Virus record (IMG/VR): IMGVR_UViG_3300045135_002615 | Coordinates: 232,643-296,642 of that record | Length of the DNA stretch: 64,000 nt | Direction: 5' to 3' (one strand) | Part shown: piece after piece, positions 1-64,000 of the stretch | Numbering within the stretch: the stretch's first letter is position 1 | How the letters are laid out: every line of letters starts with the position of its first letter | Made by a program: the position numbers and the translations under genes | Notes under the pieces: model-generated | Database searches by the model: none | The model's input: the letters and a program-made list of their open reading frames with translations, nothing else | Told to the model about the DNA's origin: nothing

Positions 1-105
1 TTGAAGGTGGAGGGTAGAGCCCCCCCACGAGTTGACCCACCCAACTAAGTGGTCAGCATAGAGCGTCAAGCTCACAACTTGAAACATCATAGGAGTTAAT
101 ACTCC
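1..105 (+). ncRNA. Possible 3' end of a structured non-coding RNA, truncated by the window edge
   Basis: No annotated ORF; consecutive hairpins GTGG-A-GGG..CCC-C-CCAC, GTTGACC-CAC..GTG-GTCAGC, GAGC..GCTC, GGAGT..ACTCC, then a terminator. Confidence 0.25.
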
Positions 106-109
106 ACAC

Positions 110-145
110 TAAAGGGCTCCCAATATGGGAGCTTTTAGTTTATTT
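110..145 (+). terminator. Intrinsic terminator
   Basis: AAAGGGCTCCCA-ATA-TGGGAGCTTTT followed by T-rich sequence. Confidence 0.6.
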
Positions 146-162
146 AGGGTAGGGCATCCACA

Positions 163-261
163 ATGGATAAACTCATCTACCTATATGCGTCAGCGATCAT
201 TATTTCTGCTCTCGCTACTCACTACCTGCTAATCTCCCTCTTAATAAAAATCTTCTACTGA
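163..261 (+). CDS. 32-aa hydrophobic micro-protein, not in the ORF track
   Basis: MDKLIYLYASAIIISALATHYLLISLLIKIFY; fills the gap between the terminator and the next gene. Confidence 0.45.
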   Translation: MDKLIYLYASAIIISALATHYLLISLLIKIFY

Positions 262-277
262 AATCTTAAGGAAAAAA

Positions 278-568
278 ATGATTTACTTTATTATTCTTGG
301 GCTAGTCACGCTCGGCGTAGGTCTTTACCACGATGATATTCGCATCTTCTTTGGTATCTTCATCATCGGCATGACTGCGATGGCTCATCGAGCAGAGGAG
401 GTGGTGACCTTCTCTGTGTGTGAGACCGAGGCTCAGAAGTTCGCACCTGTGGAGCGACACGGTCTTGAGGCTCTTAAGAAGGCTTACCCCTCACTTCAGT
501 GTGAGGAGGTGAAACTGAGCCGAAGTGAGGCTGCCCGAATCCGCGAGGCGATCATTAAAACTCGTTGA
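278..568 (+). CDS. Hypothetical membrane protein
   Basis: Two N-terminal hydrophobic segments; AAGGA SD. Confidence 0.7.
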   Translation: MIYFIILGLVTLGVGLYHDDIRIFFGIFIIGMTAMAHRAEEVVTFSVCETEAQKFAPVERHGLEALKKAYPSLQCEEVKLSRSEAARIREAIIKTR

Positions 569-592
569 CAGAGGTGTGCTCCTTAGTATAAT
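565..592 (+). promoter_or_regulatory. sigma70-type promoter for tRNA-Glu
   Basis: TTGACA-N16-TATAAT with perfect hexamers, 42 nt upstream of the tRNA. Confidence 0.8.
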
Positions 593-633
593 AGAGGTGC
601 AGATAACGCCACCTCAAAAGAGGAACACATTCA

Positions 634-705
634 GGTCCCATCGTCTAGTGGTCAGGACATCGGCCTTTCACGCCGAGAACACGGGTTCAAATCCCGTTGG
701 GATCA
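634..705 (+). tRNA. tRNA-Glu(TTC), no encoded CCA
   Basis: Cloverleaf: GGTCCCA/TGGGATC acceptor, TCGGC-CT-TTC-AC-GCCGA anticodon arm, GGTTCAAATCC T-arm. Confidence 0.95.
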
Positions 706-712
706 TTCTAAC

Positions 713-738
713 AAGCCCCTCAGCGGGCTTCTTTTTTT
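713..738 (+). terminator. Intrinsic terminator after tRNA-Glu
   Basis: AAGCCC-CTCAGC-GGGCTT-CTTTTTTT. Confidence 0.75.
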
Positions 739-748
739 GGATTCACTA

Positions 749-931
749 ATGAACAAAGATATTCGATCCCTCTCCTCCATCTTCGGAGGTCTTCCTAACT
801 ACCTCCAAAGGACAAAAGACTTCTCATGGACATGTATTGATAAGAGGGGGTATAAGGTTTCACTGTACTACACCCCTACAAAGCCAGGTGTGGTAGAGGT
901 GTACGAGCCCCCCCTCATGGATGGGTATTAA
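749..931 (+). CDS. Hypothetical protein
   Basis: 60-aa ORF between two tRNAs; no recognised motif. Confidence 0.45.
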   Translation: MNKDIRSLSSIFGGLPNYLQRTKDFSWTCIDKRGYKVSLYYTPTKPGVVEVYEPPLMDGY

Positions 932-1073
932 GGTCGATTCCTTTGGGATTGGCTTTATAGATATCTCCGATCTCCATCTTTTCTTTGAGAACAAAAACTA
1001 CTAACTCTTGGAAGTGAGAGTCTGTAATAATCACTCACTTAGGGTGATTATTACTATAACCTTTTCACATAGA

Positions 1074-1146
1074 GGGTTGTTAGCTCAATAGGTAGAGCAG
1101 CGGACTTTTAATCCGTTGGTTCAGGGTTCGAGTCCCTGACGACCCA
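1074..1146 (+). tRNA. tRNA-Lys(TTT), no encoded CCA
   Basis: GGGTTGT/ACGACCC acceptor, GCGGA-CT-TTT-AA-TCCGT anticodon arm, GGTTCGAGTCC T-arm. Confidence 0.95.
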
Positions 1147-1227
1147 TTACCCCATAGGCTCCGTAGCTAGGAGCATACGTTTTCAGCCACCCATTAGTAG
1201 GTGGCTTTTGTTTAGGAGAACAAACAA

Positions 1228-1482
1228 ATGCAGATCAAGAATCTTACACGCAGTTTCTTTTACTTTGACGGCAACATCACCGAGGCACTTGAGGAGTATG
1301 TTGTCAAGCATCACGGTCTTACCTTTGATGGTGACCTCATCATTGAGGACGAGCAGGGTCTGTGGTTCATCAGCCCAGGTGAGTACATCGTCAAGAGTGA
1401 TGATGTGATCATTGGTGCATGTGACGCAAGCGGTTTCGCAGAGTACTCACTCTACGCCTCACAGATCGAGGTGGCACGATGA
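1228..1482 (+). CDS. Hypothetical phage protein
   Basis: AGGAG SD; PGEYIVK motif of the kind seen in small phage proteins. Confidence 0.7.
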   Translation: MQIKNLTRSFFYFDGNITEALEEYVVKHHGLTFDGDLIIEDEQGLWFISPGEYIVKSDDVIIGACDASGFAEYSLYASQIEVAR

Positions 1483-1760
1483 AGAAGCTCCTCGCTGTAC
1501 TCGCTCTCACCGCTCTTGCCACAGGTTGCACCGATGCCACAATCGGTGCTTATGGGTCTTACGGCTCACGGGGTCACGCCACTTGCTACTCAGGCGGCAA
1601 GGTCACTTTCAACGCGATCTCAACGGGTCGCGTGAAAGACCAAGAGAACTCAGACGGGTTCTCAGCCAAGTGGCAGGACGTGGGGTCTGATGGGAAACCT
1701 CAAGGACCTGTCTACTACGCCACGGTAAGTGGGCAGTGCATCATCAAGTACCTCGACTGA
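1479..1760 (+). CDS. Lipoprotein
   Basis: MKKLLAVLALTALATG-C signal peptide with lipobox; ATGA overlap with the upstream gene. Confidence 0.8.
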   Translation: MKKLLAVLALTALATGCTDATIGAYGSYGSRGHATCYSGGKVTFNAISTGRVKDQENSDGFSAKWQDVGSDGKPQGPVYYATVSGQCIIKYLD

Positions 1761-3126
1761 TGATCACTTCAACACTAGCCAAGCTAGTGGCAACGCTGGT
1801 CGACTTGCGTAAAATACTCGCAAGACGACCCGCAGGGAAAGGCTGATAGAGTTCCTCTCTACTTAAGAGTTGGTCTTCAGTCAAATCCGCATTCCTAGCT
1901 ACGGCTCTTAAGGGCTCTTTAAGAGCTTCATTAAGGGTTGGGGAGCTAGTCTCTATCTTGTATAGAGTTGGCAAAGCCCCCTCTACATATCCGTTCTTTA
2001 AAGCATCGGACATGGAGAGGAGGGCTTTTTCTGTTTGTACTCTCCTCACTCTACCCTCTGCTTCCGTATGACCACCTACTTTGAGCCTGATCAGTGAACC
2101 CGTTAGAGCATTAGCCCTCTGCCTCCACAAATCTTGTGTGTGGGTATGAGGGCTTTCTTGTGCTTCCTTTAAGAGCATCTCAGCTCTCTCTGCTGTCTTT
2201 TCAGCGTGTTCATCATAAGGGTATGTGATCATCTCATTGAAGTTAAGAACGCACTCAAAAGCGGATCCAAAGAACTCGGCTTTGAACTCACCATCAAGGT
2301 TAGGTTGGTGGACATGTCCTCCTGTAAATGCGGCGAAATCCTCCATCCACCCCATTCCCCATATGACTCTAGGGGCTTCTACGGCATGACAGTCGAGTAC
2401 TCCCTTGTGCCTGTTTAGTTGGATTGTCTTGAGAGCCTGACCGCTAATGAAAGGGGCGACGAGGACTAGTGGTCTGCCCTCAAATCCACCCATGAGCTCC
2501 ATGATCGGCACGACCTGCTTCAAGTCTTTGAGGGGTTGGCTTGATAGGGCAAACATAGGTCCTTCTAGGTATGCCTCTTTATCTGTATGTATTCTTACTG
2601 ATGAGTGTAGTGCCTCTGACTCAATGACCTCACACCCGACACCGATACCCTTCTCTAGCGTGATGTGTGTGGCTAGACCTCCACTCAGGTTGAGTGCCTC
2701 AGCGACCTTCTCAACACTTTCCCTATCTAAAGAACTCTCCATACCTATCTTGATAAGGGTATGTTCACTTGAGGGTAATGGTTTGATGTCTTTGATAGCC
2801 TCTAATACCGCATTATCGACTTGGTTAGTGTATGTCGGGTGTGGTGAGTCATACATGCGTGAGAAGCTCTTTAAAAGCCCCGTAGAGAGCAGGCAAGCAG
2901 TTTTAGCACCATCACCATTACCACATACCTCCAGGAGGTTGTATTGGACTATTTTTTGTATGATTGGGTTAGGGTAGTGCCATGCATTGAGTATGGACTT
3001 AGCGGAGGGGTTGTTCCATATTGAACCCCCTCTTTGCATCAATACGGTAGTCCCCTTTGCTTTGTGGGCGGCGAGCAAGATTTGTTCTACCTGTTTGATC
3101 GCGGGTATAAGATTATGGAACGACAT
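1744..3126 (-). CDS. Divergent GroEL/chaperonin-60-like protein
   Basis: GDGAKTA (cf. GDGTTTA), EAP..MEDFAAFTGG (cf. KAP..LEDIAILTGG), LTGSLIRLKVGGHTEAE (cf. LAGGVAVIKVGAATEVE). Confidence 0.8.
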   Translation of the reverse strand: MSFHNLIPAIKQVEQILLAAHKAKGTTVLMQRGGSIWNNPSAKSILNAWHYPNPIIQKIVQYNLLEVCGNGDGAKTACLLSTGLLKSFSRMYDSPHPTYTNQVDNAVLEAIKDIKPLPSSEHTLIKIGMESSLDRESVEKVAEALNLSGGLATHITLEKGIGVGCEVIESEALHSSVRIHTDKEAYLEGPMFALSSQPLKDLKQVVPIMELMGGFEGRPLVLVAPFISGQALKTIQLNRHKGVLDCHAVEAPRVIWGMGWMEDFAAFTGGHVHQPNLDGEFKAEFFGSAFECVLNFNEMITYPYDEHAEKTAERAEMLLKEAQESPHTHTQDLWRQRANALTGSLIRLKVGGHTEAEGRVRRVQTEKALLSMSDALKNGYVEGALPTLYKIETSSPTLNEALKEPLRAVARNADLTEDQLLSREELYQPFPAGRLASILRKSTSVATSLASVEVIISRGT

Positions 3127-3157
3127 CGAGGATCTCCATGTGAAAGGACTATGAAAC

Positions 3158-4102
3158 ATGTCTTCATCCGTTATACAGACTAGATCATCAGCGATCAGCT
3201 ATAATACACGAGCCGCTAATTCAGTAGGTTGGGGTGGGTCTATCCCCCCCGCAGCAATAGAGGCTTTCCCAGGTCTTGCTAAAGACCCTTCAACCAATGA
3301 CTTTGCATTAGCTGTGGAGGCCTTCCAAGAGAAGACTTTTGGTGCGGGTGCTTCAGTAGATGGGAAGATGGGGCGTGGTACATGGTCCGCTCTCCTGAAG
3401 CAGTATGATCGAGTAGATGATACACAGCCCTTTTGGACTATTAACGACAGGCGTGTCAACGTGGAGATTGACCCCTCTGTGGAGGTTGTAAACTTTGATC
3501 AGCCAGGTGGTCTTGATCTACACCGATTTGGTCACTTCTCATCTCGTAAGCGACCCCCACGCTTTATTGTGGTACATTGGGGCGGTCTTGACCCTCATCA
3601 TTGTTACAGGGTATTCTCAAGCCCTGATCGTCAAGTGAGCTCTCATGCGGGTATTGGGGTCTCACCTGAAGGCACCGCTACGATCTATCAGTACCTCGAC
3701 CTCAACCATAAGTCATGGCACGCAGGTTGGGCAAACTCATATTCTGTAGGTATTGATATTTGTCAGCAACCTTCTCTTAGGTGGAAGGATCATTACATCA
3801 AGAATGGTTACAACGTCCAAGAGATGAAGAACATGACGGGCAGGGGCGATGCTAATGTTTTGACCCTTGATCCTAGAGTAGCAATCGCTACTCGTGAAGC
3901 CGTTAAGAGCCTCTGTAAGGTTCTTAACATCCCTTATCAGTTCCCATGTGGTTCAGATGGTCAGAGCTATGAGGGTGGTTTTTATCATGGGGTAGTGGAT
4001 AAGGATTATCTCACTAACTCCTTCACAGGTGTGATTGGGCATCATCATATCACACAGAAGAAGTGGGATTGTGCCTGTTGGTGGGACACTCTCTTTGGTT
4101 GA
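3158..4102 (+). CDS. N-acetylmuramoyl-L-alanine amidase (Amidase_2) with N-terminal peptidoglycan-binding domain; probable endolysin
   Basis: AVEAFQ..VDGKMGRGTW PG-binding motif; IVVHW, SSH, SWHAG..N..SVGIDI, VIGHH..KWDC amidase motifs. Confidence 0.85.
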   Translation: MSSSVIQTRSSAISYNTRAANSVGWGGSIPPAAIEAFPGLAKDPSTNDFALAVEAFQEKTFGAGASVDGKMGRGTWSALLKQYDRVDDTQPFWTINDRRVNVEIDPSVEVVNFDQPGGLDLHRFGHFSSRKRPPRFIVVHWGGLDPHHCYRVFSSPDRQVSSHAGIGVSPEGTATIYQYLDLNHKSWHAGWANSYSVGIDICQQPSLRWKDHYIKNGYNVQEMKNMTGRGDANVLTLDPRVAIATREAVKSLCKVLNIPYQFPCGSDGQSYEGGFYHGVVDKDYLTNSFTGVIGHHHITQKKWDCACWWDTLFG

Positions 4103-4109
4103 TTGATAC

Positions 4110-4415
4110 ATGGCTTCTCTCTTCATTAGTAATGATCTGACGAAGGCACTCAAACTAAAGGTTAGTCTTGGGTGCCCCCACATACACTTTGTAGCTGAAG
4201 AGGATTGTGACTCCTTCACTTCAGAGATTGTTTGGGGAGAGGTCTTATTTAATGGTCTTCAAGTTGCCCTGAATATGGGGGCGTGTATCGTTTCGTATGT
4301 AGACCATCACAGGAGGTCTACATTTATCGACCCTGACGACCTTGACCTATTGCTATCACAACAGAAGAACTTGGAATCATACTTGAGAGAAGTAGATGTC
4401 TATCACGTTAGATGA
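4110..4415 (+). CDS. Hypothetical protein
   Basis: 101-aa ORF in a tight operon. Confidence 0.6.
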   Translation: MASLFISNDLTKALKLKVSLGCPHIHFVAEEDCDSFTSEIVWGEVLFNGLQVALNMGACIVSYVDHHRRSTFIDPDDLDLLLSQQKNLESYLREVDVYHVR

Positions 4416-4968
4416 AGCCTACCAGATGTACATGATGGGTATTGGATACAGAGACATCTGTCAGCATATGGGTCTTGACATGGACCAAGCTAGATGGAAG
4501 GTCAAGAGTTATGCTTTGAAGAACAATCTCTTGTATCCTCGCCCCCCTCAAGATCATACTCTCCTCTACAATCTATACTTGAACAAGATGCCCCCAAAAG
4601 ACATTGCCAGGTATCTAGGGATACGCAGCAATAAGATATGGGAACGCCTTGACAAGTATTGTAGGGAGAACTATCTGCCGATGCCAACAAAAAAGCCCTA
4701 CGAGAGGGCTCAGGTGGCTTATGCTCTTAGGCAACGTGGTTTGAGCTATAGTAAGGTAGCCAAGATGGTAGGCTACTACGACAGGTCAAACTGCTTCAAT
4801 GCGATTAAGGCTTATTGTCGTACTTACGGGGTTGGTGATAGTTCCCATACTGAGGGGGCTGACCATACTGATGACCATACTGAGGAGGTTGTCCATAGTG
4901 ATGTCCATAGTGAGGAGGGGGAGGGGGATACCCATAAGGGGGGTATTGGTGATGATGGCGGGGAGTAG
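4396..4968 (+). CDS. Multi-HTH DNA-binding protein
   Basis: Three HTH-like repeats: GIGYRDICQHMG, MPPKDIARYLG, GLSYSKVAKMVG. Confidence 0.7.
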   Translation: MSITLDEAYQMYMMGIGYRDICQHMGLDMDQARWKVKSYALKNNLLYPRPPQDHTLLYNLYLNKMPPKDIARYLGIRSNKIWERLDKYCRENYLPMPTKKPYERAQVAYALRQRGLSYSKVAKMVGYYDRSNCFNAIKAYCRTYGVGDSSHTEGADHTDDHTEEVVHSDVHSEEGEGDTHKGGIGDDGGE

Positions 4969-5401
4969 ACTCACGGAAGATGTCTCTCTCCCAACGCTTC
5001 CTTTGACGGCTGATGGTAGAGGGGCTTACTTGGTGGACGCATCTCTCTGAGAGTTCTTTATCGTTGAGACCCGCGTCATAGAGATTGATGACATGGATCA
5101 TGTATCCAAACTTTGTACCCATCTCGATGTAAGGGTCTACTTCCCACTTGCGTGAGAAGGTGTTGTGGACAACAACGGCATGCCAGTCATCTTCGAGGAG
5201 ATCTCGTGTCGATTCTTTACACCACTCATGTGCTTCTTTGAGCTTCTCGACATCAAAGTGGTACTCGCCTTTATCGTTGATGAAAAACTCGTCAACGCAG
5301 ATCTCGGTGCGTGTGCTTACATCGCCGCAAATAAGATTCGCCAGCTCTGTCTTACCAGATCCTGATAGTCCTCGGATTAAGATCAGTTTTTTATTCTTCA
5401 A
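4805..5401 (-). CDS. P-loop kinase (AAA_33/N4BP2-like) with a Pro/Gln/Tyr/Gly/His low-complexity tail
   Basis: LILIRGLSGSGKT Walker A, VVVHNTF, RCVHQV..I.RQ..RWE; TTG start. Confidence 0.8.
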   Translation of the reverse strand: MKNKKLILIRGLSGSGKTELANLICGDVSTRTEICVDEFFINDKGEYHFDVEKLKEAHEWCKESTRDLLEDDWHAVVVHNTFSRKWEVDPYIEMGTKFGYMIHVINLYDAGLNDKELSERCVHQVSPSTISRQRKRWERDIFRESTPRHHHQYPPYGYPPPPPHYGHHYGQPPQYGHQYGQPPQYGNYHQPRKYDNKP

Positions 5402-5412
5402 TGTCGTAGCTC

Positions 5413-5589
5413 CTAAAGCTGTATCTCGATCACCCTCTTGGGCTCTTCTTTTTTTCGCTCAACAATCGGGCGATCTTGAAAAGGGTTGTCTTCTAAGGGT
5501 AGGGGTAGTTGAATCCCCCTGTCCCAATCTTCTTGCCACTCCTTAACGCTTGGGGGTGGCTTACGTTCTTTTATATTGATCCAAGTCAT
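5413..5589 (-). CDS. Hypothetical protein
   Basis: Begins MTWINIKERKP, a common small phage protein N-terminus; GGAG SD. Confidence 0.55.
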   Translation of the reverse strand: MTWINIKERKPPPSVKEWQEDWDRGIQLPLPLEDNPFQDRPIVERKKEEPKRVIEIQL

Positions 5590-5663
5590 GTTTGTCAACT
5601 CCTTCCGTGTTCATATCTTATAATAAGAGTATGCCATGCAACACACACAAAGGATATTCACAC

Positions 5664-6008
5664 ATGGACAAAGACGCAATCGCAACACGTTTACTTACTC
5701 TCCGCTCACTCATCCTCCAACTCAAGGAGGAGGAGAACGTCCTTCGCTCTCAGCTTGAGGTAGGGGACAGCATTGAAGTTCCTATGGGTAAGGTCACTTT
5801 CTACACTCAGGTTCGTACCACTTACAATGAGACCGAGCTCTACAGCCATCTTATGGAGGAAGGTATTGACATCGACCTCGTTGGTGAAGCTCGTGTTCGG
5901 GTCAGTCGTGAGAAGGCGGAGTCCGTAAATGAGGACATCGCTACGATCTTGACACAGCATCGCGAGGTTACTGAGGTTCCCTCTCTCAAGGTTACGCCTA
6001 AGAAGTGA
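5664..6008 (+). CDS. Hypothetical protein (coiled coil plus beta region)
   Basis: AAGGA SD before MDKDAIA; phage-like codon usage. Confidence 0.7.
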   Translation: MDKDAIATRLLTLRSLILQLKEEENVLRSQLEVGDSIEVPMGKVTFYTQVRTTYNETELYSHLMEEGIDIDLVGEARVRVSREKAESVNEDIATILTQHREVTEVPSLKVTPKK

Positions 6009-6020
6009 TAGTCTGTTTAT
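6009..6020 (+). promoter_or_regulatory. Putative phage late-promoter motif TAG-N4-TT-WAT (first of 10 exact copies noted)
   Basis: TAGTCTGTTTAT; other copies at 6553, 14540, 14572(-), 16303, 25775, 37751, 39580, 50651(-), 53060. Confidence 0.6.
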
Positions 6021-6066
6021 GGGGGGGCTGATTTATCACAAGCCAACCATGAAGGGTGTTCCCCAT

Positions 6067-6552
6067 ATGAGATACTTGACTTCAAATATGAGCAGGTCTG
6101 TACCGCACATGCCCAATCTTTCCGTAGCACAGAGGAAAGATCTCTTCCGATTAGAGTCGATGCTCTCTTCTACTCAAGAGTATACACAGCTGCCCTCCGC
6201 TTACTCCAAGATGACTCACATATTAAAAAGTAAGGTCTTCACAGACCGGAGTAGCGTAGATGATGCCAGTAACCATATCGAGTCTCTAGGCGTATTAAAA
6301 GATGTCTTTGACAGGGTCAGGAATCACCTCAAAAAAGAGATGGTGAGAGAGTATAAAGAGCTTCTTGCGGATCGTAGGTCTGCGGAGGTGCGTGGTGACA
6401 TTGCACTAGTAGAAGACCTCGAAGATGAGATCTACTTTCATCAGCGGGATTTTAATAAGACTACGGATCGACTCAAACTTATTGATCGTCAATACCGCAC
6501 AGAGATCAATGTACTCGTCAAGCACAAGGTCAGCCTGACCCGTATACGTTGA
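6067..6552 (+). CDS. Hypothetical helical protein
   Basis: Coiled-coil-like ORF; start chosen from SD and leader hairpin position. Confidence 0.65.
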   Translation: MRYLTSNMSRSVPHMPNLSVAQRKDLFRLESMLSSTQEYTQLPSAYSKMTHILKSKVFTDRSSVDDASNHIESLGVLKDVFDRVRNHLKKEMVREYKELLADRRSAEVRGDIALVEDLEDEIYFHQRDFNKTTDRLKLIDRQYRTEINVLVKHKVSLTRIR

Positions 6553-6603
6553 TAGTCTTTTTATAGGTACTCTCTCCTATCAATCCACGATAGGAGAATA
6601 CCT

Positions 6604-8214
6604 ATGTATCCACGTCGCCGTAGGCTGTCTCGCACAGCTTCATTTAATCGCGTTCGCACCGCTTCAACTTCATTACTTCGTCAGCTTCACAAGATTGCGA
6701 GTCCTCAAGAGATTCATCGCAAGTACAAGGGCATCGTCTCTCAGTTCATGTCTGATAAGTATACTGCGATGGACGATGCTATCCATGATACAATCTTTGA
6801 TCCTAATGAAAAGAAGCTAGGGACTCTCAGCCTTCGTGACCTCGTAGAGCTAAAGACTGAGCTCTCAGATGCGGTTGCCGAGCTTAATGATGCTTGGAAC
6901 TCAGCTAAAGCTAATGCTCCTAAGATCAAGGCGATGCTTCAGAGGGAGATGGGTAGTGCCTCCGAGGATGACCTTGAGGTTCTTGAGGGGTACTATGACG
7001 AAATCCAAAGTTTCCTTCGTAATGGACACCCTCTTGCAACATACAACCCTTATGCTGACTTCCTTGTGAAGATTGATGAGGAGATTGAGGAGAGGCGTAC
7101 CGAGGGTGAGGACGATGCTAGGTGGAGACGTGAGCTCACCGAACTAATTGCTGACTTTGAGGATAGCTTGGCAGAGCTTGAGGTCATGGATAGAGAGGTT
7201 CGTAGCTATGCCGATCTTCGCCCTCTTAAGATGGTGAAGGTTGATGTTGATATGCTCCTTGACACTACGGGACTCGGATCAAGTTTCCCTGATCGCTATT
7301 CACGGGGCATACTATCAAGTATAAATATGGACGCCGCTCGTGCTTCAATCGCAAAGAAGAGGCACGAGCTGCTCAACCTCCAAAAGGCACTTCCAAGTGT
7401 CAAGGTCGTAGAGCGTAAGCTCAAGGAGTTTGAGAGCGGTGTTCGTGAGAGACATGATCTCATCCGCCGTGCGAAAGAGGTTGATGCTCACACATGGCAG
7501 ATGAACATTGGTCCTGATGCAGAGAAACTCAAGGGGAAGACCGAACTACTAGAGGCTCGTTCATCAGCTGTCAGAGCTGCAATTACGCTCTATCTGAGAG
7601 ACCTCAAGATTTTCTCCATTACCCTAGCGGGTCAGATTACACGTCTTGAGAAGGTTTATGAGTCATCTCGTGATGTTGAGATCAATGCGAACCTTGCTTC
7701 TGAGAGGAAGATTAAGTATTTGAAGTCTTCTCTCAGAGACATTCAAACTGTCCTCAATCGTGGAGTAAAGTCCTCACGAGACCTTAAGGCTCTTACTGAG
7801 CGGTTTGAAAAGTTAGAGGCTCAGGCACAAGCAGGTGGGTCATCCGTGGTTCGTGAGATTGCACATCAGCTTCGTGATACAAAGGCAGCTCTCAAGTCCG
7901 TTGTGGTCGATGAGGGACTCATGGGTAAGTTTAGAGGTCTCTTCTCTCGCAAGGCTTCTTATGAGTACATGGCAGAGATGGATCGTGTAGCCTCTGATAT
8001 GGGTTACATGGGTTCAGACATAGACATGATGGCAGACGAGTGGATGTCTGACGATCTTGAGGCTGAATTCATGGGAGAGGATCTTGAGGCCGACTTCATG
8101 GCTGAGATGTATGTCGAAGGTGATGACTTCGAGGCTATGGAGGTGATGGCACCTCGCAGGGCTTCAATGAACCGTAGGGCTTCACGCCTCGCCCGTAGAC
8201 ATCTTAGGGGCTAA
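6604..8214 (+). CDS. Coiled-coil protein with Arg-rich R-x-A-S termini and Met/acidic tail; putative virion-internal protein
   Basis: 536-aa ORF; AGGAG SD; RTAS/KIAS at the N-terminus, RKAS/RRAS at the C-terminus. Confidence 0.75.
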   Translation: MYPRRRRLSRTASFNRVRTASTSLLRQLHKIASPQEIHRKYKGIVSQFMSDKYTAMDDAIHDTIFDPNEKKLGTLSLRDLVELKTELSDAVAELNDAWNSAKANAPKIKAMLQREMGSASEDDLEVLEGYYDEIQSFLRNGHPLATYNPYADFLVKIDEEIEERRTEGEDDARWRRELTELIADFEDSLAELEVMDREVRSYADLRPLKMVKVDVDMLLDTTGLGSSFPDRYSRGILSSINMDAARASIAKKRHELLNLQKALPSVKVVERKLKEFESGVRERHDLIRRAKEVDAHTWQMNIGPDAEKLKGKTELLEARSSAVRAAITLYLRDLKIFSITLAGQITRLEKVYESSRDVEINANLASERKIKYLKSSLRDIQTVLNRGVKSSRDLKALTERFEKLEAQAQAGGSSVVREIAHQLRDTKAALKSVVVDEGLMGKFRGLFSRKASYEYMAEMDRVASDMGYMGSDIDMMADEWMSDDLEAEFMGEDLEADFMAEMYVEGDDFEAMEVMAPRRASMNRRASRLARRHLRG

Positions 8215-8785
8215 GCCCAAACTCCCTTCGAGATACAGGCAGGTAGTCAAAGCCAGGTGACACGCTCTCCCCATCGGAGATCTTCTTGCCCTCTTGATCT
8301 ACCTTCATGTTAAAGGTCGCCTTTTCAGCACATGGGCTGAATGTGGCGACCTCTTCTATATTGTCCGCCCACGCCATGAGGTAGGTACTCCCCTCAAATG
8401 GATTACCCTTAAAGTCTGTGCGTAATCCATAAGCAAACACGGGGACTCCGAGTTCATCCGCAACCCGTGTTAAGTCATACACCTGTAGCTTATTCAAGAA
8501 CTGAGACTCATCTACGAATATGACCTTGAGCTCTCTTCGTGCATGCTCTTCAGACACTATCTCAAACAAAGAGCTGTGCTCTTTAAGGGGGGTGGCCTCA
8601 TGCTTAAAGCCCACCCTTGAAGCCACCTGAGCGACACCATCCCTTTTAGCTGCTATAGATGGTATGAGCATCATGAAAGGGATTGATCTCTCATTACAAG
8701 AGTGAGCCCTCATAAGGAGGTTTGCGGTCTTACCCGCATTGACTGTTGAGTAGATAAAGTTTAACAAGGTGACATCTCTCTCCAT
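8204..8785 (-). CDS. tdk: Thymidine kinase
   Basis: FIYSTVNAGKTANLL, IFVDESQF, AYGLRTDFKGNPFEGS..L..AD; true start may lie a few codons downstream. Confidence 0.9.
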   Translation of the reverse strand: MERDVTLLNFIYSTVNAGKTANLLMRAHSCNERSIPFMMLIPSIAAKRDGVAQVASRVGFKHEATPLKEHSSLFEIVSEEHARRELKVIFVDESQFLNKLQVYDLTRVADELGVPVFAYGLRTDFKGNPFEGSTYLMAWADNIEEVATFSPCAEKATFNMKVDQEGKKISDGESVSPGFDYLPVSRREFGLSP

Positions 8786-9387
8786 CCAAAATAGGATGAT
8801 ACTTTGTGGCGAACCTCTTGCACGAGGTTTTTTACTTTTTTACTATCCCACCCATATGTCCTAGCAATGTGTGAAGACTTCATCCCACCCATCATCGCGT
8901 CATACACTTTAAGGGCATCATCGGTGAAGCGACTTCTTACCTCTTCCATGATCATGTCATCCGAGGGGTCTTGGTCATAAGACAAGTCCATAGAGTGTGA
9001 GTGAGAGCTTGAGATGTCCTCCTCAACACCCAACATGGCTTTAGAGCTGTCTTTACGGTGTTTATTGATGACGTTCATTACGATGCAGTTCATCACCATG
9101 ACCACATAGGTTGAGAAAGCTGACTTCTCAGGGTCATAGGGACAAGAACCCTCATTACGGATCATAATCCCTTTGTAGACTTCTTGTAGGACATCTTCCG
9201 GATCAAGTCCTTCCTTAGATACGGAGTGGGCTTGTCTCTTATAGAAGATAAGGCGAACGTCTTGACTTCTTGTATCAAGGTCAATCCCTAGTTTGCGGGG
9301 TTTGACTTGATCAAAACTGAAGGATGCGATAGGAGTGATCCCGATTTGCCATTGACGTGTGGCTTCAATCCCTGAATAACTCGACAT
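8761..9387 (-). CDS. RNA polymerase sigma factor (sigma70 family, ECF/SigH-like size)
   Basis: Region 2-like DPEDVLQEVY..YDPEKSAFSTYV; C-terminal region 4-like HTH GMKSSHIARTYGWDSKKV. Confidence 0.8.
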   Translation of the reverse strand: MSSYSGIEATRQWQIGITPIASFSFDQVKPRKLGIDLDTRSQDVRLIFYKRQAHSVSKEGLDPEDVLQEVYKGIMIRNEGSCPYDPEKSAFSTYVVMVMNCIVMNVINKHRKDSSKAMLGVEEDISSSHSHSMDLSYDQDPSDDMIMEEVRSRFTDDALKVYDAMMGGMKSSHIARTYGWDSKKVKNLVQEVRHKVSSYFGWREMSPC

Positions 9388-9483
9388 GAGAGTCCTTTCG
9401 ATTGGTTCATATTGTCAGCTTCACTCAAGAGCAAGGATTTAGTTGACTTCGAGAACTCGCCTTAAGTGAAAAGCTAGTTGTAA

Positions 9484-9511
9484 ACTATAGTGAATGTATA
9501 AGTGCTGTCAA
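9484..9511 (-). promoter_or_regulatory. sigma70-type promoter for the sigma factor/tdk operon
   Basis: TTGACA-N16-TATAGT on the minus strand. Confidence 0.65.
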
Positions 9512-9536
9512 GTCACAACAAAGATAAAGGATTCTA

Positions 9537-10289
9537 ATGAACTTACTATTGATCGCAACCTTGTCCCTACAATGCATGATCCCTTACGTCCAAGAAGCCT
9601 CAAGGACTGAGATACTTAAGGGGTGGAAGTATTACAGAGGTCGAGCTACCTCATCTTCACGAGCTCTCCGTCTTTTGAGGTATATGGAGGAGGGTGGCGA
9701 CATTGACACCCGTTTACTTGCCCTGTCATGGATTGAAGGGAGACTTCGTACAGGGGTTAAAAGAGGAGACCGAGGACGTGCCTGTGGGATATTCCAAATC
9801 CATGCACGACACTCTTACCCCATGTTCTCTCGTAAGAGGGGCTATGTGGATTGGGATGAAAAGGAGTCTAAGCATCTCATTGAAAGAGAATGCCGTCAGC
9901 TTGAACACACTAAGTATTCTATAACCACCATGAATAGGTACTTAGACTATATGGATAGAAGAGACTTGCACCCCTGCCATCACAACAGCGGACCAAAAGG
10001 CAAGTGCAACACATGGTATAAACAAAGACTCGATTTTTGGATCGGGTTCTTCGAGATCGCTAAGATAGCGTGCGACCCAGAAAGAAGAGAGAACATTATG
10101 GCAATGATGAGAACAGGAAACCCTATCCCTACCGCTCCCGCTCCCTTGATGCAAGGGTACATGGATGCTATCTCTGGTAAGGATGTACAAAGCGAAGACC
10201 CTGTTTACAAGTCAGGTTATGATCTAGCTTTGCTTGTTAAGGAGGGTAAGGCAGAGGCACCCACTTGGGCGGCAGAGGGGAATGGATGA
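9537..10289 (+). CDS. Secreted lytic transglycosylase/lysozyme-like protein with extra C-terminal segment
   Basis: Hydrophobic N-terminus; LLALSWIEG (catalytic Glu), GDRGRACGIFQI, HHNSG motifs. Confidence 0.65.
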   Translation: MNLLLIATLSLQCMIPYVQEASRTEILKGWKYYRGRATSSSRALRLLRYMEEGGDIDTRLLALSWIEGRLRTGVKRGDRGRACGIFQIHARHSYPMFSRKRGYVDWDEKESKHLIERECRQLEHTKYSITTMNRYLDYMDRRDLHPCHHNSGPKGKCNTWYKQRLDFWIGFFEIAKIACDPERRENIMAMMRTGNPIPTAPAPLMQGYMDAISGKDVQSEDPVYKSGYDLALLVKEGKAEAPTWAAEGNG

Positions 10290-10954
10290 AGGACTTATGG
10301 CTCAGGAAAGGGCTAGGTCCACCCTTACCTGAATACCAAAAGTACCTTGATTCACGAGGAGTCACAGATCAGTGCTCCGTATCTTTCCACTCATGGATGC
10401 CACATGATGAAGTTCAATGCCCTAAGTTCAAAGCACACTATGGTGCTCAAGGTGAACGTATCTCACAACACCTTATCGTCCCCGTCACTTCACCAAGAGG
10501 TGAGATACTTGGACTAGAGTGTCGCAAGATCATAGACGGAGAAAAGAAGGTAACCCAATACCGAACCGTCAGTTCACAATGGAACCCGTATATACTCGGT
10601 GCAGAGAAGGCATTTGAAGCACTATGGTCAGGGGGTGACGTATGGGTCGTTGAGGGTATGTTTGATAAAGTAGCCCTTGACAGGATCTTACCCAAGACAG
10701 ATGCAGTTATAGCTACTCTTAGAGCGGGTATGGATGCGATCACCTTAGAGATGCTCACTCAGTTCTATACACCTGCTTCTACTATCTATGTCTGTTATGA
10801 CAATGATGAGACAGGTAGGAAGAAGGCTAAGTGGTTGCATAAGTCGTTTATTGACAGAGGTGTGAGGGCTGTCGTGTGGTCATATAGAGGTAAAGACCCT
10901 AATGATGTATGGACACATGGTGGAGACAAACAACTAATGAGAATGTTCCTATAG
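10286..10954 (+). CDS. DNA primase catalytic/TOPRIM domain protein
   Basis: VWVVEGMFD, VCYDNDETG, GKDPND; no N-terminal CHC2 zinc finger. Confidence 0.85.
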   Translation: MKDLWLRKGLGPPLPEYQKYLDSRGVTDQCSVSFHSWMPHDEVQCPKFKAHYGAQGERISQHLIVPVTSPRGEILGLECRKIIDGEKKVTQYRTVSSQWNPYILGAEKAFEALWSGGDVWVVEGMFDKVALDRILPKTDAVIATLRAGMDAITLEMLTQFYTPASTIYVCYDNDETGRKKAKWLHKSFIDRGVRAVVWSYRGKDPNDVWTHGGDKQLMRMFL

Positions 10955-10963
10955 GAGGGCATC

Positions 10964-11971
10964 ATGATCGCTGAATATATATGGGTAGATGGTAGTGAAC
11001 CTACGGCTCGTTTGAGATCAAAGACCAAGATTTTTCACGAGGAGGTCGAAGAGTGGCCTCTGTGGTCTTTTGATGGTTCTTCCACTAACCAAGCCACAGG
11101 AGATCGTTCGGATTGTATCCTTCAACCCGCCGCGATCATTAATGACCCTCTCAGGGGAGGAGACAATGTCCTCATTCTCTGTGAGGTGTTTAATGCCGAT
11201 GGGACACCCCACCCAACCAACAACAGAGCTAGGCTTCGTGAAGCCCTTAAAGGGCATGAGGACTTAGACGCATGGGTGGGCTTTGAGCAAGAGTATACTT
11301 TGTTCTCAGGTTCTCGCCCATTAGGGTTTCCTTCTGAACGTAGGTTCCCACCTGCTCAAGGTCCTTATTACTGTGGTGTGGGGTCAGATGAGGTAGCAGG
11401 TAGGGCTCTAGTAGAGAAGCACCTTGATATGTGTCTAAAGGCAAAGATACCTCTTACGGGTATTAATGCTGAGGTCATGCCTGGTCAATGGGAGTACCAA
11501 GTGGGTGGTCCCAATGTAGACCCTCTAGCAGGTTCTGACTTTGTGTGGTTGTCTAGGTGGTTGCTTTACCGCTTAGGTGAACACTATGAGTTAACCGCGA
11601 CCCTCGATCCTAAGCCTGTGCCAGGTGATTGGAATGGTGCGGGTATGCACACAAACTTCTCAACTAGGGCGATGCGTGAAGAGGGTGGTATTGAGGAGAT
11701 ATACAAGGCGGTGGAAACCATTGGCACTCACATCAAGAACCACTTGGATCGCTATGGTAATGGGATTGAGTCTCGTCTAACAGGCTTGCATGAGACATGT
11801 AGATATGACGTATTCAAGTACGGGGTTTCAGACCGTACAGCTTCTATCCGCATCCCTCTTGAGACTGTCAGGAATGGTTGTGGTTACTTTGAGGATCGCA
11901 GACCTAATGCGAATGCTGATCCTTATCTTGTCAGTGAGGCACTTATCCGTAGCATCACGGGGACGTGGTAA
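10964..11971 (+). CDS. glnII: Glutamine synthetase type II
   Basis: AEYIWVDG, WSFDGSST, GFEQEY, QGPYYCGVG, NAEVMPGQWEYQVG, DWNGAGMHTNFST, GYFEDRRP; 335 aa. Confidence 0.95.
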   Translation: MIAEYIWVDGSEPTARLRSKTKIFHEEVEEWPLWSFDGSSTNQATGDRSDCILQPAAIINDPLRGGDNVLILCEVFNADGTPHPTNNRARLREALKGHEDLDAWVGFEQEYTLFSGSRPLGFPSERRFPPAQGPYYCGVGSDEVAGRALVEKHLDMCLKAKIPLTGINAEVMPGQWEYQVGGPNVDPLAGSDFVWLSRWLLYRLGEHYELTATLDPKPVPGDWNGAGMHTNFSTRAMREEGGIEEIYKAVETIGTHIKNHLDRYGNGIESRLTGLHETCRYDVFKYGVSDRTASIRIPLETVRNGCGYFEDRRPNANADPYLVSEALIRSITGTW

Positions 11972-12557
11972 GTCGGTATTGTTTTAAATCCTCAATGGAA
12001 AAGTGAGGGTTCAACATAGAGAACTTATGGAAGGCAGACTTCTCCCCACGTCTAAGGACGCCCGAAGCCTTCACTAGATCATCTCGATAGCTCTTTGCCT
12101 CATTGAGTGCCTCTAGGGGTGCTAACCCCGCAATAGTGAATACACCCTCCCCTTCGTGAACCACTACAATCTGACCTTCAGAGATGTAGCACGAAGGGGA
12201 GGGTTTTTTCATGAGAGGGAAGTCGGGTGCGTTTACAGTCTTCACACCTACTCTAAATCCTAGAGGTGACAAGTCAGGTACGTTGTAGTCTTTAGACGCA
12301 CCTATGCTACGATCAGAGAACCTAACACCTAAATGCTTCTCTACTGCTAACTCCCCTGCCCATCCAGTCACCCACCTTTTGAGTACCGATTTAGGGTCCT
12401 CGATGTAGTGTCCTTCACGCTCTTTAACCTCAGCGAGCTTGATCGCCACCTCTGCGATCTCTTTTAGTTCGCTACGTTCTAGAGTAATCTTGGTACACAT
12501 ACTTAGGTGGGGTTCGACAATAGCTTTGTAGCTTGCTTCAATGTCTCCGTATATCAT
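11955..12557 (-). CDS. Hypothetical protein, possible PD-(D/E)XK nuclease fold
   Basis: GWAGELAV..PDL..GVKT pattern. Confidence 0.55.
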   Translation of the reverse strand: MIYGDIEASYKAIVEPHLSMCTKITLERSELKEIAEVAIKLAEVKEREGHYIEDPKSVLKRWVTGWAGELAVEKHLGVRFSDRSIGASKDYNVPDLSPLGFRVGVKTVNAPDFPLMKKPSPSCYISEGQIVVVHEGEGVFTIAGLAPLEALNEAKSYRDDLVKASGVLRRGEKSAFHKFSMLNPHFSIEDLKQYRLTTSP

Positions 12558-12618
12558 GTTACCTCCTCCTTGTTAGATGTTCTATACTAAGTTATATGAG
12601 AGAAAGGGTGGTGTCTAC

Positions 12619-12921
12619 ATGGAAGAAGATTTAGACCTCTTTGGCACGATTGAGATGCTGTTGACATCTTTGTCTTACCACCTTCAGTCTAAAGAAGAAA
12701 TACTGAAGGTGTGGGTTCACTTGGGTGAGAAGATTGGAGTGCAAGACATCTTCCCCCATTCTCAAGTCGTTATCACACAAGACGAAGATGGGAACTATCA
12801 ACCCGTGATGATGGTCTCTTCTCCAACTAAAGAGCTCGTGGACTATATCACCGACTCTGAGTTCTTGACTGATGGTGTGGTAGCCATTTGTCTAGATGAC
12901 ATCAAGAAGCTAGGTCACTAA
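12619..12921 (+). CDS. Hypothetical protein
   Basis: SD before MEEDLDL; TAATG coupling to the next gene. Confidence 0.65.
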   Translation: MEEDLDLFGTIEMLLTSLSYHLQSKEEILKVWVHLGEKIGVQDIFPHSQVVITQDEDGNYQPVMMVSSPTKELVDYITDSEFLTDGVVAICLDDIKKLGH

Positions 12922-13340
12922 TGATCTACAGGAGAGACGGCTTGATCTTCATGTCCATTAAGGACACCTATACGGGCTATTTGAAAGTAGCTAAGATACT
13001 CCCCACTGAGACCTCTTGGGGTGTCTTTGAACCCGCTATAGATGTGATTGAACCTTTGATACCTGAAGCCTCCCCAGAGGCACTGGATCGACTTTTACGA
13101 GGAGACCCGACCCCTTTTAGGAATACAAAGGGGTTGAGAGAGCCTCAAGGGTGTCTCAAGCTAATAGACACTGATCGCTATTGTGATGAGCAAGACACCT
13201 GTCTCTCTTACAACAAAACCTATTGCACTTTAGGACATCGTAAGATGCCTGATTGCTTCTCACCTGTTGCAGGTGATCAAATCCGCCCTCTTATCCTTGC
13301 TTGGAAAGAGGGTTTTTTCATTGTCAGGGAAAGGACATGA
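12921..13340 (+). CDS. Hypothetical protein with Cys cluster
   Basis: Five Cys in the C-terminal half. Confidence 0.65.
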   Translation: MIYRRDGLIFMSIKDTYTGYLKVAKILPTETSWGVFEPAIDVIEPLIPEASPEALDRLLRGDPTPFRNTKGLREPQGCLKLIDTDRYCDEQDTCLSYNKTYCTLGHRKMPDCFSPVAGDQIRPLILAWKEGFFIVRERT

Positions 13341-13996
13341 ACATGTTTAAGAGTGCTTCAAAGACCCCTCGTACCATGCGTAGAATTTATGAGGAGGTAG
13401 ACTCTCCTATGGGTGGTCCAGCTAATGAGAATGCGGACTACTTTGGTGAGATCACTGTCAGTGATAACCACATCTACCTCTATCGAGGGATCACACCTAA
13501 GTCTGTTATGGAGATGGGGATTGCCATCAAAACCATTAGTCAACAGATCGTCAACATGGTGACTGACCTTGACCTACCTTCAGCTCCACCTATCCATCTC
13601 CATATCAACTCAGGAGGTGGGTGTGCTTTCAGTGGACTTGCGGGTGCAAGTCATATTTTAGGTTCAGACATCCCTGTGTTCACTTATGTTGAGGGTTCTG
13701 CTGCATCAGCGGCGACCATTATGTCTTGTGTTGGAGCAAAGCGTTTCATCACCGAGCATAGCTTTATGTTGATCCATCAGATCAGCACTGGTGTGTGGGG
13801 TACATATGAGAACCTGAAGGACGAGAAGGAGTCTATGGATGCACTCATGGCTCAACTTGAGGGGATCTACTTGAAGAACACGAAACTCAAGAAGAAGGAC
13901 CTGAAAGAGCTGTTGAAGCGTGACCTATGGCTCAATGCAGATCAATGTTTAGAGAAGGGTCTGGTAGACGAGGTCATCAAGTACGAGAGGGTTTAA
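13337..13996 (+). CDS. clpP: ClpP-family serine protease
   Basis: IHLHINSGGG, GSAASAA (Ser), FMLIHQ (His), RDLWLNADQCLEKGLVDEVI. Confidence 0.9.
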   Translation: MNMFKSASKTPRTMRRIYEEVDSPMGGPANENADYFGEITVSDNHIYLYRGITPKSVMEMGIAIKTISQQIVNMVTDLDLPSAPPIHLHINSGGGCAFSGLAGASHILGSDIPVFTYVEGSAASAATIMSCVGAKRFITEHSFMLIHQISTGVWGTYENLKDEKESMDALMAQLEGIYLKNTKLKKKDLKELLKRDLWLNADQCLEKGLVDEVIKYERV

Positions 13997-14535
13997 AGAG
14001 GACACGCCTCATGTGAGGGGTCTTTCTCACCTGCGTAATAGACGGTGACCACATTAACCATAGACCCTTCAACTTCAAATACCACAATCAAGTCACCGAG
14101 TGCTTCTGCTCTCCACTTGAGTCTTTGTCCCATAAAGATACGCTCTTTGATCTGCTCGATGACCCTTGATCTCTTGTTGTAGTTCTGTCGAAGGTATCTA
14201 CCAAACAGGTTGAAGTAAGTCTTTAGGTCACCTATAGTCACACCTCTCTGATCCATACGGAACTGAGCGTGTGTGGTGATCTTCATCCTCTTGAATGTCT
14301 TATCCCCAACTCGTTCAAACTCTAGGTCATAGATATTATGAGTGTACGAGTCAGGGATGGCTTGTCCTTCTTGAACGATTCTCACAAGTTGCCTCTTTAG
14401 TTTAGGGTTTCGGATATTATCCTCGATCCTCCTCTTAGTGTGGCATACTCCGCCTGGGTATCCGAGTGGAGGGTTCAAGTCCGAGATACGCTCAAGTCGA
14501 GCGACCCTCATGATTAGTCGGTCTATCTTGTTCAT
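13993..14535 (-). CDS. DUF4258/RelE-like (BECR-fold) nuclease-like protein with N-terminal extension
   Basis: ITTHAQFRMDQRGVT..LIVVFE..VNVVTVYY. Confidence 0.6.
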   Translation of the reverse strand: MNKIDRLIMRVARLERISDLNPPLGYPGGVCHTKRRIEDNIRNPKLKRQLVRIVQEGQAIPDSYTHNIYDLEFERVGDKTFKRMKITTHAQFRMDQRGVTIGDLKTYFNLFGRYLRQNYNKRSRVIEQIKERIFMGQRLKWRAEALGDLIVVFEVEGSMVNVVTVYYAGEKDPSHEACPL

Positions 14536-14539
14536 TTTT

Positions 14540-14583
14540 TAGCTCCTTTATGTACTTAATGTGATGAATTCATAAAGGAGCTA
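14540..14583. promoter_or_regulatory. Symmetric bidirectional control element (13-bp inverted repeat)
   Basis: TAGCTCCTTTATG-N18-CATAAAGGAGCTA between divergent start codons. Confidence 0.75.
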
Positions 14584-14587
14584 TGAC

Positions 14588-16288
14588 ATGGACCCTATCG
14601 ACCGACTAATCTCAAGCCTCAACAAGAAGGTTATCCGTAAACTCGCCGCTGAAGACCTCCCTACCTTTGAGGAAGCGATCAAGGGAAAGACCTTCAAGAA
14701 CCCTAATACGGGTAATGACGTTCAGTTTGGATCACTCCCTGCCGAAGAGCAGAAGAAGATCCGTGCTGAATATGACAAGAAGGTGGAGGAGCTTGAAGGA
14801 GAGGGTAAGGGTAAGGGAGAGAAGAAGCCTCTCAAAAAGATGACCAAGGTTCAATTGCTTGATCAGCTTGAAGGGGATAAGGACTTCTCAGGGGTTGATC
14901 TCACTAAGTTTAAAGACTTTGATTGGTCAAGTGTGGATTTGAGGGGTGCTAACTTCTCAGGTTCAGACCTGACAGGTGCGTACTTTGGTGTTGGTTCTAG
15001 ACTCGAAGGAGCGAACTTTGAGGGTGCTAATCTTTCAGGTGTCGAGTTCAGAGGGAAAAAGGGTTATGGCGTGAGCCCGTACAGCGATACTCCAGATACT
15101 GTCCATAAAAACGTCAACTTCAAGGGTGCTAATCTTGAAGGTGCGGAGATGTCTTTTCTTCGTTTTGAAAATTCAGATTTAAGCGGTGCTAATCTAAAGG
15201 GTGCTGAGCTTGACGCGGTGATGATAGATAGAAAATGCACCGTAAGAGGTGCTGACTTTGAGGGTGCAACCTTTCATGCCTCCCAATTCAATGGCGTCAA
15301 TCTGAAGGGTGTGAACTTTGCGGGAGCAACCATAAAGTCTGGGGGTGGATATAATAACAGTAGAAGAACCTTCGACAGAGCGAACATCTCAGGTGCAGAC
15401 TTCTCAGGTGCAAACTTCGCCTTCGGTGACGCTTTTAGGTTTGGTGGTAACTTTGGGAAACCCGCCAAAATAAATGGAGCTAAGTTTAGATTTGATGTTC
15501 TAGAAAGTGTGGGAACTAAAGAATTTAAAGCATTTGGCTTTGATAAAGACAATCCTCCTGAAGGCTTGTCCGATAAGGTTCTACATAAAATGGTTGGTGG
15601 TAGGGAGTACCTAGAGTATAGGGAGGCTGAAGAAGATAAAGCTGAAGAAGCTAAAGCTAAGGCTGATGCGGAAGCCAAAGCTAAAGCTGATGAGGAAGCC
15701 AAAGCCAAAGCTAAAGCTGATGAGGAAGCCAAAGCCAAAGCTAAGGCTGATGAGGAAGCTAAAGCTAAGGCTGATGCTGAAGCCAAAGCTAAGGCTGATG
15801 CTGAAGCCAAAGCTAAGGCTAAAGCTGAAGCCAAAGCTAAGGCTGATGCTGAAGCCAAGGCTAAGGCTGATGAGGAAGCCAAAGCTAAAGCTAAGGCTGA
15901 TGAGGAAGCCAAAGCCAAGGCTAAGGCTGATGAGGAAGCCAAAGCTAAAGCTGAGGAAGAAGAGAAGATCAAAGAGAACTCAAAACGTCTTAAAGACCTT
16001 GAGTCTAAGATTAAAGCCGTTAAGAAGAAAGATGATCTCATTGACCTTGTGTCTGAGCTAGGTAGGATGAAGGGTCAACTCTCAAACGCTAAGTTTAAGG
16101 ACAAACTAGAGTCTGAGATGAAGGCTGTCGATAAAGCTGTACAAAACGCGAAAGAGAACACGTCTTTCACGGGTAGGATTAAGAGCTTCTTCGGTCTAGG
16201 TAAAAAGGCAAGGCTCAAGGAAGCCCGACTCTTGCTCAATGGACTTCAGGATGAGATCGAGCATCTCAAGAGGGACATCAACCGCTGA
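14588..16288 (+). CDS. Pentapeptide-repeat protein with Lys/Ala/Glu helical repeat
   Basis: Many A[ND][FL]xG pentapeptides; AKAKADEE/AKAKADAE tandem repeats. Confidence 0.85.
   Translation: MDPIDRLISSLNKKVIRKLAAEDLPTFEEAIKGKTFKNPNTGNDVQFGSLPAEEQKKIRAEYDKKVEELEGEGKGKGEKKPLKKMTKVQLLDQLEGDKDFSGVDLTKFKDFDWSSVDLRGANFSGSDLTGAYFGVGSRLEGANFEGANLSGVEFRGKKGYGVSPYSDTPDTVHKNVNFKGANLEGAEMSFLRFENSDLSGANLKGAELDAVMIDRKCTVRGADFEGATFHASQFNGVNLKGVNFAGATIKSGGGYNNSRRTFDRANISGADFSGANFAFGDAFRFGGNFGKPAKINGAKFRFDVLESVGTKEFKAFGFDKDNPPEGLSDKVLHKMVGGREYLEYREAEEDKAEEAKAKADAEAKAKADEEAKAKAKADEEAKAKAKADEEAKAKADAEAKAKADAEAKAKAKAEAKAKADAEAKAKADEEAKAKAKADEEAKAKAKADEEAKAKAEEEEKIKENSKRLKDLESKIKAVKKKDDLIDLVSELGRMKGQLSNAKFKDKLESEMKAVDKAVQNAKENTSFTGRIKSFFGLGKKARLKEARLLLNGLQDEIEHLKRDINR
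15641..15960 (+). repeat. Coding tandem repeat, 24/30-bp units
   Basis: gaagccaaagctaaggctgat(gag/gct) units encoding EAKAKAD[EA]. Confidence 0.9.
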
Positions 16289-16354
16289 CAATCCTCCCTC
16301 GTTAGTCTTTTAATAGAAGCACCACTCTGAGAGACTAATGAAAGAGGGTGCTCT

Positions 16355-19300
16355 ATGGCAGACGTTATTAGCAAGAATTATGAGGTCGTTACCACATTCG
16401 GTATCTATACCTTTACCGTCACCTCAGATGAGAATGGCTATACCTCTGTAGGTAATATCCGTAGGAACGGCTCCGTATGGACAAGCGACTATCCCGCAGA
16501 AGTCCATGCCGCCATCCAAGATGCTATCCTAGAGGTAGAGTCCCTTAACGGCTCAAACCCTCAGAACTACCTCATCGCGGATAACTTCCTATCCGAGATT
16601 GCAGAACTCGGTGCTCAAGCTCAATTCGCAGCCCGCACCAACCTCGGGTTCTCAAATATCTCTATCGGTGATCTCTCCGATGTAGAACTCGGAGGTAACC
16701 TCGAAGAGAATAAGATACTCAAGGTAGTTAATGGTGTCTTTACTCAAGCCGATCTCCCCGCAGGTGTTGGTGGAGGCTTCACGCAAGAAGAGATTGAAGA
16801 CTTCGTAGGGGCTATGCTCACCGATGGTGGTGGGATCACATGGACATACGATGACAATAACTCTCAGATCAGTGGTGCGGTTACAATCTCACACCTGTCT
16901 GTAGGTGGACTCTCAGATGTGTCTCTCAATAATCCTGTAGATGGTCATGTACTCCGCCATAATGGTGCAGGTCAGTTCGTAAACGTACAGCTCTCATATA
17001 ACGATCTCGCAAACCTTCCCACACTAGGAACCGCATCCTCAAAAAATGCAGGTACCGGAGCAGATGAAGTCCTCCTATTGACACAGGCAGGTATTCTCCC
17101 CGCCCTTGATGGTTCAAACTTGACATCTCTACCCGCCATCACAATCGGTAGCCTCTCAGATGTGGATCCTAATGGAGTAGTTAATGGGCAGGTGCTTGTC
17201 TATGATAACGGCTCTTGGGTACCTGGTAACCCTGGTGTCGTCTATTCAGATGAGCAAGCTCAAGATGCCATCAATGACATGCTCAACAATAATGGAGCTG
17301 TCCATAGTGGTATCAACTTCGTCTATGATGACGTAGCTAACTCCATGACAGCCTCCATTGACATCTCCCCCTTCTCTATCGGCACACTAGCTGATGTAGA
17401 CACAGCAGGGGTAGTCAATGGGCAGGTTCTCAAGTATCAGAACGGCTCATGGACACCTTCACAGGATGTCGGGCGTACCGATGAAGAGATACAAGACCTT
17501 GTAGGTGCTATGCTCCTTGATGGTAATGGCATCACATGGACTTATGATGACAATAACGCACAGATCGGTGGCTCTGTTACCATTGATCATCTCTCTGTAG
17601 GTGGTCTCTCTGATGTGACACTTGCCGCACAAGTCAACAAGCAAGTACTCATCTCTAATGGTGTCAACTTTGAGAACAGGCTACTTGACCTATCAGACAT
17701 CTCGGACTCAGGCACACTCGTCACTCTAGCAGGTGCTCAAAACATCATAGGTGATAAGACCTTCTCAAGTGCAGTTACCTTTATTGGTACTGCTGAATAC
17801 GCGACCCCTGCGGGTGCTGTAGCTAATGAGATCGCTTCTGCCGCCTTCGTGATCAACTATGTTGACTCACAGAGTCACGTTGAGGCAGTAGGTGAACTAG
17901 CGGATGTCTCTGTCAACAACCCTCTCATCAATCAAGTCCTTGTATATGACGGGGTCAGTGACTTCGTTAACCGCCTGTTGGCTTCTACAGACTTGAGTGA
18001 TTCCGCTAGTATTGTAAGGGTGACGGACTCTATCAATGCACTTGCCGATGTTGATCTTGGAGGAGCTCTCGTTGAGGGTAAGGTACTTAAGGTAGTTAAT
18101 GGTGTCTTTACTCAAGCTGATGACATCGACACCGACATCTTCTTGACCCAGGAAGCCGTTGAAGACTTCGTAGGTGCTCAGTTTACACATGCTAATCACT
18201 CTACAGGGATCACGTTCACTTATGACGACCCTTCAAGTGAGATCAGAGCGACCCTTGCTACGAGCCTTCAAGACTACACGGCTCTTGTCCCTAATGATGG
18301 GAGCATCATTATTGGTGATGGGCAGCACTTCACCACAGAGAGCGGAGCTGTAGCTAGGGCTTCTCTTGGACTCACTATTGGAACTCATGTCCAAGCCTAC
18401 AACGCCCGCCTCGCTGAGATTAGTGCTCTCAACCCTGACCTCAACAACTTCATCGTGGGTGATGGTGCAGCCTTCTCTTTAAAGACCCCCGCACAGGTCA
18501 TTACAGCCCTTAATCTTGCCAACCTATACCAACCCCTAGAGGCAACCCTTACGGCTCTTTCTGGGGTAGGTACGGCGGCTAATAAGATCATCTACACAAC
18601 AGGGGTTGATCAGTTCGCGGAAACAGACCTTACCGCCTTTGGTAGATCACTCATAGATGACGCAGATGCTCTAACAGCTAGGGCGACTTTGGGTGTCACG
18701 ATTGGTACACATGTACAGGCTTACTCTGCTCAGCTTACTACGTTCTCTAACCTCAACCCCGCAGATGGGAACTTCATCGTAGGTAATGGGGTTTCATTTG
18801 TGGTAGAGAGTGGTGCGACAGCAAGAGCTTCACTAGGTTTGGGTTCAGCGGCACTTAATGATGAAGGTGACTTCTTAGCGAGTGGTTCAGGTCTTGATGA
18901 TCTGTCAAATGTGCAGATCAACGGGTCTGCTAATAGGCAGTTCCTTGTCAATGATGGTACGGGCAACTATGTGAACCGCACGATCAGCTCAACAGACCTC
19001 TCTAACACAGCCAAGATTGTCCTCCTTGATGGTTCTGATGAGCTCGTGCTCACTAACGTAATCAAGCCCAATGGTGGGATCAATGTCAATGGAGGAAACT
19101 TCACAGTAGCCGCTAATGGCGATGTGGTTGTAGGTGGTTCTCTTGATGTCTCTGGTCTAACCGCGACCCAGGCAGGCGTGAGTGTTATCAACACCAATAC
19201 GGGGAATGCCTCTCTTCATATCACGCCTAATGGAGACAACGCCTCTATCAACTCCGCTGGGGGCTCTATTGGGTTCAACCTTGCCACCCTCACAGACATC

Positions 19301-22300
19301 AATAGCATTACCTCCACAGAGGCGAGCTTCTCACTCCTGTCTACTTCTTCAATCACACTCGGTGACAACCTTGCTGTGGCATTGGAGGTCAGAGAGGGTG
19401 CAAATAGCTACATGACCTTCGTCACCACAGATGCAGGTGAGAAGATTGTCATGTCAAAGCCTGTAGAAGTCGCTACTAGCTTGAATGTGGGTAATGTCTC
19501 TATCAACAATGGTGTCATCTCTAATGGTGGTGCAGGGATTGACTTTGATGGTGAGTCACTTGCTACAACTGGCTCTGTCAACATCAATGGTGGGGCATTT
19601 ACAATAGATGGTGCTACGGGTAATGTCTCTACACAAGGCACACTCTCAGTCAACACTACCTCTACATTTACAGGTCTTGCTGACTTCAATGGCGGTGTTG
19701 ATCTAAATGCGGGTACGATTGTTGGTGTCTCTACCCTCACCACGACTACGATTGATGCCACAGGGGATACACTCAACTTAAACCTTAAAGACAACAAGGG
19801 TATTGCTCTTAAGGTTGCTGAAGGTGCCAACTCATACATAGAGGTAGACACCACTGATACTGCTGAAGAGGTTCGTATTTTGAAGCCTCTTGAGATCGAG
19901 GGGACACTTCAGCTCGGTTCAGGTAGCCTTGAGGATACTACGGGTCAGATTGATCTCGGTAGCACAAGTGTAACGACTACGGGTAATCTTACAGTCCAAG
20001 ACTTGACGGTCAATGGTGTTCAGAACATCAACAACCAGAACAACCTTCAAGTCAACGACAGCGTCATTGAGCTTAATGCCAACTTTGTGGGTAATAACGC
20101 TAATGACCTTGGTCTGCTTCTAACACGAGGTGATGAGGATGACGCCCTTATTATTTGGGACGAAGGTCTCTCGTCATTTGTGCTTGCTACTCATAGTGGT
20201 GCTGTCTCTGTAAACACTACGGACTTCTCAGGTGTTGCGGGTCTCACAGAAGCAAACCTAAAGATTGGTGGTCTGACTACAACTGCAAGTGTTACGGTTG
20301 GCACTACACTCTCAGTCACAGGTACAGGCACAATCACGGCACCTGCTCAGATCTCTAATGGTAATGAGATTGTAACTGCCGCATGGGTACGAGGGCTCGG
20401 ACTCAGTGACCTTACGGGCACAACAGAAGCAGTCCAAGACATCTCAGGTGGTCAGTTCACACACGCTAATCACTCTACAGGGATCACGTTCACTTATGAC
20501 GACCCTTCAAGTGAGATCAGAGCGACCCTTGATGCAGGTCTTCAGTCTATTAGCACACTAGGAACTGTGGCGGATCGAATCCTCTACACTACGGGTGCTG
20601 ACACCTATGCAGAGACTGCCATTACCCTTGCGGGTCGTAATCTCATCGCCTCCGCAGACCCTGTAGCTCATCTTGGTCTTGTTATAGGTACTGATGTCCA
20701 AGCCTACAATGCCCGCCTCGCTGAGATCAGCAACATTGCGGTACCCGTTGCTGATAACTTCCTTGCAGGTGATGGCAACGATTTTGTACTCAAGACCCCC
20801 GCACAGGCTCGTACCTCGTTGGGTCTTGATCAAGCTAATGCTAGGGTGACACTTGGTTTCGGCACAGCGGTTACGAATGACACTACGGACTTCTTAGCAA
20901 GTGGATCGGGTCTTAACGATCTCTCTGATGTGGTCATTACTAATGATCTCGTTGCAGGTACACCTCTTGTCAATCAGGTGCTCGTCTACACGAACAATGC
21001 TACGTTTGAGAACGTCCAGCTGACAACAAGTCAGCTCGTTGATGGTTCTTCTCTTATCAAGGACACCGACTCGATCAATCGTTTACATGACGTAGACACT
21101 ACAGGTCATGCCCAAGGTAAGATCCTTGTCTTTAACGCTAATGGTCATCTCGTAGTTGGTGATAAGACCTTGCCCGAGGAGGTTCAAGATACCGTTGGTG
21201 GCATGATCACCGCAGGTAATCAGACGGACATCACGGTCACCTATGACGATGCTAATGACAAGATCGACTTCTCAGTAGACGCTACGATTGCAAGGCTTAA
21301 CAGTCCTGCCTTTACAGGCACACCTACTGCTCCTACTGCCAATCAAGGTGACAACTCGACACAGCTCGCTACCACTAGCTATGTAGACACCGCCGTTCAA
21401 GGTGTGATCATTGGAGGAGGCTTCCAACCCAATAATGATAACCTCACAGACATCAGTGGTCTTACACCTGATGCGGATAACTTCATTGTCGGTGACGGCA
21501 ATAACTTCGTACAAGAGACACCTGCTCAAGTTAGGGCTACTCTCGGACTTGGTACTGCCGCTCAGAATGACACCGGAGACTTCCTTGCAAGTGGATCGGG
21601 TCTTAATGCTCTCTCTGATGTCACTCTAGGGGCTACCGCAAACAAGCAGTTCCTCGTCCATGATGGAGTTAATGGGTTTGCTAATAGAGTAATCTCCACT
21701 TCTGACCTCTCTGATGGGGCAGGGGTTCTCTTCAACACCTCGTCTATCAATGATCTGTCTGATGTTGACACCACAGGTAAGGCTGATGGTAGAGTTCTCA
21801 AGTTCAACGCTCAAGGAGATTTGGTTGTTGGTGACGATCTCGGCAAGACCGAGGAGGAGATACAAGACATTGTAGGCACCATGTTCGTTGCGAACAATGC
21901 AGGTAATACCCATATCACATTTGCCTATGATGACACCGAGGGTGCTAATGACGGCACAATCACCGCTACTGTCTCTCTCAATTCAACTGACCTCGGTGAT
22001 AGTGCTCTCCTTGCACGTCTAGCAAGCCCCGCCTTTACAGGTACTCCTACTGCACCTAAAGCCGATCTTAATGATGACTCAAACAAGATCGCTACCACGA
22101 GCTATGTGCAACAAGAGATACACTTCCTTGCTCAAGATTATCAACCTCTTGATGACCGTCTTACTGAGATCAGCAACATCGCTATCCCTACAGCGGATAA
22201 CTTCCTTGCTGGTGATGGTAACGACCTTGTGCTTAAGACCCCTGCACAGGCTCGTACCTCGTTGGGTCTTGATCAAGTTAATGCTAGGGTCACTCTCGGC

Positions 22301-25300
22301 TTTGGTACTGCTGTCACGAACGACACAGGTGACTTCTTAGCAAGTGGTTCAGGTCTTGATGACCTCTCTGATGTGGTGCTTGGAGCGACAGCTAATAAGC
22401 AGTTCCTTGTCCATGATGGGAACAACTTTGCTAATAGGATTATCTCTACTACTGACTTGAGCGATGGGACTGATATTCCTCTCCTAGATGCACAGGGAGA
22501 CTTGAGCCTAGGCTCAGACCTCTCAGTGACAGGTGTTCTCACCACAGGTAGTCTCGTTACGGACACTTTGACTCTTACAGGTGGAGTCAACCCTGCCTTC
22601 TCTATTGAGGACGGTGCGAGCACTTACCTTCAGATCAACACCCTTGTTGGTTTTGAGAAGGTGTCTGTCACTCAAGACTTTGAGGCAACAGGTGATGTGA
22701 CCCTCTCCTCCATTGAGGTCTCAGGAACTCAAATCACAGCAGGTGGTGCGGGCATCACCTTTGGTGCTGAGAGCCTGACGACCACAGGGACTGTCACGGT
22801 AGGCAACCTCACCGTTAATGGTACGCTCACTACGATCAACACGGATAACCTCTCTGTGAAGGATCGTGTGGTCGAACTCAATAGTGGCATTGGTGCGAAC
22901 AATAACGCAAACGATCTCGGTCTGTTCCTTAACAGAGGTAATGACGCAGACGCTCTCATCTTGTGGGACGAGGGTGAAGATGCCTTTGTCTTTGCTACGC
23001 ACACAGGTGCTGTCGATGGGACAACGGCGGACTACTCCGATGTAGCTCATGGCGGTTCCTTCTCAAGAGCTCCTGTACTCACAGGCAATATGGGTGTCAC
23101 AGGCACTCTCTCAGTAAGCGGGCAAACTACTCTGACAGGGCTTCTCCTTGCTAATGGTGGGGTCAACGTCAATGGTGGGAACTTCATTGTAGATTCAGCC
23201 ACAGGTAATGTCTCAACTATAGGCACTCTTACAGTCACAAGCACAGGTACGATTACCGCACCTGCTCAAGGAGCTAATGCCAATGAGATTGTCACCGCAG
23301 CATGGGTACGAGGCTTGGACATCTTTGACTTCAACGCCACCGCAGAGGAACTTGAAGATGCTGTAGCGGGTCAGTTCACACATGGTAATCATGGTGGTGG
23401 GCTCAGTGTCACTTACATAGACGATGGTGGAGTTAATGATGGTGAGATCCGTATCTCTACTACGGGCAACCTCGCAGACATCGCCACCATCACACACAAT
23501 GCAGGTGACTTCATTGTCGGTGACGGAAACAACTTCACGGCACAAACACCTGCACAAGTAAGAGCTACTCTTGATCTTGAAGTCGGTACGGATGTTCAAG
23601 CGTATGACGCGGGTCTACAATCCATTAGTGGTTTGGTTACAGGTGCAGGTCAGATCATCTACACCACCGCCCCTGATACTTATGCAACCTCTTCCATTAG
23701 TGCATTCGGCAGATCACTCATAGATGATGCTGATGCGGCTACCGCAAGAGCTACTTTGGGACTTGTCATCAACACGGATGTACAAGAGCACCATGAGTTC
23801 CTCACCGAGCTCAGTAACCTTGACCCATTAGGTGCAAACCAAGTCATCTACTCTGATGCTCTTGGTGATCTAGCTACCTCTTCCATTAGTGCTTTCGGTA
23901 GATCACTCATAGACGATGCTGACGCAGGTGTCGCGAGAGCTACTCTTGGTGTTGTGATCGGTACTAACGTACAGGCACAAGATGCAGGGCTACAATCCAT
24001 TAGCGGGTTGGTCACCGCCGCAGATCAGATGATCTATACTACGGCTCTTGACACTTATGCCACTACTTCCCTTACCGCATTTGGTAGATCACTCATAGAC
24101 GATGCTGACGCTCTTACGGCAAGGGCAACTCTCGGAGTGGTCATTGGCACGGATGTACAGGCACAAGACGCAGGTCTACAATCCATTAGTGGGTTAGTGA
24201 CAGGTGCAGATCAGATGATCTACACCACTGCCCTAGACACTTATGCCACCACAAGCCTAACCACCTTTGGTAGATCGCTCCTCGATGATGCTGATGCGAC
24301 TACGGCGAGGGCAACACTTGGCGTGGTGATTGGTACGGATGTACAAGCTCAGAATGGGCTCTTGCAAGAGTTTGCAGACCTAGACCCTGTAGCTGCCAAC
24401 AGGTTGTTCTATACAGACGCAAATGGCAACCTCACTACGTCTGTACTGACAGCTCAAGCGATAGCCCTACTTGATGACTCAACCTCTGCTGCTCAGAGGA
24501 CGACACTTGGTCTTGTGATCGGTACGGATGTGCAGGCTCAAGATGCAGGGTTGGAGTCTATAAGTGGTTTGATCACTGCGGCTGACCAGATGATCTACAC
24601 TACAGGTGCAGATACCTACGCGACTACAAGTCTGACAGCTTTTGGTAGGTCACTCATAGATGATGCCAACGCTCTAACAGCTAGAGCGACTTTGGGCGTC
24701 ACGATTGGTACTGATGTTCAGGCGTATGACCCTGCTCTGCAATCCATTAGTGGTTTGGTGACAGGTGCTAATCAGATCATTTACACGACTGCTCAAGACA
24801 CCTATGCCACGAGTGCGGTTACTGCCTTCGGTCTTAGCTTGATTGATGATGCAGATGCTCTAACAGCAAGGTCTACACTTGGAGTAGTCATAGGCACTGA
24901 TGTGCAAGCATATGACCCTGCACTTCAATCTATTAGTGGTTTGGTTACGGGTGCAGATCAGATGATCTACACTACCGGTGTAGATACCTATGCTACGACC
25001 ACGATCACAGCAGTCGGTAGAGCTTTGCTTGATGACGCTACTGTAGCTGATCAGAGAGCCACTCTTGGTCTTGGTGACGCCGCCCTTGTAAATACTTCGG
25101 TCAATGGTGGTGTGGGTGAGCAAGGTAAGGCTGTTGTGCTTGATGGTACGGGTAAGCTAGGGGCTCTTGACGGGTCTGCTTTGACGGCACTTGGCTCAAT
25201 CAACACCTTGAGTGATGTGGACACAACGGGCTTGGATGCTAATGATGTGCTTACATGGGATGCAGGTCAAGGTAAGTTTGTACCTACGGCACTTCAAGCT

Positions 25301-25774
25301 CAGTCTATAGCGAGCACGGCTCAAGCACTCATTGATGGTAATGGTACGAATACAGGTGCAGACACGATTGACTTCTCTTATGATGCTCAGAACGAGGTCA
25401 TCAATCTAGCACTTGGCATCAGCACATCTAACTTGACGGATGTGAGTGCTGCTCCTGATACGAATAAGCAGGTGTTGAGGTACACGACTGATGGAGGTTT
25501 GAACAAGTATGTCCCTACGGTGCTCGGTACGTCTACTGATTATGATGTGGGTACTGCACCTGGTGAGATCATCTTGCTCAGTGATCCTACACAGGACAAT
25601 GTCAATGCAGTTGCCGACCTTATTGTTCTTGGTCGTGTGATTGAGACGATTGATTATGGTTCAGTTGCGGATGCTTTTGTAGATGGTCAAGACTTCGCAA
25701 CGGATTGGAATGGTACGGGTTTCAATGACACATTGATTTATGCGGCGGAGGACTATGGGGTGTTGGTGAGTTAA
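16355..25774 (+). CDS. Giant repetitive fibre-like virion protein (3139 aa)
   Basis: LxDLSDV, QEEIEDFVGAM, SPAFTGTPTAP and TAFGRSLIDDADA..ARATLG repeat types typical of phage tail fibres; C-terminal DYG motifs. Confidence 0.85.
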   Translation: MADVISKNYEVVTTFGIYTFTVTSDENGYTSVGNIRRNGSVWTSDYPAEVHAAIQDAILEVESLNGSNPQNYLIADNFLSEIAELGAQAQFAARTNLGFSNISIGDLSDVELGGNLEENKILKVVNGVFTQADLPAGVGGGFTQEEIEDFVGAMLTDGGGITWTYDDNNSQISGAVTISHLSVGGLSDVSLNNPVDGHVLRHNGAGQFVNVQLSYNDLANLPTLGTASSKNAGTGADEVLLLTQAGILPALDGSNLTSLPAITIGSLSDVDPNGVVNGQVLVYDNGSWVPGNPGVVYSDEQAQDAINDMLNNNGAVHSGINFVYDDVANSMTASIDISPFSIGTLADVDTAGVVNGQVLKYQNGSWTPSQDVGRTDEEIQDLVGAMLLDGNGITWTYDDNNAQIGGSVTIDHLSVGGLSDVTLAAQVNKQVLISNGVNFENRLLDLSDISDSGTLVTLAGAQNIIGDKTFSSAVTFIGTAEYATPAGAVANEIASAAFVINYVDSQSHVEAVGELADVSVNNPLINQVLVYDGVSDFVNRLLASTDLSDSASIVRVTDSINALADVDLGGALVEGKVLKVVNGVFTQADDIDTDIFLTQEAVEDFVGAQFTHANHSTGITFTYDDPSSEIRATLATSLQDYTALVPNDGSIIIGDGQHFTTESGAVARASLGLTIGTHVQAYNARLAEISALNPDLNNFIVGDGAAFSLKTPAQVITALNLANLYQPLEATLTALSGVGTAANKIIYTTGVDQFAETDLTAFGRSLIDDADALTARATLGVTIGTHVQAYSAQLTTFSNLNPADGNFIVGNGVSFVVESGATARASLGLGSAALNDEGDFLASGSGLDDLSNVQINGSANRQFLVNDGTGNYVNRTISSTDLSNTAKIVLLDGSDELVLTNVIKPNGGINVNGGNFTVAANGDVVVGGSLDVSGLTATQAGVSVINTNTGNASLHITPNGDNASINSAGGSIGFNLATLTDINSITSTEASFSLLSTSSITLGDNLAVALEVREGANSYMTFVTTDAGEKIVMSKPVEVATSLNVGNVSINNGVISNGGAGIDFDGESLATTGSVNINGGAFTIDGATGNVSTQGTLSVNTTSTFTGLADFNGGVDLNAGTIVGVSTLTTTTIDATGDTLNLNLKDNKGIALKVAEGANSYIEVDTTDTAEEVRILKPLEIEGTLQLGSGSLEDTTGQIDLGSTSVTTTGNLTVQDLTVNGVQNINNQNNLQVNDSVIELNANFVGNNANDLGLLLTRGDEDDALIIWDEGLSSFVLATHSGAVSVNTTDFSGVAGLTEANLKIGGLTTTASVTVGTTLSVTGTGTITAPAQISNGNEIVTAAWVRGLGLSDLTGTTEAVQDISGGQFTHANHSTGITFTYDDPSSEIRATLDAGLQSISTLGTVADRILYTTGADTYAETAITLAGRNLIASADPVAHLGLVIGTDVQAYNARLAEISNIAVPVADNFLAGDGNDFVLKTPAQARTSLGLDQANARVTLGFGTAVTNDTTDFLASGSGLNDLSDVVITNDLVAGTPLVNQVLVYTNNATFENVQLTTSQLVDGSSLIKDTDSINRLHDVDTTGHAQGKILVFNANGHLVVGDKTLPEEVQDTVGGMITAGNQTDITVTYDDANDKIDFSVDATIARLNSPAFTGTPTAPTANQGDNSTQLATTSYVDTAVQGVIIGGGFQPNNDNLTDISGLTPDADNFIVGDGNNFVQETPAQVRATLGLGTAAQNDTGDFLASGSGLNALSDVTLGATANKQFLVHDGVNGFANRVISTSDLSDGAGVLFNTSSINDLSDVDTTGKADGRVLKFNAQGDLVVGDDLGKTEEEIQDIVGTMFVANNAGNTHITFAYDDTEGANDGTITATVSLNSTDLGDSALLARLASPAFTGTPTAPKADLNDDSNKIATTSYVQQEIHFLAQDYQPLDDRLTEISNIAIPTADNFLAGDGNDLVLKTPAQARTSLGLDQVNARVTLGFGTAVTNDTGDFLASGSGLDDLSDVVLGATANKQFLVHDGNNFANRIISTTDLSDGTDIPLLDAQGDLSLGSDLSVTGVLTTGSLVTDTLTLTGGVNPAFSIEDGASTYLQINTLVGFEKVSVTQDFEATGDVTLSSIEVSGTQITAGGAGITFGAESLTTTGTVTVGNLTVNGTLTTINTDNLSVKDRVVELNSGIGANNNANDLGLFLNRGNDADALILWDEGEDAFVFATHTGAVDGTTADYSDVAHGGSFSRAPVLTGNMGVTGTLSVSGQTTLTGLLLANGGVNVNGGNFIVDSATGNVSTIGTLTVTSTGTITAPAQGANANEIVTAAWVRGLDIFDFNATAEELEDAVAGQFTHGNHGGGLSVTYIDDGGVNDGEIRISTTGNLADIATITHNAGDFIVGDGNNFTAQTPAQVRATLDLEVGTDVQAYDAGLQSISGLVTGAGQIIYTTAPDTYATSSISAFGRSLIDDADAATARATLGLVINTDVQEHHEFLTELSNLDPLGANQVIYSDALGDLATSSISAFGRSLIDDADAGVARATLGVVIGTNVQAQDAGLQSISGLVTAADQMIYTTALDTYATTSLTAFGRSLIDDADALTARATLGVVIGTDVQAQDAGLQSISGLVTGADQMIYTTALDTYATTSLTTFGRSLLDDADATTARATLGVVIGTDVQAQNGLLQEFADLDPVAANRLFYTDANGNLTTSVLTAQAIALLDDSTSAAQRTTLGLVIGTDVQAQDAGLESISGLITAADQMIYTTGADTYATTSLTAFGRSLIDDANALTARATLGVTIGTDVQAYDPALQSISGLVTGANQIIYTTAQDTYATSAVTAFGLSLIDDADALTARSTLGVVIGTDVQAYDPALQSISGLVTGADQMIYTTGVDTYATTTITAVGRALLDDATVADQRATLGLGDAALVNTSVNGGVGEQGKAVVLDGTGKLGALDGSALTALGSINTLSDVDTTGLDANDVLTWDAGQGKFVPTALQAQSIASTAQALIDGNGTNTGADTIDFSYDAQNEVINLALGISTSNLTDVSAAPDTNKQVLRYTTDGGLNKYVPTVLGTSTDYDVGTAPGEIILLSDPTQDNVNAVADLIVLGRVIETIDYGSVADAFVDGQDFATDWNGTGFNDTLIYAAEDYGVLVS
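23576..25069 (+). repeat. Eight tandem 62/63-codon repeats inside the first giant gene
   Basis: Units VxIGTDVQA..ARATLG; 6x186 bp plus 2x189 bp. Confidence 0.9.
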
Positions 25775-25830
25775 TAGTGCTTTTATCAAGACGCTTCATA
25801 ACAACAGAAGCGTCTTGATAGGAGTAGCCT

Positions 25831-28800
25831 ATGTCAGTCCGTAGAGTCCAACTAAGAAGAGGCACGTCTGCTGAGAACAATGCTTTTACAGGTGCGGTGG
25901 GTGAGATCACAGTCGATACAACTCAGAACACAATCCGTGTTCATGATGGGGTGACGGCAGGTGGTACTGAGACGACCCTTCCCGACTTGTCGAACATTGC
26001 TCCTTCAGCAACCGTAGACTTTAACAACCAACGCATTGAGAATGTCCTTGACCCTGTAAATGATCAAGATGTTGCCACTAAAGCATATGTGGACTCAGGT
26101 GGTGGTATCGAGCTGGGTGAACTCATCAACGTCACCCTCAATGCTCCCGCCAATGGTCAGATCATTGTTTATGACTCAGATGGCGGTGCAGAGGACAATC
26201 AATGGAAGAACGTCACTCTCAGTGGGGACATCTCCATTGACAACGCGGGTGTGGCATCTATCGGTTCAGAGGTCATCGTCAACGACGATATCGCTAATGG
26301 GACCATTCAGAATGTTAAGCTCGTCAACGATAGCGTGACCATCGGTGCTACTGAGGTTGTTCTCGGCACCACCGAGACATCATTCAGTGGGCTAACAGGT
26401 CTTGACTTCACAAATGCCGATGCAACTATCGGTGCTTCTATGACCGATGATGGGGCGGGAACCCCTACTGTCCTTACTCTCGGAGGTAATGGCTCTAGAG
26501 TTAAGGTCGCTAATGAACTCCTCGTTGTAGGTGACCTGACAGTTCAAGGTACGACCACTACAGTGGACTCAACTAATGTAGCCGTAGCGGATCGCGTGGT
26601 TGAGCTCAATAAAGACCTGGCGGTAGCTAATGCTAATGACCTCGGTCTGTTCCTCAATAGAGGTACTGAAGATGATGCTCTCATCTTGTGGGACGAGGAC
26701 CTCGGTGGATTCCTTCTCGCTACACATAGTGGTCTTGTAGATAGTTCCACCCTAGACTACTCAAGTGTTGTAGGACTCACACGAGGTGACCTCTACATCG
26801 GCAACCTTGATGTCGAGACTAACACCACTCTCGGTGGTACCCTCGGAGTTACAGGTGTCACGACCCTTACAGGTCTACTCAATGCTAATGGCGGTATCGC
26901 TGTAGATACCAACGCATTTACTGTTGCGGACACTACAGGTAACACCAACATTCAAGGTACTCTTGATGTTGTGGGTAAGTCCACCCTCGCTTCTACTTCT
27001 ACTATCGGTGATCTTGAGTTCACCAATGGTCAGATTCAGACTACGGCTGTAGACAATAACCTGAGCTTCAATGACAACAACCTGTCTACTACAGGTACTC
27101 TCGCTGTAGGCTCAACCACCGTACAAGGTAATAGCTTCATCTCCGTAGAGAAGGGTGCTACACATAGCCTCCTCCTCAACTCAGATGTTGTGGGTGATAA
27201 CACACCCGCCAATGCCTCTATCGGTGTAGCCCTCTCTGATGGTCCTTCATACGCCACGATCACATGGACACAAGCCGATACTACATGGGATGTCTCTCAT
27301 AACATGAGCGTGGCAACTGACCTCACCGTTGGTCAAGACCTCATCGTTACAAGGAACATTGTTCTTACTGATTCTGCCACTCAAGGCATCACCTTCCAAC
27401 ATGACGTTGTTGCAGGTGCAGATGAGACCCTTCTCCGTGTAGACAGAGGGGCAACCTACTCAGTTCTTTCATGGGACGAGAGCTCCGCTTACTTCTCAGT
27501 TAGTCATGGTCTCAATGTTGTTGGTGCTATCTCACAAGGTCCCGTTGATGGTCCTGAGAACTTCAGTGTCTCAAACGCAGGTGTGATCACCACTGATAGC
27601 GATGGACATCGTATCGCAGGTCTTACCTTTAATGGGACTACGATTGAAGCATTCACCAATGGAGCAGGTATCGACTTTGGCGATGAAGACGTAAGCACCA
27701 CGGGTGACTTCTCTGCCGCTAACATCACGTCTACTAGTGACATGACGATCAACACCGCTACCTTCAGTGGGTTGCTCACCGCCAATGGTGGCATCACGGC
27801 TGATGGGGGTGTGTTCACTGTAGCAGATACCACAGGTAATGTCGCTACTACGGGTACACTCTCAGTGACCGGTGATGTTGCAATCAACACCAATAAGTTC
27901 AACATCACAGGAGCTACGGGTGCCGTCAGCCTTGATGGGACTACAGGTGTAATCACCGCCTCAGCAGAGGGTCACTTGATTGCTGACTTCTCTATCTCTG
28001 ATGGTTCTTTCACATCTGCTACTCAGATCATTAACATGGGTACTAATGATGTCACCACAACAGGCGACATCTCCGCTACGGACATTACATCCACTGGCGA
28101 CATGACCATCAACACGGCTACTGCGACAGGGCTTGTCCAAGCAGATGGTGGTCTAAATGTTAATGATGCGTTCACTGTGGCTGCTAATGGTGATGTTGTC
28201 ACAAGTGGGACAGCCGATCTAGGTGCAACCACCGTAGATAGCCTCAATGTGAGCAACGCTAACATCACCTCTGTTGGTGCGATCCAACTTGATACGATCC
28301 AATCAGCAGGTGATGCGGTCTCTTTCGACATCCTCCTTGATGACAACCAAGCAACCGCTCTTGAGATCAAAGAGGGAGCTAACGTCTATCAGACCTTCGT
28401 CACTACGGACGCAGGTGAGAAGGTTGTCTTTGGCAAGCTCATTGAAGCACCTGATAGCTCAGTGGTGGCTAACTTCACCTTTAGTGGTAGCACCATTAGC
28501 TCAAGCACTGACAGCATGGACATTGGTAATGATGCTCTGACTACTACAGGTACGGGTACGTTTGGCTCTCTTGATGTAAGTGGTGGCAACATTGTAGACG
28601 CTGGTGATGTGGCTCTTGATACGATCTCACCTGCGGGTGCTTCAGTGGTCGTTGATCTTCCTGATAATGGCGGGGTTGCGTTCTCTATCGTAGATGATCT
28701 TGGTGGAGCTAATCAGACCAACTACTTGCAGGTCACTACAACAACAGGTCTTGAGGAGGTCACTCTCCCTCAGCGTACTCGTGTACAGGGTCAGTTCCAT

Positions 28801-31800
28801 GCAGACGGAGGTATCACTGTAGATGCAGGTGTGTTCACGGTTGATGGTACTTCAGGTGCAATCGCTACGACTTCTACAATCAGTGCTCGTAGCAACCTCA
28901 CTCTCGATGACACAACCAACACCACATCACCTAACTTCTTCATCAAAGAGCACACAGCTAACGTAACAACCTTTGAGGTTCTCGGTGAGACAGGTAACAC
29001 CTCTATCTCAGGGACACTTGATGTCACAGGTGCTACAACACTGAACTCAACTGTGACCGCTACAGGTGAGACTACCATTAGTGGTGCTGATCTCATTGTA
29101 GATGACGGCAACGTCACAGATGTGTTCTCGGTTGCAAACGCTACAGGTAACACCAACGTAGGTGGTACTCTCGATGTTGGTGGGGTCACAACTCTAGGTG
29201 CTAACCTAGACCTCGACAGCAACAGCATTGTGAATGCAAACGATGTGGCGATCACTACCCTTAGCGGTGTGGGCTCTACCTACGACCTTGTACTCACAGA
29301 CAATCAAGCAACCGCTCTTGAGATCAAGGAAGCGGGTACTGCCTACCAGACCTTCGTCACTACGGACGGGGGTGAAAAGGTGACGTTCGGTAAGCTCATA
29401 GAGGCTCCAGAGAGTTCAAAGCTCGCAAACCTTACGTTCACTAATGGTGTGATCACCTCTGCTACGGGGGCTTTGAGCCTCGGTACAGATAGCCTCACCA
29501 CTACGGGTACTGCTGATCTCGGTGCGACTACTGTAGATAGCCTCAATGTGAGCAACTCTAACATCACCAATGTTGCGGACATCGCACTCGATACAATCTC
29601 TGCTAATGGTGGAGATGTGGTGAAGGTTGATCTTGTAGACAACCTTGCTCTTGCCTTTGAGATTGTAGATGATCTCGGTGGTGCTAATGAGACTTCATAC
29701 CTTCAGATATCATCAACTACGGGTGCTGAGAGCGTCACTCTACCACAGGCTACTATCGTAGACGGGTCCTTGACCGCCAATGCAGGCGTGACCGCTTCTG
29801 CTATTGCTTCCCTCGGCAATGTGGTTCTTGATGACACGACTAACACCACATCACCTAACCTGACCATTAACGAGCATGTGGGCAATACCACGACCTTCCA
29901 GGTGCTTGGTGCTTCAGGTAATGTCTCTACAGAGGGTACGCTCAGCGTAGCTTCTACCTCTACCTTTAGTGGAGAGGTGACAGTAGCCAACGTGAATCTT
30001 GTAGTTGAGGACGGAGCTAACCAAGAGAACTTCAAGGTACTCCCATCAGGGAACACCACGATTGCAGGTACTCTTGATGTCACAGGTGCGGTGACTGTCT
30101 CTAGTGGTGTTGACCTTAACAACTCGGACTTGACTGAGGTCAATGCACTTAAGGTCACAACTATTCAGAGCCAGGCGGCAGCCACCTCTTTTGACATTGT
30201 TCTTGATGACAATCAAGCCTCTGCTCTTGAGATCAAAGAGGGTGTCAACGTCTATCAGACCTTCGTCACTACGGACGCGGGGGAGAAGGTAGTCTTTGGT
30301 AAGCTCATCGAAGCTCCTAATAGCTCTAAGGTGGCAGGTATCACCTTTAGTGGTGATGGCTTCACTTCTGCTGGTGGTACGATCAGCCTCACATCAGATG
30401 ATCTCACCACGACAGGTTCTATCACTGTTGGTGATGGTAATGGAGGTACGAGCATTGACGCACAAGAGGGCGACATCATCAATGTCAACGACATTGCTCT
30501 TGATACGATCTCCTCTAACAACTCAACCGTACAAGTCCTCATGGATGACAATGTAGCGGGTGCGTTTGAGCTTCTTGAGGGTGCTAACTCATACATCAAG
30601 GTAGACACCACTGATGGCTCAGAGATCATCACGATCTCTACGGATGTTGAGTTCACGGGTACTGCAAGCTTCACAGCAGGTGCGATTGGGCTTAGCGGTG
30701 GTAATGTCGTAGTTAATGAAACGGGCAACCCTAACTATGACTTCCGTGTAGAGGGTGACACTCAGACCCACTTGATCTTCACAGATGCTTCTGCTGACCG
30801 TGTGGGCATCAACAACGCGACACCTAGCGTACAGCTCGATGTTGTAGGTGATACGCTCATCACAGGAGACACAACTCTTGATGGTGCTGTGACACTTAAG
30901 GGTGGTGCTGTTGTCATCAATGAGGATGCTGAGAACTTTGATCTTCGAGTAGAGGGTGTGTCTGACACCAACGTGCTTGTAGTTGATGCGTCAGCGGACT
31001 CTGTGGCTATCGGTAAGGCGGTCGCTTCTGCGAAGCTAGATGTAGCGGGTGACGTTGCGATCTCAACAACTCTTGATGTGACAGGTAAAACAACCCTTGT
31101 TGGTTCTCTTGATCTGACGACAGCTTCAACTGATGGCATCACTTTCCGTAGTGAGATCATCGCTAATGATGGAGATGCGGATCAGACACTTATCAGTGTA
31201 AATAAGGGAGACGCAGGAGCTAATCAGTCTACGATCTCATGGGACGCTTCTGAGGGTCACTTCACGATCACTGATGGTTTGAACTCTGAGGCAGACTTCA
31301 CCGTAGGTGCTAATGATGGTGCTAAGGTGTTCACGATTGCTTCGGCATCTGGTAACACTGAGCTCAGTGGTGTTCTCTCCGTCAAGTCTGCGGACTTGGC
31401 AGGTGACGCTAATGTACAATCTGCGATTGTCCTTCTGAACTCAGACGCTACCGCACTTGGTGCTGAGAGAGATGCCCGTGTTGAGGTTGAGCGTGGTACT
31501 GCTACCAACGCTTACATCTTGTGGGATGAGAGTGAGGACGAGTGGGCGATCTCTAACGCACTCAAGTCAGAGGGTAACTTCTTCGTAGGTGCGGACACAT
31601 TCACCGTCACAGCTTCTAATGGCAATACTTCAGTAGGCGGTACACTTGGAGTGACGGGGGCTATCACAGCTACGGCACAGAACCATACGATCTCAGACTT
31701 TACGATTGCGGATGGGTCGATCTCATCAGCTACGGCTACGATTGACTTCAACGCGAACAACTTGACGACTACAGGTTCTATTACCTGTACGAACATGACG

Positions 31801-34800
31801 GTCAATGGGACACTGACTACGATCAACTCAACTGATCTTGAGATCACAGATGCTGTCATCAGGCTGAATAAGGGGGTTGAGGGTGCTGCTAATGCTCGTG
31901 ACATTGGCATCATCATGGAGCGTGGTACTACAGGTAATGATGCGATCTTCTTCTGGGACGAGACTGATGACATCTTCAAGATGGGTCTTACCAATGTAGC
32001 TGCGGATCAGACTGACTTCACCGACCCTGTGACTTGGGGTGACTTGAAGATTGGTACGCTCACGACCACAAGCACGATCACTTCTACGGGTGTGGTCAAC
32101 GCTAATGGTGGCATTGCGATTGATACCAACGGGCTAACGATTGACGGTGCTACCTATAAGATCAGCTCTACGGGTGAGGTGCTTGTCAACAAGGCATCTA
32201 CAGCGGCGTTCCTTGTTCAAGATGGGTCCGCTAATCCAATCTTCAACATTGACACTACAGGGAGCAAGGTAACGATCACCACCGCTCTGTTTGAGCCTGA
32301 TGCGGGCATCAACGTAGGAGCGGATGTGTTCTCAGTGAGCAACACAGGCGTAACCTCTATCTTGAACACCGCTAATGTGACCATCACAGATGCCAACGCC
32401 TTTGTAGTTGAGGATTCAGGCAATACCGCAGTGCTGAATGTGGATACCGCTCAGTATATCACATCACTTGAGGGTCAACTCAAGGTTAATGATGTGAGAC
32501 CATTTACGGCTAATAGTGGTGACTTCAAGGTACGCATGACGGACAACGTGGCTAATGGTCTTGAGATTGTTGGCATCGGTGGAACGTCTTACATGACGTT
32601 CACCTCTACTACGGGTAGTGAAGCCATCACAGTCAATCAAGATACCACAATGAACGAGACACTGAGCGTGACAGGTCTTGTGACGCTCTCTGATGACTTG
32701 AACATTGAGAACAGCCATACGAGGGGTATCTTCTTCAACTCTAATGGTTCAGCCATCGCGGGTGCAGATGCTACCTTGATCACGATTGAGCAGGGTACGA
32801 CTTACGCTTCTGATGTTGTCCTTTCATGGGACATCAGTGATAAGTCACTCAACTTGAACAATGAGGCGAGCCTTCATCTACAGGGTCGTGCAGGTTCTAA
32901 CGCCTTCACGGTAGGTGGTACGACTTCAAGTTCTGCTAATGCAACCTTGACGACAGCGGGTGCTCTCACACTTGCTTCTACGATGACAGCACCTACGGTC
33001 ACACTTGATGAGATGACTGACCGCACGGGTGACGGCATGGTGTTCTCAATGACCGCAGGTCAGACAGCGGGTCTTTTGATCCGTGAGGACACAACCAACT
33101 ACATCACCTTGAATACGACTGCTGAGTCAATCACACTCCATCGTCCTACGACACTTGGTTCAACTGTAGCCATCACGGGTGTCACTACGCTTTCTGATAC
33201 CCTCGCCCTTACAAAGAGCGTGGCGGATACGGGTATTGTGTTCAACTCGAACAGGCAAGCGGCAGATACACCTAATGGTGTGGACTTTGATGCTCTCTTG
33301 CTCCATGTTGAGAATGGAGGGGCTGTTGGTGCAGTAGACGCTTATCTCAAGTGGGACGACTCAGAGTCTAGCTTTGTTGTAGAGGGTGGTAAGCTCCATG
33401 CTTCTACTGCGTTCTCAGTGGGGACTAACATCTCTACTAAGAACTTCAATGTGACGACAGCGGGTGTTGTGACACAGAGTGGTTCGTTGACGCTTGATGA
33501 CATCGGTAATGCCGTTAACCCTGACTTTAGCATTGTGAACACCGCAGGTACTACGACCTTTGAGGTTTTGGGTGCTACGGGTAACACTAGCATTGAGGGG
33601 ACTCTTGCGGTCACAGGTATCTCAACCTTCGATCAGAAGATCAACGTACTCAGCGGTTTCTCTGATTCGGCTCTTGTTATCAACTCTGATCTTACAGGTG
33701 TCGGTCAAGAAGCTAATGCGAACATCCTCATGGTGGAGCGAGGAACAGGTACAAGGGCACGCTTCAACTGGGATGAAGCCGATAACACCTTTGAGTTCTA
33801 TGCAGGAGTCACGGGTGGTAATGGAGGCATTAAGCTAGGAGTCAACACCGTATACTCTGACAGTGGTTCATTGAGCTTCAGCGACAATGATCTGACAAAC
33901 TCAGGTAGTTTGAGCCTCACGGGTACAGCGACCTTGAGTGTTGCAGGTACGACTACGCTTTCAGACAATGTCACTATTGCAACCACTAAGAGCCTTACTC
34001 TGAATGAGGGCGTTGCGAATGCGGCGGCAGATGTAGACGCTACGATCTTTGTTGATCGTGGTACTGATACGGATGTGTTCCTCCGTTGGGACGAGGGTGA
34101 TGATCGTTGGAAGATCACTAATGATGGTGTGACGGCATACAACGTGTTGCATGAGAATGACGCTCTCTTGAGCTTGACACTTGCGGCTTACTCAGGTGCG
34201 GCTACTTCGAGCCATACTGTGAGGCAGAACGCGAATACGTTGACCCTTCAAGGTACAAACGAGCAGGTTCAGGTCGGCTACAATGCGGGTGTGGTTACGC
34301 TCAGTTTGCCTAACACCGTGACCATACCTGGTGACTTGAACGTGACCTCGATCACATCACTTGGTTCGGTGTTGCGTATTCAAGACCCCTTGATCTTCTT
34401 GGGTCAGTCAGTAGCCGCACAGAAGGACTCAGGCTTCTATCAGCAGTATCGTAATGACTCGCTATCTATCCGCTTCAGTGGTCTTGTTTATCGTCCTACA
34501 CAGAGCCGTTGGGCATTGTTTGATGATAACTCTACCTTGAGCTCAGCGGGTAGTGATGAGACGATTGCCGCACCTGACTCAGAGTTGGCACTCTTGGATG
34601 TGAGTTCACTTCGTGGTGGTCTTGCTACGGGTACGGATACAGCGGGTAGTGATCTTGCTATCATTGGTGGTGCGAGTACGGGTGCAGGTGCAGGTGGTAA
34701 GATACTGCTTCAGACCACACCCACAAACATCAGTGGGTCTACTGCTAATATACCTTCAACCGCACTTGAGATTGATGCTACTCAGAAGGCTACCTTCAAG

Positions 34801-35172
34801 GCAGACGTTGAGATTGAGCGTGATGGTATTGGCTTTGCTGTTGTCACGGCTAAGACATCTGAGGGTAGTCGTTATGAGATCACTGAGGACACGGGTGCTT
34901 CGCTGAGCGTGACTGCACCCTCATCGGCTCTGACCAACAAGGATGCTTACTTTGTGGACAATAGTGGTACGGACTTCGATGTTGATCTCTTTGCTTTGAC
35001 GAGCAACAACCAAGACGGCTATGTTCTGACGATCTTCAACACGGACTCAACTGCTAATGCTACGGTGAACGCTGATGGCACGGAGACGATCAGTGGTAGT
35101 GCATCTAAGGTGATTGCACCTAATGGTAGTTTGAGCCTCATGGCAAAGGGGAACAACTGGTACGTCATGTAA
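25831..35172 (+). CDS. Giant tail-fibre-like protein (3113 aa) with Mtd_N-like N-terminus
   Basis: VQLRRGTSAENNAFTGAVGEITVDT..RVHDGVTAGG N-terminus; DPVNDQDVATKAYVD; Thr/Gly/Asp-rich beta repeats. Confidence 0.85.
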   Translation: MSVRRVQLRRGTSAENNAFTGAVGEITVDTTQNTIRVHDGVTAGGTETTLPDLSNIAPSATVDFNNQRIENVLDPVNDQDVATKAYVDSGGGIELGELINVTLNAPANGQIIVYDSDGGAEDNQWKNVTLSGDISIDNAGVASIGSEVIVNDDIANGTIQNVKLVNDSVTIGATEVVLGTTETSFSGLTGLDFTNADATIGASMTDDGAGTPTVLTLGGNGSRVKVANELLVVGDLTVQGTTTTVDSTNVAVADRVVELNKDLAVANANDLGLFLNRGTEDDALILWDEDLGGFLLATHSGLVDSSTLDYSSVVGLTRGDLYIGNLDVETNTTLGGTLGVTGVTTLTGLLNANGGIAVDTNAFTVADTTGNTNIQGTLDVVGKSTLASTSTIGDLEFTNGQIQTTAVDNNLSFNDNNLSTTGTLAVGSTTVQGNSFISVEKGATHSLLLNSDVVGDNTPANASIGVALSDGPSYATITWTQADTTWDVSHNMSVATDLTVGQDLIVTRNIVLTDSATQGITFQHDVVAGADETLLRVDRGATYSVLSWDESSAYFSVSHGLNVVGAISQGPVDGPENFSVSNAGVITTDSDGHRIAGLTFNGTTIEAFTNGAGIDFGDEDVSTTGDFSAANITSTSDMTINTATFSGLLTANGGITADGGVFTVADTTGNVATTGTLSVTGDVAINTNKFNITGATGAVSLDGTTGVITASAEGHLIADFSISDGSFTSATQIINMGTNDVTTTGDISATDITSTGDMTINTATATGLVQADGGLNVNDAFTVAANGDVVTSGTADLGATTVDSLNVSNANITSVGAIQLDTIQSAGDAVSFDILLDDNQATALEIKEGANVYQTFVTTDAGEKVVFGKLIEAPDSSVVANFTFSGSTISSSTDSMDIGNDALTTTGTGTFGSLDVSGGNIVDAGDVALDTISPAGASVVVDLPDNGGVAFSIVDDLGGANQTNYLQVTTTTGLEEVTLPQRTRVQGQFHADGGITVDAGVFTVDGTSGAIATTSTISARSNLTLDDTTNTTSPNFFIKEHTANVTTFEVLGETGNTSISGTLDVTGATTLNSTVTATGETTISGADLIVDDGNVTDVFSVANATGNTNVGGTLDVGGVTTLGANLDLDSNSIVNANDVAITTLSGVGSTYDLVLTDNQATALEIKEAGTAYQTFVTTDGGEKVTFGKLIEAPESSKLANLTFTNGVITSATGALSLGTDSLTTTGTADLGATTVDSLNVSNSNITNVADIALDTISANGGDVVKVDLVDNLALAFEIVDDLGGANETSYLQISSTTGAESVTLPQATIVDGSLTANAGVTASAIASLGNVVLDDTTNTTSPNLTINEHVGNTTTFQVLGASGNVSTEGTLSVASTSTFSGEVTVANVNLVVEDGANQENFKVLPSGNTTIAGTLDVTGAVTVSSGVDLNNSDLTEVNALKVTTIQSQAAATSFDIVLDDNQASALEIKEGVNVYQTFVTTDAGEKVVFGKLIEAPNSSKVAGITFSGDGFTSAGGTISLTSDDLTTTGSITVGDGNGGTSIDAQEGDIINVNDIALDTISSNNSTVQVLMDDNVAGAFELLEGANSYIKVDTTDGSEIITISTDVEFTGTASFTAGAIGLSGGNVVVNETGNPNYDFRVEGDTQTHLIFTDASADRVGINNATPSVQLDVVGDTLITGDTTLDGAVTLKGGAVVINEDAENFDLRVEGVSDTNVLVVDASADSVAIGKAVASAKLDVAGDVAISTTLDVTGKTTLVGSLDLTTASTDGITFRSEIIANDGDADQTLISVNKGDAGANQSTISWDASEGHFTITDGLNSEADFTVGANDGAKVFTIASASGNTELSGVLSVKSADLAGDANVQSAIVLLNSDATALGAERDARVEVERGTATNAYILWDESEDEWAISNALKSEGNFFVGADTFTVTASNGNTSVGGTLGVTGAITATAQNHTISDFTIADGSISSATATIDFNANNLTTTGSITCTNMTVNGTLTTINSTDLEITDAVIRLNKGVEGAANARDIGIIMERGTTGNDAIFFWDETDDIFKMGLTNVAADQTDFTDPVTWGDLKIGTLTTTSTITSTGVVNANGGIAIDTNGLTIDGATYKISSTGEVLVNKASTAAFLVQDGSANPIFNIDTTGSKVTITTALFEPDAGINVGADVFSVSNTGVTSILNTANVTITDANAFVVEDSGNTAVLNVDTAQYITSLEGQLKVNDVRPFTANSGDFKVRMTDNVANGLEIVGIGGTSYMTFTSTTGSEAITVNQDTTMNETLSVTGLVTLSDDLNIENSHTRGIFFNSNGSAIAGADATLITIEQGTTYASDVVLSWDISDKSLNLNNEASLHLQGRAGSNAFTVGGTTSSSANATLTTAGALTLASTMTAPTVTLDEMTDRTGDGMVFSMTAGQTAGLLIREDTTNYITLNTTAESITLHRPTTLGSTVAITGVTTLSDTLALTKSVADTGIVFNSNRQAADTPNGVDFDALLLHVENGGAVGAVDAYLKWDDSESSFVVEGGKLHASTAFSVGTNISTKNFNVTTAGVVTQSGSLTLDDIGNAVNPDFSIVNTAGTTTFEVLGATGNTSIEGTLAVTGISTFDQKINVLSGFSDSALVINSDLTGVGQEANANILMVERGTGTRARFNWDEADNTFEFYAGVTGGNGGIKLGVNTVYSDSGSLSFSDNDLTNSGSLSLTGTATLSVAGTTTLSDNVTIATTKSLTLNEGVANAAADVDATIFVDRGTDTDVFLRWDEGDDRWKITNDGVTAYNVLHENDALLSLTLAAYSGAATSSHTVRQNANTLTLQGTNEQVQVGYNAGVVTLSLPNTVTIPGDLNVTSITSLGSVLRIQDPLIFLGQSVAAQKDSGFYQQYRNDSLSIRFSGLVYRPTQSRWALFDDNSTLSSAGSDETIAAPDSELALLDVSSLRGGLATGTDTAGSDLAIIGGASTGAGAGGKILLQTTPTNISGSTANIPSTALEIDATQKATFKADVEIERDGIGFAVVTAKTSEGSRYEITEDTGASLSVTAPSSALTNKDAYFVDNSGTDFDVDLFALTSNNQDGYVLTIFNTDSTANATVNADGTETISGSASKVIAPNGSLSLMAKGNNWYVM

Positions 35173-35273
35173 GTTTGGCACAAGTAATCCCTTTGTCGGT
35201 ATAGTGAGGTAGCCATTTGGCACACTCACCGCGAGGCAACCTTTCCAAGCCTCCTCAGACAAAGGGATTACTT

Positions 35274-35837
35274 GTGAAGATTAAGACTCTTCTTTTGACC
35301 TTAGCTCTTTCACTTTCTTTTACGGTGGCTCAAGCAACTCCGACTTGCTCAAGCACAAAGTATAAGCTCGTGTATGATGGCGTGTCTTTCAATGACACGG
35401 AGGATGCTGCGTACCGCAAGTTGAAGCGTACCTTTGGACGCAAGGCGAGAGTCCGTAAGATTAATGGCAACATCATGGTTGACTTTAAGAAGCCATTTAA
35501 GAACCTTGACACGATTGCATACAGTATCAAGGGCGGGCGTGTGACCCGTATCATCTTCAGCTACCACAATAACTTCATCGCAAGTCTTGGAGGTCTTAAG
35601 GATGCTCTCATGACTCTCTTGAAGGCGAGTGTGGACAAGTATGGTAAGGCTGATAATGTAGACACCTCAGAGGCTAAGTCATCAGGTAGAATCTCTGCGG
35701 TGTGGGCTGAGGACAATGGTGGTCAACTGATCATTGTAGGTAAAGACCCTTCCACCTTGATTGTCCGTGTAGATTGCAACTCTCTTGAGAAGCATCTCAT
35801 TGATCAGGTAACCAAGTCAGCTAACTTCGGCTTCTAA
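35274..35837 (+). CDS. Secreted/periplasmic hypothetical protein
   Basis: GTG start; signal peptide MKIKTLLLTLALSLSFTVAQA. Confidence 0.7.
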   Translation: MKIKTLLLTLALSLSFTVAQATPTCSSTKYKLVYDGVSFNDTEDAAYRKLKRTFGRKARVRKINGNIMVDFKKPFKNLDTIAYSIKGGRVTRIIFSYHNNFIASLGGLKDALMTLLKASVDKYGKADNVDTSEAKSSGRISAVWAEDNGGQLIIVGKDPSTLIVRVDCNSLEKHLIDQVTKSANFGF

Positions 35838-36295
35838 GGCCACACATACTCAAGACCTGCCTGATCATCAGGGAAATGGGTCTTGTAGTGTGTAGGGCTC
35901 TTTTCTAAGAGCTTAGACCTATGGCTCTTATGGATACTTTCATTACCCCACCAACTCGGTGGGGTTTTGTTTGTATGGGGGTGTAGCTCTCTCCACTTTT
36001 GGAAGCGAGGGAGCATGGTGTCTTTGTATCCTCTAGATATCCATTCTCTACAGATGGCTTCTGAGTAGAGGCATAGGAACCACTCATGTCCTTGCCACAT
36101 CAATACGGCGGGGTGGTTGATCCAACCTCTTTTACGTCTTCTGCCGAGTTTATCGGTGGTGTAGAGGTTGTTGTCTTTGAGGTGGGTAAGGGTGTTTAGG
36201 ATTTGCCAAGATTCTACTCTTTGCTTGCCTAGTCGCTTTACGTCTAGTGATTGAGCGATGTCTTGGAAATTGGTGTGTGGGATAAATGTTTGCAT
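35834..36295 (-). CDS. Pyrimidine-dimer DNA glycosylase/endonuclease V-like protein (MSMEG_6728-like)
   Basis: MQTFIP..LDVKRLGKQRVE..QIL, GWINHPAVLMW.G, HKSHRSKLL. Confidence 0.85.
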   Translation of the reverse strand: MQTFIPHTNFQDIAQSLDVKRLGKQRVESWQILNTLTHLKDNNLYTTDKLGRRRKRGWINHPAVLMWQGHEWFLCLYSEAICREWISRGYKDTMLPRFQKWRELHPHTNKTPPSWWGNESIHKSHRSKLLEKSPTHYKTHFPDDQAGLEYVWP

Positions 36296-36363
36296 TTGCT
36301 TTCGTTGGACATTTATGTCTATAGTTGATGTCACTCAACATTTGATCTAAGGAGGCTAAGTCC

Positions 36364-37062
36364 ATGACTTATCGAGTAGATTCTAACTTGTCTATAACTA
36401 GGGTTGGGAATGGGGAGTCAACGGTGAACCTGAAACCATCAGATCATCACTTTGTGGCACACAATGGTCAGACGTTAGTCTTGCCTACCTTGGTTGGTAA
36501 TCTTGACCGTGAGGTGTGGTGTAAGCTAGGCGATGTCTACACCACTGGTGTGACTATCAACACCGCAGATCCCTCTGAGACAATCGAGGGGGATGCGAGT
36601 GTTACAATCGACACCGACTATGGCTATGTTGCACTATTGGCTACCTCATCAGGTTGGGTGGTAACTTCCTCTACAAAGGTAAAGCCACCTTCAATAGGGG
36701 ACGAGTCAAGGAATATCGCTACTACCTCTTATGTGAAAGGGAACATGAGAGTGGGATTAAATGAGGTGAACGCCTCACATACTCTTACACTCTCTGATGA
36801 GGGGTCTCTTATATTGTTTACGGGGCTCACCGCTGATGCTGTGCTTACAATACCTTTAGAGGCATCCGTGAACTTCCCTCTTGGGACACAAATGATGGTG
36901 ACGAATGCTACCTCTTTCAACTTGTCGATCACTCCAACCGCAGGGGTGAACCTTAACAGCAGTGGTGCAACAGGCACACGCACGCTTTCAGCTCAGTACT
37001 CAGGAGCGAGCTTGATTAAGACCGCTACAGATACTTGGTATCTCTTTGGCGACTTAGGTTGA
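36364..37062 (+). CDS. Tail fibre adaptor-like protein (paralog 1)
   Basis: MTYRVDSNL N-terminus; C-terminal FPLGTQ..QYSGASLIK..WYLFGDL domain. Confidence 0.75.
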   Translation: MTYRVDSNLSITRVGNGESTVNLKPSDHHFVAHNGQTLVLPTLVGNLDREVWCKLGDVYTTGVTINTADPSETIEGDASVTIDTDYGYVALLATSSGWVVTSSTKVKPPSIGDESRNIATTSYVKGNMRVGLNEVNASHTLTLSDEGSLILFTGLTADAVLTIPLEASVNFPLGTQMMVTNATSFNLSITPTAGVNLNSSGATGTRTLSAQYSGASLIKTATDTWYLFGDLG

Positions 37063-37069
37063 GAGACTG

Positions 37070-37750
37070 ATGCTTAAAGGAATGATGGGTTCAGTCTCTA
37101 GTGCCTTCTTCCCCTTGAAGCTCGTGGGTGCGATGTCTTATGACGGGGCTTCATCAAGTAACTTGTTAGTCTCTGATGTGACCGACTTAAAGATGAAAGG
37201 AAAGGACTTTACAATCGAGTGGTACCAATACCAAACAGACACCAACCCTAACCCCCGCATCTTCTCAAAGGGGACTTACCCTAACGCTGATGTTGCCGTC
37301 TCAATCGAGTCAAATGTTTTCTACTATTGGGAAGGAGGGTCTGCCATCTCAATCGCTACCTTGAGTAACTACAAGAACCGATGGGTTCACTTCGCAGTCA
37401 CTAGGGCTAGTGGAGCCATCAGGGTCTTCATGGATGGGGTTCTCTTAAACACATTCTCCTCAAACCATAACTACAACTCAAACTCTCAGCTAAGGATTGC
37501 TAATGAAGAGGTCTTGAGTTCGGGTTCTTATTTTGGAGGTCATCTCACCAACTTCCATTGGGCGGTGGGTCTTGCGAAGTATACCTCAAACTTTGAGAGA
37601 CCCTCCTCCCCAATATCACCTATTGCTCAAACGGACTTACTGCTCTTGGCTACGGACCTAGCTAACGTAACCACTGACTCAAGTGTTAACTCTTTGACTG
37701 CGGTCAACAACAATGTCACATGGTCAGCTTTCCGTAAGGTTATGAGTTAA
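37070..37750 (+). CDS. LamG/concanavalin A-like lectin protein
   Basis: DFTIEW, NRWVHFAVTR, IRVFMDG, YTSNF..P. Confidence 0.8.
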   Translation: MLKGMMGSVSSAFFPLKLVGAMSYDGASSSNLLVSDVTDLKMKGKDFTIEWYQYQTDTNPNPRIFSKGTYPNADVAVSIESNVFYYWEGGSAISIATLSNYKNRWVHFAVTRASGAIRVFMDGVLLNTFSSNHNYNSNSQLRIANEEVLSSGSYFGGHLTNFHWAVGLAKYTSNFERPSSPISPIAQTDLLLLATDLANVTTDSSVNSLTAVNNNVTWSAFRKVMS

Positions 37751-37799
37751 TAGACTTTTAATGGGAGAACTCCTTATGTGCCTACAGAGGAGTTGTGCC

Positions 37800-38426
37800 A
37801 TGTCTTATAGAGTTGACTCAAACCTAGTCGGTGTAAAGGTAGCCGCAGATGCGACCTCTTACACACTTGCTGTTACAGATGATCACTATGTTGCCTATGT
37901 AGGTCAAACGATCACCTTGCCTTCTTTAGCAAGTAGTTTAGGGCGTACCTTCTTCATTAAGCTTGGCTCTGTTGCAACCTCACCTGTCACAATCAACGCA
38001 GGTGGTTCAGATACAATAGAAGGTGCAAGCTCCTACACTCTAGAAACAGACTATGACTTCGTTGAGCTTGTAGGTGGTAGTTCCACATGGCTCATATCTA
38101 AGGAGTCGAACACTAGAATCCCTGTGAGCTCATGGACAACGAGTGCCACTCTCTCAAGGAGTGATGAAGGTGGCTTGATACAGAGCAACTCAACATCCGC
38201 GATTGTGGCTACCGTGCCACCTAACAGCTCAGCTGCTTTTCCTGTAGGCACTCAGATTATTCTTGCTCGTAAGAACACCGGGACGTTCTCAGTGACACCG
38301 GGTAGTGGAGTTACGATTAACTCTGTAGGGAGTAATCGCTTCATCTCAACACAATACGGGGCAGCGACACTCGTCAAGGTAGCCACTAACGAGTGGTATC
38401 TCTTTGGCGATCTCTCGGCATCGTAA
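37800..38426 (+). CDS. Tail fibre adaptor-like protein (paralog 2)
   Basis: MSYRVDSNL N-terminus; FPVGTQ..QYGAATLVK..WYLFGDL C-terminus. Confidence 0.75.
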   Translation: MSYRVDSNLVGVKVAADATSYTLAVTDDHYVAYVGQTITLPSLASSLGRTFFIKLGSVATSPVTINAGGSDTIEGASSYTLETDYDFVELVGGSSTWLISKESNTRIPVSSWTTSATLSRSDEGGLIQSNSTSAIVATVPPNSSAAFPVGTQIILARKNTGTFSVTPGSGVTINSVGSNRFISTQYGAATLVKVATNEWYLFGDLSAS

Positions 38427-39004
38427 TGATTGCTACAATTCATGGGGTTGCATCATCTCGGAGGAAGTATATCTCTTCATCTCTAGATGTAAGGGTTTTC
38501 AGTATTCACGCAGGTACGGGCAGTCAGACCCAGTACTTAAACTTCCCGACTACCAAGACTACCTTTGATCGTTTGTTTGATACGGGATATTCAAACACCT
38601 CTTTGTCTTGGACAGGTACGCTCAGTCCTAGTGTGGCTTTGAACCACTCAAATTATACGACACTCACTTCAGCGGGAGTGAGTGTACCCAATGCAGGTAA
38701 CTACTTCTCTTTAGAGGCAACAGGGGTATTCATCCCCAAAGAGACTGGCACTTACACGTTCTACATCGACTCGGACGATGGTAGTGATTTGTATATCGGG
38801 GGCAACCTTGTAGTCTCTTACTATGGTGGTCATGGTATTGGGACGAGCGTGAGTGGCACAATAAGCCTCATCTCAGGGAGAGCGTATACCTTCGTTGCAA
38901 GGATGCAAGAGTATCAAGGTGGTGAAGGTCTTATCTTGAAGTGGAGGAGACCTTCACAGGGTACTCAGACATTACAATCTGACGAGGTGTTCAGGACTCC
39001 GTAG
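38426..39004 (+). CDS. PA14-domain carbohydrate-binding protein
   Basis: FSLEATGVFIPKETGTYTFYIDSDDGSDLYI..QEYQGGEGLILKW; TAATG coupling. Confidence 0.85.
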   Translation: MIATIHGVASSRRKYISSSLDVRVFSIHAGTGSQTQYLNFPTTKTTFDRLFDTGYSNTSLSWTGTLSPSVALNHSNYTTLTSAGVSVPNAGNYFSLEATGVFIPKETGTYTFYIDSDDGSDLYIGGNLVVSYYGGHGIGTSVSGTISLISGRAYTFVARMQEYQGGEGLILKWRRPSQGTQTLQSDEVFRTP

Positions 39005-39046
39005 TTCTTCATCGGCACAACATTTGAACTAAGAAAGGTGGTAAAT

Positions 39047-39574
39047 ATGGAGCTAAATGAAAGAGTCGCAAAAAGGTACTTGTCTGCCTACCGCAAAGGG
39101 GACATTGAGATCAAAGTGGATACTCCAGAGGATCGTGATGCCAACTTTTCGGTGGGGCTTTATCGAGGTGACTCTCATGTGGGGTGGTGCGAAGCACATG
39201 TGGAGGCATACACAATACATGAACTCGAAGATTTTAATTGTTACAAGGACATCATGTCTGTGACCGCAACATGGTTAGCGGACATGGAAGAAGCGACCAA
39301 CGCAGTGACGGGTGTCGAAGGTATCTTGGTTGTAGAGGTTGTCTCTAGTGAATTAGAGGAGTCTCTTCAAGGTAAGAAGTGTGGCTATCAAATGTACCTG
39401 AAACTCATCCAAGAGGTATACAAAGAGTACGGCAGAATACCTTTTGTGTTCATCCCGAACTACTGTCACAATAGGTCTACCTCTGATGAGGCTCTAAGGG
39501 TATGGGCATCATTCGCCCGTAAATACCCTTCTGAAGGGGACGTTATTCTGATCACTCGTTACCCGAACCGATAA
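39047..39574 (+). CDS. GNAT-fold-like protein with RVAKRY N-terminal leader
   Basis: VVSSELEESLQGKKCGYQMY (motif A-like Q-G-x-G) and STSDEALRVW. Confidence 0.55.
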   Translation: MELNERVAKRYLSAYRKGDIEIKVDTPEDRDANFSVGLYRGDSHVGWCEAHVEAYTIHELEDFNCYKDIMSVTATWLADMEEATNAVTGVEGILVVEVVSSELEESLQGKKCGYQMYLKLIQEVYKEYGRIPFVFIPNYCHNRSTSDEALRVWASFARKYPSEGDVILITRYPNR

Positions 39575-39626
39575 AGTTTTAGATCGTTAATAGAGCCCCT
39601 TCTCAGACAACACAACAGGAGGGGTT

Positions 39627-40859
39627 ATGTCATATAAGGTCGATACCAATCTAACACAGATCAAAGTAGCTACAGACGCTACCTCATATACTCTCACACC
39701 GACAGACGAGGTGTATGTAGCATATGAGGGTCAGACCGTCACGCTACCTTCATTAGCTAATAGTCTTGGCAGGAGATACTTCGTAAAGTTAGGTTCTGTT
39801 GCCACTACAGGTTTTACGCTAACCGCAGGTGATGGTGACAACATTGAAGGTTCTTCAAGTGTCTCTGTCACTACAGACTTTGGGTCTGTAGAGGTCATCG
39901 GTGGCAGTTCTGCATGGTTGATTGGACAAAAGAGTTCCAAGCTCGAAGGTACTGGGTCGGAGGTCTCTGTGTCTGACGCGGGTGGGACTGCAACAATAGG
40001 CTTGCCCGATAGTGTGAGTGTTACGAGTAGTCTGACCGTAGCTGGATTAACATATCCCACTACGGACGGTACTACGGGTCAAGTGATCTCTACTAATGGT
40101 TCAGGTACATTAGGGTGGTCATCAGCAGGTGGTGGAGGGAGTACGACAGAGACACTATTCAAGATCGCTGATGGCAACACCACTTCCGATGGGACACTTG
40201 ACTTTGGTTTTTATGTGGAAAGGAACGCAACATCATGGGCGGGCTTTGTGTGGGACGAGAGCCAAGATCGTTTTATCCCCTTTGTGACAACAACAGAGCC
40301 GACAACTACTCTAACAGGAACTACCGCGAACATGGGTGCTAATATCCTGTACGCCACCACTGTCTCGGCTACTAACGTATCAAGCAGCTCTATCCTTTCG
40401 ACCAACGATATTCAAGCTGACAGCAACATTGTTGCTATTGCGGATGTCGCTGCATGGGGGACTCTTTTAGAGAGGTCTTACCCAACGACGTATAATAATG
40501 GGAGTACTTCTTCGGGTACTCCGACCGTACTGAATACGAACGACGTGTTGAGGTACTACCTCACCCTTGATGCAAACAATGCGGATCGGTATTACCAGTT
40601 CCCTACTGCTTCTGATCTCTATACTCAGATGAATAGCAGCAAGCCTACTTCAAACGTAGAGTTCAAGACTACCAACTTGATGAGGGCTGTTGATACGGCA
40701 GGTGTGAGTTCGGTCACTGTCCAAAACAACACGGGGGTGACTTTTTATGAGTCAGGTTCAAGCCTCCCTGTGACTGAGTTCGCCATGTTCCCAGGTACTG
40801 TGAGGGTGATGCACATCATCACTACGTCATCCACAACTGCGGATGTCATCTTGATCTGA
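39627..40859 (+). CDS. Tail fibre-like protein sharing the adaptor N-domain (paralog 3)
   Basis: MSYKVDTNL N-terminus; YPTTDGTTGQVISTNGSGTLGW fibre motif; GFYVER..WDES shared with the giant proteins. Confidence 0.75.
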   Translation: MSYKVDTNLTQIKVATDATSYTLTPTDEVYVAYEGQTVTLPSLANSLGRRYFVKLGSVATTGFTLTAGDGDNIEGSSSVSVTTDFGSVEVIGGSSAWLIGQKSSKLEGTGSEVSVSDAGGTATIGLPDSVSVTSSLTVAGLTYPTTDGTTGQVISTNGSGTLGWSSAGGGGSTTETLFKIADGNTTSDGTLDFGFYVERNATSWAGFVWDESQDRFIPFVTTTEPTTTLTGTTANMGANILYATTVSATNVSSSSILSTNDIQADSNIVAIADVAAWGTLLERSYPTTYNNGSTSSGTPTVLNTNDVLRYYLTLDANNADRYYQFPTASDLYTQMNSSKPTSNVEFKTTNLMRAVDTAGVSSVTVQNNTGVTFYESGSSLPVTEFAMFPGTVRVMHIITTSSTTADVILI

Positions 40860-40914
40860 TTTTTTATTCCTTTTATTGTGTCCTTCTATGGCAACTTCCA
40901 TTTGGAGAATGTAT

Positions 40915-41295
40915 ATGAGAAGAACAGCTAGTGAGATGATTAACGACCTTGAGATCAGGGTAGCCCGACTTGAGTCAAAGAAGGCTTTTTTTGGACTCTT
41001 CAGGAAGAGAGACGTAGTAGACGAACTGGTTGAGCAGATACTTAAGACTCAAGGAGTGGAGATCAATAAGATTAAGAGAAAGGAAATCAGTAGAGACTCT
41101 ACTTTGGTGAAGGGTAGGCTTGTCAATGGCGTAGAGTTCGAGATTTATCATGTTTTCCACCCTGTAGACTATGATATGGGTAGGTTTGAAGTTAAGTTCG
41201 ATGGTCGCATGGTCTATAGAGACGTATATAAGAATGGGCTTGGTAATTTCCTAGATCATAATGACATCGAGAAGGATATAAAGCCTTTTAAATAA
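40915..41295 (+). CDS. Hypothetical protein with RRTAS..RVARLE leader
   Basis: MRRTASEMINDLEIRVARLESKKAFFGLFRKR; GGAG SD. Confidence 0.7.
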   Translation: MRRTASEMINDLEIRVARLESKKAFFGLFRKRDVVDELVEQILKTQGVEINKIKRKEISRDSTLVKGRLVNGVEFEIYHVFHPVDYDMGRFEVKFDGRMVYRDVYKNGLGNFLDHNDIEKDIKPFK

Positions 41296-41746
41296 GAGTG
41301 AGCATCTTGATGTAGAGGATCAAGGCGGCGAAGAACATCTGTGTGATGGCTAAGTCAAACACCGGTATCTTGAAGCCCTTTGAATAGCGACATATGTCGG
41401 AAGTCTCCCTTAAGGGTAATGATCCTCTAATGAGATCCACTACCGCCCCCGCGAAGAATATGTCCCAATACATGCTCCCTGTGTCCACACAGAATAGTAC
41501 ACAGCCGATTAGATTGGGTACTCTTGGGGCGATACTTACAAGGGCGTCTTGCTTGAGTGTAAGATTGCCCTCGTATAGATAGCTAACTGACCCATATACG
41601 AACCCAAGTTTAGGGTGTTTATGGGGATAAGGTTTAATACTCCATGAGGTGACCTCTTTGAATCTTTTAAGGGCGAGGAGGTGAGCACCTTCATGGATGT
41701 ACGTCCACGAGATGTATGTGATAAGTGCCATTAGGGTATAGAACAT
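41288..41746 (-). CDS. Membrane zinc metallopeptidase-like protein (M50/DUF3267-like)
   Basis: IHEGAH (HExxH) within a hydrophobic helix, VSIAP, further TM segments. Confidence 0.7.
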   Translation of the reverse strand: MFYTLMALITYISWTYIHEGAHLLALKRFKEVTSWSIKPYPHKHPKLGFVYGSVSYLYEGNLTLKQDALVSIAPRVPNLIGCVLFCVDTGSMYWDIFFAGAVVDLIRGSLPLRETSDICRYSKGFKIPVFDLAITQMFFAALILYIKMLTLI

Positions 41747-41827
41747 AAGCTCTCCTTGTGGTATAAGGCTTTACTATCGGGGGGCTTGGTATAAATAAAC
41801 AACCCCCACAAACCTATGGAGAAACGC

Positions 41828-42832
41828 ATGAGCGATTTTACATTCACAAGAGGCACTTTCATTAAGCTCCGTGCCAACTCAGTCATCCACCTTGGTCGCC
41901 TTGAGCGTAACATCTATGAAGGTGATGTTGTTGAGTTTGACGGGCTTTCACTTAAGTTCAATGGTCAAGACATTGATATGCCAGAGCTCAAGGCGGGCAT
42001 CAAGCGTGGTTGGCTCTCTATCGTTGAAGAAAATGCCCAACCAGAGATCAAGAAGCCCGAAGTCAAGAAGGCTACCGAGATGCCTGTGCAGAAGGTGTAT
42101 GACGAGGAGAGGTCTGTAGCTGAGGTCACTGAGACCAAGCCATCGGAAGAGCCTAAAAAATTCCCCGTTGTGGTTCGTCAAGATGAGGATGGCATTGCTG
42201 TCGCCTCTATTGAGAGCAAGTCAGGTGCTGAGGTTTCCTCAGCTTCTTCTGCTTCTGACGGCATCTCAGAGTCACAGGGTGCTGATCCCGTAAGTACAAT
42301 CAAGCTCAAGACCGCTTCTAAGCAGAAGACTGTGATTAGTGAGGGTAGTCAAGCCTCTGCTGAGATCAGTCGTCTTGAGAACATCGAGGCTTCCGTGACA
42401 TCTCGTAAGGTTGAAGAGGGCATTGACCCTGTCCCCGTAGAGGAGGCTGTTCAGATCAATGATGAGGTAGACATTATTGAGGCACTCGCCACTCCTGAAG
42501 AGACCCCTTCTGAGGAGAACACCTCTCTTGAGCTCGAAGATGAGCCCACGTCTACTCCCGAAGAGGACGCGGCACTTGAGACCGCACAGCTCCTTCAAGC
42601 GATTGAGGGTGATGTTGACCCCTCTGTCGGTGCTGTAGCGATTGGTAAGGATGACTCCAAGATCAAGGTTCTCCCTGGTGGTATCGAGTGGGACACCTCA
42701 AAGCATTGGAGTAAGAGGGCTAAGATCGCTATGGACCTCTATGGTAACGATCCTGAGACCCTTGAGGCAATCAAGGCTGTAGAGACTAAGGGTGTGGTCG
42801 CTGCTATTGAGAAGGCAGTCGAGGAAGCCTAA
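41828..42832 (+). CDS. Acidic, largely disordered hypothetical protein
   Basis: Glu/Ser/Pro-rich centre with small folded ends; strong codon bias; own terminator. Confidence 0.75.
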   Translation: MSDFTFTRGTFIKLRANSVIHLGRLERNIYEGDVVEFDGLSLKFNGQDIDMPELKAGIKRGWLSIVEENAQPEIKKPEVKKATEMPVQKVYDEERSVAEVTETKPSEEPKKFPVVVRQDEDGIAVASIESKSGAEVSSASSASDGISESQGADPVSTIKLKTASKQKTVISEGSQASAEISRLENIEASVTSRKVEEGIDPVPVEEAVQINDEVDIIEALATPEETPSEENTSLELEDEPTSTPEEDAALETAQLLQAIEGDVDPSVGAVAIGKDDSKIKVLPGGIEWDTSKHWSKRAKIAMDLYGNDPETLEAIKAVETKGVVAAIEKAVEEA

Positions 42833-42862
42833 AAAAACACACCCCATAGTTCGATTTGATAT

Positions 42863-42903
42863 AAAGAGCCATAGGGTCATCAGACCTTGTGGCTCTTTTT
42901 TTT
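42863..42903 (+). terminator. Intrinsic terminator
   Basis: AAAGAGCCATAGGGTC-ATCA-GACCTTGTGGCTCTTT plus T-run. Confidence 0.8.
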
Positions 42904-42953
42904 CTGTTTATGAGCCACACCTTCATGACAAGCACACCATGAAAGAGTTACGC

Positions 42954-43379
42954 ATGAATAAAATTTTTGATCAATACGTCACCCCCACTCGTAGGGCTTT
43001 CTACAAACTTGAGCAAATGGGAGAGATGCCTGAGTTTGTACTAGAGGCAGAACGCATCTTTGAGCGTCATGTCCGTGAGATGGAGCGTCTAATGAGAATC
43101 CTCAAAATGGGTCAAAGGTACACGCTGTCTGAGCTAGATCAAATGGTCGAGTCAGTTATCTCGGACCCCTCGACACTTTCAAGAGCGAGGATTGTTATCA
43201 TCCGAGGTCAGCGTAAAATCCAATTAAGCTATGAGGCTGAACAGCTCCTTGTCCAAATTAAAAAGAACATCTTGGCTATTAAGGCTGTTCGAGAGGCTCA
43301 GTTTAAAAACCTAATGGATCTCCGTGAGCATCTCATCTCCGTTCTCAGCATCCTAGATCAGTTGTCTAGTTCTTTTTAA
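42954..43379 (+). CDS. Hypothetical helical protein
   Basis: Leader resembles that of gene 6067 (TCTGTTTATG..ACAAGC..ACCATGAA). Confidence 0.6.
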   Translation: MNKIFDQYVTPTRRAFYKLEQMGEMPEFVLEAERIFERHVREMERLMRILKMGQRYTLSELDQMVESVISDPSTLSRARIVIIRGQRKIQLSYEAEQLLVQIKKNILAIKAVREAQFKNLMDLREHLISVLSILDQLSSSF

Positions 43380-43755
43380 GGCTACGCCAAACCGAGCGAT
43401 ACGCTTCTAGATAAGTATCAAGGCGGTCTGTTAGACATGAGGCATCTCCGAAGTATATCGGGATGTCTAGTCTCAGACCGCCTTCTTCGTTTTCTGGGTG
43501 GATTATGATGAGGATCATCTTGATCTCTAACTTCAAAGTGATCCGAACATCCTCATGTATCCAATAGGGGTTGCCTTCATCAAAGACCCCCTCCGCCATA
43601 CCGCACTCAAAGTTGATCTGATCTACAATCCTTATGAGTGGGTTGTAGCTCAGGGGAGTATTTTGACTACCTTGATTGTGTTGGCTCTGTCTCCACTCGT
43701 CAAAGACGTTGGGGATGACCCTACGCTTGCCCTCAATCTTTTTTGTCAGATACAT
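43366..43755 (-). CDS. GKR-family paralog (hypothetical)
   Basis: TKKIEGKRRV N-terminus; LDTYLEAYRSVWR C-terminus. Confidence 0.7.
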   Translation of the reverse strand: MYLTKKIEGKRRVIPNVFDEWRQSQHNQGSQNTPLSYNPLIRIVDQINFECGMAEGVFDEGNPYWIHEDVRITLKLEIKMILIIIHPENEEGGLRLDIPIYFGDASCLTDRLDTYLEAYRSVWRSLKKN

Positions 43756-44086
43756 GGGCTAACCATACTTCTCTAAAGTCGTCCATGAACTTAGTGCAGA
43801 AAACTTTGAAGGAGGTAGAGTCGGACCCTTTGATGTGGTTCTCATAGCTAATCGACCATCTCCATGTGATGTCTCGATCTATGGTCACCTGCCAATTAAG
43901 AGGGTAAACCTTCCCCCTGAAGATAACACCTCCAACATGGTGTTCAGGAGATTGAAGGGTGAGGTTAAGTTCCTCTAAAAAGGTCTTAGTCTCTTCCCTT
44001 GCATATTGGTGGTTCTTGTAGACTTCATTACAATCTCTTGTAGTGAGTACTCTTACCCCATCTTCCATTGTAGTCCACTTACTCAT
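43733..44086 (-). CDS. GKR-family paralog (hypothetical)
   Basis: MSKWTTMEDGVRV N-terminus; FMDDFREVW C-terminus. Confidence 0.7.
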   Translation of the reverse strand: MSKWTTMEDGVRVLTTRDCNEVYKNHQYAREETKTFLEELNLTLQSPEHHVGGVIFRGKVYPLNWQVTIDRDITWRWSISYENHIKGSDSTSFKVFCTKFMDDFREVWLAHVSDKKD

Positions 44087-44519
44087 CTACGAACCCTAGT
44101 CCTCTCCTCGTGTTGTGGATCACGGGGAAACATCGCTCACCGATCAAGATGAGTGTGCCTAAGAGGGAAGGGTCTTTAGGGTGAGCGATGAGCCCATCTA
44201 CAACGCCCTCTTCAATCCCCATGTTCTCAAGGCTCTTTAAGGCATCTTCCTCTGAGCGATGATGTATCTCCCACTTCTCTTGGTCACCTCTCTCCTTAAC
44301 CATATCAAGCATGGCTTTGATGACTTCTTCGGGGGTAGCTTCCATACCCCATGTGAGTACAGTCTCTCGGTTAGAGGGTTCCTCTACCCATTTGAGTAGC
44401 TTCTCACCTTTAGGGTCTCCTACGAGGAGGGGCTTACACAGAGGAGGTACGTTGACTTCAAGGAATAGGGGGGTGTTCTTATTCCCCGTCATCTTCACGA
44501 TCTCTAACATCTTCATCAT
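44079..44519 (-). CDS. Hypothetical protein
   Basis: ORF in a tightly overlapping operon. Confidence 0.65.
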   Translation of the reverse strand: MMKMLEIVKMTGNKNTPLFLEVNVPPLCKPLLVGDPKGEKLLKWVEEPSNRETVLTWGMEATPEEVIKAMLDMVKERGDQEKWEIHHRSEEDALKSLENMGIEEGVVDGLIAHPKDPSLLGTLILIGERCFPVIHNTRRGLGFVDE

Positions 44520-44895
44520 CTTCTTCTTGTGAGAGCACCCATAGCAGAGCGGCTACATCAGGGTACTTGGTTGCGATCTGACCCAGGTCTCCCTCATTTA
44601 GGAGCTTGTCAAACTCTTCTTCAAAGGAGTTCTCAATCTCCTCTTTTGAGCGGAAGGGTTTGAAGAAGGGGCATGTGTTGGGTACGGAAGGGTCACAGAT
44701 AGTACCTTCCCATTCTCTAGGTTTATCTGCTTCAAGCAAACAGACATGAAACAAAGGCTCTGAGGCGTTACCCCTAACGAGTCCTGAGTGTTTGCAGTTG
44801 CAAGGTTTCTTAGACGTGCCTGTCCTCACCGCCTTCTGTAAGAGTCGGTGTCTGACTTGCTTGAGCTTGTGTTTGATAGCACCGATCTTTTTCAT
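44479..44895 (-). CDS. Hypothetical Cys-rich protein
   Basis: PCNCKH..VC..ICD..TCPFF. Confidence 0.7.
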   Translation of the reverse strand: MKKIGAIKHKLKQVRHRLLQKAVRTGTSKKPCNCKHSGLVRGNASEPLFHVCLLEADKPREWEGTICDPSVPNTCPFFKPFRSKEEIENSFEEEFDKLLNEGDLGQIATKYPDVAALLWVLSQEEDDEDVRDREDDGE

Positions 44896-45512
44896 TTGAT
44901 TCTCTTTAGCTTAGCTCCATGCTTGGAGGGGCTGATGCGATAACCTATATCAGCACCTTCAGCAATACTGCTGTCGTGTGTGATACATAGGATGTCCATC
45001 TCTAATCTCTTACAGAGTACCTTTAGGAAGTCAACCAAGATGTCTACACGATCCCCATCTACGGCAGGGAACGTCTCATCGAGGATAAGCAAGGGGCGGA
45101 GACCCCTCTTTAAGATCAGCGACACACGCAGTAAGAGACTTTGGATTGTTGTGACTGCTCCGCCAAAGGCATCCAGCCCATCGCCTTCAATCTCTAACCC
45201 ATCTTTACCTTTAAAGGTAGTACGCAACTTGACCGCGACCTTACCCCTCACCTTTGTCACCTCTGCGGTCAAACCCACCTCTTGCTCTGGGAAGATCGCT
45301 TTCAAACCTTCTTCCAACAAAGAGATATAGGTCTTAACCCCACGCTCTACTTCATCTTCCGCTAGGGTATCGAGAATAGCCCCTGCTTCTGTTTTTTGGT
45401 CTAGGTCTATGTCAAGGTATGCGATCTCTTTTTCGAGGTCTTTAATGCGTGCTTCTGTGGCTTCTTTAAGTGTCTGTAAACGATATAGTCTTGATGACAG
45501 GTTGTGGCTCAT
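44892..45512 (-). CDS. C-terminal half of an SbcC/Rad50 (SMC-like ABC) ATPase
   Basis: Coiled coil then FGGA signature, LLILDE Walker B, AVD D-loop, CITHD H-switch; no Walker A. Confidence 0.8.
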   Translation of the reverse strand: MSHNLSSRLYRLQTLKEATEARIKDLEKEIAYLDIDLDQKTEAGAILDTLAEDEVERGVKTYISLLEEGLKAIFPEQEVGLTAEVTKVRGKVAVKLRTTFKGKDGLEIEGDGLDAFGGAVTTIQSLLLRVSLILKRGLRPLLILDETFPAVDGDRVDILVDFLKVLCKRLEMDILCITHDSSIAEGADIGYRISPSKHGAKLKRIK

Positions 45513-45550
45513 AGGGACTCCGATTTAGTTGTGTCCCTCTGTTATACAAT

Positions 45551-45889
45551 CTATCCAACACCATAGGCGTATGTGTATGATCGACAAGCCAATACGCCCT
45601 GCTCATTCTCATACAAGTGAGTCGTGTCATCCCAATCTTCAATATTGAAGTTGCTCTCAATCACTTGATAGTCAGGACTCAATAACAACCGAGCGTCCTC
45701 ATCGTTCTCGGCTTCAATATACGCATGTACACAGAGTCCTGTACCCTTCAAGTAGATCAGCTCTACGAGTACAAGGAACTCTGATTGTGGGAAGCTAGAC
45801 TTGATTGCACTTTTGAAAGTAGACTCAAGTTCTCTAAGCCTCCCTTCATACTCAGTTAGGGCGGCGTCTACAAAAGCTGAAGGGTTCAT
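45551..45889 (-). CDS. Hypothetical protein
   Basis: TAAGGAG SD; 112 aa. Confidence 0.65.
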   Translation of the reverse strand: MNPSAFVDAALTEYEGRLRELESTFKSAIKSSFPQSEFLVLVELIYLKGTGLCVHAYIEAENDEDARLLLSPDYQVIESNFNIEDWDDTTHLYENEQGVLACRSYTYAYGVG

Positions 45890-45959
45890 GCCTCACTCCT
45901 TATTAAGTGACATATGAGTAACACATGCTAAGGAGGTCGATATGAATAGATCAAGTAAG

Positions 45960-45992
45960 AAAAAAAAAGGTGTCCGCAAAGACACCTTTTTT
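45960..45992 (-). terminator. Intrinsic (bidirectional-looking) terminator after the clamp gene
   Basis: A-run, GGTGTC-CGCAAA-GACACC, T-run. Confidence 0.8.
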
Positions 45993-46015
45993 CTATGCTT
46001 GACAGATGGTGGTTT

Positions 46016-47227
46016 TTACATCATCCAACCGATAACCGCTACTGTCTGAACACCTGCGGTAGAAGCACCCTTGAAGACCATGTAACCCTTGTTGCCCTCT
46101 TGGTTGCAACCAATGACCACATTGTCACCCATTGTCTCAATAGCACGCTTCATGTTCAAGTAGTTGAACTTGAACTCAGGGATGTCATCGCCCTCTGCTT
46201 GAGTATTGAGGCGAGAGTGGTACATGAGATCACCTGGATCAGTAATGTCCTCAGCGTTCTCAACATTGAACTCAGGAACCTCAAGTGTGTACGAGAGAGT
46301 ACCCTTGCCACTATTGGGCTTCATCTCCAAGCAAGGAGCACCCATATCACCCTCTGCATGTGAGAAGGTGACCCTAAGGTCGGTGGCGTCAGCACCGGCG
46401 GACAAGAAGTTAATCCCTGTCATGATGCTGTTCTTGCTAACACGCCATACACGGCGAGGAGTCCAATCAAAAGCCTCTGCATACTGAGTCATCATAGCGG
46501 GGAAGGTGTGAGGGAGATCCATTGTCCCAAACACAGCACCATCCTCTGCACGATAGAACGTAGCAGAACCGCCCTTAAGAACCTCAATCACATTACCCTC
46601 ATAAGCCTTCAAGAACTTCATAAGAGGGGCGATGTCCTTGTGGTGGAGCTTAATGTCAAGACCTTTGAACTCCTCATGGCGAGCAACAGAGAGTGAAAAC
46701 CCATCACAGGCGAACGCATCCCCGCTCTCTTGAATGACGAGCATGGCGAGCTCAGGGCGGCGATTGTCGTCTTGTGAAACATAACCCTTCAAGTTGTTGA
46801 GTGTGTCATAGAGCACAGATGAGGAGATGTCCTTAACCTTCTCCGCCTCTTCGAGCTTCTCCATCCATGAAGGGAATGCCTCTGGGTCAAGACTGCTCAG
46901 AGTAAGAGAGCCGTTCTTGCTCTTAATACTCACCTCGCCCTGCTCATCCTCCTCCTCGCTGTGGGTGATCTCAAGGACACCGCTCGTAGCGGAGATCGCC
47001 TTCAAGATACGCTTACCATCAAGGCTGAACGAACTGCTGTCTTGAATGGTAGCCCCCGAAAGAGGGATCTTTGAGAAGATACGAGGAGGAGAACAAGAGA
47101 GTACTGACGCCCCGCTCCCTTCACGGACAAAAACAAAGTGTGACGTGATGTCTGAAGAAGTACCGAGTGTGCTTTGGCTGATCCCAAGTGTCTCTTTGAG
47201 ATCGGGTGTTGAAATGGTGACCTTCAT
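46016..47227 (-). CDS. dnaN: DNA polymerase sliding clamp, beta (DnaN)-like
   Basis: ~400 aa; LDPEAFP, SQDDNRRPEL, AFACDGFSL, FNYLNM motifs colinear with DnaN. Confidence 0.75.
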   Translation of the reverse strand: MKVTISTPDLKETLGISQSTLGTSSDITSHFVFVREGSGASVLSCSPPRIFSKIPLSGATIQDSSSFSLDGKRILKAISATSGVLEITHSEEEDEQGEVSIKSKNGSLTLSSLDPEAFPSWMEKLEEAEKVKDISSSVLYDTLNNLKGYVSQDDNRRPELAMLVIQESGDAFACDGFSLSVARHEEFKGLDIKLHHKDIAPLMKFLKAYEGNVIEVLKGGSATFYRAEDGAVFGTMDLPHTFPAMMTQYAEAFDWTPRRVWRVSKNSIMTGINFLSAGADATDLRVTFSHAEGDMGAPCLEMKPNSGKGTLSYTLEVPEFNVENAEDITDPGDLMYHSRLNTQAEGDDIPEFKFNYLNMKRAIETMGDNVVIGCNQEGNKGYMVFKGASTAGVQTVAVIGWMM

Positions 47228-47317
47228 GTGAGGTGATTCCTTTCCATTTGGTTAAAGTCAGAACCCGCGTCAGTGTACCACATCAACGGGCATGTCTCGC
47301 TTATATTAAGCAAGCAC

Positions 47318-47347
47318 AAAAAAAGCCCCTCATCTCTGAGGAGCTTT
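47318..47347 (-). terminator. Intrinsic terminator
   Basis: Minus strand AAAGCTCCTCA-GAGA-TGAGGGGCTTTTTTT. Confidence 0.7.
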
Positions 47348-47349
47348 GC

Positions 47350-47742
47350 TCATTGGGTGACCCTGTGCCTAAGAATCTTGGTCATTTCCATGACCCGCTC
47401 AAGATTGTGCATGAGTCTTATTCGCCTGTGTCTTGTCTCTTCTTTCAGTCCTTCGTGACTTTCCCTCATCAAGATGGAGATGAAGGCTCTGTTCACTTCT
47501 TTGGTCTCCAACCATGTCTGATAAATACCATCATACAAGAGGCGGTGTTTGTTTCGGTCAACTACACCCATTAATGTCTCAAGGGTTTTTACTGTCTCTT
47601 TAATCTTCGACTCAATGTCCACATTATACGGGTATTCATTAAGAAGGGGAGAGGCTTGGGGGTGATGGTAAGTGTCTTTTGAAGGAGTGAGTGACATGGC
47701 ACCGATCAAGGTCAATGCCGTTAAGCAGTAGACCCATCTCAT
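47350..47742 (-). CDS. Hypothetical protein with signal peptide
   Basis: MRWVYCLTALTLIGAMS N-terminus. Confidence 0.65.
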   Translation of the reverse strand: MRWVYCLTALTLIGAMSLTPSKDTYHHPQASPLLNEYPYNVDIESKIKETVKTLETLMGVVDRNKHRLLYDGIYQTWLETKEVNRAFISILMRESHEGLKEETRHRRIRLMHNLERVMEMTKILRHRVTQ

Positions 47743-48002
47743 AGGTTCTCAATCCTTGACTCAATCCTTGAGATCACTTCATCAGCTTCGTTAAGTGCTA
47801 CCTTAAGTTCCTCAACCATGCGGTTACGCTCAGAGGTCAACCTCTCAATCTCTTCCTTCAATCTATCAGGGTCGATGCCTTTACCCCTTAAGCGTTGGTC
47901 TAGCTGGGCTAGATTTGCAGTCGCGGCTTCTAGCTTTCCGAGTAGGCGTTCTTTACGCCTTTCGAGGTCAGCCTTCTTTTGAGCGAGTTCTTGCAGGTTC
48001 AT
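47739..48002 (-). CDS. Small coiled-coil protein
   Basis: Heptad pattern with central GIDP turn; AAGGAG SD. Confidence 0.75.
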   Translation of the reverse strand: MNLQELAQKKADLERRKERLLGKLEAATANLAQLDQRLRGKGIDPDRLKEEIERLTSERNRMVEELKVALNEADEVISRIESRIENL

Positions 48003-48042
48003 GTTAGCTCCTTTGTTGGGTGTTACCTGTACACACCTTATA

Positions 48043-48573
48043 CTAAGATGCCCGATACCCTTCGCGGAAGAAATCTAACACCATGTCCAACAAGGTTGTG
48101 AAGCTCCTCGGAGAGTCTACATTTAGAATCAGATGGTTTACGATCTCGCCCTTGCTGTACTTATGGAAGGTAGCGGTGAACCTCGCATCGTTCGGTGAGT
48201 GAGATGGGACTAGAATCAAAGCGGTGGGGTCGAAGTACAAGCAAAGGGTATAGACATCCGACCCCTCAGCGTGTCGAGCTACTCCGACCACAGTCAAGTC
48301 CTCATCTTTGTAGATATCCTGGTCGAACTCAAGTACCTTGTCTCGTCCCGTTTCGTCTTTAAGTTTGCGTCCGTATGGGTGTGCGAGGGTAGGGGAGAAC
48401 CCTGTGTAGGTTGATAGGTTACACTCAACCATCGCTTCCCACCACGCTTGTTGGAGGTTCTCTGACATTTTATTTGTTTGACAGAAGACCTCGTAGTTGT
48501 CGAACCTATGCCACCAAGAACCTTCACGGGCGACTCTCTTACCCTCTACAATCTCAGTCCAATTGTTTGACAC
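48043..48573 (-). CDS. GKR-family paralog
   Basis: WTEIVEGKRVA N-terminus; SFTTLLDMVLDFFRE C-terminus. Confidence 0.75.
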   Translation of the reverse strand: MSNNWTEIVEGKRVAREGSWWHRFDNYEVFCQTNKMSENLQQAWWEAMVECNLSTYTGFSPTLAHPYGRKLKDETGRDKVLEFDQDIYKDEDLTVVGVARHAEGSDVYTLCLYFDPTALILVPSHSPNDARFTATFHKYSKGEIVNHLILNVDSPRSFTTLLDMVLDFFREGYRAS

Positions 48574-48991
48574 TCTTTTGCTCTCCTAAGTAGTATTGTC
48601 TAAACCCATCAAGTATCTCGTCTAGTAATTTTGAACCCACCCACCCATTGTGTTTGATTCGGTGTATACGAGTGTGTGATGACTTTCGAGCTCCTTGGAC
48701 CCACTCCATTCGGAGCTCTACATCAAGTTGATGCTCATACACTCTCATGAAGTAGGTCGTTCCTTCTGAATGTATGAGCATTGCCCCTACGATCTTTGCA
48801 TTAGGTATGAAGATATAGTCATTCTTGAGCAAGTCGCTTTTCTCGGATAGCTCAACCGTGAGCTTTTGAGGGAACTCAATCCCTATAAACAAGGGTACGA
48901 AGTGAGCCTCAGCTAGTGCATCAGGGAGTTCCTCCCATCTTGAAAAGTTTATGGCTCTCCTCTTACCGTCTATGATTTTAGTATACGTCAC
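48554..48991 (-). CDS. GKR-family paralog
   Basis: GTG start, YTKIIDGKRRA; LLDEILDGFRQYY. Confidence 0.7.
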   Translation of the reverse strand: MTYTKIIDGKRRAINFSRWEELPDALAEAHFVPLFIGIEFPQKLTVELSEKSDLLKNDYIFIPNAKIVGAMLIHSEGTTYFMRVYEHQLDVELRMEWVQGARKSSHTRIHRIKHNGWVGSKLLDEILDGFRQYYLGEQKSVKQLD

Positions 48992-49451
48992 TTGACTCAA
49001 CCTCTCTCCAATAGTCTCGGAAGATTTCAAGCAGCTCATCTAGGTACAAGGTGAACGACCCGTCAGAGAGGACGAATGTTCTCTCCATGTACATCATAGA
49101 CTCTCGCTCAGGTCTCCAACTGAGTTTGATCAGTCTGCCCTGACCTAGATATACTCTCAGCAAGAACACCTTTTTATTGTGTGTCAGCTTCATTGCTGCA
49201 AATATCCTTTGACTTGGATCAAGTGTCATCGCATCAACATGAGCCCATAAATACCTTTTACTGAGGTCAGCCAGCTTAATAGGGAACTCGATGTCAGGTG
49301 TAATGATCTTAAAGTTGGCTTCTTCAAGGGCTTCTTTTAGAGCGATGTGGATTCTAATTGCCACACCTTTCCTGAACACTTGATGGCTGTTCCACAGTAG
49401 TCCTTGGATGGCAACCCGCTTACCATCTACAATCTCAGTCCACTTACTCAT
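48978..49451 (-). CDS. GKR-family paralog
   Basis: MSKWTEIVDGKRVA; SFTLYLDELLEIFRDYWR. Confidence 0.75.
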   Translation of the reverse strand: MSKWTEIVDGKRVAIQGLLWNSHQVFRKGVAIRIHIALKEALEEANFKIITPDIEFPIKLADLSKRYLWAHVDAMTLDPSQRIFAAMKLTHNKKVFLLRVYLGQGRLIKLSWRPERESMMYMERTFVLSDGSFTLYLDELLEIFRDYWREVESSDVY

Positions 49452-49867
49452 TGGTTAGCTCTCCAAAATGTCCTGATTGAGTCAAGCAACTCGTTCATGT
49501 ATGATGTGAAAGTCTCTTCACGATAAATAGTAGCCTTATACGCCTCACTGATTGGTCTTCCTTTGTCCCACTCATCCATGATCATTGAGTGACGTTGACC
49601 CCCTCCGAAGTAAACTCTGATTCGATAGTCACGTCCCTCATGCATGAGTTGTCCATAATAGATTAGAGTCCCGTACTGACTCTTCTCCTCGTTGAGTGTC
49701 TGACCCTCAATAAGATCTCGGAAGTGACACTCTGCCAATGCCCCCCTAACCGACTCATGGAAAGAGTACTGCCAATTGCCAATACTGACCGAGAACATGT
49801 CACTATCCCAATCAAGATACTTTTTGGCTCTCCGCTTCCCGTCTACAATCTCAGTCCACTTACCCAT
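49448..49867 (-). CDS. GKR-family paralog
   Basis: MGKWTEIVDGKRRA; TFTSYMNELLDSIRTFWR. Confidence 0.75.
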   Translation of the reverse strand: MGKWTEIVDGKRRAKKYLDWDSDMFSVSIGNWQYSFHESVRGALAECHFRDLIEGQTLNEEKSQYGTLIYYGQLMHEGRDYRIRVYFGGGQRHSMIMDEWDKGRPISEAYKATIYREETFTSYMNELLDSIRTFWRANQ

Positions 49868-50300
49868 TGATCTTCCTCCAAAAGTCCCTAAAAGTCTCAA
49901 AGGTCGCGTCCAACAGCTCCGTTAAAGAGTCATAGTTCCCAACTACAATCAAAGAAGACCCCTCCTTCCTCGTGTAGACTAAGATGGTATGGGTGTCCCC
50001 ATTAGGATCGTAAAAAATACAGACCCTGTATACGATATGCTCAATGATCCTCTGATTGTAGGAGACCATGATTAAGTCGTTGTAGTTTGGTGCGTCTGCG
50101 ATCTCTTTGCGATACCAATCTACCTGCGATACTCTTTCGGCTTCAAAAAGGTACGCATCAAAACCCAACTCCTCAAAGGCTTGGTTTACCCACCAAGTGG
50201 TGTCGTGGATATAGCTATCTTTAGACACCTGTAGCTTCCCGCCCTCCCACTTTAGGTCGCACACAGCGACCCGTTTTCCGTTTTTTATTTGTGTGTACAT
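49860..50300 (-). CDS. GKR-family paralog
   Basis: MYTQIKNGKRVA; SLTELLDATFETFRDFWR. Confidence 0.75.
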   Translation of the reverse strand: MYTQIKNGKRVAVCDLKWEGGKLQVSKDSYIHDTTWWVNQAFEELGFDAYLFEAERVSQVDWYRKEIADAPNYNDLIMVSYNQRIIEHIVYRVCIFYDPNGDTHTILVYTRKEGSSLIVVGNYDSLTELLDATFETFRDFWRKING

Positions 50301-50353
50301 GTGTTCATCCTTTCATATGTTCTTATATGAAAGGGGGTGGGGGGTGAGTCGTC

Positions 50354-50620
50354 TTACCCCAATAAGATGCCTAGATTGGGGGCATAACCTATCCATCTCC
50401 AATCAAGCGTCCATGTGCGATTGAAGTCCTTGTCATAGATCATAATGGGTTGCTTCCTGTACGCACTACGGTTCAAAGCCTGTATGTCTACCCATACAGC
50501 CCCCCTGTATATCTTGCCATCAATCCTTAGACGCTTGACTGGGAAGTATACGTTCTCTAGGTATTCTACGAAGAGGTCAAAGTTCCTAAACCTCTTCCAT
50601 CGAGTTGCTTCTTTTAACAT
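50354..50620 (-). CDS. Hypothetical protein
   Basis: AGGAGG SD; preceded by TAG-N4-TT-WAT motif. Confidence 0.65.
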   Translation of the reverse strand: MLKEATRWKRFRNFDLFVEYLENVYFPVKRLRIDGKIYRGAVWVDIQALNRSAYRKQPIMIYDKDFNRTWTLDWRWIGYAPNLGILLG

Positions 50621-50659
50621 GGGGACACCTCCTGGTAGAAAAGCGACCCCATAAAACGA

Positions 50660-50866
50660 CTACTGATCCCTCTCAGCTTCCTTCAACCACTCACCAATGA
50701 GCTGAGGATATAGGTACATATAGTCAGGGGAAGTCCGACCCCTCAGCCCCTCCATTAGCTCTTGTCTCTCTTGGGCATCAAGAGGGACGCCTTTTTCTAG
50801 GTCGCGGATCATCTCATGTGCTCTTAAGCATAGAGCTCTGAGCCGGTACTCCTCGTTGTGTTCCAT
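50660..50866 (-). CDS. Hypothetical protein
   Basis: 68-aa ORF; GGAG SD. Confidence 0.55.
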   Translation of the reverse strand: MEHNEEYRLRALCLRAHEMIRDLEKGVPLDAQERQELMEGLRGRTSPDYMYLYPQLIGEWLKEAERDQ

Positions 50867-51149
50867 CTTTATCTACTCCAATGTAAATCTCATATCCGTA
50901 CTTCACAGGCATACATGAAACCATTTTCATTGTCTTACCCTTTGGTAGCGTTAAGACCACCTTGTTGAACCTCATGTCATCATCTGAGAAGATGAGGGTG
51001 ATCTCTGTCCCGTACTCTGTCTCTTGGGTGTATTCATTGACAGAGCATGACTTGTCGTGAGTCTCGACTTTAAACGTGTAAAGGTCAATGCTCTCACTTG
51101 TGCTTTCAACTGAATGGATTAGACCTTTACCGATCACTTCTAGTTCCAT
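50814..51149 (-). CDS. Hypothetical protein
   Basis: AAGGAGG SD. Confidence 0.65.
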   Translation of the reverse strand: MELEVIGKGLIHSVESTSESIDLYTFKVETHDKSCSVNEYTQETEYGTEITLIFSDDDMRFNKVVLTLPKGKTMKMVSCMPVKYGYEIYIGVDKDGTQRGVPAQSSMLKST

Positions 51150-51204
51150 ATATCCTCCTTATAGGTTTGGTGTGTAAACCCTATACGAGGTCTTCCCACA
51201 AAGC

Positions 51205-51248
51205 AAAAAAAACCCCCTCTCTGTCCATTTCGGTAGAGAGGGGGCTTT
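51205..51248 (-). terminator. Intrinsic terminator
   Basis: CCCCCTCTCT..AGAGAGGGGG stem; plus-strand A-run gives a U-tail on the minus strand. Confidence 0.75.
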
Positions 51249-51253
51249 AGGGT

Positions 51254-51679
51254 TTACCGCTTCAAGGTGTCCCCCGTAGGGGTTCCATCATCAGGGGGAG
51301 GTGGGCAATGCTCAAAGTTAGGCTCTGCCACTACATCCTGGCAGAGATTAGCATCGAGCTTGACTACATCGTTACCCTTTACGAAGGTGATATAGCCTTC
51401 TTTGTCCTCACCTGTTGAGGTGTAATGTTGAAAGGTCACAAACTGACCATCTAACATACACACTTGAGTGACCTGTGGGCAGACAGGACACTCTTTCTCA
51501 ACGATGATGACTTTAGGGTCTTCGTCAGCGGGTGCCCCTGCCGTGATAGAGGAGCTTTCCTCCTCGTAGGTGTCTACGGGAGGTGCTTCCTCTACACCTC
51601 CATTAAGGAGGTACATCGCACCTGCGAGGAGGGTCGCGTATGCCACGAAGGATAGTCCGTATGTTGTTAAATCTTTCAT
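51254..51679 (-). CDS. Membrane-anchored protein with Cys pairs
   Basis: N-terminal TM helix; CPVCP..C..C..C. Confidence 0.7.
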   Translation of the reverse strand: MKDLTTYGLSFVAYATLLAGAMYLLNGGVEEAPPVDTYEEESSSITAGAPADEDPKVIIVEKECPVCPQVTQVCMLDGQFVTFQHYTSTGEDKEGYITFVKGNDVVKLDANLCQDVVAEPNFEHCPPPPDDGTPTGDTLKR

Positions 51680-51849
51680 GGCATAGCCTTTCCGAGATGA
51701 TAACCTGCCGTAGTCGTGAGTATGGAACAGATCATAAATGAGATGAAGCTCTTCTTTGCCATGGCAAAGAGGAGGACAATGGTGCCACCGAGCAACCCGA
51801 TAAAGATGATTGCTAAGAGAATGTTTACAATGAGGTCGAGGGTCTTCAT
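51676..51849 (-). CDS. 57-aa two-TM micro-protein, not in the ORF track
   Basis: MKTLDLIVNILLAIIFIGLLGGTIVLLFAMAKKSFISFMICSILTTTAGYHLGKAMP; GGGAG SD; ATGA overlap. Confidence 0.65.
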   Translation of the reverse strand: MKTLDLIVNILLAIIFIGLLGGTIVLLFAMAKKSFISFMICSILTTTAGYHLGKAMP

Positions 51850-51859
51850 AGCTACTCCC

Positions 51860-51982
51860 TTATTGACAGCTTAGGGAGAAGATGAGACAGGTATACCCTG
51901 TGACCACCGTCATCGCTAGAACCGACAAGAACGTCATCACATATGCAATGGTGATGATGATTGTTTGTCCGAGTGTGTCCAT
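51860..51982 (-). CDS. 40-aa TM micro-protein, not in the ORF track
   Basis: MDTLGQTIIITIAYVMTFLSVLAMTVVTGYTCLIFSLSCQ; AAGGA SD. Confidence 0.6.
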   Translation of the reverse strand: MDTLGQTIIITIAYVMTFLSVLAMTVVTGYTCLIFSLSCQ

Positions 51983-51994
51983 GTTAATTTCCTT

Positions 51995-52090
51995 TTAATT
52001 AATAAATGATAGTGAAAAGATTAAGAACTCTGCGAAGCAGATAGCACCGCAGATTGCGAGACCTAAGATGAAGATGAGAGACTGAGACAT
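51995..52090 (-). CDS. 31-aa TM micro-protein
   Basis: MSQSLIFILGLAICGAICFAEFLIFSLSFIN; starts 2 nt after the upstream stop. Confidence 0.55.
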   Translation of the reverse strand: MSQSLIFILGLAICGAICFAEFLIFSLSFIN

Positions 52091-52092
52091 TT

Positions 52093-52464
52093 TTAGGCAC
52101 CTAGAGAGAGTGTCTTGAGGATGAACCTCGTGGGCTTCCAAGAGAAAATCTTGAAGATTGCCTCTTGGGGTCCGAGCTTGCCGAGTGCCAAGAAGGGCCA
52201 AATGATGCAACCCAGAAGGAAGATACCCGTCTGTGAGAGAAGCTCTAAGAAGCCGAGCTCACGGTCACGCTTCTTGGGGAAAGCCCTCTCCCAACGGAGT
52301 TGCCACCAAAGGAAGAAGATCCACCCGCCGATGAGGGCGAACTGCGGGTTGGCAAGCAAGAACCCGATCCAAAGATCAAGACCCTCAGTCCCCAAGTTCA
52401 AAAGACTCTCACCCCAAGCGATGGTGCTGTCGATGCCTGCTTCAATAGTATTTAAGATAGACAT
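52093..52464 (-). CDS. Membrane protein
   Basis: Two hydrophobic helices; GGAG SD. Confidence 0.7.
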   Translation of the reverse strand: MSILNTIEAGIDSTIAWGESLLNLGTEGLDLWIGFLLANPQFALIGGWIFFLWWQLRWERAFPKKRDRELGFLELLSQTGIFLLGCIIWPFLALGKLGPQEAIFKIFSWKPTRFILKTLSLGA

Positions 52465-52548
52465 TTTGTTACTCCATGTGTAAGTGTGTTTGTTTTTATA
52501 TATATCAACAGCTTAGACGGGTGACTTTTTAATAAAAAAGGGTTTTAC

Positions 52549-53055
52549 ATGAGCCGTAAAAAAATAGATGTTTCTCAACAAGACATTGAACTGTCTTTTG
52601 TGCGTGATCTGATCACAAGGTCTTTTTTTCAAAGTGATGGGGTTGCTCCTCTGTATCAAAAACACTCAGAGGTACTCGATCATTGGGCGTTAAGGGGGTG
52701 GGTCAATATGGGTGAACTCACATCTCAAGGCAAAGCGAGAGTGCGAGAGCTCCAATATTATTTTGACCGACCCTCAGACCGCACAGGTAAGCTGCTATTC
52801 TTACTCGATAAAGCAATACCCTTGATGAAGGTCACTCCACGAAACCGAACCTTCATACGCAAGGTCGCTAGGGTTTTAAACTTCCACCCTCGTGATCCTA
52901 GAGACTTATTGAAGCCTTCCGATGTGACGAGACTCAGGAACTTGCTCATTAAGCATCTTGGTGATTATGAGTCACGCTTACCCACACTGCCCGCTGACTA
53001 TCCATTTGAGTGGGAGATTCAGAGACTATTGACTAATGGACCAGTGAGGTATTGA
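52549..53055 (+). CDS. Hypothetical protein
   Basis: 168-aa ORF; no recognised motif. Confidence 0.6.
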   Translation: MSRKKIDVSQQDIELSFVRDLITRSFFQSDGVAPLYQKHSEVLDHWALRGWVNMGELTSQGKARVRELQYYFDRPSDRTGKLLFLLDKAIPLMKVTPRNRTFIRKVARVLNFHPRDPRDLLKPSDVTRLRNLLIKHLGDYESRLPTLPADYPFEWEIQRLLTNGPVRY

Positions 53056-53104
53056 GCCATAGTTCCTTTATAAAGGTCGATATAGGTCTAATAAGGGGTT
53101 GACT

Positions 53105-54481
53105 ATGATCGCAACACTACATGGGATAGCATCTGCTTCAAGGGGGCTCTCAAGAGTTATTACAAATAACCTAGTCCTTCACTACAACACCTTTAACCCT
53201 AGCTCATATGTTAAAGGTCAAGGGACCACAATCAACGACCTCTCAGGGAACGGACTACATGGGACAATCGTTGGAAGTCCTCCATGGTCTACCAACTACT
53301 TTTCGTTCTCTAATGACTACATCACCTCCGCGAACTTAGCACCTTCTCTGACTGAAGTACACACCGCAGAACTATGGGTTTACCCTACAGGTAATGGTGT
53401 ACTCTTACAAGCTAATGCTCAAGCTACACCGAACACTAGCTACCATCACTCCACCATAGAGATTGTAGCAGGCAAACTAGAATTCGGTCTGTGGAACGGC
53501 TCAGGTATCACCTCTACAGGTCCAACCTCTACTATCTCTTTCAATCAATGGCATCAAGTAGTCCTTACTTACGATGGCTCAATCATCAGAGGATATCTTG
53601 ATGGTTCGTTCGCGGGTTCCGTCAATGTCACATGGGACTCTCCAGAGGACAGCACGGGTGTTTTCTACTACAACTTCGGTTATAGAGACACCACATCTCA
53701 AGGTGATGGGACTGACTTTGATGGTCGTTTTGGGATTATGAGGATCTATAGTGTTGCCTTCTCCCTACAGGCTATCCAACAGAACTACAATGCGGTCACA
53801 GGAAACGTCAGTGACTTAGTGTCGGATACCCTCAGACTCTATTATGACCCTTCTCTCTCAGCGTCATATAGCTCACCGAGTAGCCTCATTTATAATCTTG
53901 CTCCCAATACAAACACAGGCACTCTCTCTAATGTCTCCGCCAATGGTACTTACCTCACCTTTAACGGCTCAAGTTCTCAAGTCTCTGTCCCTGACTCTTC
54001 TATCTTAGAACCTGGTTCATCTAACTTCACAATAGAAGCATGGGTAAGGATACATAGCTTTGGGAGTACAATGGTGATTGCAGGTAAGTTTGATAACGGG
54101 GGCTTGGCAGCGGATGTCTCTTATTCACTACGGGTCAACGCATCAGGTGTCTTAAGATGTGAGGTAGGAGATGGCACAGGCTCACTAGATAGTCCTCTCT
54201 ATCAGGCTACAACCAACACATGGTATCAAGTCGTAGGTGTGATAGATAACACGAACAATCAGCTCAAGCTCTATATCAATGGTGTATCTCAAGGCACACC
54301 TACCACCATGAGCTATACGAGTATCTTGAATAGTGCGAACAATCTGTATCTAGGTAGCTACAACAACGGGGAATATTCTCAGTACCTTGATGGGGACTTA
54401 GGGGTAGTGAGGGTCTATCAAAGGGCTTTGACTGATGCGGAGGTGTTGGCGAACTACAACTACGACAGATCCAAGTATTGA
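53105..54481 (+). CDS. Tandem LamG/concanavalin A-like lectin protein
   Basis: LVLHY..DLSGNGLHGT, NQWHQVVLTYDG, FTIEAWV, NTWYQVV, VRVYQRALTDAEVLANYN; two LamG repeats. Confidence 0.85.
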   Translation: MIATLHGIASASRGLSRVITNNLVLHYNTFNPSSYVKGQGTTINDLSGNGLHGTIVGSPPWSTNYFSFSNDYITSANLAPSLTEVHTAELWVYPTGNGVLLQANAQATPNTSYHHSTIEIVAGKLEFGLWNGSGITSTGPTSTISFNQWHQVVLTYDGSIIRGYLDGSFAGSVNVTWDSPEDSTGVFYYNFGYRDTTSQGDGTDFDGRFGIMRIYSVAFSLQAIQQNYNAVTGNVSDLVSDTLRLYYDPSLSASYSSPSSLIYNLAPNTNTGTLSNVSANGTYLTFNGSSSQVSVPDSSILEPGSSNFTIEAWVRIHSFGSTMVIAGKFDNGGLAADVSYSLRVNASGVLRCEVGDGTGSLDSPLYQATTNTWYQVVGVIDNTNNQLKLYINGVSQGTPTTMSYTSILNSANNLYLGSYNNGEYSQYLDGDLGVVRVYQRALTDAEVLANYNYDRSKY

Positions 54482-54521
54482 GGGTAAAAAAAAGGGAGGG
54501 TGGGGCTCACTTCAAAAAAAA

Positions 54522-54662
54522 AACACCCCCTAAGTAAATCACATTAAGGTGGGAGAGTGGGCAGTCAGGGGCTTGAACCCTGGACCGTCGGTTTATGAGA
54601 CCGATGCTCTGACCAACTGAGCTAACTGCCCATGTCTTAATGTGATTTACTTAGAGGGTGTT
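54522..54662. repeat. 27-bp inverted repeat enclosing the tRNA(CAT) gene
   Basis: AACACCCCCTAAGTAAATCACATTAAG (54522-54548) and CTTAATGTGATTTACTTAGAGGGTGTT (54636-54662); 1 mismatch. Confidence 0.9.
54558..54631 (-). tRNA. tRNA with CAT anticodon (Ile2 more likely than elongator Met), no encoded CCA
   Basis: GGGCAGT/ACTGCCC acceptor with C4-G69, TCGGT-CT-CAT-AA-ACCGA; no initiator features. Confidence 0.9.
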
Positions 54663-54742
54663 ATCAACCCTATACGAGCCTGCATCCTAACCGAGTATGA
54701 CAAGCGGAAGACCATGCAGGGAACTTCCTTAGAGTTGAGTAG

Positions 54743-54815
54743 TACACTCAGCAGGGCTCGAACCTGCGACCTACACGTTAGGAATGTGTTGCTCTTCCTA
54801 CTGAGCTATGAGTGC
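54743..54815 (-). tRNA. tRNA-Arg(CCT), no encoded CCA
   Basis: GCACTCA/TGAGTGT acceptor, ACACA-TT-CCT-AA-CGTGT, GGTTCGAGCCC. Confidence 0.9.
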
Positions 54816-54819
54816 TTAG

Positions 54820-54892
54820 TACACCAAGTAGGGCTCGAACCTACGACCTACGGTTTAGAAGACCGTTGCTCTTCCGACTGAGCTATTGGTGC
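54820..54892 (-). tRNA. tRNA-Arg(TCT), no encoded CCA
   Basis: GCACCAA/TTGGTGT acceptor, ACGGT-CT-TCT-AA-ACCGT, GGTTCGAGCCC. Confidence 0.95.
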
Positions 54893-54907
54893 GTCTGTAA
54901 CAACCCC

Positions 54908-54936
54908 ATTATACTAATGTAAGGTTGGCTTGTCAC
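54908..54936 (-). promoter_or_regulatory. sigma70-type promoter for the tRNA-Arg pair
   Basis: GTGACA-N17-TATAAT on the minus strand, 16 nt upstream of the tRNA. Confidence 0.75.
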
Positions 54937-54938
54937 AT

Positions 54939-55187
54939 TTATTTGCTGAAAATTGGTGTATAGGCGGCAGCTCTCAGCTCAGCTGTAACCAAACCAATGT
55001 CATTGGTGTTAGAATTGAAGTTTAAGATCACAGACTTAACTACATCACCAAAGGGGGCAGATGAGGACACCATGTTGTAACCAAGACTCTCTATGATCAT
55101 CTGAATGTTTTGTGCATCCCATAGGGGGCAGATGATCTGGGTCTTCTTGTACGAATGTGAGATGAGGATAGGGGCTCTGACTTCCAT
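54939..55187 (-). CDS. Hypothetical protein (paralog of 55259-55534)
   Basis: Shared I.MI.E.LGY..S.P.G..AEL.A pattern. Confidence 0.7.
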   Translation of the reverse strand: MEVRAPILISHSYKKTQIICPLWDAQNIQMIIESLGYNMVSSSAPFGDVVKSVILNFNSNTNDIGLVTAELRAAAYTPIFSK

Positions 55188-55190
55188 TTT

Positions 55191-55259
55191 TTACTCCATG
55201 CTTAGGGTAAGGGCGATGGTTATGATAATAGTGACACCAAATGTGTATAGTAATATCAT
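55191..55259 (-). CDS. 22-aa hydrophobic peptide, not in the ORF track
   Basis: MILLYTFGVTIIITIALTLSME; TAATG coupling; fills the gap between the paralogs. Confidence 0.45.
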   Translation of the reverse strand: MILLYTFGVTIIITIALTLSME

Positions 55260-55534
55260 TAGTTATTCTTCTTAGAAATGATGACTGAGAACCCTCGTGC
55301 AGAGAGCTCTGCTTCAAGATCATGCTCACTTAGGTCATCGTTCTTGTTAGAGGAGGTCAACAGGAGGGCTACATATTTGAGCTCTCCGATAGGGTTAGAA
55401 CGCTTTACTCGATAGCCGAGGTCCTCACCGATCATCTCTATGGTATGGGCTACCTTACTTTCTCTACAGACCACTTGGTATCCAAGCGAGACTTTGTCTA
55501 GAAACAATGGGTTGTTTAAGTGGCATACAGACAT
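55259..55534 (-). CDS. Hypothetical protein (paralog of 54939-55187)
   Basis: AAAGGA SD; shared pattern. Confidence 0.7.
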   Translation of the reverse strand: MSVCHLNNPLFLDKVSLGYQVVCRESKVAHTIEMIGEDLGYRVKRSNPIGELKYVALLLTSSNKNDDLSEHDLEAELSARGFSVIISKKNN

Positions 55535-55584
55535 GCGTTGTCCTTTCTTTAGATTATTTGTTTATACCAGAGCAACTTGGTTAT

Positions 55585-55612
55585 ATTATTTGTGACCATG
55601 GTCACAAATAAT
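55585..55612. promoter_or_regulatory. Perfect 28-bp palindrome with CRP-type TGTGA-N6-TCACA core
   Basis: ATTATTTGTGACCATGGTCACAAATAAT between divergent genes. Confidence 0.7.
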
Positions 55613-55634
55613 CTTTGTATACAAGGAGGTTATC

Positions 55635-55982
55635 ATGTCCACATACACAACCATTCAAGAAGGTGAGCGTGTTTGGGTTTTAGACAACTCAGAGGTTCTG
55701 AGCTTCTTCTTGTTGCAAAACACTTATGAGAGAGATGGTGGTTTAGGTATTTCACCCTTCGTCTACCGTTGGTTGAAGGACGTGCTCTTAGAGATCGGGT
55801 TTAAGAGGTCTCTGACCTCAAGGTTCATACTCTATATTGGAGACCTTGAGGGAGTGCGTGTAGAAGCGGATTTCACAGACAAAGGGGTGTTTTTACGAAA
55901 CGAGACTAGGACTATAGAGCTAGTCAAGTTGGAAATGTTGTTTTCATTGATAAGGCTTTTATGGAGGGAGTATGCTATGTGA
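55635..55982 (+). CDS. Divergent GKR-family paralog
   Basis: YTTIQEGERVW, VLLEIGF, LIRLLWRE; AAGGAGG SD. Confidence 0.65.
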   Translation: MSTYTTIQEGERVWVLDNSEVLSFFLLQNTYERDGGLGISPFVYRWLKDVLLEIGFKRSLTSRFILYIGDLEGVRVEADFTDKGVFLRNETRTIELVKLEMLFSLIRLLWREYAM

Positions 55983-56012
55983 CTCTATAAGAGACATGAA
56001 AGGACTTCCTAT

Positions 56013-57392
56013 ATGGCAACAAGAGCACAAAGACTAAAAAAGATACATGACCTACATGAACAAATCGCAAGAGAAACACCTCAGACAGAAAGTCAGCTTG
56101 TGCGTCGGCTCATGTTCGCCAATGGGATGACTGAGGCAGATGTCAGGGCAACTTCTAACTCTTCACTGACTGAGTTTGGTCGTCTAGTTTATAGGGCGTA
56201 CCCTGACAATAAGTACTACTTTAGGTTGGTCTTCACCTTCGGTGTTAAGATCGGGTTCGCCCCCGAAGGTAGATATGGAGGCATCCCTTCACTATCTTCG
56301 ATCAACACTCTTTACTACAAGCTCAAGCGGGAGTCCAAAGCTCAGACGAAGAAGGCTTCTATAGATTTGTTCTACGCAGTAGATTCATGGATGGAGATGA
56401 ATGCCCAAGACATTGACTACATGTTAGTGAAAACACCCCTTTCTTCGTCATCCGGTAAGATTGTCACACATGGTCTACTTAAGCCCATGGTCATTGCTTT
56501 ATGTGATAATCTCAACCAAGCGTTCCCTCAAGGGGTATTCAGTGTTGTCTTATCTACCATTTATTTTGACGCTTCTGAGGGTCATGAGCGTATCGCGTCT
56601 AAAAAAAAAAGTGAAGATGAGGTAGAGGAGGAGGCACTAGAGTTGTTGGCTGACAATGTCCCTAGTTTGCCTATTCCTTCTTCTTTAAAGTCTGATCTGA
56701 AGAAGGACGTAGTAGGTAATAAGAACCTAGTGTCAAAGGGTGTAATCCACACATGGAAACCGTTGAAGGTTCGTGTTGTCAAGGACACCTGGCTCATCCT
56801 TTTGAATGGTACTCCTGAAGAGAAAGCGGCATTTAAGAGAGGCTTTCTAAAATCTGAAGAAAAAGACGAGATGTCTCACGTCCTTGAGGGTTTAGACGCT
56901 CAGCTTGCACTTGCTATTAAGAAAATGCAGGGTCTTCAAACGAGTGATAAAGAGCTAAAAATCAAGAGGGCAGAGCAGGCAGGGTCACTGTTGAAGGGTA
57001 GCCTTCAAGCATCCGGGATGATTGTTTTATTTGCGTTTATTTTCTTGTACTTTAAAGGCGATCCCTACGCAGAGAGTGTTGTAGGGGGTGTGAGTGGAGG
57101 TCTCACGTTTATCTTTAAAGCTATTATCATGGCGGTAAAAGGGATTTCAGGTCCCTTTTCGATTTACTTTTTAGCCTCCACCTTCTATATACCTTTCAGT
57201 AAGACACTCGGCTATCGAGAGGGCACACTCAAGATGCTGAGAGACCTTAAAGATAAGCTCAAGACCAATACCTTTGGGCTCATGCACTACTTGTCAGACA
57301 AGTTTAATATGTTCAAGGGAGGGGTGGTGAAACTCGTAGGGAACGTGTACGAGAGGGTAGTTCGTAAGTTCAGGCGAGCTTCTTATTGCTAA
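56013..57392 (+). CDS. Hypothetical membrane protein with KKAS/RIAS/RRAS motifs
   Basis: Hydrophobic helices in the C-terminal third; AAAGGA SD. Confidence 0.7.
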   Translation: MATRAQRLKKIHDLHEQIARETPQTESQLVRRLMFANGMTEADVRATSNSSLTEFGRLVYRAYPDNKYYFRLVFTFGVKIGFAPEGRYGGIPSLSSINTLYYKLKRESKAQTKKASIDLFYAVDSWMEMNAQDIDYMLVKTPLSSSSGKIVTHGLLKPMVIALCDNLNQAFPQGVFSVVLSTIYFDASEGHERIASKKKSEDEVEEEALELLADNVPSLPIPSSLKSDLKKDVVGNKNLVSKGVIHTWKPLKVRVVKDTWLILLNGTPEEKAAFKRGFLKSEEKDEMSHVLEGLDAQLALAIKKMQGLQTSDKELKIKRAEQAGSLLKGSLQASGMIVLFAFIFLYFKGDPYAESVVGGVSGGLTFIFKAIIMAVKGISGPFSIYFLASTFYIPFSKTLGYREGTLKMLRDLKDKLKTNTFGLMHYLSDKFNMFKGGVVKLVGNVYERVVRKFRRASYC

Positions 57393-57437
57393 GTCGTTTA
57401 TCATCTCCTTGTGTCAGTTGAGACATAAGGAGGTCAT

Positions 57438-59072
57438 GTGTCCTACTCTAATATGCAAGCTCTGCAAAAGGCAATCGTTAAAAAAAAACAAAGAGAGGTC
57501 ATCTTACCCCCCCAAGAACCACCTCTTATCTCATCGAGCGAGGGTGGTACCGGACTCTACTTAGTAGGGGGTAATAATGGTGAAATATACTCTAGTGGTG
57601 ACATCACGATAGGTCCCTTAGCGAGGGGTGTCTATAATGAGAACTACTCTAAAAACACCATCCTACATGGGCAGGATGATGAGTTAAGCCATGTGGCAGG
57701 TTATGTCTCCATAAGAGGTGGACACATAGCTAATGATGGTTTTCCTGGTTTTCAAGGGGGCACTGTTTATGTTCTTGGAGGAAGGGCGAATGGTGGGTTA
57801 GATGGAGCTGGAACATCCACATGGGGTGGGGACGTAAATGTTATAGCCCCTGGCAGGGGAGTGACCCGTAATTCGGGTCATACCGTGAATATGACCCCTT
57901 ACTCGGGTGGTCTTCAAGTTGGGACACTAACTACCGAGGGAGAAGTCAACTCAGGGGATGTGGTCATTGGAACAGGGGCAGGGACAGAGGCAGGTCATTT
58001 AAGTGGGGATATGACTCTCTCGACAGGGGGTACGGTTGATGGTCAAGTAGGTAGTGTTTTCATTAGTACAGGAGAGACCGCAAGTGGCTTGAGTGGGGAC
58101 ATTGAGATGTCTACCTCTGCTCTAGATTCTGCATCTAGTTCGGGGTATATTATTTTAGAGACAGGTGAGAACCCATCAGGGGATGTAGGGGCTATTGTTA
58201 TCAGAGGAGGTGCTTCTTCACTTAATAATGCACCAGGTAATGTAAGTATCGCAGGAGGTGATCTTGTAGATTATGCAGGAGGGGGTATGGGCTTAGGTGG
58301 GGATGTGTTAATTAGAGGTGGTAGTGTTGAAGGCACTGTTACATCTTCCGCAATCGCAAATGCCGTCAATATCTCAGGTGGTGATGTTTATCCTGATAAT
58401 GCAGGAGACCCCACATATACATGGACAGGTGGTAGTGTCACCATTGAGGGAGGTCTTGCCATAGACTTAACAGGGGCATCCACTACAAGGCGTGGGAATG
58501 TCACTCTGCGGGGTCACTACCTGTTTATGGAAGTCGAAGAGCCTGTAGATTTCTCGTCGTCAGGTATCCAAGCCTTTGCCCCGGACACGCAGGATAGAAG
58601 GCTACCTTTGATTGGGGCAGATGGAATACTCTCTGCTTTGGGCGTGTCCGTCTTAGGTGTGGGGAAATTCAATGTGACTATCCCAGCGGGTAGTCACATC
58701 TACCATCTCTATATGGGGATGAGGAACTACACACTTAATGCAAGTGGCCCTGTGGCAGTACTAGGTGAAGATGCTACAGGTACCCCCATCTACCCTATTT
58801 GTGCAGAGACGTACACAGGGTATGGAGCTACCTATCCTGCATACCTTTACTATGAGCCTAAAGTGTTCTTCTCCATTAGAACCATTTCTAATGGAGCGTT
58901 TGTTGAGATTGCATCAACCCCTATAGCTACAGAAACCTTCACAACCATTTCAGGGGTATATTTAAATCTCATCCAGTTCTCATCACAGGCACCAAATAGC
59001 CAGGTAGATGGACTTAAGAACTTAGGTAACTTTGATGCTGAGGTAGAGATAAACTACTTAGTCTTAGGCTAA
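57438..59072 (+). CDS. Gly-rich beta-repeat virion protein (fibre/spike-like)
   Basis: Repeated G[DNS]V.I.[GT]G units; GTG start after AAGGAGG. Confidence 0.7.
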   Translation: MSYSNMQALQKAIVKKKQREVILPPQEPPLISSSEGGTGLYLVGGNNGEIYSSGDITIGPLARGVYNENYSKNTILHGQDDELSHVAGYVSIRGGHIANDGFPGFQGGTVYVLGGRANGGLDGAGTSTWGGDVNVIAPGRGVTRNSGHTVNMTPYSGGLQVGTLTTEGEVNSGDVVIGTGAGTEAGHLSGDMTLSTGGTVDGQVGSVFISTGETASGLSGDIEMSTSALDSASSSGYIILETGENPSGDVGAIVIRGGASSLNNAPGNVSIAGGDLVDYAGGGMGLGGDVLIRGGSVEGTVTSSAIANAVNISGGDVYPDNAGDPTYTWTGGSVTIEGGLAIDLTGASTTRRGNVTLRGHYLFMEVEEPVDFSSSGIQAFAPDTQDRRLPLIGADGILSALGVSVLGVGKFNVTIPAGSHIYHLYMGMRNYTLNASGPVAVLGEDATGTPIYPICAETYTGYGATYPAYLYYEPKVFFSIRTISNGAFVEIASTPIATETFTTISGVYLNLIQFSSQAPNSQVDGLKNLGNFDAEVEINYLVLG

Positions 59073-59416
59073 GACTTCCACCACTCATCAAATGCACCAC
59101 AATCAATACGCTCATAAATGTCATCGGGTATTGACCCTACACAGTCATGATGGAACCACTCCCCGTTCTTCCTGATACGCCATTGCTTGAGGTCTTGATG
59201 GATACTAGGCTCTCTCCACCCTAAGCCTTCAAATGCCGCGATTAAACGTAGCTTATATGTGCTACCTGTCTGTAGTTGCTTAAGTCTCTTCTCAGGGTGT
59301 TTTGACCGACCAATCTTGATCATGCCCGTGTCACTAGACTGAATGAAGTACAGCCAGTCACCCTTCTGCTTCTGAATTTGTATCTTGTATCTTTCTAGTA
59401 TCTCTTTAGAGTCCAT
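59069..59416 (-). CDS. GIY-YIG (T5orf172-like) nuclease
   Basis: LYFIQ..IKIGRSKHPEKRLKQLQTG..E..IH..GEWF. Confidence 0.85.
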   Translation of the reverse strand: MDSKEILERYKIQIQKQKGDWLYFIQSSDTGMIKIGRSKHPEKRLKQLQTGSTYKLRLIAAFEGLGWREPSIHQDLKQWRIRKNGEWFHHDCVGSIPDDIYERIDCGAFDEWWKS

Positions 59417-60930
59417 TATAGCACATCGTCTAAGGGGTTATCGTTTGTCTTGTTGCCCCCTGCCTTCTTAGTCACAGGCTTGAACTGAAGGGGCATATTG
59501 AGAATACGACCATAAGGCCATACGAGCTGAGCTTCAAAGTCTTGGAAAGGTGCTTGGTCACGAGACTTGAGGCACTGATACTTCACTTGTGAGTTCTCAC
59601 GTTGATCGTCTCCATACCAGTTGGAGATCACCACATCCGCTGAACGCTCCGCTTCATTAGCGTAGCTCAAGTGAGTAAGGTTGTATGACCCACCATTCTT
59701 CTCTGCTGCCTTGTAGCCTTCACGACTGATCTGAAACAAACAGAGGATAGGTACACCTTCACCCCTATTGAAGCCCAAAGCTGTCTTCTTCAAGTCACGG
59801 ATCACCTCGTTGAGGCGATCAGTAGTAGAGGCTACCCACTTACGGGGAGAGACAAGCAAGGCGTGGTCAACCACAATCATCTTGATCGGCTCCGCTTGAG
59901 CAAGCACCTCAGCTCGGCTACGCAAGTTCTCAACTGTGAAGTCGAGTGTATTAGGGTCAGCTACCTCAAAACGGATTGACCCGTACTTGCCCGCCTTCAC
60001 ACCATCATCAAGGTCTTTGATGACCTCTTTCATGAACGCGACCTCATCGGTGTTCAAAAGACCATTCTTGATCTTGTGGGGCTCAATGCCCACATCGGGA
60101 CTTTGTGAAGGTTGGATACCTAGAGCCATACGCTTAGCACGGAACTTAGGGTGCATGGAGTGATAGGTGTAGATGATACGCCTACACTGAGAATAGTGCA
60201 TCTCAAGGGAGAAGTAGAGAGTATTAGTCCCACCATAGACAGCCTGGTTGTAAACCCAGTTCATCGCAGAGGTAGACTTCAAGTGACCTGTAAACGCGGC
60301 TAAGATGTAGAGCTCCTTTTTACGGAAGCCTCCAAGAGCTGTGTCGATCATCTCCAACCCTGTGACGGGCAAGATGTCGAGCTTAGAGTCTTTAGCCCTC
60401 TCGTACTCCTCCCAAAAGTCCTCACCATCAGTGAGTGCTTCACCTCCGATGCGAGAGCCAAAGGTAGGGGTGTTGATCTTAGCAACCTCATTAACAAGGA
60501 AGTTGCCCGCATCACGAGAGCCTTTAAGGAGCTTCTTAGAGCGACCCTCCTTCATCTCTAAGCCTGTCTTTGCGATGACCTTTGCGTCAGCCATAGCGGA
60601 GGCGAGCTGAACCATGCGGGACTCTTCAACAGTACGCTCAACGAGAGCCATGAAGTCGCCGCGATAGTAGATGTTCTTATTAGAGATCTGTTGGATGCGG
60701 TCAGCTTCGTCAAACTGCTGTGCTTGCTCGAAGTGATCAATCACACCTGTCATCTCAGGTAGGTGTCCATGCTTGAGGGCGAAGTCTTTGATATACTCGT
60801 AGATGTTGACCTCAGTTGGGAGATCAAAGCGGAGTACGGACTCTCTCAACGCACAGTAGTTGTGGAACATCATGTCTGCATTGTCGCCACGAGCAGGGTC
60901 GGGTAGGATGCTTCTTAAAATCTCACTCAT
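59416..60930 (-). CDS. dnaB: DnaB-like (SF4) replicative helicase
   Basis: TGL..ID..LGGF..ELYILAAFTGHLKS, YFSLEM, IVVDH, LFQISR, ERSADVV, CLKSR. Confidence 0.85.
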   Translation of the reverse strand: MSEILRSILPDPARGDNADMMFHNYCALRESVLRFDLPTEVNIYEYIKDFALKHGHLPEMTGVIDHFEQAQQFDEADRIQQISNKNIYYRGDFMALVERTVEESRMVQLASAMADAKVIAKTGLEMKEGRSKKLLKGSRDAGNFLVNEVAKINTPTFGSRIGGEALTDGEDFWEEYERAKDSKLDILPVTGLEMIDTALGGFRKKELYILAAFTGHLKSTSAMNWVYNQAVYGGTNTLYFSLEMHYSQCRRIIYTYHSMHPKFRAKRMALGIQPSQSPDVGIEPHKIKNGLLNTDEVAFMKEVIKDLDDGVKAGKYGSIRFEVADPNTLDFTVENLRSRAEVLAQAEPIKMIVVDHALLVSPRKWVASTTDRLNEVIRDLKKTALGFNRGEGVPILCLFQISREGYKAAEKNGGSYNLTHLSYANEAERSADVVISNWYGDDQRENSQVKYQCLKSRDQAPFQDFEAQLVWPYGRILNMPLQFKPVTKKAGGNKTNDNPLDDVL

Positions 60931-61643
60931 AGCTTAACTCTCTTGTGTGTTCCAATGGGGGTGGTGCTTGCTTTTCCGTTGCTGGTATTCTGCATACGAA
61001 TCTTCTCTTGTTGCTCGGCTGTAGGTAGGAGCTTAATACGCTCCCACCCATCAATGCACTCCTCTACAGATCGGCTCCAAGCGAGGTGACCTTCTTCTAG
61101 TGGCTTGTCGGGTGACTCTACGATCCATGTAGCTTTATTGAGGTGTTGTCGCATTTCAATGGTCTCGACAAGTACTTCGGGCATGGCAGAGTTACGAGCC
61201 ATCTTAGTACCAAGCCTCACAACAAGAAGATAAGGTGCCTCGGCTAAGTCCTCTAGAGAGTAGACCTTCAAGTCACGTTGGAAGTCAGGGTCCGCGATGT
61301 CCATACCTTGTACTTGCATAGAGCCGAGCCATGCAGACATTAATGTATGGTCACCTACCACCTTTACAAAGAGATTTGGCTTCCTCAAGTGAGCTAAAGA
61401 AGACCTGAGATGGAGTTGGAGGAACCCCTTATCGGCAGTAAGGACGAGGTTCTGATTAGTCTTTCCGTTAAGAGGTGACCTCTTACGGGGTGTTGCTATA
61501 CCGAGATTTGTCCAAGCACGATTGGCTTGGTTAATAAGAGCTTTTTGAACCATACACTCACATGGTATGGCGTTGGGGATGCCGTAGTGTCCGTCATCTT
61601 TTTGGACGAAACCGTAGCCCCCACAGATAGTACAAGTAGTCAT
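60927..61643 (-). CDS. DnaC/DnaI-like helicase loader homolog with degenerate ATPase motifs
   Basis: N-terminal CxxCGG.G..PCEC zinc motif; LLVVRLG at the Walker B position; IEMR..LNKATWI; directly upstream of the helicase. Confidence 0.6.
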   Translation of the reverse strand: MTTCTICGGYGFVQKDDGHYGIPNAIPCECMVQKALINQANRAWTNLGIATPRKRSPLNGKTNQNLVLTADKGFLQLHLRSSLAHLRKPNLFVKVVGDHTLMSAWLGSMQVQGMDIADPDFQRDLKVYSLEDLAEAPYLLVVRLGTKMARNSAMPEVLVETIEMRQHLNKATWIVESPDKPLEEGHLAWSRSVEECIDGWERIKLLPTAEQQEKIRMQNTSNGKASTTPIGTHKRVKL

Positions 61644-61745
61644 GTTCCTCCTTTGTGTTAGATAGGGTTCTTATATAAGCGACTCTCTACATGAACTAGT
61701 TATACTACTATGCCTTCATATAACAGGGACACGAAAGGAGCTATC

Positions 61746-63827
61746 ATGTATTATGCAGCTAAAGTACTAGGGCAAATCTTTGCCAACCCCCCTTACTATA
61801 TCTTGCGTTGCCTTGTCACCTCGCGGGACGGATCAGAGCCGATTGTTGTTAAGGGTAACATCGCGGGTCCCGTTGCTCGGGGTACTGTGTTTACGTTTCA
61901 AGGCAAGAGGTCTCTAGATAAACGAACAGGTAAGTACAACCTCGATGTGGTTCGTACCCCTATTAACCCTAAATACCTAGAGGGCTCTGCCCTGACCCAT
62001 TGGGCAGAGTGGTCTTCCCCTGAGATGGAGGAGAGTGTCTCAATCCTCTCTTCTCTCAGTGAAGCTGGTGTTCCTGTGAGTATCATCAACTCCGTGTGGG
62101 GTGAGATCGAAGGTTCAGCTACGTCCATTAAAGAGAACCCTTGGCTACTCGTATATAAGGGAGTCACTTTTAAGGGTGCTGATGAGATCGCTAAAACCTT
62201 GCTCAAGAATGACTACAACCCCCATGCACCTCAAAGGGTAGAGGCGGCGATCTTTTGGTCACTCTTACAAGGGGTCTATCAAGGGCATTGTCACCTCGAT
62301 AGTAATACGATCTTCCAAGACACCTTTATCCTTACGGGTCTCTCCGACCCGAAGGATATTGTAAAGACCATTAAGGGCATGGTGGACTCTGTACCTGCAA
62401 AGCTCGTTATTGAGTCCGGTGAGGATAAGGCGAAGGCTCTCTTCCTCCCTTCATATCATCGTATGGAATCTGAGGTGGCGGAGTATATCCAATCACCTCT
62501 CAGAGGTGGTTGGGAGATCGAGATCACTGATGATGAAGTGAGAGACTATACGAGATATGACCTCACTGAGAAGCAGATCGGTGCGATTCGTCAAGCTCTC
62601 AAAGAGCCTTTCTCAATCATTACAGGTCTACCGGGTACAGGTAAGACAACGATCTTGAACACTCTCTGTAAGATCTTGAAGGAGCGTAAAGAGAACATAC
62701 TCCTTGTAGCCCCTACGGGTATTGCAGCTAAGAGGGCTTCAAGTCTTACAGGTCTTGAAGCGATGACCATTCACCGAGCCTTTGGTGCGGGTCAGCCTAT
62801 GGAGGAGAAGTCAGAGACTTCAGACTATGAAGGAATCAAGAAGGATGAGGAGACTAGCAACCTAAAGCCCGTCTTTGGTGCGAGTGACCCAAGTAGAGAG
62901 GTATGGAAGCACAGCCCTAATAGTCCTCGTGATGAGAGCGTAGTGATTGTAGATGAAGCCTCTATGGTTGATCTTCACTTGATGTGGAGGATGATGAGAG
63001 GTATCTCCCCTAAGTGTCGTGTGATCATGGTTGGTGATATTGCACAGCTCCCACCTGTAGGTGCGGGGTTTGTTCTCTCAGAGTTGATTGCCTCTAATCA
63101 TTTACCCCGAGTCCACTTGACTGAAGTGTTCCGTCAAGGTGCAGACTCAGAGGTTACGATGGCAGCACATAAGATTCATGCGGGAGACATCCCACATAGT
63201 GGGGAAGACTTCAAGTTGATTGAGGCGTACACCGCTCGTGACGCTACGGATACGATTTTGAAGTTAGCTAGAGATCTCCATATGGATGAGGTAGACTTCC
63301 ATGTGATGTCGCCCACACATCATGGTCAAGCGGGGGTCACTAACCTCAACAAAGAGCTGAGGGCTACTCTCAACCCTGATGTTGGCGGGGTTAGCTTTAA
63401 GATTGGGGGTGACTCTATCCGTGTAGGGGACAAGGTGATGATCACTAAGAATGAGTATGACCTTGGAGTGTTCAATGGTGATGTGGGTAAGATCCGTAAC
63501 ATTGACAAGACCTCTATAGAGGTGGTCATCAAGGGTGTACGCGACATGGTCATAGACATACCTAAAGACGCCGTAGGGAAACTTTTACGTCTTGCCTATG
63601 CTACGACAGTCCACAAGTCACAGGGTCTTGAATATGACGTGATTTTGATGCCTGTTATGAGTACACATGGTAGCAATCTACTTCAGAGATCATTGCTGTA
63701 TACTGCGGTGACGAGGGCGAAGAAGAAGGTGATCTTAGTGGGTGAGCCAGACGCTATCGCTGTATGTGTAGCGAATAAGACATCAGGTGTGAGATACTCT
63801 AGGTTACACACTAGATTTGATGGGTGA
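61746..63827 (+). CDS. recD2: RecD2-like SF1B helicase
   Basis: ENPW.L..GVTFK.AD, TGLPGTGKTT, IVDEASM, VGD..QLPPVGAG, LTEVFRQ, AYATTVHKSQGLEY, LYTAVTRAK. Confidence 0.92.
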   Translation: MYYAAKVLGQIFANPPYYILRCLVTSRDGSEPIVVKGNIAGPVARGTVFTFQGKRSLDKRTGKYNLDVVRTPINPKYLEGSALTHWAEWSSPEMEESVSILSSLSEAGVPVSIINSVWGEIEGSATSIKENPWLLVYKGVTFKGADEIAKTLLKNDYNPHAPQRVEAAIFWSLLQGVYQGHCHLDSNTIFQDTFILTGLSDPKDIVKTIKGMVDSVPAKLVIESGEDKAKALFLPSYHRMESEVAEYIQSPLRGGWEIEITDDEVRDYTRYDLTEKQIGAIRQALKEPFSIITGLPGTGKTTILNTLCKILKERKENILLVAPTGIAAKRASSLTGLEAMTIHRAFGAGQPMEEKSETSDYEGIKKDEETSNLKPVFGASDPSREVWKHSPNSPRDESVVIVDEASMVDLHLMWRMMRGISPKCRVIMVGDIAQLPPVGAGFVLSELIASNHLPRVHLTEVFRQGADSEVTMAAHKIHAGDIPHSGEDFKLIEAYTARDATDTILKLARDLHMDEVDFHVMSPTHHGQAGVTNLNKELRATLNPDVGGVSFKIGGDSIRVGDKVMITKNEYDLGVFNGDVGKIRNIDKTSIEVVIKGVRDMVIDIPKDAVGKLLRLAYATTVHKSQGLEYDVILMPVMSTHGSNLLQRSLLYTAVTRAKKKVILVGEPDAIAVCVANKTSGVRYSRLHTRFDG

Positions 63828-63999
63828 GTAGTTGGTGTCTTACACCAACTAGGTCTCCATTGTAGTCGTACTCAATAGTTCCCCTATCCTTAACTTTTTT
63901 GACCCTCTCCCTTGAGACCAGAACGACTTTGTCCGCATTGGTCTCTCGGAGTATAGCCGCTAAGTGGCTAAAGCTAGGTGCGTTAGTCATCTTTTTAAG
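63811..63999 (-). CDS. Partial CDS running off the window end
   Basis: Open minus-strand frame ..LKKMTNAPSFSHLAAILRE..HQI* ending at 63811. Confidence 0.5.
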   Translation of the reverse strand, partial: LKKMTNAPSFSHLAAILRETNADKVVLVSRERVKKVKDRGTIEYDYNGDLVGVRHQLLTHQI

Positions 64000-64000
64000 A

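What the first reader, a model, noticed from the sequence alone, without database searches (positions are those of the whole stretch)
36364..54481. Modular adhesin kit: paralogous adaptors plus lectins with a shared N-terminal peptide, including a distant orphan
Seen: genes 36364, 37800 and 39627 begin M[ST]Y[RK]VD[ST]NL and share a ~100-aa N-domain. That domain resembles the last domain of the 3113-aa giant (TVNADGTETISGSAS..WYVM versus TINAGGSDTIEGASS..WLI). Two adaptors end in WYLFGDL and are each followed directly by a sugar-binding gene: LamG (MLKGMMGSVSS) or PA14 (MIATIHGVASS). A tandem-LamG gene 14 kb away starts MIATLHGIASAS and has its own late motif but no adaptor. Established: the T-even gp38 adhesin caps the gp37 fibre tip through its N-terminal region. 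Inference: interchangeable lectin tips dock on common adaptors, giving combinatorial receptor recognition without DNA inversion or a DGR.
Basis: partly seen in the sequence, partly recalled or inferred. Interest (0 to 1): 0.75.

Follow-up and report, generated by a model that had tools for sequence, protein, structure and literature searches.

The report
Plug-and-socket adhesin tips on phage fibres
A jumbo phage encodes small "socket" proteins next to sugar-binding proteins that all start with the same 11-residue "plug"; the same gene pairing occurs in many other phages with freely swapped cargo, so it is probably a general way to clip exchangeable adhesins onto fibres, though binding itself is not yet shown.

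Summary
Three paralogues (36364, 37800, 39627) share an N-terminal peptide and a ~95-aa domain that is homologous to the last domain of the 3113-aa fibre (hhalign 98.3%). Two of them end in a second knob (WYLFGDL) and are followed by a LamG gene (7-nt gap) and a PA14 gene (start overlaps the stop). A distant tandem-LamG gene carries the same N-peptide.

The AF2 model (pLDDT 92) shows two beta-sandwich knobs. Their best fold matches are CBA120 TSP4 XD2 (a T4 gp10-like docking platform) and the trimeric C-terminal knob of the Pa223 spike.

The pairing is general. In 77 of 84 knob-ending ORFs from viral contigs, a gene starting MI[LKA]xxHGxx[AS]S begins within a few bases of the stop. The peptide is conserved at protein level with free synonymous change. 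At least six unrelated cargo families sit behind it, and near-identical fibres carry unrelated cargo, with the breakpoint just after the peptide. In two relatives the "orphan" LamG lies inside the cassette.

Best reading: a peptide-in-knob docking system for exchangeable lectin-like tips. It is a new variant of the known branching-domain/docking-peptide principle (K1-5, G7C, CBA120, KP32).

Physical binding is inferred, not shown; the one complex prediction gave no verdict. The "late motif" was not established.

The parts
25831..35172 (+). Giant fibre protein (3113 aa). Its last ~86 residues (about nt 34912-35169) form an 'N-type' knob ending ...KGNNWYVM.
   Evidence: Translation. hhalign of the adaptor N-domain profile against the giant-tip family: 98.3%, E 1.4e-14. 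The 375-kb relative L005 has the same giant ending ...GTSWYIL, followed directly by the knob proteins.
36364..37062 (+). Adaptor 1 (232 aa): N-peptide MTYRVDSNL, N-type knob, long linker, divergent C-type knob (about nt 36736-37059) ending WYLFGDLG.
   Evidence: PHROG tail-fibre C-terminal families phrog_8780 and phrog_16053. The block 36295-37798 has no nucleotide counterpart in the close relative L095.
37070..37750 (+). LamG-fold protein (226 aa) with the His-less variant plug MLKGMMGSVSS (37070-37102). It starts 7 nt after the adaptor 1 stop.
   Evidence: Pfam Laminin_G_3, E 1.1e-9. PHROG virion and baseplate families. Similar His-less plugs occur in PhiJL001 gp88, Marinobacter phage PS6 and L038.
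37800..38426 (+). Adaptor 2 (208 aa): flexible N-peptide MSYRVDSNL (37800-37826), N-type knob (about 37827-38114), C-type knob (about 38115-38423) ending WYLFGDLSAS.
   Evidence: AF2 model: pLDDT 92.3, residues 1-10 at ~51, two beta-sandwich domains. Fold matches: Z 15.1 to the Pa223 spike C-terminal knob, Z 12.5 to CBA120 TSP4 XD2, Z 11.2 to a KP1 baseplate protein over both domains.
38426..39004 (+). PA14-domain protein (192 aa) with plug MIATIHGVASS (38426-38458). Its ATG shares one base with the adaptor 2 stop codon.
   Evidence: Pfam PA14, E 2.6e-17. In 24 homologues H6 and G7 are nearly invariant and the SDDGSD motif is invariant.
39627..40859 (+). Third paralogue (410 aa): same N-peptide (MSYKVDTNL) and N-type knob, then a fibre-shaft motif and its own distal domain. 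It has no C-type knob and no lectin partner.
   Evidence: Few homologues. The C-terminal part resembles distal domains of phage fibres (lead only).
53105..54481 (+). Tandem-LamG protein (458 aa) with plug MIATLHGIASAS (53105-53140), unlinked from any adaptor. The start is the ATG at 53105, with AAGGGG 8 nt upstream, not the TTG at 53099.
   Evidence: Pfam Laminin_G_3 x2, E 7.7e-43. The L085 orthologue (458 aa, MLKTMHGIVVSA) lies directly after the adaptor. The only homologue in the L005 genome is the cassette LamG, 67% identical over residues 1-236.

Best explanation
The region encodes a plug-and-socket system for mounting exchangeable carbohydrate-binding tips on virion fibres.

Socket: the 'C-type' knob, a ~100-aa beta-sandwich that always sits at the extreme C-terminus and ends W-Y-L-F-G-D-[LI] plus 2-5 residues. 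By analogy with its nearest solved relatives it is trimeric.

Plug: the first 11-13 residues of the gene that starts at or within a few bases of the knob gene's stop codon. The consensus is M-I-[LKA]-x-x-H-G-[IVL]-[IVL]-[ASG]-S, with core Phi-G-Phi-Phi-[AS]-S.

In this phage:
- Adaptor 1 recruits the LamG protein.
- Adaptor 2 recruits the PA14 protein and probably also the unlinked tandem-LamG protein, whose plug is nearly identical to PA14's.
- All three paralogues share a flexible M[ST]Y peptide plus an N-type knob. This is probably their common means of attachment to the virion. The M[ST]Y peptide may plug into the N-type knob at the tip of the 3113-aa fibre, giving a daisy chain of fibre, adaptor and lectin.

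Shown: the genes, the domains, the folds (predicted), the conservation, the coupling and the cargo exchange.
Inferred: that plug binds socket, that the lectins are in the virion, and that they bind host glycans.
For: 1. Fold. The adaptor model has pLDDT 92.3. Its N-domain matches CBA120 TSP4 XD2 (Z 12.5). XD2 and XD3 are the platforms that bind other tailspikes. Its C-domain matches the trimeric C-terminal knob of Pa223 gp52 (Z 15.1, rmsd 1.6 A). T4 gp10 and gp9 also appear in the Foldseek list.

2. Coupling. 77 of 84 knob-ending ORFs are followed by a plug-bearing gene, mostly at offset -1, +1 or -4 nt. In a more diverse sample, 6 of 6 have a gene at -4 to +8 nt; three of these start with a clear G-x-x-[AS]-S core and a fourth (PGNTSSQ) resembles it.

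3. Selection on the protein. Gly7 uses all four codons, Ser11 uses both TCN and AGT, and Leu3 uses TTA and CTT.

4. Modularity. Six unrelated cargo groups share the plug, with these domain types: LamG, PA14, BNR/sortilin plus LamG, GH54-like, Gly_rich_2, and a 265-aa family with no Pfam match. In 276 locus pairs the last 200 aa of the fibre are at least 80% identical (many 98-100%) while the cargo is unrelated. DNA identity stays at 70-100% (mostly 87-100%) through the fibre end and is still 90% in the first 30 nt of the cargo gene, then falls to random.

5. Lineage. L005, L085, L095 and L097 keep adaptor and lectins together in varying combinations.

6. The knob is strictly C-terminal in all 53 close homologues where its end motif was found. 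P0021 joins a T4_gp9_10_N domain to this knob.

7. Second pair. Genes that follow N-type-knob ends start M[ST][YF] in 7 of 19 cases against a 2% background (P 5e-8; 6 of 18 without the relative seen beforehand).

8. The principle is experimentally established elsewhere: K1-5 gp37, G7C, KP32 (PMC6872550, PMC13352976).
Against: - There is no direct evidence of binding. The single complex prediction gave no verdict, which counts neither way.
- Plug and knob end lie within ~30 nt of each other, so their co-inheritance could be plain linkage.
- The same fold also serves as a glycan-binding-like module (CpaA 6o38, Z 9.0; StcE, Z 7.2) and occurs in tandem arrays of up to 22 copies. It is therefore not always a terminal socket.
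- Some knob proteins have no partner (Mesorhizobium phage: a holin follows). Gordonia phages use a different N-terminus.
- No virion proteomics exists for this lineage.
- In L085 the module lies beside a capsid-like gene, so its place on the virion is open.
Confidence: 0.55

Rival explanations
1. The downstream proteins are fibre-specific assembly chaperones (as with Tfa of Mu/P2 or T4 gp38/gp57). They use the N-peptide to grip the knob during folding or trimerisation and then may leave.
For: A gene immediately downstream of a fibre gene and translationally coupled to it is the classic position of a tail-fibre chaperone. The knob is highly conserved, as a chaperone's client site would be.
Against: - The cargo is not conserved with its fibre. 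Unrelated families follow 98-100% identical fibre ends.
- Cargo reaches 783-875 aa and contains LamG, PA14 and beta-propeller domains.
- No hit to any chaperone family in Pfam or NCBIfam.
- LamG relatives are annotated as virion structural proteins in S-PM2 and in PHROGs.
Confidence: 0.1
2. The plug does not bind the adjacent knob. It is a common address for another site (baseplate, another fibre, or self-trimerisation of the cargo). Its adjacency to the knob reflects operon order, and recombination at the conserved sequence explains the cassette exchange.
For: - The unlinked tandem LamG keeps the plug without a neighbouring knob.
- One adaptor precedes two lectins in L095 and L085.
- Linkage alone explains co-segregation of plug and knob tail.
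Against: - The association holds across very distant lineages with different gene orders: jumbo phages, 30-65-kb contigs and MAG contigs.
- The plug flavour changes when the knob's last strand changes: WDLTGD or WDATGD go with His-less plugs, and the Gordonia knobs with another motif.
- Stand-alone single-knob proteins of 110-119 aa exist with no apparent role other than partnering the next gene.
Confidence: 0.15
3. The knobs are themselves the receptor- or glycan-binding heads, and the downstream lectin-like proteins are independent accessory adhesins. Alternatively, the whole set decorates the capsid rather than the tail.
For: - Fold matches to the glycan-binding-like repeats of CpaA and StcE (PMC10253068).
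- The best match is a capsid spike knob described as a TNF fold.
- In L085 the module follows a capsid-like gene.
Against: - Receptor-binding heads are usually the most variable part of a fibre. This knob is 98-100% conserved between loci with different cargo, and 45-55% conserved from actinophages to jumbo phages.
- In the window and in L005 the cassette follows giant fibre and tail genes.
Confidence: 0.12

Closest known systems
Adapter/branching-domain plus conserved docking peptide systems of podophages and Ackermannviridae (K1-5/K1E/SP6 gp37 adapter; G7C gp66-gp63.1; CBA120 TSP4/TSP2 XD domains; Klebsiella KP32/KP34 RBP1-RBP2)
   Same: - A beta-sandwich T4 gp10-like domain serves as the socket.
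- The partner lacks its own anchor and carries a short conserved N-terminal peptide (7-29 aa).
- The distal parts are exchanged between phages.
- The interaction has been validated experimentally for KP32, K11 and KP34 (PMC6872550, PMC13352976).
- The adaptor N-domain matches TSP4 XD2 with Z 12.5.
   Different: - Here the socket is a strictly C-terminal (distal) knob, or a tiny stand-alone protein, not a proximal branching domain behind a tail anchor.
- The plug sequence is unrelated.
- The partners are small lectin-like beta-sandwich proteins, not trimeric beta-helix depolymerases.
- No Pfam T4 gp9/10 model matches the adaptors.
- The genes are translationally coupled.
T2/T6/S16-type gp38 adhesin capping the gp37 long-tail-fibre tip
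   Same: The arrangement in L089 matches this logic: a 384-aa fibre ending in the knob, followed by PA14.
   Different: - No sequence or domain similarity to gp38.
- The plug is only ~11 residues.
- The cargo is LamG, PA14 or another domain, not a polyglycine sandwich.
- In this phage the tip is provided by free-standing adaptors.
T4 gp9 and gp10 baseplate sockets
   Same: Both are trimeric beta-sandwich domains that receive the N-terminal end of another fibre: gp34 on gp9, and gp11/gp12 on gp10. Foldseek lists 1qex and 2fl8/5iv5 among the matches. Homologue P0021 joins the T4_gp9_10_N domain to this knob.
   Different: The similarity is weak (E about 0.03). gp9 and gp10 are baseplate proteins with fixed partners, not exchangeable cassettes.
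Pseudomonas phage Pa223 gp52 capsid spike C-terminal knob (9ny6)
   Same: It is the best structural match to the C-type knob (Z 15.1, rmsd 1.6 A, 97 residues). It is a homotrimer with the knob at the distal end of a beta-helix.
   Different: It is a capsid decoration. No partner protein is described, and sequence identity is 14%.
Hyperbranched fibre complexes of Klebsiella jumbo phages (RaK2/phiK64-1, phiKp24)
   Same: These are jumbo phages that assemble many receptor-binding proteins through XD domains and conserved N-terminal elements (PMC10253068, PMC9700779).
   Different: Those carry depolymerase tailspikes on one large anchor protein with several XD domains. Here there are three small paralogous adaptors and lectin-like tips.

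Membership tests
Branched RBP system (T4 gp10-like branching domain + docking peptide) | A protein carrying a T4 gp10-like (XD) beta-sandwich domain | tested here: met
   Met at fold level only. AF2 model pLDDT 92.3. VIA Z 12.5 to CBA120 TSP4 XD2 and Z 11.2 to a KP1 baseplate protein over both domains. Foldseek gives T4 gp10 at E 0.03. No Pfam or NCBIfam sequence match.
Branched RBP system (T4 gp10-like branching domain + docking peptide) | Partner RBPs lack an anchor domain and share a short conserved N-terminal peptide | tested here: met
   Three lectin genes in the window. 77 of 84 knob-ending ORFs in other contigs are followed by such a gene. Conservation is at protein level.
Branched RBP system (T4 gp10-like branching domain + docking peptide) | The peptide physically binds the domain and is needed for incorporation into the virion | tested here: inconclusive
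   One complex prediction (C-knob x3 + PA14 x3) returned 'no answer'.
Branched RBP system (T4 gp10-like branching domain + docking peptide) | The socket lies proximally, behind an N-terminal tail anchor, and the partners are trimeric tailspikes or depolymerases | tested here: not met
   The knob is strictly C-terminal in all 53 close homologues where its end motif was found. The partners are LamG, PA14 and similar domains.
T2-type gp38 tip adhesin | Adhesin gene directly downstream of the distal fibre gene | tested here: met
   Offsets of -4 to +7 nt in the window and in most loci.
T2-type gp38 tip adhesin | Homology to gp38 (attachment domain plus glycine-rich receptor-binding sandwich) | tested here: not met
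   Pfam and PHROG give LamG and PA14 only.
Tail-fibre assembly chaperone (Tfa / Caudo_TAP) | Small conserved chaperone family that co-varies with its fibre | tested here: not met
   No chaperone family hit. Cargo is unrelated behind identical fibres.
PA14 domain | Pfam PF07691 above the gathering score | tested here: met
   63.4 bits against a cut-off of 24. The SDDGSD motif is invariant in 25 sequences. Its role in Ca/sugar binding rests on knowledge of fungal and bacterial PA14 adhesins and was not tested here.
LamG / concanavalin A-like (Laminin_G_3) | Pfam PF13385 above the gathering score | tested here: met
   39 bits (37070 gene) and 146.7 bits with two stretches (53105 gene), against a cut-off of 27.6. 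Sugar binding was not tested.

The most novel reading that the evidence does not exclude
Two short sequence 'codes' may govern end-to-end assembly of fibre segments across a very large part of the tailed-phage world.
- Code 1: an N-type knob (...DGSNWxIx-COOH) receives proteins that start M[ST][YF].
- Code 2: a C-type knob (...WYLFGD[LI]xx-COOH) receives proteins that start with a Phi-G-Phi-Phi-[AS]-S plug.

The C-type knob alone has 36,506 representative clusters at 50% identity. The window's phage would use both codes in series: giant fibre, then one of three adaptors, then one of three lectins. This would give mixed populations of tips from fixed genes, and would allow receptor-binding architecture to be read from sequence.
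Probability: 0.3. Interest if true: 0.8.

Novelty: new variant of a known kind. Interest (0 to 1): 0.62.

Why it matters
If the plug really docks in the knob, three things follow.

1. Annotation. A very large family of unannotated phage proteins gains a function. The knob has no Pfam or NCBIfam model that matches these proteins, yet it has about 36,500 clusters at 50% identity. Thousands of "hypothetical" genes downstream of fibre genes could then be recognised as the actual distal adhesins.

2. Host-range evolution. It would explain how environmental phages, including jumbo phages, change or multiply receptor specificity by swapping cassettes at a 13-codon boundary, without DGRs or invertases.

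3. A minimal handle. An 11-residue tag would be a small natural handle for studying how receptor-binding modules are mounted on fibres.

It also extends the docking-peptide principle, so far shown only for tailspike depolymerases of enterobacterial phages, to lectin-like tips and to distal rather than proximal sockets.

Tried and rejected
- Complex prediction (adaptor 2 residues 100-208 x3 with PA14 x3, own alignments): 'no answer', score 0.00, controls not run. This is no evidence either way. The 3:3 design was also unlike the tool's calibration.
- blastn of 36000-41000 against GenBank phages: no match.
- Profile search of PDB sequences: nothing significant, best E 0.19.
- Pfam and NCBIfam on the adaptors: no family.
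- DNA pattern joining the knob end to the plug: only 2 loci, because the gap window was too narrow and position 5 of my first regular expression was too strict. The first scan therefore wrongly suggested that most 'GDI' fibres lacked a partner. This was corrected.
- Search for natural knob-plug-cargo fusions (Rosetta stone) among 147 representatives and 60 homologues: none.
- P0098-P0101 were taken as possible adaptor 1 orthologues. They share only the fibre-shaft motif.
- hhalign of N-type against C-type knob: not significant (6.9%). Their common fold rests on the structure search only.
- 'Late motif': weak enrichment only. The sigma-70 scan is at the chance level.
- Cultured Flavobacterium phages (immuto, elemo) have LamG genes after fibre genes but neither knob nor plug.
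- Scan of bacterial genomes: only 6 loci, 2 of them with plug-like partners.

Full report
**Context.** The window is the last 64 kb of a 296,642-bp IMG/VR virus record with 95% estimated completeness, that is, a jumbo phage. It carries a GroEL-like gene, an endolysin, a protein with weak matches to tape-measure families, a sliding-clamp-like gene and two giant fibre proteins of 3139 and 3113 aa. It has no nucleotide match among GenBank phages.

**Observation.**
- Adaptors. The three genes start MTYRVDSNL (36364), MSYRVDSNL (37800, an internal ATG of ORF 37761) and MSYKVDTNL (39627). They share the first ~100 residues.
- Lectin genes. Adaptors 1 and 2 end WYLFGDLG and WYLFGDLSAS. A LamG gene follows adaptor 1 after 7 nt (37070, MLKGMMGSVSS). 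A PA14 gene follows adaptor 2 with its ATG sharing a base with the stop (38426, MIATIHGVASS).
- Orphan. The tandem-LamG gene starts at ATG 53105 (MIATLHGIASAS), with a Shine-Dalgarno sequence placed for that ATG.
- Specificity. A loose pattern for the plug matches only these three gene starts in the whole genome.
- Giant fibre. The similarity to the giant's last domain is marginal by BLASTP. It is strong profile to profile (98.3%, E 1.4e-14).
- The 'late motif' could not be established.

**Anatomy.** AlphaFold2 with a 32-sequence alignment gives a confident model of adaptor 2 (pLDDT 92.3). It has two beta-sandwich domains (residues ~9-105 and ~106-206), and the first ten residues have low confidence.

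Exhaustive structural alignment gives these matches:
- C-domain: Z 15.1 (rmsd 1.6 A) to the C-terminal knob of the trimeric Pa223 gp52 spike.
- N-domain: Z 12.9 to a domain of the Acinetobacter phage Solidus tailspike, and Z 12.5 to XD2 of CBA120 TSP4.
- Both domains in tandem: Z 11.2 to a Klebsiella phage KP1 baseplate protein.
- Lower matches: Z 9.0 to the glycan-binding-like repeats of CpaA and Z 7.2 to StcE.

Foldseek adds T4 gp10 and gp9 at E about 0.03. XD2 and XD3 of TSP4 are the platforms on which other tailspikes assemble (PMC10253068). The Pa223 knob caps a homotrimeric beta-helix.

The two knob types share the fold but not detectable sequence similarity. I call them N-type (giant tip and the adaptor N-domains) and C-type (WYLFGDL).

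The third paralogue has the N-peptide and N-type knob, then a fibre-shaft motif and its own distal domain. It is a short fibre, not a lectin adaptor.

**Relatives of this phage.**
- L005 (a 375,691-bp phage): the giant fibre (ending ...GTSWYIL) is followed directly by two 111-aa single C-type knob proteins (MTFLIDN..., MTYLVEK...). A LamG protein (MIKTFHGVVVSA) and a PA14 protein (MIKSLHGVVAV) come next, and then the same flanking genes as in the window. Its only homologue of the window's 'orphan' is that cassette LamG (67% identity to residues 1-236).
- L085 (a 129-kb contig): a 204-aa two-knob adaptor is followed by a 458-aa tandem LamG (MLKTMHGIVVSA) and a PA14 (MIRTVHGQILSA).
- L095 (88-96% identical to the window): one adaptor (94% identical to adaptor 2) precedes a LamG (MIRSLHGVISS, 50% identical to the window's LamG) and the PA14 (94%). 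The window's adaptor 1 + LamG block (36295-37798) has no counterpart there.
- L097: adaptor followed by PA14.

Cassette content therefore varies even among close relatives, and the 'orphan' is a relocated cassette member.

**The module is general.** The C-type knob is the C-terminal domain of 'minor tail' and 'tail fiber' PHROG families. It occurs in more than 220 Gordonia phage minor tail proteins and in phages of Ruegeria, Brevundimonas, Marinobacter, Mesorhizobium and others. A profile search of 1.84 billion representatives finds 36,506 clusters at E <= 1e-3, including tandem arrays of up to 22 copies. No Pfam or NCBIfam model matches the adaptors.

Among the 80 IMG/VR loci recovered with adaptor 2, taken together with the other fetched loci and the window:
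- 77 of 84 ORFs ending in the knob are followed by a gene starting M-I-[LKA]-[SAT]-x-H-G-[IVL]-[IVL]-[ASG]-S. Offsets are mostly -1, +1 or -4 nt. Gly7 is invariant and His6 is present in 30 of 34 unique peptides.
- Of the seven exceptions, two are loci that end at the knob, three carry variant plugs, one (L005) is followed by the second knob protein, and one (L051) has an unrelated gene downstream.
- The peptide is under protein-level selection: Ser11 is encoded by TCN and AGT, Leu3 by TTA and CTT, and Gly7 by all four codons.
- The cargo behind the plug falls into at least six unrelated groups. They cover a ~265-aa family without a Pfam match, GH54-catalytic-like, Gly_rich_2, LamG, PA14, and a 783-aa sortilin/BNR-like + LamG protein.
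- In 276 locus pairs the last 200 fibre residues are at least 80% identical (many 98-100%) while the cargo is unrelated.
- For L062 against L063, DNA identity is 70-100% (mostly 87-100%) through the fibre's last 600 nt and 90% in the first 30 nt of the cargo gene. It then falls to chance level. The exchange boundary is thus the end of the plug.

The knob's end motif lies 2-5 residues from the C-terminus in all 53 close homologues where it was found. In 100 of 147 top representatives a W...G-[D/S/N/E/R/G/Q] motif lies within 6 residues of the C-terminus. Six more diverse knob proteins all have a gene at -4 to +8 nt. Three of these start with a clear G-x-x-[AS]-S core (FGIWASQ, LGILAS, LGNTASQ) and a fourth with the related PGNTSSQ.

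Cultured examples:
- PhiJL001 gp87 (knob ending ...EWDLTGDLQLA) is followed by gp88 (875 aa, MLQNLFLGTVSAA, LamG-like C-terminus).
- The Marinobacter phage PS6 knob protein is followed by an RCC1-repeat protein (MSLLVTSAVSSS).
- Gordonia phage Nubi gp36, a 119-aa single knob, is followed by gp37 with a different motif (MVLPAPRFR).
- The knob gene of one Mesorhizobium phage is followed by a holin.

The window's LamG plug (MLKGMMGSVSS) belongs to the His-less flavour. It pairs with the most divergent knob, that of adaptor 1.

**A possible second pair.** The window's adaptors start M[ST]Y, and those residues are not part of the fold. I therefore asked what follows ORFs that end in the N-type knob in other contigs. 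Seven of 19 unique downstream genes start M[ST][YF] (MSYF..., MSYL..., MSYH..., MSYS..., MTYS..., MTFL...). The background is 2.0% of 1693 ORF starts (binomial P 5e-8; 6 of 18 without the relative seen beforehand). This suggests that the adaptors' own N-peptide plugs into the giant fibre's terminal knob, giving a daisy chain. It remains an inference.

**Mechanism and rivals.** The best-supported reading is that the plug docks in or on the C-type knob. Lectin-like proteins would thereby become exchangeable distal tips of fibres or of small free-standing adaptors.

On this reading adaptor 1 carries LamG. Adaptor 2 carries PA14 and probably the tandem LamG. The third paralogue brings its own tip. 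All three share one mode of attachment.

The rivals, with the main point for or against each:
- A chaperone role. This is contradicted by the cargo's diversity, size and exchange.
- A plug that addresses some other site. This is possible, because plug and knob end are physically linked on the DNA.
- Knobs that are themselves glycan binders, or capsid decorations. The fold allows it and L085's context hints at it, but the knob's extreme conservation argues against a receptor-binding head.

The single complex prediction gave no verdict and is not used as evidence.

**Comparison and novelty.** The principle is established: a gp10-like socket plus a short conserved N-terminal docking peptide on an anchor-less receptor-binding protein. 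It is known for K1-5/K1E/SP6 and G7C, and was recently shown by engineering for KP32, K11 and KP34.

The differences here are:
- a distal, strictly C-terminal socket of another sequence family (or a stand-alone knob);
- an unrelated 11-13-residue plug;
- translational coupling of the two genes;
- lectin-like instead of depolymerase cargo;
- an apparently enormous distribution outside enterobacterial phages.

I found no description of this knob/plug pair in the searchable literature. That library is incomplete. I rate it a new variant of a known kind.

**Limits.** All evidence for binding is comparative or by structural analogy. The host is unknown. No isolate of this lineage exists in the collections searched. 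The locus sample is biased toward knobs similar to the query.

Noticed in passing
window 25776-25836, 14530-14593, 57385-57443, 37752-37805, 39578-39632, 16296-16360: Strong 5'-UTR hairpins lie directly upstream of several structural genes, and the 3' arm contains the Shine-Dalgarno GGAG. Giant B: -29.1 kcal/mol, z -7.4. Gene 14588: -24.1 kcal/mol, z -6.6. Gene 57438: z -3.9. Adaptor 2: z -3.75. Giant A: z -2.7. Adaptor 3: z -2.5. They are absent before adaptor 1 and weak before the tandem LamG (z -1.5). Several begin at a CTTTTA(A/T) element. They may be a translational-control or mRNA-stability feature of late genes.
   Followed up: partly
window 39047-39574 (+): A 175-aa ORF sits between the PA14 gene and the third paralogue. 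It is conserved at 94% in relative L095. ESM-Atlas features and structure point to a GNAT acetyltransferase-like fold (TM 0.5-0.65; lead only). An acetyltransferase inside a receptor-binding cluster is unexplained.
   Followed up: partly
window 35217-35837 (+) and 35834-36334 (-): Two genes are inserted between the giant fibre and adaptor 1, relative to L005. One is a secreted or lipoprotein-like protein with a signal-like hydrophobic stretch. The other lies on the opposite strand, and the product at the same position in relative L097 hits Pfam Pyr_excise (pyrimidine-dimer glycosylase). They look like morons.
   Followed up: no
L100-L131; window 36364, 37800, 39627, 35170: ORFs that end in the N-type knob (...DGSNWxIx) are followed by genes starting M[ST][YF] in 7 of 19 unique cases, against a 2% background (P 5e-8). 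This is a possible second plug/socket pair linking the giant fibre to the adaptors.
   Followed up: partly
P0103 (3206 aa), P0104 (2401 aa) from the representative library: The C-type knob also occurs in tandem arrays of up to 22 copies in giant proteins, so it is not only a terminal domain. After internal copies the next domain follows about 7-10 residues after 'GDL', with no plug-like motif.
   Followed up: partly
window 40876-41295 (+); L085 9048-9704: The ORF after the third paralogue contains MRRTASEMINDLEIRVARLE. In L085 the gene just upstream of the adaptor starts with the similar MRRSASNVIRDLEMRIARLE. This is a conserved neighbour of unknown function.
   Followed up: no
window 57438-59072 (+): A 544-aa glycine-rich protein with no Pfam or PHROG match lies downstream of the tandem-LamG region. 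It may be another fibre or spike component.
   Followed up: no
L091 (Flavobacterium phage immuto) 3504-4869: In this cultured 160-kb phage a tail-fibre-like gene is followed by two LamG 'structural proteins', the first with an overlapping start, and then by a third, 459-aa protein with a similar C-terminal tail. The first begins MAEIHGP..., but no C-type knob precedes it. This may be a distant or convergent analogue.
   Followed up: partly

Follow-up and report, generated by a model that had tools for sequence, protein, structure and literature searches.

Our analysis identifies, in an uncultured jumbo phage (an IMG/VR entry of 296,642 bp, ~297 kb), a family of small proteins that is a real multigene family, undescribed and restricted to a single phage lineage. 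Several related jumbo phages show independent expansions of it that form tandem arrays of overlapping genes, and its copy number changes, with array size shifting at a conserved stretch at the gene boundaries. To the overall reading, that this is a lineage-specific array family resizing at conserved boundaries, whose products are non-enzymatic binders most likely serving host take-over or counter-defence, we give about an even chance.

The genome encodes 14 members, eight of them inside the window (the whole stretch of 64,000 nucleotides that was analysed). They are listed here with the E-values of leave-one-out HMMs and the identities of their orthologues; L005 is a syntenic relative with about 85% DNA identity, and L012 a further relative.

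43366 to 43755, minus strand: W1, divergent member of 129 aa, last gene of the minus-strand block; E 1.1e-3, orthologue 92% identical
43733 to 44086, minus strand: W2, divergent member of 117 aa; E 2.9e-4, orthologue 74% identical, dN/dS 0.32
48043 to 48573, minus strand: W3, last array gene, 176 aa, GTG start; E 4.6e-12, orthologue 74% identical
48554 to 48991, minus strand: W4, 145 aa, GTG start at 48991; E 1.5e-10
48978 to 49451, minus strand: W5, 157 aa, modelled member; E 2.6e-23, orthologues 70% (L005) and 69% (L012) identical
49448 to 49867, minus strand: W6, 139 aa, ATG at 49867; E 2.9e-19, orthologue 71% identical
49860 to 50300, minus strand: W7, ORF of 146 aa, first gene of the five-gene array; E 1.4e-12, orthologue in L005 81% identical, dN/dS 0.23
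55635 to 55982, plus strand: W8, short solo member on the opposite strand, 115 aa; E 2.3e-4, orthologue 83% identical, dN/dS 0.11

An earlier note on this DNA had described an eight-member family. All eight reading frames exist where it placed them and carry its three motifs, but the number was an undercount. Searched against the genome's 859 ORFs, the leave-one-out HMMs recovered all members, with E-values from 1.7e-3 to 2.6e-23, the weakest scorers being W1, W2, and W8. In the alignment, the eight window genes have in common an N-terminal [WY]TxIxxGKR[VR], a central ALxExxF, and a C-terminal LDxxLxxFRxxW[RK], while overall identity among aligned window members is 15-30%; T, G, R, E, and R residues within the conserved parts are invariant or nearly so. 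The proteins are small (103-176 aa), soluble, and without a recognisable catalytic motif. Their pI ranges from 4.7 to 8.8, so surfaces differ between copies, and a role as DNA mimics of the Ocr/ArdA type was rejected because values reach 8.8.

Within the array, each gene runs into the next. W7 is preceded by the ribosome-binding site AAGGA, and its end is overlapped over 8 nt by the start of W6, whose ATG lies 8 nt downstream of the TGGAGG (W-R) codons of W7, read here as a Shine-Dalgarno site. W6 and W5 overlap by 4 nt (ATGA) and W4 and W3 by 20 nt, and outside the array W2 and W1 overlap by 23 nt. For W4, the GTG at 48991 is favoured because GGAGAGAGG lies 9 nt upstream of it, whereas the alternative ATG at 49039, given in the ORF-finder listing, has no ribosome-binding site and is less likely; the protein collection also holds W4 in its 145-aa form (P0013). 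Throughout the array, conserved C-terminal W-R or G-E codons place GGAG 7-10 nt upstream of the start of the next gene, and each gene boundary is thus a conserved stretch of ~60 nt, which may also couple the translation of one gene to that of the next.

The DNA repeats at the 5' ends reported in the earlier note were borne out. Exact copies of a 22-mer lie at 49426 and 49842, and a copy with 3 mismatches lies at 48545, with 0 matches in shuffled sequences, and the partial match at about 44072 was found as well. Its 15-mer TGGACTGAGATTGTA occurs exactly five times in the genome, always as the family codons W-T-E-I-V. Two of the copies are located outside the window, ~257 kb off along the linear record or ~39 kb if its ends are joined, and three are in the array:

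48547 to 48561, minus strand: 15-mer at the 5' end of W3, exact copy
49428 to 49442, minus strand: 15-mer at the 5' end of W5, within the breakpoint zone 49411-49442
49844 to 49858, minus strand: 15-mer at the 5' end of W6, exact copy

The N-termini of W3, W5, and W6 have identical synonymous codons at 21 of 27 positions, compared with ~10 expected (p 2e-5), while synonymous identity in their middle and C-terminal parts is as expected. Conservation of the 5' ends therefore exceeds amino-acid conservation. In the phylogenetic tree, the orthologues of three phages group with one another (99-100% support) and sit on long branches, indicating that the paralogues are old and that the 5' identity is not a relic of recent duplication.

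Comparison with relatives demonstrates that the array changes size. It contains five genes in the window, five in L012, and six in L005, and the window segment 49411-49442 matches L005 twice, at 9544-9575 and at 10007-10038, the two flanks of the extra unit. The window and L005 thus differ by an indel of one unit, with the crossover inside the invariant 15-16 nt (the TGGACTGAGATTGTA core) at the gene 5' ends. The extra unit, missing from the window and from L012, may have been gained or lost. The proposal that the conserved 5' ends act as recombination points holds for the gain or loss of one unit, both breakpoints falling in the 15-16-nt core, but no swapping of units was seen. A UvsX-like recombinase is among the phage's gene products.

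The 5'-end conservation could simply follow from conserved amino acids, codon bias, and translation initiation, and the size change could be an ordinary gene-sized indel that needs no special mechanism. The conserved DNA does code for the most conserved peptide, each boundary includes the ribosome-binding site for the gene that follows, in itself a constraint on sequence, and a single indel was seen, three close relatives otherwise retaining the same five genes. We nevertheless consider this explanation unlikely, given the N-terminal synonymous identity (21/27 compared with 10 from codon usage), the exact 15-mer in five ancient paralogues, two of which lie outside the array and free of any coupling constraint, the joining of both indel flanks within the 15-mer, and the presence of 5'-end DNA repeats in an independent array of another phage, G001.

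Variation in copy number extends beyond close relatives, in agreement with the expansion suggested earlier. Against 14 copies here, a search of whole records found at least 9, 4, 1, 1, and 1 in relatives (the last two records being 57% and 34% complete). Distant relatives carry from 1 to at least 10 copies, with arrays at other genome positions, among them the independent arrays of G001 and G002. Among related loci collected by anchoring on the sliding clamp, seven relatives have no family gene within 8 kb of the clamp. The ancestral form was probably a short single-copy gene beside an SNF2-type helicase, of the kind that this genome has as G12 and a 317-kb relative as P0021.

Family genes evolve ~3x faster than their neighbours while remaining under purifying selection (dN 0.14 and omega 0.24, compared with 0.045 and 0.09 for 18 neighbouring genes; Mann-Whitney p 0.009). 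Orthologues kept in three phages have dS of about 0.2-1.0 and omega of 0.11-0.38, and with all omega values below 1 these are real genes. In comparisons of orthologues, the core evolves no faster than the ends (omega 0.22 compared with 0.28). Together with the lack of any omega above 1, this gives no direct indication of diversifying selection. As judged from these rates, the faster evolution would fit a host-interaction role without proving it. The variable copy number and raised rates might be expected of decaying or neutral duplicates without function, but all copies are intact, orthologues are retained in three phages at the above dS and omega, and the structure models are confident, so that we regard a family of functionless duplicates as very improbable.

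The common scaffold that the earlier note had proposed is supported by two independent AlphaFold2 models, of W5 (pLDDT 87, pTM 0.81) and of W8 (pLDDT 76), which are alike in element order and have overlapping fold matches. Neither of the outcomes that the note named as refuting, predicted structures without relation to each other or arrays that stay the same among relatives and lack breakpoints at the repeats, was seen. The conserved parts correspond to an N-terminal beta-hairpin ([WY]TxIxxGKR), the first helix (ALxExGF), and a long C-terminal helix (LDxxLxxFRxxW), while sheet length and inserts vary between copies. Both models match type III secretion chaperones (SycN/YscB, SycT, SicP, AvrPphF ORF1, Spa15, SycH, ExsC, SpcS, and InvB) as well as YbjN-family proteins. 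No Foldseek match against the PDB and BFVD reached E < 1e-3. Searches of the ESM Atlas by shape and features gave weak leads only (PI31_Prot_N, DUF3137, bPH, YbjN, and DUF932). Prediction of a complex of two W5 copies returned a score of 0.00, which is no answer and speaks neither for nor against a homodimer.

Both models find, as candidate structural relatives, the folds of alpha-beta two-layer sandwich binding modules, namely the type III secretion class I chaperones, the YbjN family (DR_1245, AmyR), the FP domain of PI31/Fbxo7, and frataxin/CyaY. Such modules are small, non-enzymatic proteins in which one helix, an antiparallel sheet, and a helix at the C-terminus pack on one face, and the family may be built alike. 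The many matches to secretion chaperones and YbjN-family proteins would suit chaperone-like escorts that work as class I chaperones do, each keeping hold of its own phage protein, such as a virion protein that is ejected or internal, until assembly or injection; we find the escort role quite improbable. Class I chaperones are encoded next to a cognate effector within a secretion system; the family, in a phage genome, has neither beside it, its neighbours being a sliding clamp, an ATPase, small ORFs, and tRNAs.

Sequence searches indicated no described family. No member exceeded the threshold in Pfam or PHROGs, where the best E-values (0.0026-0.25) were to unrelated models, each matched by one member only. 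None of the 14 members matched NCBIfam or PADLOC, none matched models of known anti-defence, anti-CRISPR, or defence-related proteins, the best E-value against PDB sequences was 0.22, and the Pfam profile of YbjN (PF10722) had no match in the family. We also considered whether the N-terminal motif resembles WG beta-repeats and rejected the idea, since Pfam WG_beta_rep gave no match even at E-values up to 1. When 1.84 billion representative proteins were searched with the family profile, only 18 matched, mostly from the source genome itself, and in this exhaustive search of 1.84e9 proteins the family was absent from bacterial genomes; word searches gave 8-9 matches. One profile match, P0019, a repeat protein of 2,159 aa with unrelated weak Pfam matches, was dropped as spurious. 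Against 50,697 phage records, neither the region (blastn) nor W5 (tblastn) had a match. The nearest phage record, found through the Dda/RecD-like helicase, is an uncultured 485-kb phage with 37% identity only, and from this best match we conclude that the phage has no cultured relative. A search of the genome for the terminase Pfam PF03237 gave no match.

Family genes lie in minus-strand transcription units together with replication genes. The array and the W1/W2 pair lie on either side of the genes for a sliding clamp and an SMC-like ATPase, all within one minus-strand gene block, and W8 is ~3.4 kb from a DnaB-like helicase. Elsewhere, the single-copy member (G12, P0021) adjoins the SNF2-type helicase in two phages, and G14 sits between clamp-loader-like genes and the UvsX-like recombinase. 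The other neighbours are small ORFs without Pfam matches and tRNAs, and no toxin domains were found in the neighbouring genes scanned. With the placements beside replication and recombination genes in its favour, the family might consist of accessory factors of phage replication or recombination, adaptors docking on the sliding clamp, helicase, or recombinase instead of host-directed inhibitors. Neighbourhood by itself is weak evidence, however, and copy number varies from 1 to 14 among related phages whose replication genes are similar, the clamp-adjacent array is missing in seven relatives, and the family evolves 3x faster than adjacent replication genes; we therefore hold a replication role to be rather unlikely.

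In the reading that we favour, of non-enzymatic binding modules, the conserved ends would form a structural frame, while the divergent sheet and inserts would direct each copy to a different protein target. The most likely use would be to inhibit or redirect host proteins during the replication phase, in host take-over or counter-defence; the anti-defence role suggested for the family is putative. A more elaborate version, which we put forward as a rather unlikely conjecture, is a repertoire of binders in which the invariant elements (the hairpin and the two helices) dock all copies on one common phage or host machine, the divergent sheet and inserts pick the targets, and recombination at the boundaries grows, shrinks, and perhaps shuffles the repertoire, making it an evolvable counter-defence scaffold.

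It was also observed that several members stand beside the sliding clamp, UvsX, and the SNF2 helicase, which counts against a host-directed use, a part in the phage's own DNA metabolism fitting equally well.

Changes in the copy number of counter-defence genes are known from large DNA viruses. T4 amplifies and deletes the anti-toxin gene tifA through recombination at microhomologies of 6-10 bp (Srikant et al. 2022, PMC9391042), and the 'genomic accordion' of poxvirus K3L is a further example of amplification and loss driven by recombination (Elde et al. 2012, as cited in PMC9391042). Here, both genomic marks of an 'accordion' array were found, with the number of paralogues differing between relatives and breakpoints at the repeat between units. 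As at T4 dmd-tifA and poxvirus K3L, tandem units change in number at short homologies, one copy of the homology being left at the junction, and a UvsX-type recombinase is encoded by this phage. In contrast to those systems, the copies here are ancient and diverged (15-30% identity) instead of recent identical amplicons, and the homology is a conserved stretch that encodes protein and may couple translation, rather than a chance microhomology.

The MGF families of African swine fever virus comprise many diverged paralogues in arrays, accessory genes with strain-variable copy number. The present family resembles them in these respects; it differs in belonging to a phage, in its fold, and in having members among replication genes and towards the record ends. 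Polymorphic-toxin loci contain tandem arrays of immunity genes; in this phage, unlike such loci, there is no toxin gene among the neighbouring genes scanned, fold matches are at noise level, and bacterial genomes lacked the family when searched exhaustively.

Unannotated paralogue families abound in jumbo phages, and evidence on how they change is scarce. This family offers confident models, a probable single-copy ancestral form, independent expansions, a mapped recombination junction, and protein evolution that outpaces the surrounding genes. If the copies inhibit host defences or machinery, they would be a set of natural binders on one scaffold and a phage equivalent, made up of old and diverged copies, of the gene 'accordions' of poxviruses and T4 experiments. 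If their role is instead in the replisome, they would point to a so far unknown accessory layer in jumbo-phage replication.

Two terminator-like hairpins in the minus-strand block suggest, from the sequence, that it may contain more than one transcription unit. One of them was mapped as follows:

47322 to 47347, minus strand: intrinsic-terminator-like hairpin, an 11-bp stem followed by a T run, identified by consensus match only

This hairpin would end a unit made up of the array and two downstream genes (47739-48002 and 47350-47742). On the opposite strand, W8 is preceded by an AAGGAGG ribosome-binding site and by a unique 12+12 palindrome at 55585-55612.

All eight ORFs that the earlier note had assigned to a family of small proteins were found at the coordinates it gave, and each of them carries the three shared motifs, N-terminal [WY]TxIxxGKR[VR], central ALxExxF, and C-terminal LDxxLxxFRxxW[RK], at an overall identity of 15-30%. 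The 22-mer repeat reported at the gene starts is likewise real, being exact at 49426 and 49842 and carrying three mismatches at 48545, and shuffled sequences yielded none. Membership was tested in a non-circular manner, in which an HMM trained on the remaining members scored each one in a search of the genome's 859 ORFs. Leave-one-out E values ranged from 1.7e-3 to 2.6e-23 across all members; scores were strong for the minus-strand array (W7, W6, W5, W4, and W3 in transcription order) and weak yet significant for the divergent pair W1 and W2 and the short solo gene W8. The whole genome encodes 14 members, eight in the window and six elsewhere:

genome 24933-27424: three-member family cluster
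genome 46040: short solo family gene
genome 119664: short solo family gene
genome 128666: short solo family gene

The source record, of 296,642 bp and 95% complete according to CheckV, is a jumbo phage encoding a DnaB-like helicase, a Dda/RecD-like helicase, a bacterial-type sliding clamp, a UvsX-like recombinase, and tail-like proteins, with five tRNAs in the window, which takes up the final 64 kb (232643-296642) of the record. No DNA match to the phage genome was obtained among 50,697 phage records, and the closest helicase match was in an uncultured 485-kb phage (37%). Two giant ORFs of 3,139 and 3,113 aa lie side by side at window 16355-35172 (+), corresponding to genome 248997-267814. A 460-aa protein (53099-54481, +) contains two Laminin_G_3/concanavalin-A-like lectin domains (E 7.9e-43) and has a match to a virion-structural-protein PHROG. 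Its likely role is that of a receptor-binding fibre component, and the common lectin fold accounts for a weak similarity to the receptor-binding N-domain of clostridial neurotoxin.

No family member was matched in Pfam, PHROGs, NCBIfam, PADLOC, or PDB sequences. A profile search of 1.84 billion representative proteins gave 18 matches at E <=1e-3, mostly from this genome itself, and two word-based protein searches gave 8 and 9 matches, whose names never went beyond 'hypothetical protein'. The AlphaFold2 model of W5, from a 14-row alignment (pLDDT 87, pTM 0.81), begins with two beta-hairpins at the N-terminus; a helix and two short helices follow, then an antiparallel sheet of four strands, and a C-terminal helix of 22 residues comes last. 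The model of the short, divergent W8 (pLDDT 76) has the same element order without the insert, which supports the common scaffold proposed in the earlier note. Foldseek searches against PDB and BFVD gave no significant match, and because of this and the element order of the models, the fold is given by description, with no known family assigned: a predicted helix-sheet-helix two-layer sandwich with a family-specific N-terminal hairpin. Such sandwiches are typical of non-enzymatic binding or dimerising modules. Uniform DNA mimicry was considered and rejected, because the pI of family members spans 4.7 to 8.8.

The sliding clamp is common to seven viral contigs at 32-57% identity. Profile searches of five of these whole records, two of them complete genomes of ~312-316 kb, found at least nine, four, one, one, and one family matches, the last two single-copy records being 57% and 34% complete. 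HMM hits at the ORF level confirm members in G001, a distant relative, and in G002. G001 has a six-member tandem array, with a seventh unit visible solely through its 5'-end DNA repeat, and a pair elsewhere; G002 has four members, and all those confirmed carry the three motifs. None of the seven relatives' loci has a family gene within 8 kb of the clamp, and therefore the clamp-adjacent array is specific to the close lineage of the window. In a 317-kb relative the sole copy, P0021, is flanked by an SNF2-type helicase and a ~1,700-aa protein in a block syntenic with that of G12, a member outside the window, and for this reason the short form of ~110 aa is probably ancestral. Our results demonstrate a multigene family that is new, restricted to one clade, and built on a common scaffold.

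The invariant 15-mer within the repeat occurs five times genome-wide, always at the W-T-E-I-V codons of a family member; two copies outside the window and the array lie ~257 kb away along the linear record, or ~39 kb if its ends are joined. Codon identity at identical residues was compared with the expectation from genome codon usage. The N-termini of W3, W5, and W6 gave 21/27 against ~10 expected (p 2e-5) and those of all five array genes 37/76 against 27 (p 0.013); further along, the counts matched expectation, with 58 against 63 in the middle and 26 against 25 at the C-terminus. The paralogues are ancient: in the tree, orthologues from three phages form pairs with 99-100% support, and the branches are 1-3 substitutions per site long. 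The 5' DNA identity therefore cannot stem from recent duplication; it may reflect either gene conversion or recombination, or nucleotide-level selection, for example for translation initiation. The independent array of G001 has a like pattern, with 44-nt 5'-end repeats of 86-93% identity.

L005, a 22.9-kb metagenome contig from a close relative, is collinear with window 42924-57232 at ~85-86% DNA identity, two indels aside. One is a 1.76-kb insertion with a tyrosyl-tRNA-synthetase-like gene beside the window's tRNA cluster. The other is exactly one family unit, L005 having six array genes (147, 141, 157, 158, 149, and 176 aa) against five. The additional gene, P0015, shares 44% identity with its neighbour and 40% with W5; in the tree its branch is long and lies near the W5 group. 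The two sides of this added unit each align to window 49411-49442. Upstream of the W5 start, as upstream of the extra gene, the sequence matches the 3' end of the W6 orthologue, and downstream of the W5 start it matches the W5 orthologue's body; W6-type sequence gives way to W5-type inside the invariant TGGACTGAGATTGTA. Read from the alignment, this junction bears the mark of unequal homologous recombination between the 5' ends of units, and the one-unit indel with its crossover in the 15-mer supports the proposal that the 5' ends could act as recombination points. L012, a second close relative, agrees with the window in having a five-gene array, and the difference may be either a loss in the window or a gain in L005. 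Tandem expansions have been independent, with a unit indel at a conserved boundary. T4 supplies a precedent, in which an array at a counter-defence gene changes through recombination at short homologies (PMC9391042).

Within the five-gene array, neighbouring genes overlap by 4-20 nt. Conserved C-terminal codons of each gene, W-R or G-E, supply the next with its GGAG-type ribosome-binding site; GTG at 48991 is favoured as the W4 start because its site is supplied in this way. A terminator-like hairpin (47347-47322) closes the array together with small upstream genes and two genes after it, and next comes the sliding clamp, with its own terminator-like hairpin. A perfect, genome-unique 12+12-nt palindrome (55585-55612), just upstream of W8 in a divergent intergenic region, looks like an operator.

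Rates against L005 were computed for the eight family genes and 18 neighbouring genes. Median dN and omega were 0.14 and 0.24 for the family and 0.045 and 0.09 for the neighbours (Mann-Whitney p 0.009). Since omega lies at 0.11-0.38 in all family genes, they are functional yet less constrained. Ends and core had similar omega between orthologues (0.28 and 0.22), so that on this timescale the core shows no direct sign of diversifying selection. We infer that the proteins would be non-catalytic binders whose targets differ between copies, most likely used against host functions. The main rival reading, in which they are accessories of the phage replisome, is suggested by their gene neighbours, the clamp, UvsX, and SNF2 helicase.

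That SNF2-type helicase, which lies outside the window at genome 41897-44797 and in part in L002, has 966 aa against 533 aa in the 317-kb relative, and because the alignment splits into two separate blocks of 83-85% identity, an inserted element is suggested, for example an intein or homing-endonuclease domain. In another relative, L016, a LAGLIDADG homing-endonuclease gene (611-1792) lies upstream of a clamp-loader-like gene, in a block that also has a RecA/UvsX-like gene and an orthologue of G14, a family member outside the window. A 206-aa ATPase (44892-45512, -) matches SMC_N/RecF-type ATPases in their C-terminal part alone (PHROG 15167, E 1.9e-8); with 99% identity in L005, it is better conserved than any other gene in the block. 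The window's tRNA cluster (Met-CAT, Arg-CCT, and Arg-TCT) occupies 54557-54892, with tRNA-Met bracketed by a 27-nt inverted repeat (54522-54548/54636-54662). The insertion in L005 (2729-4489), at a point matching window 54496-54515, holds a 132-aa ORF besides the class I synthetase-like gene, which has tRNA-synt_1b (E 8.8e-54) and S4 domains. A second pair of small paralogues, of 91 aa (55259-55534, -) and 82 aa (54939-55187, -), shares 37% identity (E 9e-9) and is kept in L005; neither gene has a match in Pfam.

What the first reader, a model, noticed from the sequence alone, without database searches (positions are those of the whole stretch)
54514..54675. tRNA(CAT) clamped inside a 27-bp stem with a U-tract, apparently a self-contained transcription unit
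Seen: 27-bp inverted arms flank the tRNA 4 and 9 nt away. The single mismatch is a U-G pair on the tRNA-sense strand, and the 3' arm runs into a 10-U tract (54514-54523). A TATAGG -10-like box (54669-54674, minus strand; same AACCCTATACGAG context as near 51178) would start transcription about at the first base of the 5' arm. I saw no such clamp around the other four tRNAs. Inference: the precursor is a long dsRNA stem with the tRNA as its loop. It could be an RNase III-type processing stem as in rRNA precursors, a terminator with a tRNA loop, protection from nucleases, or a trace of a tiny mobile cassette.
Basis: partly seen in the sequence, partly recalled or inferred. Interest (0 to 1): 0.72.

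Follow-up and report, generated by a model that had tools for sequence, protein, structure and literature searches.

The report
Phage tRNA locked inside a long stem
A marine jumbo phage encloses its tRNA-Met gene between two 27-base complementary arms followed by a run of U; the RNA stem most likely ends the tRNA operon and marks the precursor for double-strand-specific cleavage, an arrangement that none of about 800 other phage and metagenome tRNAs showed.

Summary
tRNA(CAU) lies at 54558-54631 (-). Its arms are 54636-54662 and 54522-54548, with 26 Watson-Crick pairs and one U-G. T10 lies at 54514-54523. This is the longest inverted repeat in the 296,642-bp phage genome, and only 1 of its 11 tRNAs has one. 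Among 802 tRNAs from unrelated phage and metagenome contigs, the best flank-to-flank stem scored 28, against 62 here.

Four roughly 90%-identical relatives keep the arms and the U tract. They show no compensatory change, so covariation is untested.

A more distant relative (helicase 76% identical) has an unrelated 17-bp clamp around tRNA-Lys. That clamp has no U tract and sits inside a tight protein-coding operon.

The "self-contained unit" idea is weak. TATAGG lacks the key final T of a sigma-70 -10 box, and no -35 box is conserved. A near-consensus promoter lies upstream of the two tRNA-Arg genes, with no terminator between them and the clamp.

In three relatives a promoterless tyrosyl-tRNA synthetase gene follows the U tract, so termination is probably leaky.

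Best reading: a leader-trailer helix that acts as a partial intrinsic terminator and as an RNase III-type processing stem. No RNA data could be found, so function is inferred.

The parts
54908..54936 (-). Sigma-70-type promoter (GTGACA, 17 nt, TATAAT; 11 of 12 matches) upstream of tRNA-Arg(UCU). It is the probable start of the three-tRNA transcript.
   Evidence: Both hexamers are identical in all five relatives.
54819..54892 (-). tRNA-Arg (anticodon TCT)
   Evidence: 72 bits.
54742..54815 (-). tRNA-Arg (anticodon CCT)
   Evidence: 63.5 bits.
54663..54741 (-). Spacer between tRNA-Arg(CCU) and the clamp. It contains no terminator-like site. It contains the motif CTCGTATAGGGTT (54666-54678) with TATAGG at 54669-54674.
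   Evidence: A 12-nt indel lies just upstream of the motif in four relatives.
54636..54662 (-). 5' arm of the clamp (leader strand), 27 nt
   Evidence: 0 of 27 columns vary among five relatives.
54558..54631 (-). tRNA(CAU), elongator type (G1-C72; no run of three G-C pairs in the anticodon stem). Met versus Ile2 is undecided. No CCA is encoded.
   Evidence: A compensatory U-A to A-U swap at the first anticodon-stem pair in L103 shows selection on the tRNA.
54549..54557 (-). 9-nt unpaired 3' spacer, the most variable segment of the locus
   Evidence: 2 variable columns plus 1 gap column out of 10.
54522..54548 (-). 3' arm of the clamp (trailer strand). Its G+C-rich end (GGGGGUG) abuts the U tract.
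   Evidence: 1 of 27 columns varies: T in the window, C in four relatives.
54514..54523 (-). T10 tract; 8 U remain unpaired after the stem
   Evidence: T9-T10 in all five relatives. In this genome 16 of 26 T>=8 runs follow a strong local hairpin.
54486..54513 (-). Window-specific 28-29-nt insert that ends in a second T8 tract (54486-54493). It is absent from the four relatives.
   Evidence: (29 left out at 54486). Its local fold is not better than shuffles.
53099..54481 (+). Convergent gene for a laminin-G-domain virion protein. Its stop codon lies 32 nt from the T10 tract.
51177..51189 (-). Second exact copy of CTCGTATAGGGTT. It lies between a canonical terminator and an RBS-ATG, 36 nt upstream of a start codon.
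   Evidence: It reads CTCGTATAAGGTT in relative L102.

Best explanation
The two arms are the leader and trailer of pre-tRNA(CAU), the last gene of a three-tRNA operon: promoter 54908-54936, then Arg-UCU, Arg-CCU and Met-CAU. Proposed sequence of events: once the tRNA has folded, its ends bring the arms together. When the 3' arm emerges from the polymerase, a 27-bp helix forms whose G+C-rich foot is followed directly by 8 unpaired U. This is the geometry of an intrinsic terminator, and part of the polymerases stop there. The same helix is a long, almost perfect RNA duplex of about two and a half turns, which is the natural substrate of the host's RNase III. Cleavage in the stem would free a pre-tRNA with short tails for RNase P, 3' trimming and CCA addition. 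In relatives that carry a downstream gene, cleavage would also separate the tRNA from that mRNA. Shown here: the structure, its rarity, its retention with the U tract in relatives, and the operon context. Inferred: transcription through both arms, termination, and cleavage.
For: Structure and chance: z -8.7; longest inverted repeat of the genome.

Rarity: the flank-stem score is 62. The maxima elsewhere are 27 in 559 random IMG/VR phage tRNAs, 26 in 207 metagenome tRNAs and 28 in 36 tRNAs of LR745208.

Terminator reading: the U tract is conserved (T9-T10) in five genomes. The foot of the stem is G+C-rich. 16 of 26 T>=8 runs in this genome follow a strong local hairpin, whereas the sequence just upstream of this T10 gives only -7.6 kcal/mol without the distant arm. 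Other terminators in the genome have loops of up to 28-31 nt.

Operon reading: the 11/12 promoter is at 54936-54908, and no terminator-like site lies between it and the clamp.

Processing reading: relative G001 has an unrelated 17-bp clamp (score 39; duplex-energy z -6.5) around tRNA-Lys, with the same 9-nt 3' spacer and no U tract. It lies 8 nt after the stop of one ORF, and the next ORF starts about 3 nt after its 3' arm, within a chain of overlapping ORFs. No promoter or terminator was found near it on the tRNA's strand. In L102, L105 and L107 a 374-aa TyrRS gene follows the U tract on the same strand, with no promoter-like site between. The clamp therefore cannot be a full stop there.

Constraint: 1 of 54 arm columns varies, against 11 of 133 other non-coding columns.
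Against: No RNA data exist for this phage; no RNA run was listed. Transcription, termination and cleavage are therefore all inferred.

There is no compensatory change in the arms. The one substitution turns A-U into A.C on the tRNA-sense strand in four of five genomes, where it would be G-U on the other strand. Strand-specific selection is not shown.

An 87-nt loop is far outside the range of known intrinsic terminators. The G001 clamp lacks a U tract and, at 17 bp, is short for RNase III.

The phage encodes no RNase III and the host is unknown.

The near-perfect arms could also mean a young repeat rather than a selected one.
Confidence: 0.5

Rival explanations
1. Self-contained unit. A promoter with TATAGG as its -10 starts transcription at the first base of the 5' arm, so the primary transcript is exactly arm-tRNA-arm-U. 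This could operate alongside read-through from the upstream promoter, for example at a later time of infection.
For: The last base of TATAGG lies 7 nt upstream of the arm's first base. The same 13-mer at 51177 sits in a promoter position: after a terminator and 36 nt before a start codon. In L102 that site reads TATAAG, the commonest -10-like hexamer of this phage (20 observed against 1.7 expected at -25 to -50). TATAGG and TATAGT also lie 11-14 nt upstream of tRNA-Thr and tRNA-Tyr. The motif is invariant in five relatives although a 12-nt indel lies next to it.
Against: TATAGG lacks the T at the last position of the hexamer, and the sigma-70 scan does not report it. TATAGG itself is barely enriched upstream of genes (4 against 1.9). 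The indel rules out a conserved -35. The 13-mer has only two copies in 297 kb, so it is not a promoter class. A strong promoter upstream makes a second one unnecessary.
Confidence: 0.3
2. DNA-level element: the terminal inverted repeats of a miniature mobile cassette that carries a tRNA, a recombination or inversion site, or a protein-binding palindrome.
For: The inverted repeats are near-perfect. The region is a hotspot of cassette exchange: the TyrRS cassette is bounded by direct repeats T9-GCTC(TC)AATAC, and other tRNA sets lie next to the same neighbouring gene in L104.
Against: There is a single copy in the genome. Neither arm nor tRNA has an exact copy in IMG/VR. No target-site duplication flanks the arms. 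The tRNA has the same orientation in all five genomes, and no strand-changing joint appears at the arms in four metagenome runs. An 87-bp spacer is too short for easy inversion. The G001 clamp has an unrelated sequence and lies just downstream of tRNA-Glu, as tRNA-Lys does in G000.
Confidence: 0.08
3. A lock on the precursor. The stem keeps the tRNA as an inert, nuclease-resistant store, protected from exonucleases or host anticodon nucleases, or delays its use until a later time of infection.
For: Only the anatomy: both ends of the tRNA are buried in a duplex 4 and 9 nt away. That should hinder RNase P and 3' exonucleases until the stem is cut or opened. The two clamped tRNAs are CAU and UUU.
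Against: There is no direct evidence. Only 2 of 33 tRNAs in the clade are clamped, and the orthologous tRNAs in sister genomes lack a clamp.
Confidence: 0.07
4. No function: a young inverted duplication, for example from replication template switching, that happens to bracket a tRNA and to abut an existing U tract.
For: The arms are near-perfect, no covariation is seen, and only one tight lineage carries this clamp.
Against: A second, independent clamp brackets another tRNA with the same 9-nt 3' spacer in G001. None was found in 802 other tRNAs. The arms are more conserved than the neighbouring non-coding DNA. The 3' arm replaces the local hairpin that other U tracts of the genome have.
Confidence: 0.05

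Closest known systems
Leader-trailer helices of bacterial rRNA precursors (RNase III processing stems of 16S and 23S rRNA; reviewed in PMC10250234)
   Same: Sequences upstream and downstream of a stable RNA pair into a duplex of more than 20 bp that encloses the whole mature RNA and lies a few nucleotides from its ends. From established knowledge, RNase III cuts both strands and leaves short tails for final trimming.
   Different: Here the enclosed RNA is a single 74-nt tRNA in a phage. The duplex is almost perfect. It is fused to a U tract. No antitermination boxes are seen. Cleavage is untested.
Rho-independent terminators at the ends of bacterial tRNA operons (E. coli valU and lysT operons, where RNase P removes the terminator; PMC4176162)
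   Same: The last tRNA of an operon is followed closely by a stem and U tract that must be removed during maturation.
   Different: In the known cases the hairpin is local and lies wholly downstream of the tRNA, with a loop of a few nucleotides. Here one strand of the hairpin lies upstream of the tRNA, so the tRNA is the loop.
E. coli metY-nusA-infB operon (my recollection of Regnier and Grunberg-Manago 1989; not checked here)
   Same: A tRNA gene leads an operon with protein genes. Partial terminators and RNase III cleavage separate the tRNA from the mRNA. This is like the Arg-Arg-Met-TyrRS arrangement in L102.
   Different: The RNase III hairpin there lies downstream of the tRNA and does not enclose it.
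RNase III cut in the phage T4 tRNA cluster precursor (my recollection of Pragai and Apirion 1981; not checked here)
   Same: A phage tRNA precursor whose maturation involves host RNase III.
   Different: That is a single site upstream of the cluster, not a clamp around one tRNA.

Membership tests
Intrinsic (Rho-independent) terminator | G+C-rich stem directly followed by a run of U | tested here: met
   The foot of the stem, CACCCUC/GGGGGUG, abuts U10, of which 8 are unpaired. T9-T10 in five genomes.
Intrinsic (Rho-independent) terminator | Compact hairpin with a loop of a few nucleotides | tested here: not met
   The loop is 87 nt and contains a tRNA. The terminator scan, with a loop limit of 3-8, does not report it. 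The other inverted repeats followed by a T run that were examined have loops of 5-31 nt.
Intrinsic (Rho-independent) terminator | Lies at the end of a transcription unit | tested here: inconclusive
   True in the window and L103, where a convergent gene follows. Not true in L102, L105 and L107, where TyrRS follows on the same strand without a promoter-like site.
Intrinsic (Rho-independent) terminator | RNA 3' ends in the U tract | not testable with these tools
   No RNA run was listed for this phage.
RNase III processing stem (leader-trailer helix) | Leader and trailer pair and enclose the mature RNA | tested here: met
   The arms lie 4 nt before and 9 nt after the tRNA.
RNase III processing stem (leader-trailer helix) | Duplex of about two helical turns (20 bp or more) | tested here: met
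   27 bp in the window and 28 bp in relatives. The G001 tRNA-Lys clamp has only 17 bp.
RNase III processing stem (leader-trailer helix) | Pairing kept by compensatory changes in relatives | tested here: inconclusive
   Five genomes at about 90% identity show one arm substitution, and it is not compensated. The second clamp, of unrelated sequence, is independent support for the architecture only.
RNase III processing stem (leader-trailer helix) | Staggered cleavage of both strands by RNase III | not testable with these tools
   This needs an in vitro or rnc-mutant assay. The phage itself has no RNase III gene.
Sigma-70 promoter (for the proposed own promoter) | A -10 hexamer with A at position 2 and T at position 6, plus a -35 hexamer 16-18 nt upstream | tested here: not met
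   TATAGG has G at position 6. It is not reported by the scan. The 12-nt indel upstream rules out a conserved -35.
Miniature inverted-repeat mobile element | Several copies in a genome, with target-site duplications | tested here: not met
   Single copy. No duplication at the arm ends. No exact copy in IMG/VR.
tRNA (Rfam RF00005) | Cloverleaf scoring above the gathering threshold | tested here: met
   72.8 bits against a threshold of 29. The bacterial initiator hallmarks (a 1-72 mismatch and three G-C pairs in the anticodon stem) are absent, read.

The most novel reading that the evidence does not exclude
Clamped tRNAs are a distinct phage device: a module of promoter, duplex lock and U tract that yields a hairpin-sealed pre-tRNA. 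Its release by RNase III, or by another duplex-specific factor, would time or protect the supply of particular tRNAs (CAU, UUU) during infection, for instance against host tRNA-cutting defences. The module would be exchangeable as a cassette within the variable tRNA/aaRS island.
Probability: 0.1. Interest if true: 0.8.

Novelty: new variant of a known kind. Interest (0 to 1): 0.55.

Why it matters
Leader-trailer helices are a hallmark of rRNA maturation, and intrinsic terminators are compact hairpins. A tRNA serving as the loop of a 27-bp helix that also carries a terminator U tract joins the two. I found no description of this in the searchable literature.

If it works as proposed, long-range helices closed by a folded RNA domain can terminate transcription. 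That bears on how terminators are predicted.

It would also show how large phages excise tRNAs from mixed tRNA/mRNA transcripts.

It is cheap to test, because a 200-nt fragment can be assayed in vitro and in E. coli.

Tried and rejected
RNA evidence:
- No RNA run was listed.
- The DNA runs only showed relatives at roughly 90% identity.

Searches for more relatives that gave nothing useful:
- Exact arm and exact tRNA 5' half in IMG/VR: none.
- Exact tRNA 3' half in metagenome contigs: none.
- Homologues of the neighbouring laminin-G-domain gene at 60-72% identity have other neighbours and no tRNAs.
- The region beside the G001 helicase gene has no tRNA.
- The 82-aa ORF next to the operon has no homologue outside its own 90% cluster.

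CTCGTATAGGGTT as a general promoter was rejected. There are only two copies within 1 mismatch in 297 kb, and hits with 2-3 mismatches are mostly inside genes.

The abundant G001 motif ATAAGGGGTTACA (63 copies) has no family in G000. It resembles the 51177 site only with a gap.

The most frequent 11-mers of G000 come from a coding tandem repeat, not a promoter.

A local terminator hairpin made by the 3' trailer alone was rejected. It folds no better than shuffles and is broken in relatives.

The second U tract, 54486-54493, was considered as a back-up terminator. It is window-specific and its fold is not significant.

Phage polymerases and RNase III:
- No RNase III.
- No multi-subunit RNA polymerase beta subunit.
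- The T7-type polymerase search was uninformative because no control genome matched.

The strand argument from the U-G pair was weakened. In four relatives the second mismatch is a wobble on the opposite strand.

Complex prediction and structure prediction were not used, because no protein claim is made.

Full report
**What the window is.** The window is the last 64 kb of a 296,642-bp IMG/VR virus record, estimated 95% complete. Public runs place it in seawater and estuary metagenomes. Its replicative helicase is 76% identical to that of a 375-kb IMG/VR phage, G001. It is 44% identical to that of the 485-kb uncultured phage LR745208. The genome is therefore a marine jumbo phage with no cultured relative. 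I found no phage RNA polymerase beta subunit and no RNase III, only a weak sigma-70 region-2 match. The genome is rich in canonical hairpin-plus-T terminators. TATAA-N elements are enriched 25-50 nt upstream of start codons. This suggests transcription by the host polymerase.

**The observation.**
- tRNA(CAU) lies at 54558-54631 on the minus strand.
- The 27-nt arms are at 54636-54662 and 54522-54548, with spacers of 4 and 9 nt.
- One U-G pair sits on the tRNA-sense strand.
- T10 lies at 54514-54523.

The RNA from the 5' arm to the U tract folds at -68.5 kcal/mol, z -8.7 against shuffles. The repeat is the longest inverted repeat in the whole genome. The next longest are ordinary bidirectional terminators of 18-21 bp with loops of 5-19 nt. 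None of the other ten tRNAs of the genome has anything similar.

**How unusual it is.** I scored the best ungapped flank-to-flank stem (40 nt on each side; G-C 3, A-U 2, G-U 1, mismatch -4) for several sets of tRNAs.
- 559 distinct tRNAs from 119 random IMG/VR loci: maximum 27.
- 207 tRNAs from metagenome contigs that carry a similar tRNA(CAU): maximum 26.
- 36 tRNAs of LR745208: maximum 28.
- The window's clamp: 62.

Among 33 tRNAs of the phage's own clade there is one further outlier, described under "A second, independent clamp" below.

**Close relatives.** Contig runs held relatives at roughly 90% DNA identity. I recovered four such loci (L102, L103, L105, L107) through exact-protein look-ups. 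All carry the same Arg(UCU)-Arg(CCU)-Met(CAU) array, the arms, and a T9 or T10 tract.

The arms are the least variable non-coding part. One of 54 arm columns varies, against 11 of 133 in the spacer, promoter region and 3' spacer.

There is no compensatory change. The one substitution (T in the window, C in the other four) makes an A.C mismatch on the tRNA-sense strand, which would be a G-U wobble on the other strand. The relatives gain one extra closing A-U pair, giving 28 bp.

The tRNA itself shows a compensated U-A to A-U swap in L103, so it is under selection.

**Is it a self-contained unit?** A near-consensus promoter (GTGACA, 17 nt, TATAAT) lies at 54936-54908, just upstream of tRNA-Arg(UCU). 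Both hexamers are identical in all five genomes. No terminator-like site lies between it and the clamp. The simplest transcript is therefore Arg-Arg-Met, and the 5' arm is simply part of the last spacer.

Several points count against the proposed own promoter.
- TATAGG lacks the final T of a -10 hexamer and is not reported by the scan.
- The 12-nt indel just upstream in four relatives rules out a conserved -35.
- TATAGG is only 2.2-fold enriched upstream of this phage's genes, against 10-12-fold for TATAA-N.

Some points favour it.
- The identical 13-mer at 51177 sits in a true promoter position.
- That site reads TATAAG, this phage's commonest -10-like hexamer, in L102.
- TATAGG and TATAGT lie just upstream of tRNA-Thr and tRNA-Tyr.

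I rate an additional own promoter at about 0.3. It is not needed for the model.

**Terminator or processing stem?** Three points favour termination. The G+C-rich foot of the stem abuts the U tract. The U tract is conserved. In this genome, long T runs mostly follow a strong local hairpin, whereas here only the distant arm can supply one (-7.6 kcal/mol locally).

One point argues against a full stop. In L102, L105 and L107 the U tract is followed on the same strand, about 75 nt later, by an intact 374-aa tyrosyl-tRNA synthetase gene and a 132-aa ORF. These end at a canonical terminator, and no promoter-like site lies between the clamp and the synthetase start. The window and L103 have lost this cassette at different junctions. 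G000 has no TyrRS at all. So in the probable older arrangement the clamp sat inside an operon. That fits a leaky terminator combined with a cleavage site.

**A second, independent clamp.** In G001, tRNA-Lys(UUU) is bracketed by 17-nt arms of unrelated sequence (score 39; duplex-energy z -6.5). There is again one U-G pair on the sense strand and a 9-nt 3' spacer, but no U tract. It lies 8 nt after the stop of one small ORF, and the next ORF starts about 3 nt after its 3' arm. Both belong to a chain of overlapping same-strand ORFs, with no promoter or terminator hit on that strand. There the helix cannot be a terminator. Its obvious role is to mark or insulate a tRNA that must be cut out of an mRNA. 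The orthologous tRNAs in sister genomes (tRNA-Met in G001 and G008; tRNA-Lys in G000, G003 and G008) are not clamped. The device is therefore gained or lost tRNA by tRNA.

**Conclusion.** The feature is real and very rare. It most likely acts at the RNA level as a leader-trailer helix. In this lineage it is combined with a U tract, so that it ends (incompletely) the tRNA operon and offers a 27-28-bp duplex to RNase III. Confidence in this composite is 0.5, because no transcript data exist. DNA-level and no-function readings are less likely for three reasons: there are two independent, precisely positioned cases; the element is single-copy; and the arms are conserved. I found no published precedent in four literature searches. 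The nearest analogues are the rRNA leader-trailer helices (PMC10250234) and the tRNA-operon terminators that are removed during maturation (PMC4176162).

Noticed in passing
L096:6064-6185 (G001:C1:177563-177684): tRNA-Lys(UUU) of the related 375-kb phage is bracketed by an unrelated 17-bp clamp (one U-G pair, spacers of 6 and 9 nt, no U tract). It sits between two ORFs of a tight same-strand operon.
   Followed up: yes
window 35179-35276: A second clamp-like element: perfect 19-bp arms (35179-35197 and 35258-35276) enclose a 60-nt domain with two hairpins. It starts 7 nt after the stop of a 3113-aa ORF. The fold z-score is -5.7 on the plus strand and -6.3 on the minus strand. There is no Rfam match and no DNA match in five relatives.
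   Followed up: partly
L102:6389-8161 (also L105, L107): A cassette of about 1.8 kb (TyrRS of 374 aa with PF00579 and S4 domains, a 132-aa ORF and a canonical terminator) lies between the clamp and the laminin-G-domain gene in three relatives. It is bounded by direct repeats T9-GCTC(TC)AATAC. It is absent from the window and L103, with different junctions, and G000 has no TyrRS.
   Followed up: partly
L104:1565-1840: In another genome whose laminin-G-domain protein falls in the same 90% cluster, the gene is followed by a terminator and then tRNA-Tyr, tRNA-Asn and tRNA-Glu, instead of the Arg-Arg-Met array. The site is a variable tRNA/aaRS island.
   Followed up: no
window 54486-54513: A 28-29-nt insert that ends in a second T8 tract is present only in the window genome. 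Its C-rich part resembles the left end of the TyrRS cassette of relatives, as if left behind by the deletion.
   Followed up: partly
G001, whole record (e.g. G001:C1:171280, 336153, 357193): 63 copies of ATAAGGGGTTACA (1 mismatch allowed), usually preceded by TATAG and often by CGAYACTAG. They often occur as back-to-back inverted pairs. This looks like a phage-specific promoter. G000 has no such family, although the 51177 site (TATAGGGTTTACA) resembles it if a gap is allowed.
   Followed up: partly
G000, genome-wide (e.g. window 51186 site; G000:9873, 12321, 144015): TATAA-N hexamers, TATAAG above all (20 observed against 1.7 expected), are enriched 25-50 nt upstream of start codons. This suggests a promoter class that does not need the final T of TATAAT.
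   Followed up: partly
window 9088-9240 (-): A weak sigma-70 region-2 match (19.2 bits, below the cut-off) in a 217-aa open frame; a possible phage sigma factor.
   Followed up: no
G000:C1:110302-110480 (outside the window): A tandem 15-nt repeat (unit CAAGAGAGTGGTGRT) inside a coding region accounts for the most frequent 11-mers of the genome.
   Followed up: no
L246:888-963 (LR745208): tRNA-Arg(CCU) of the 485-kb phage has a 13-bp flank-to-flank stem (one mismatch) 7 and 2 nt from the tRNA. Its score of 28 is just above the background maximum, so it may be a weak clamp or chance.
   Followed up: no
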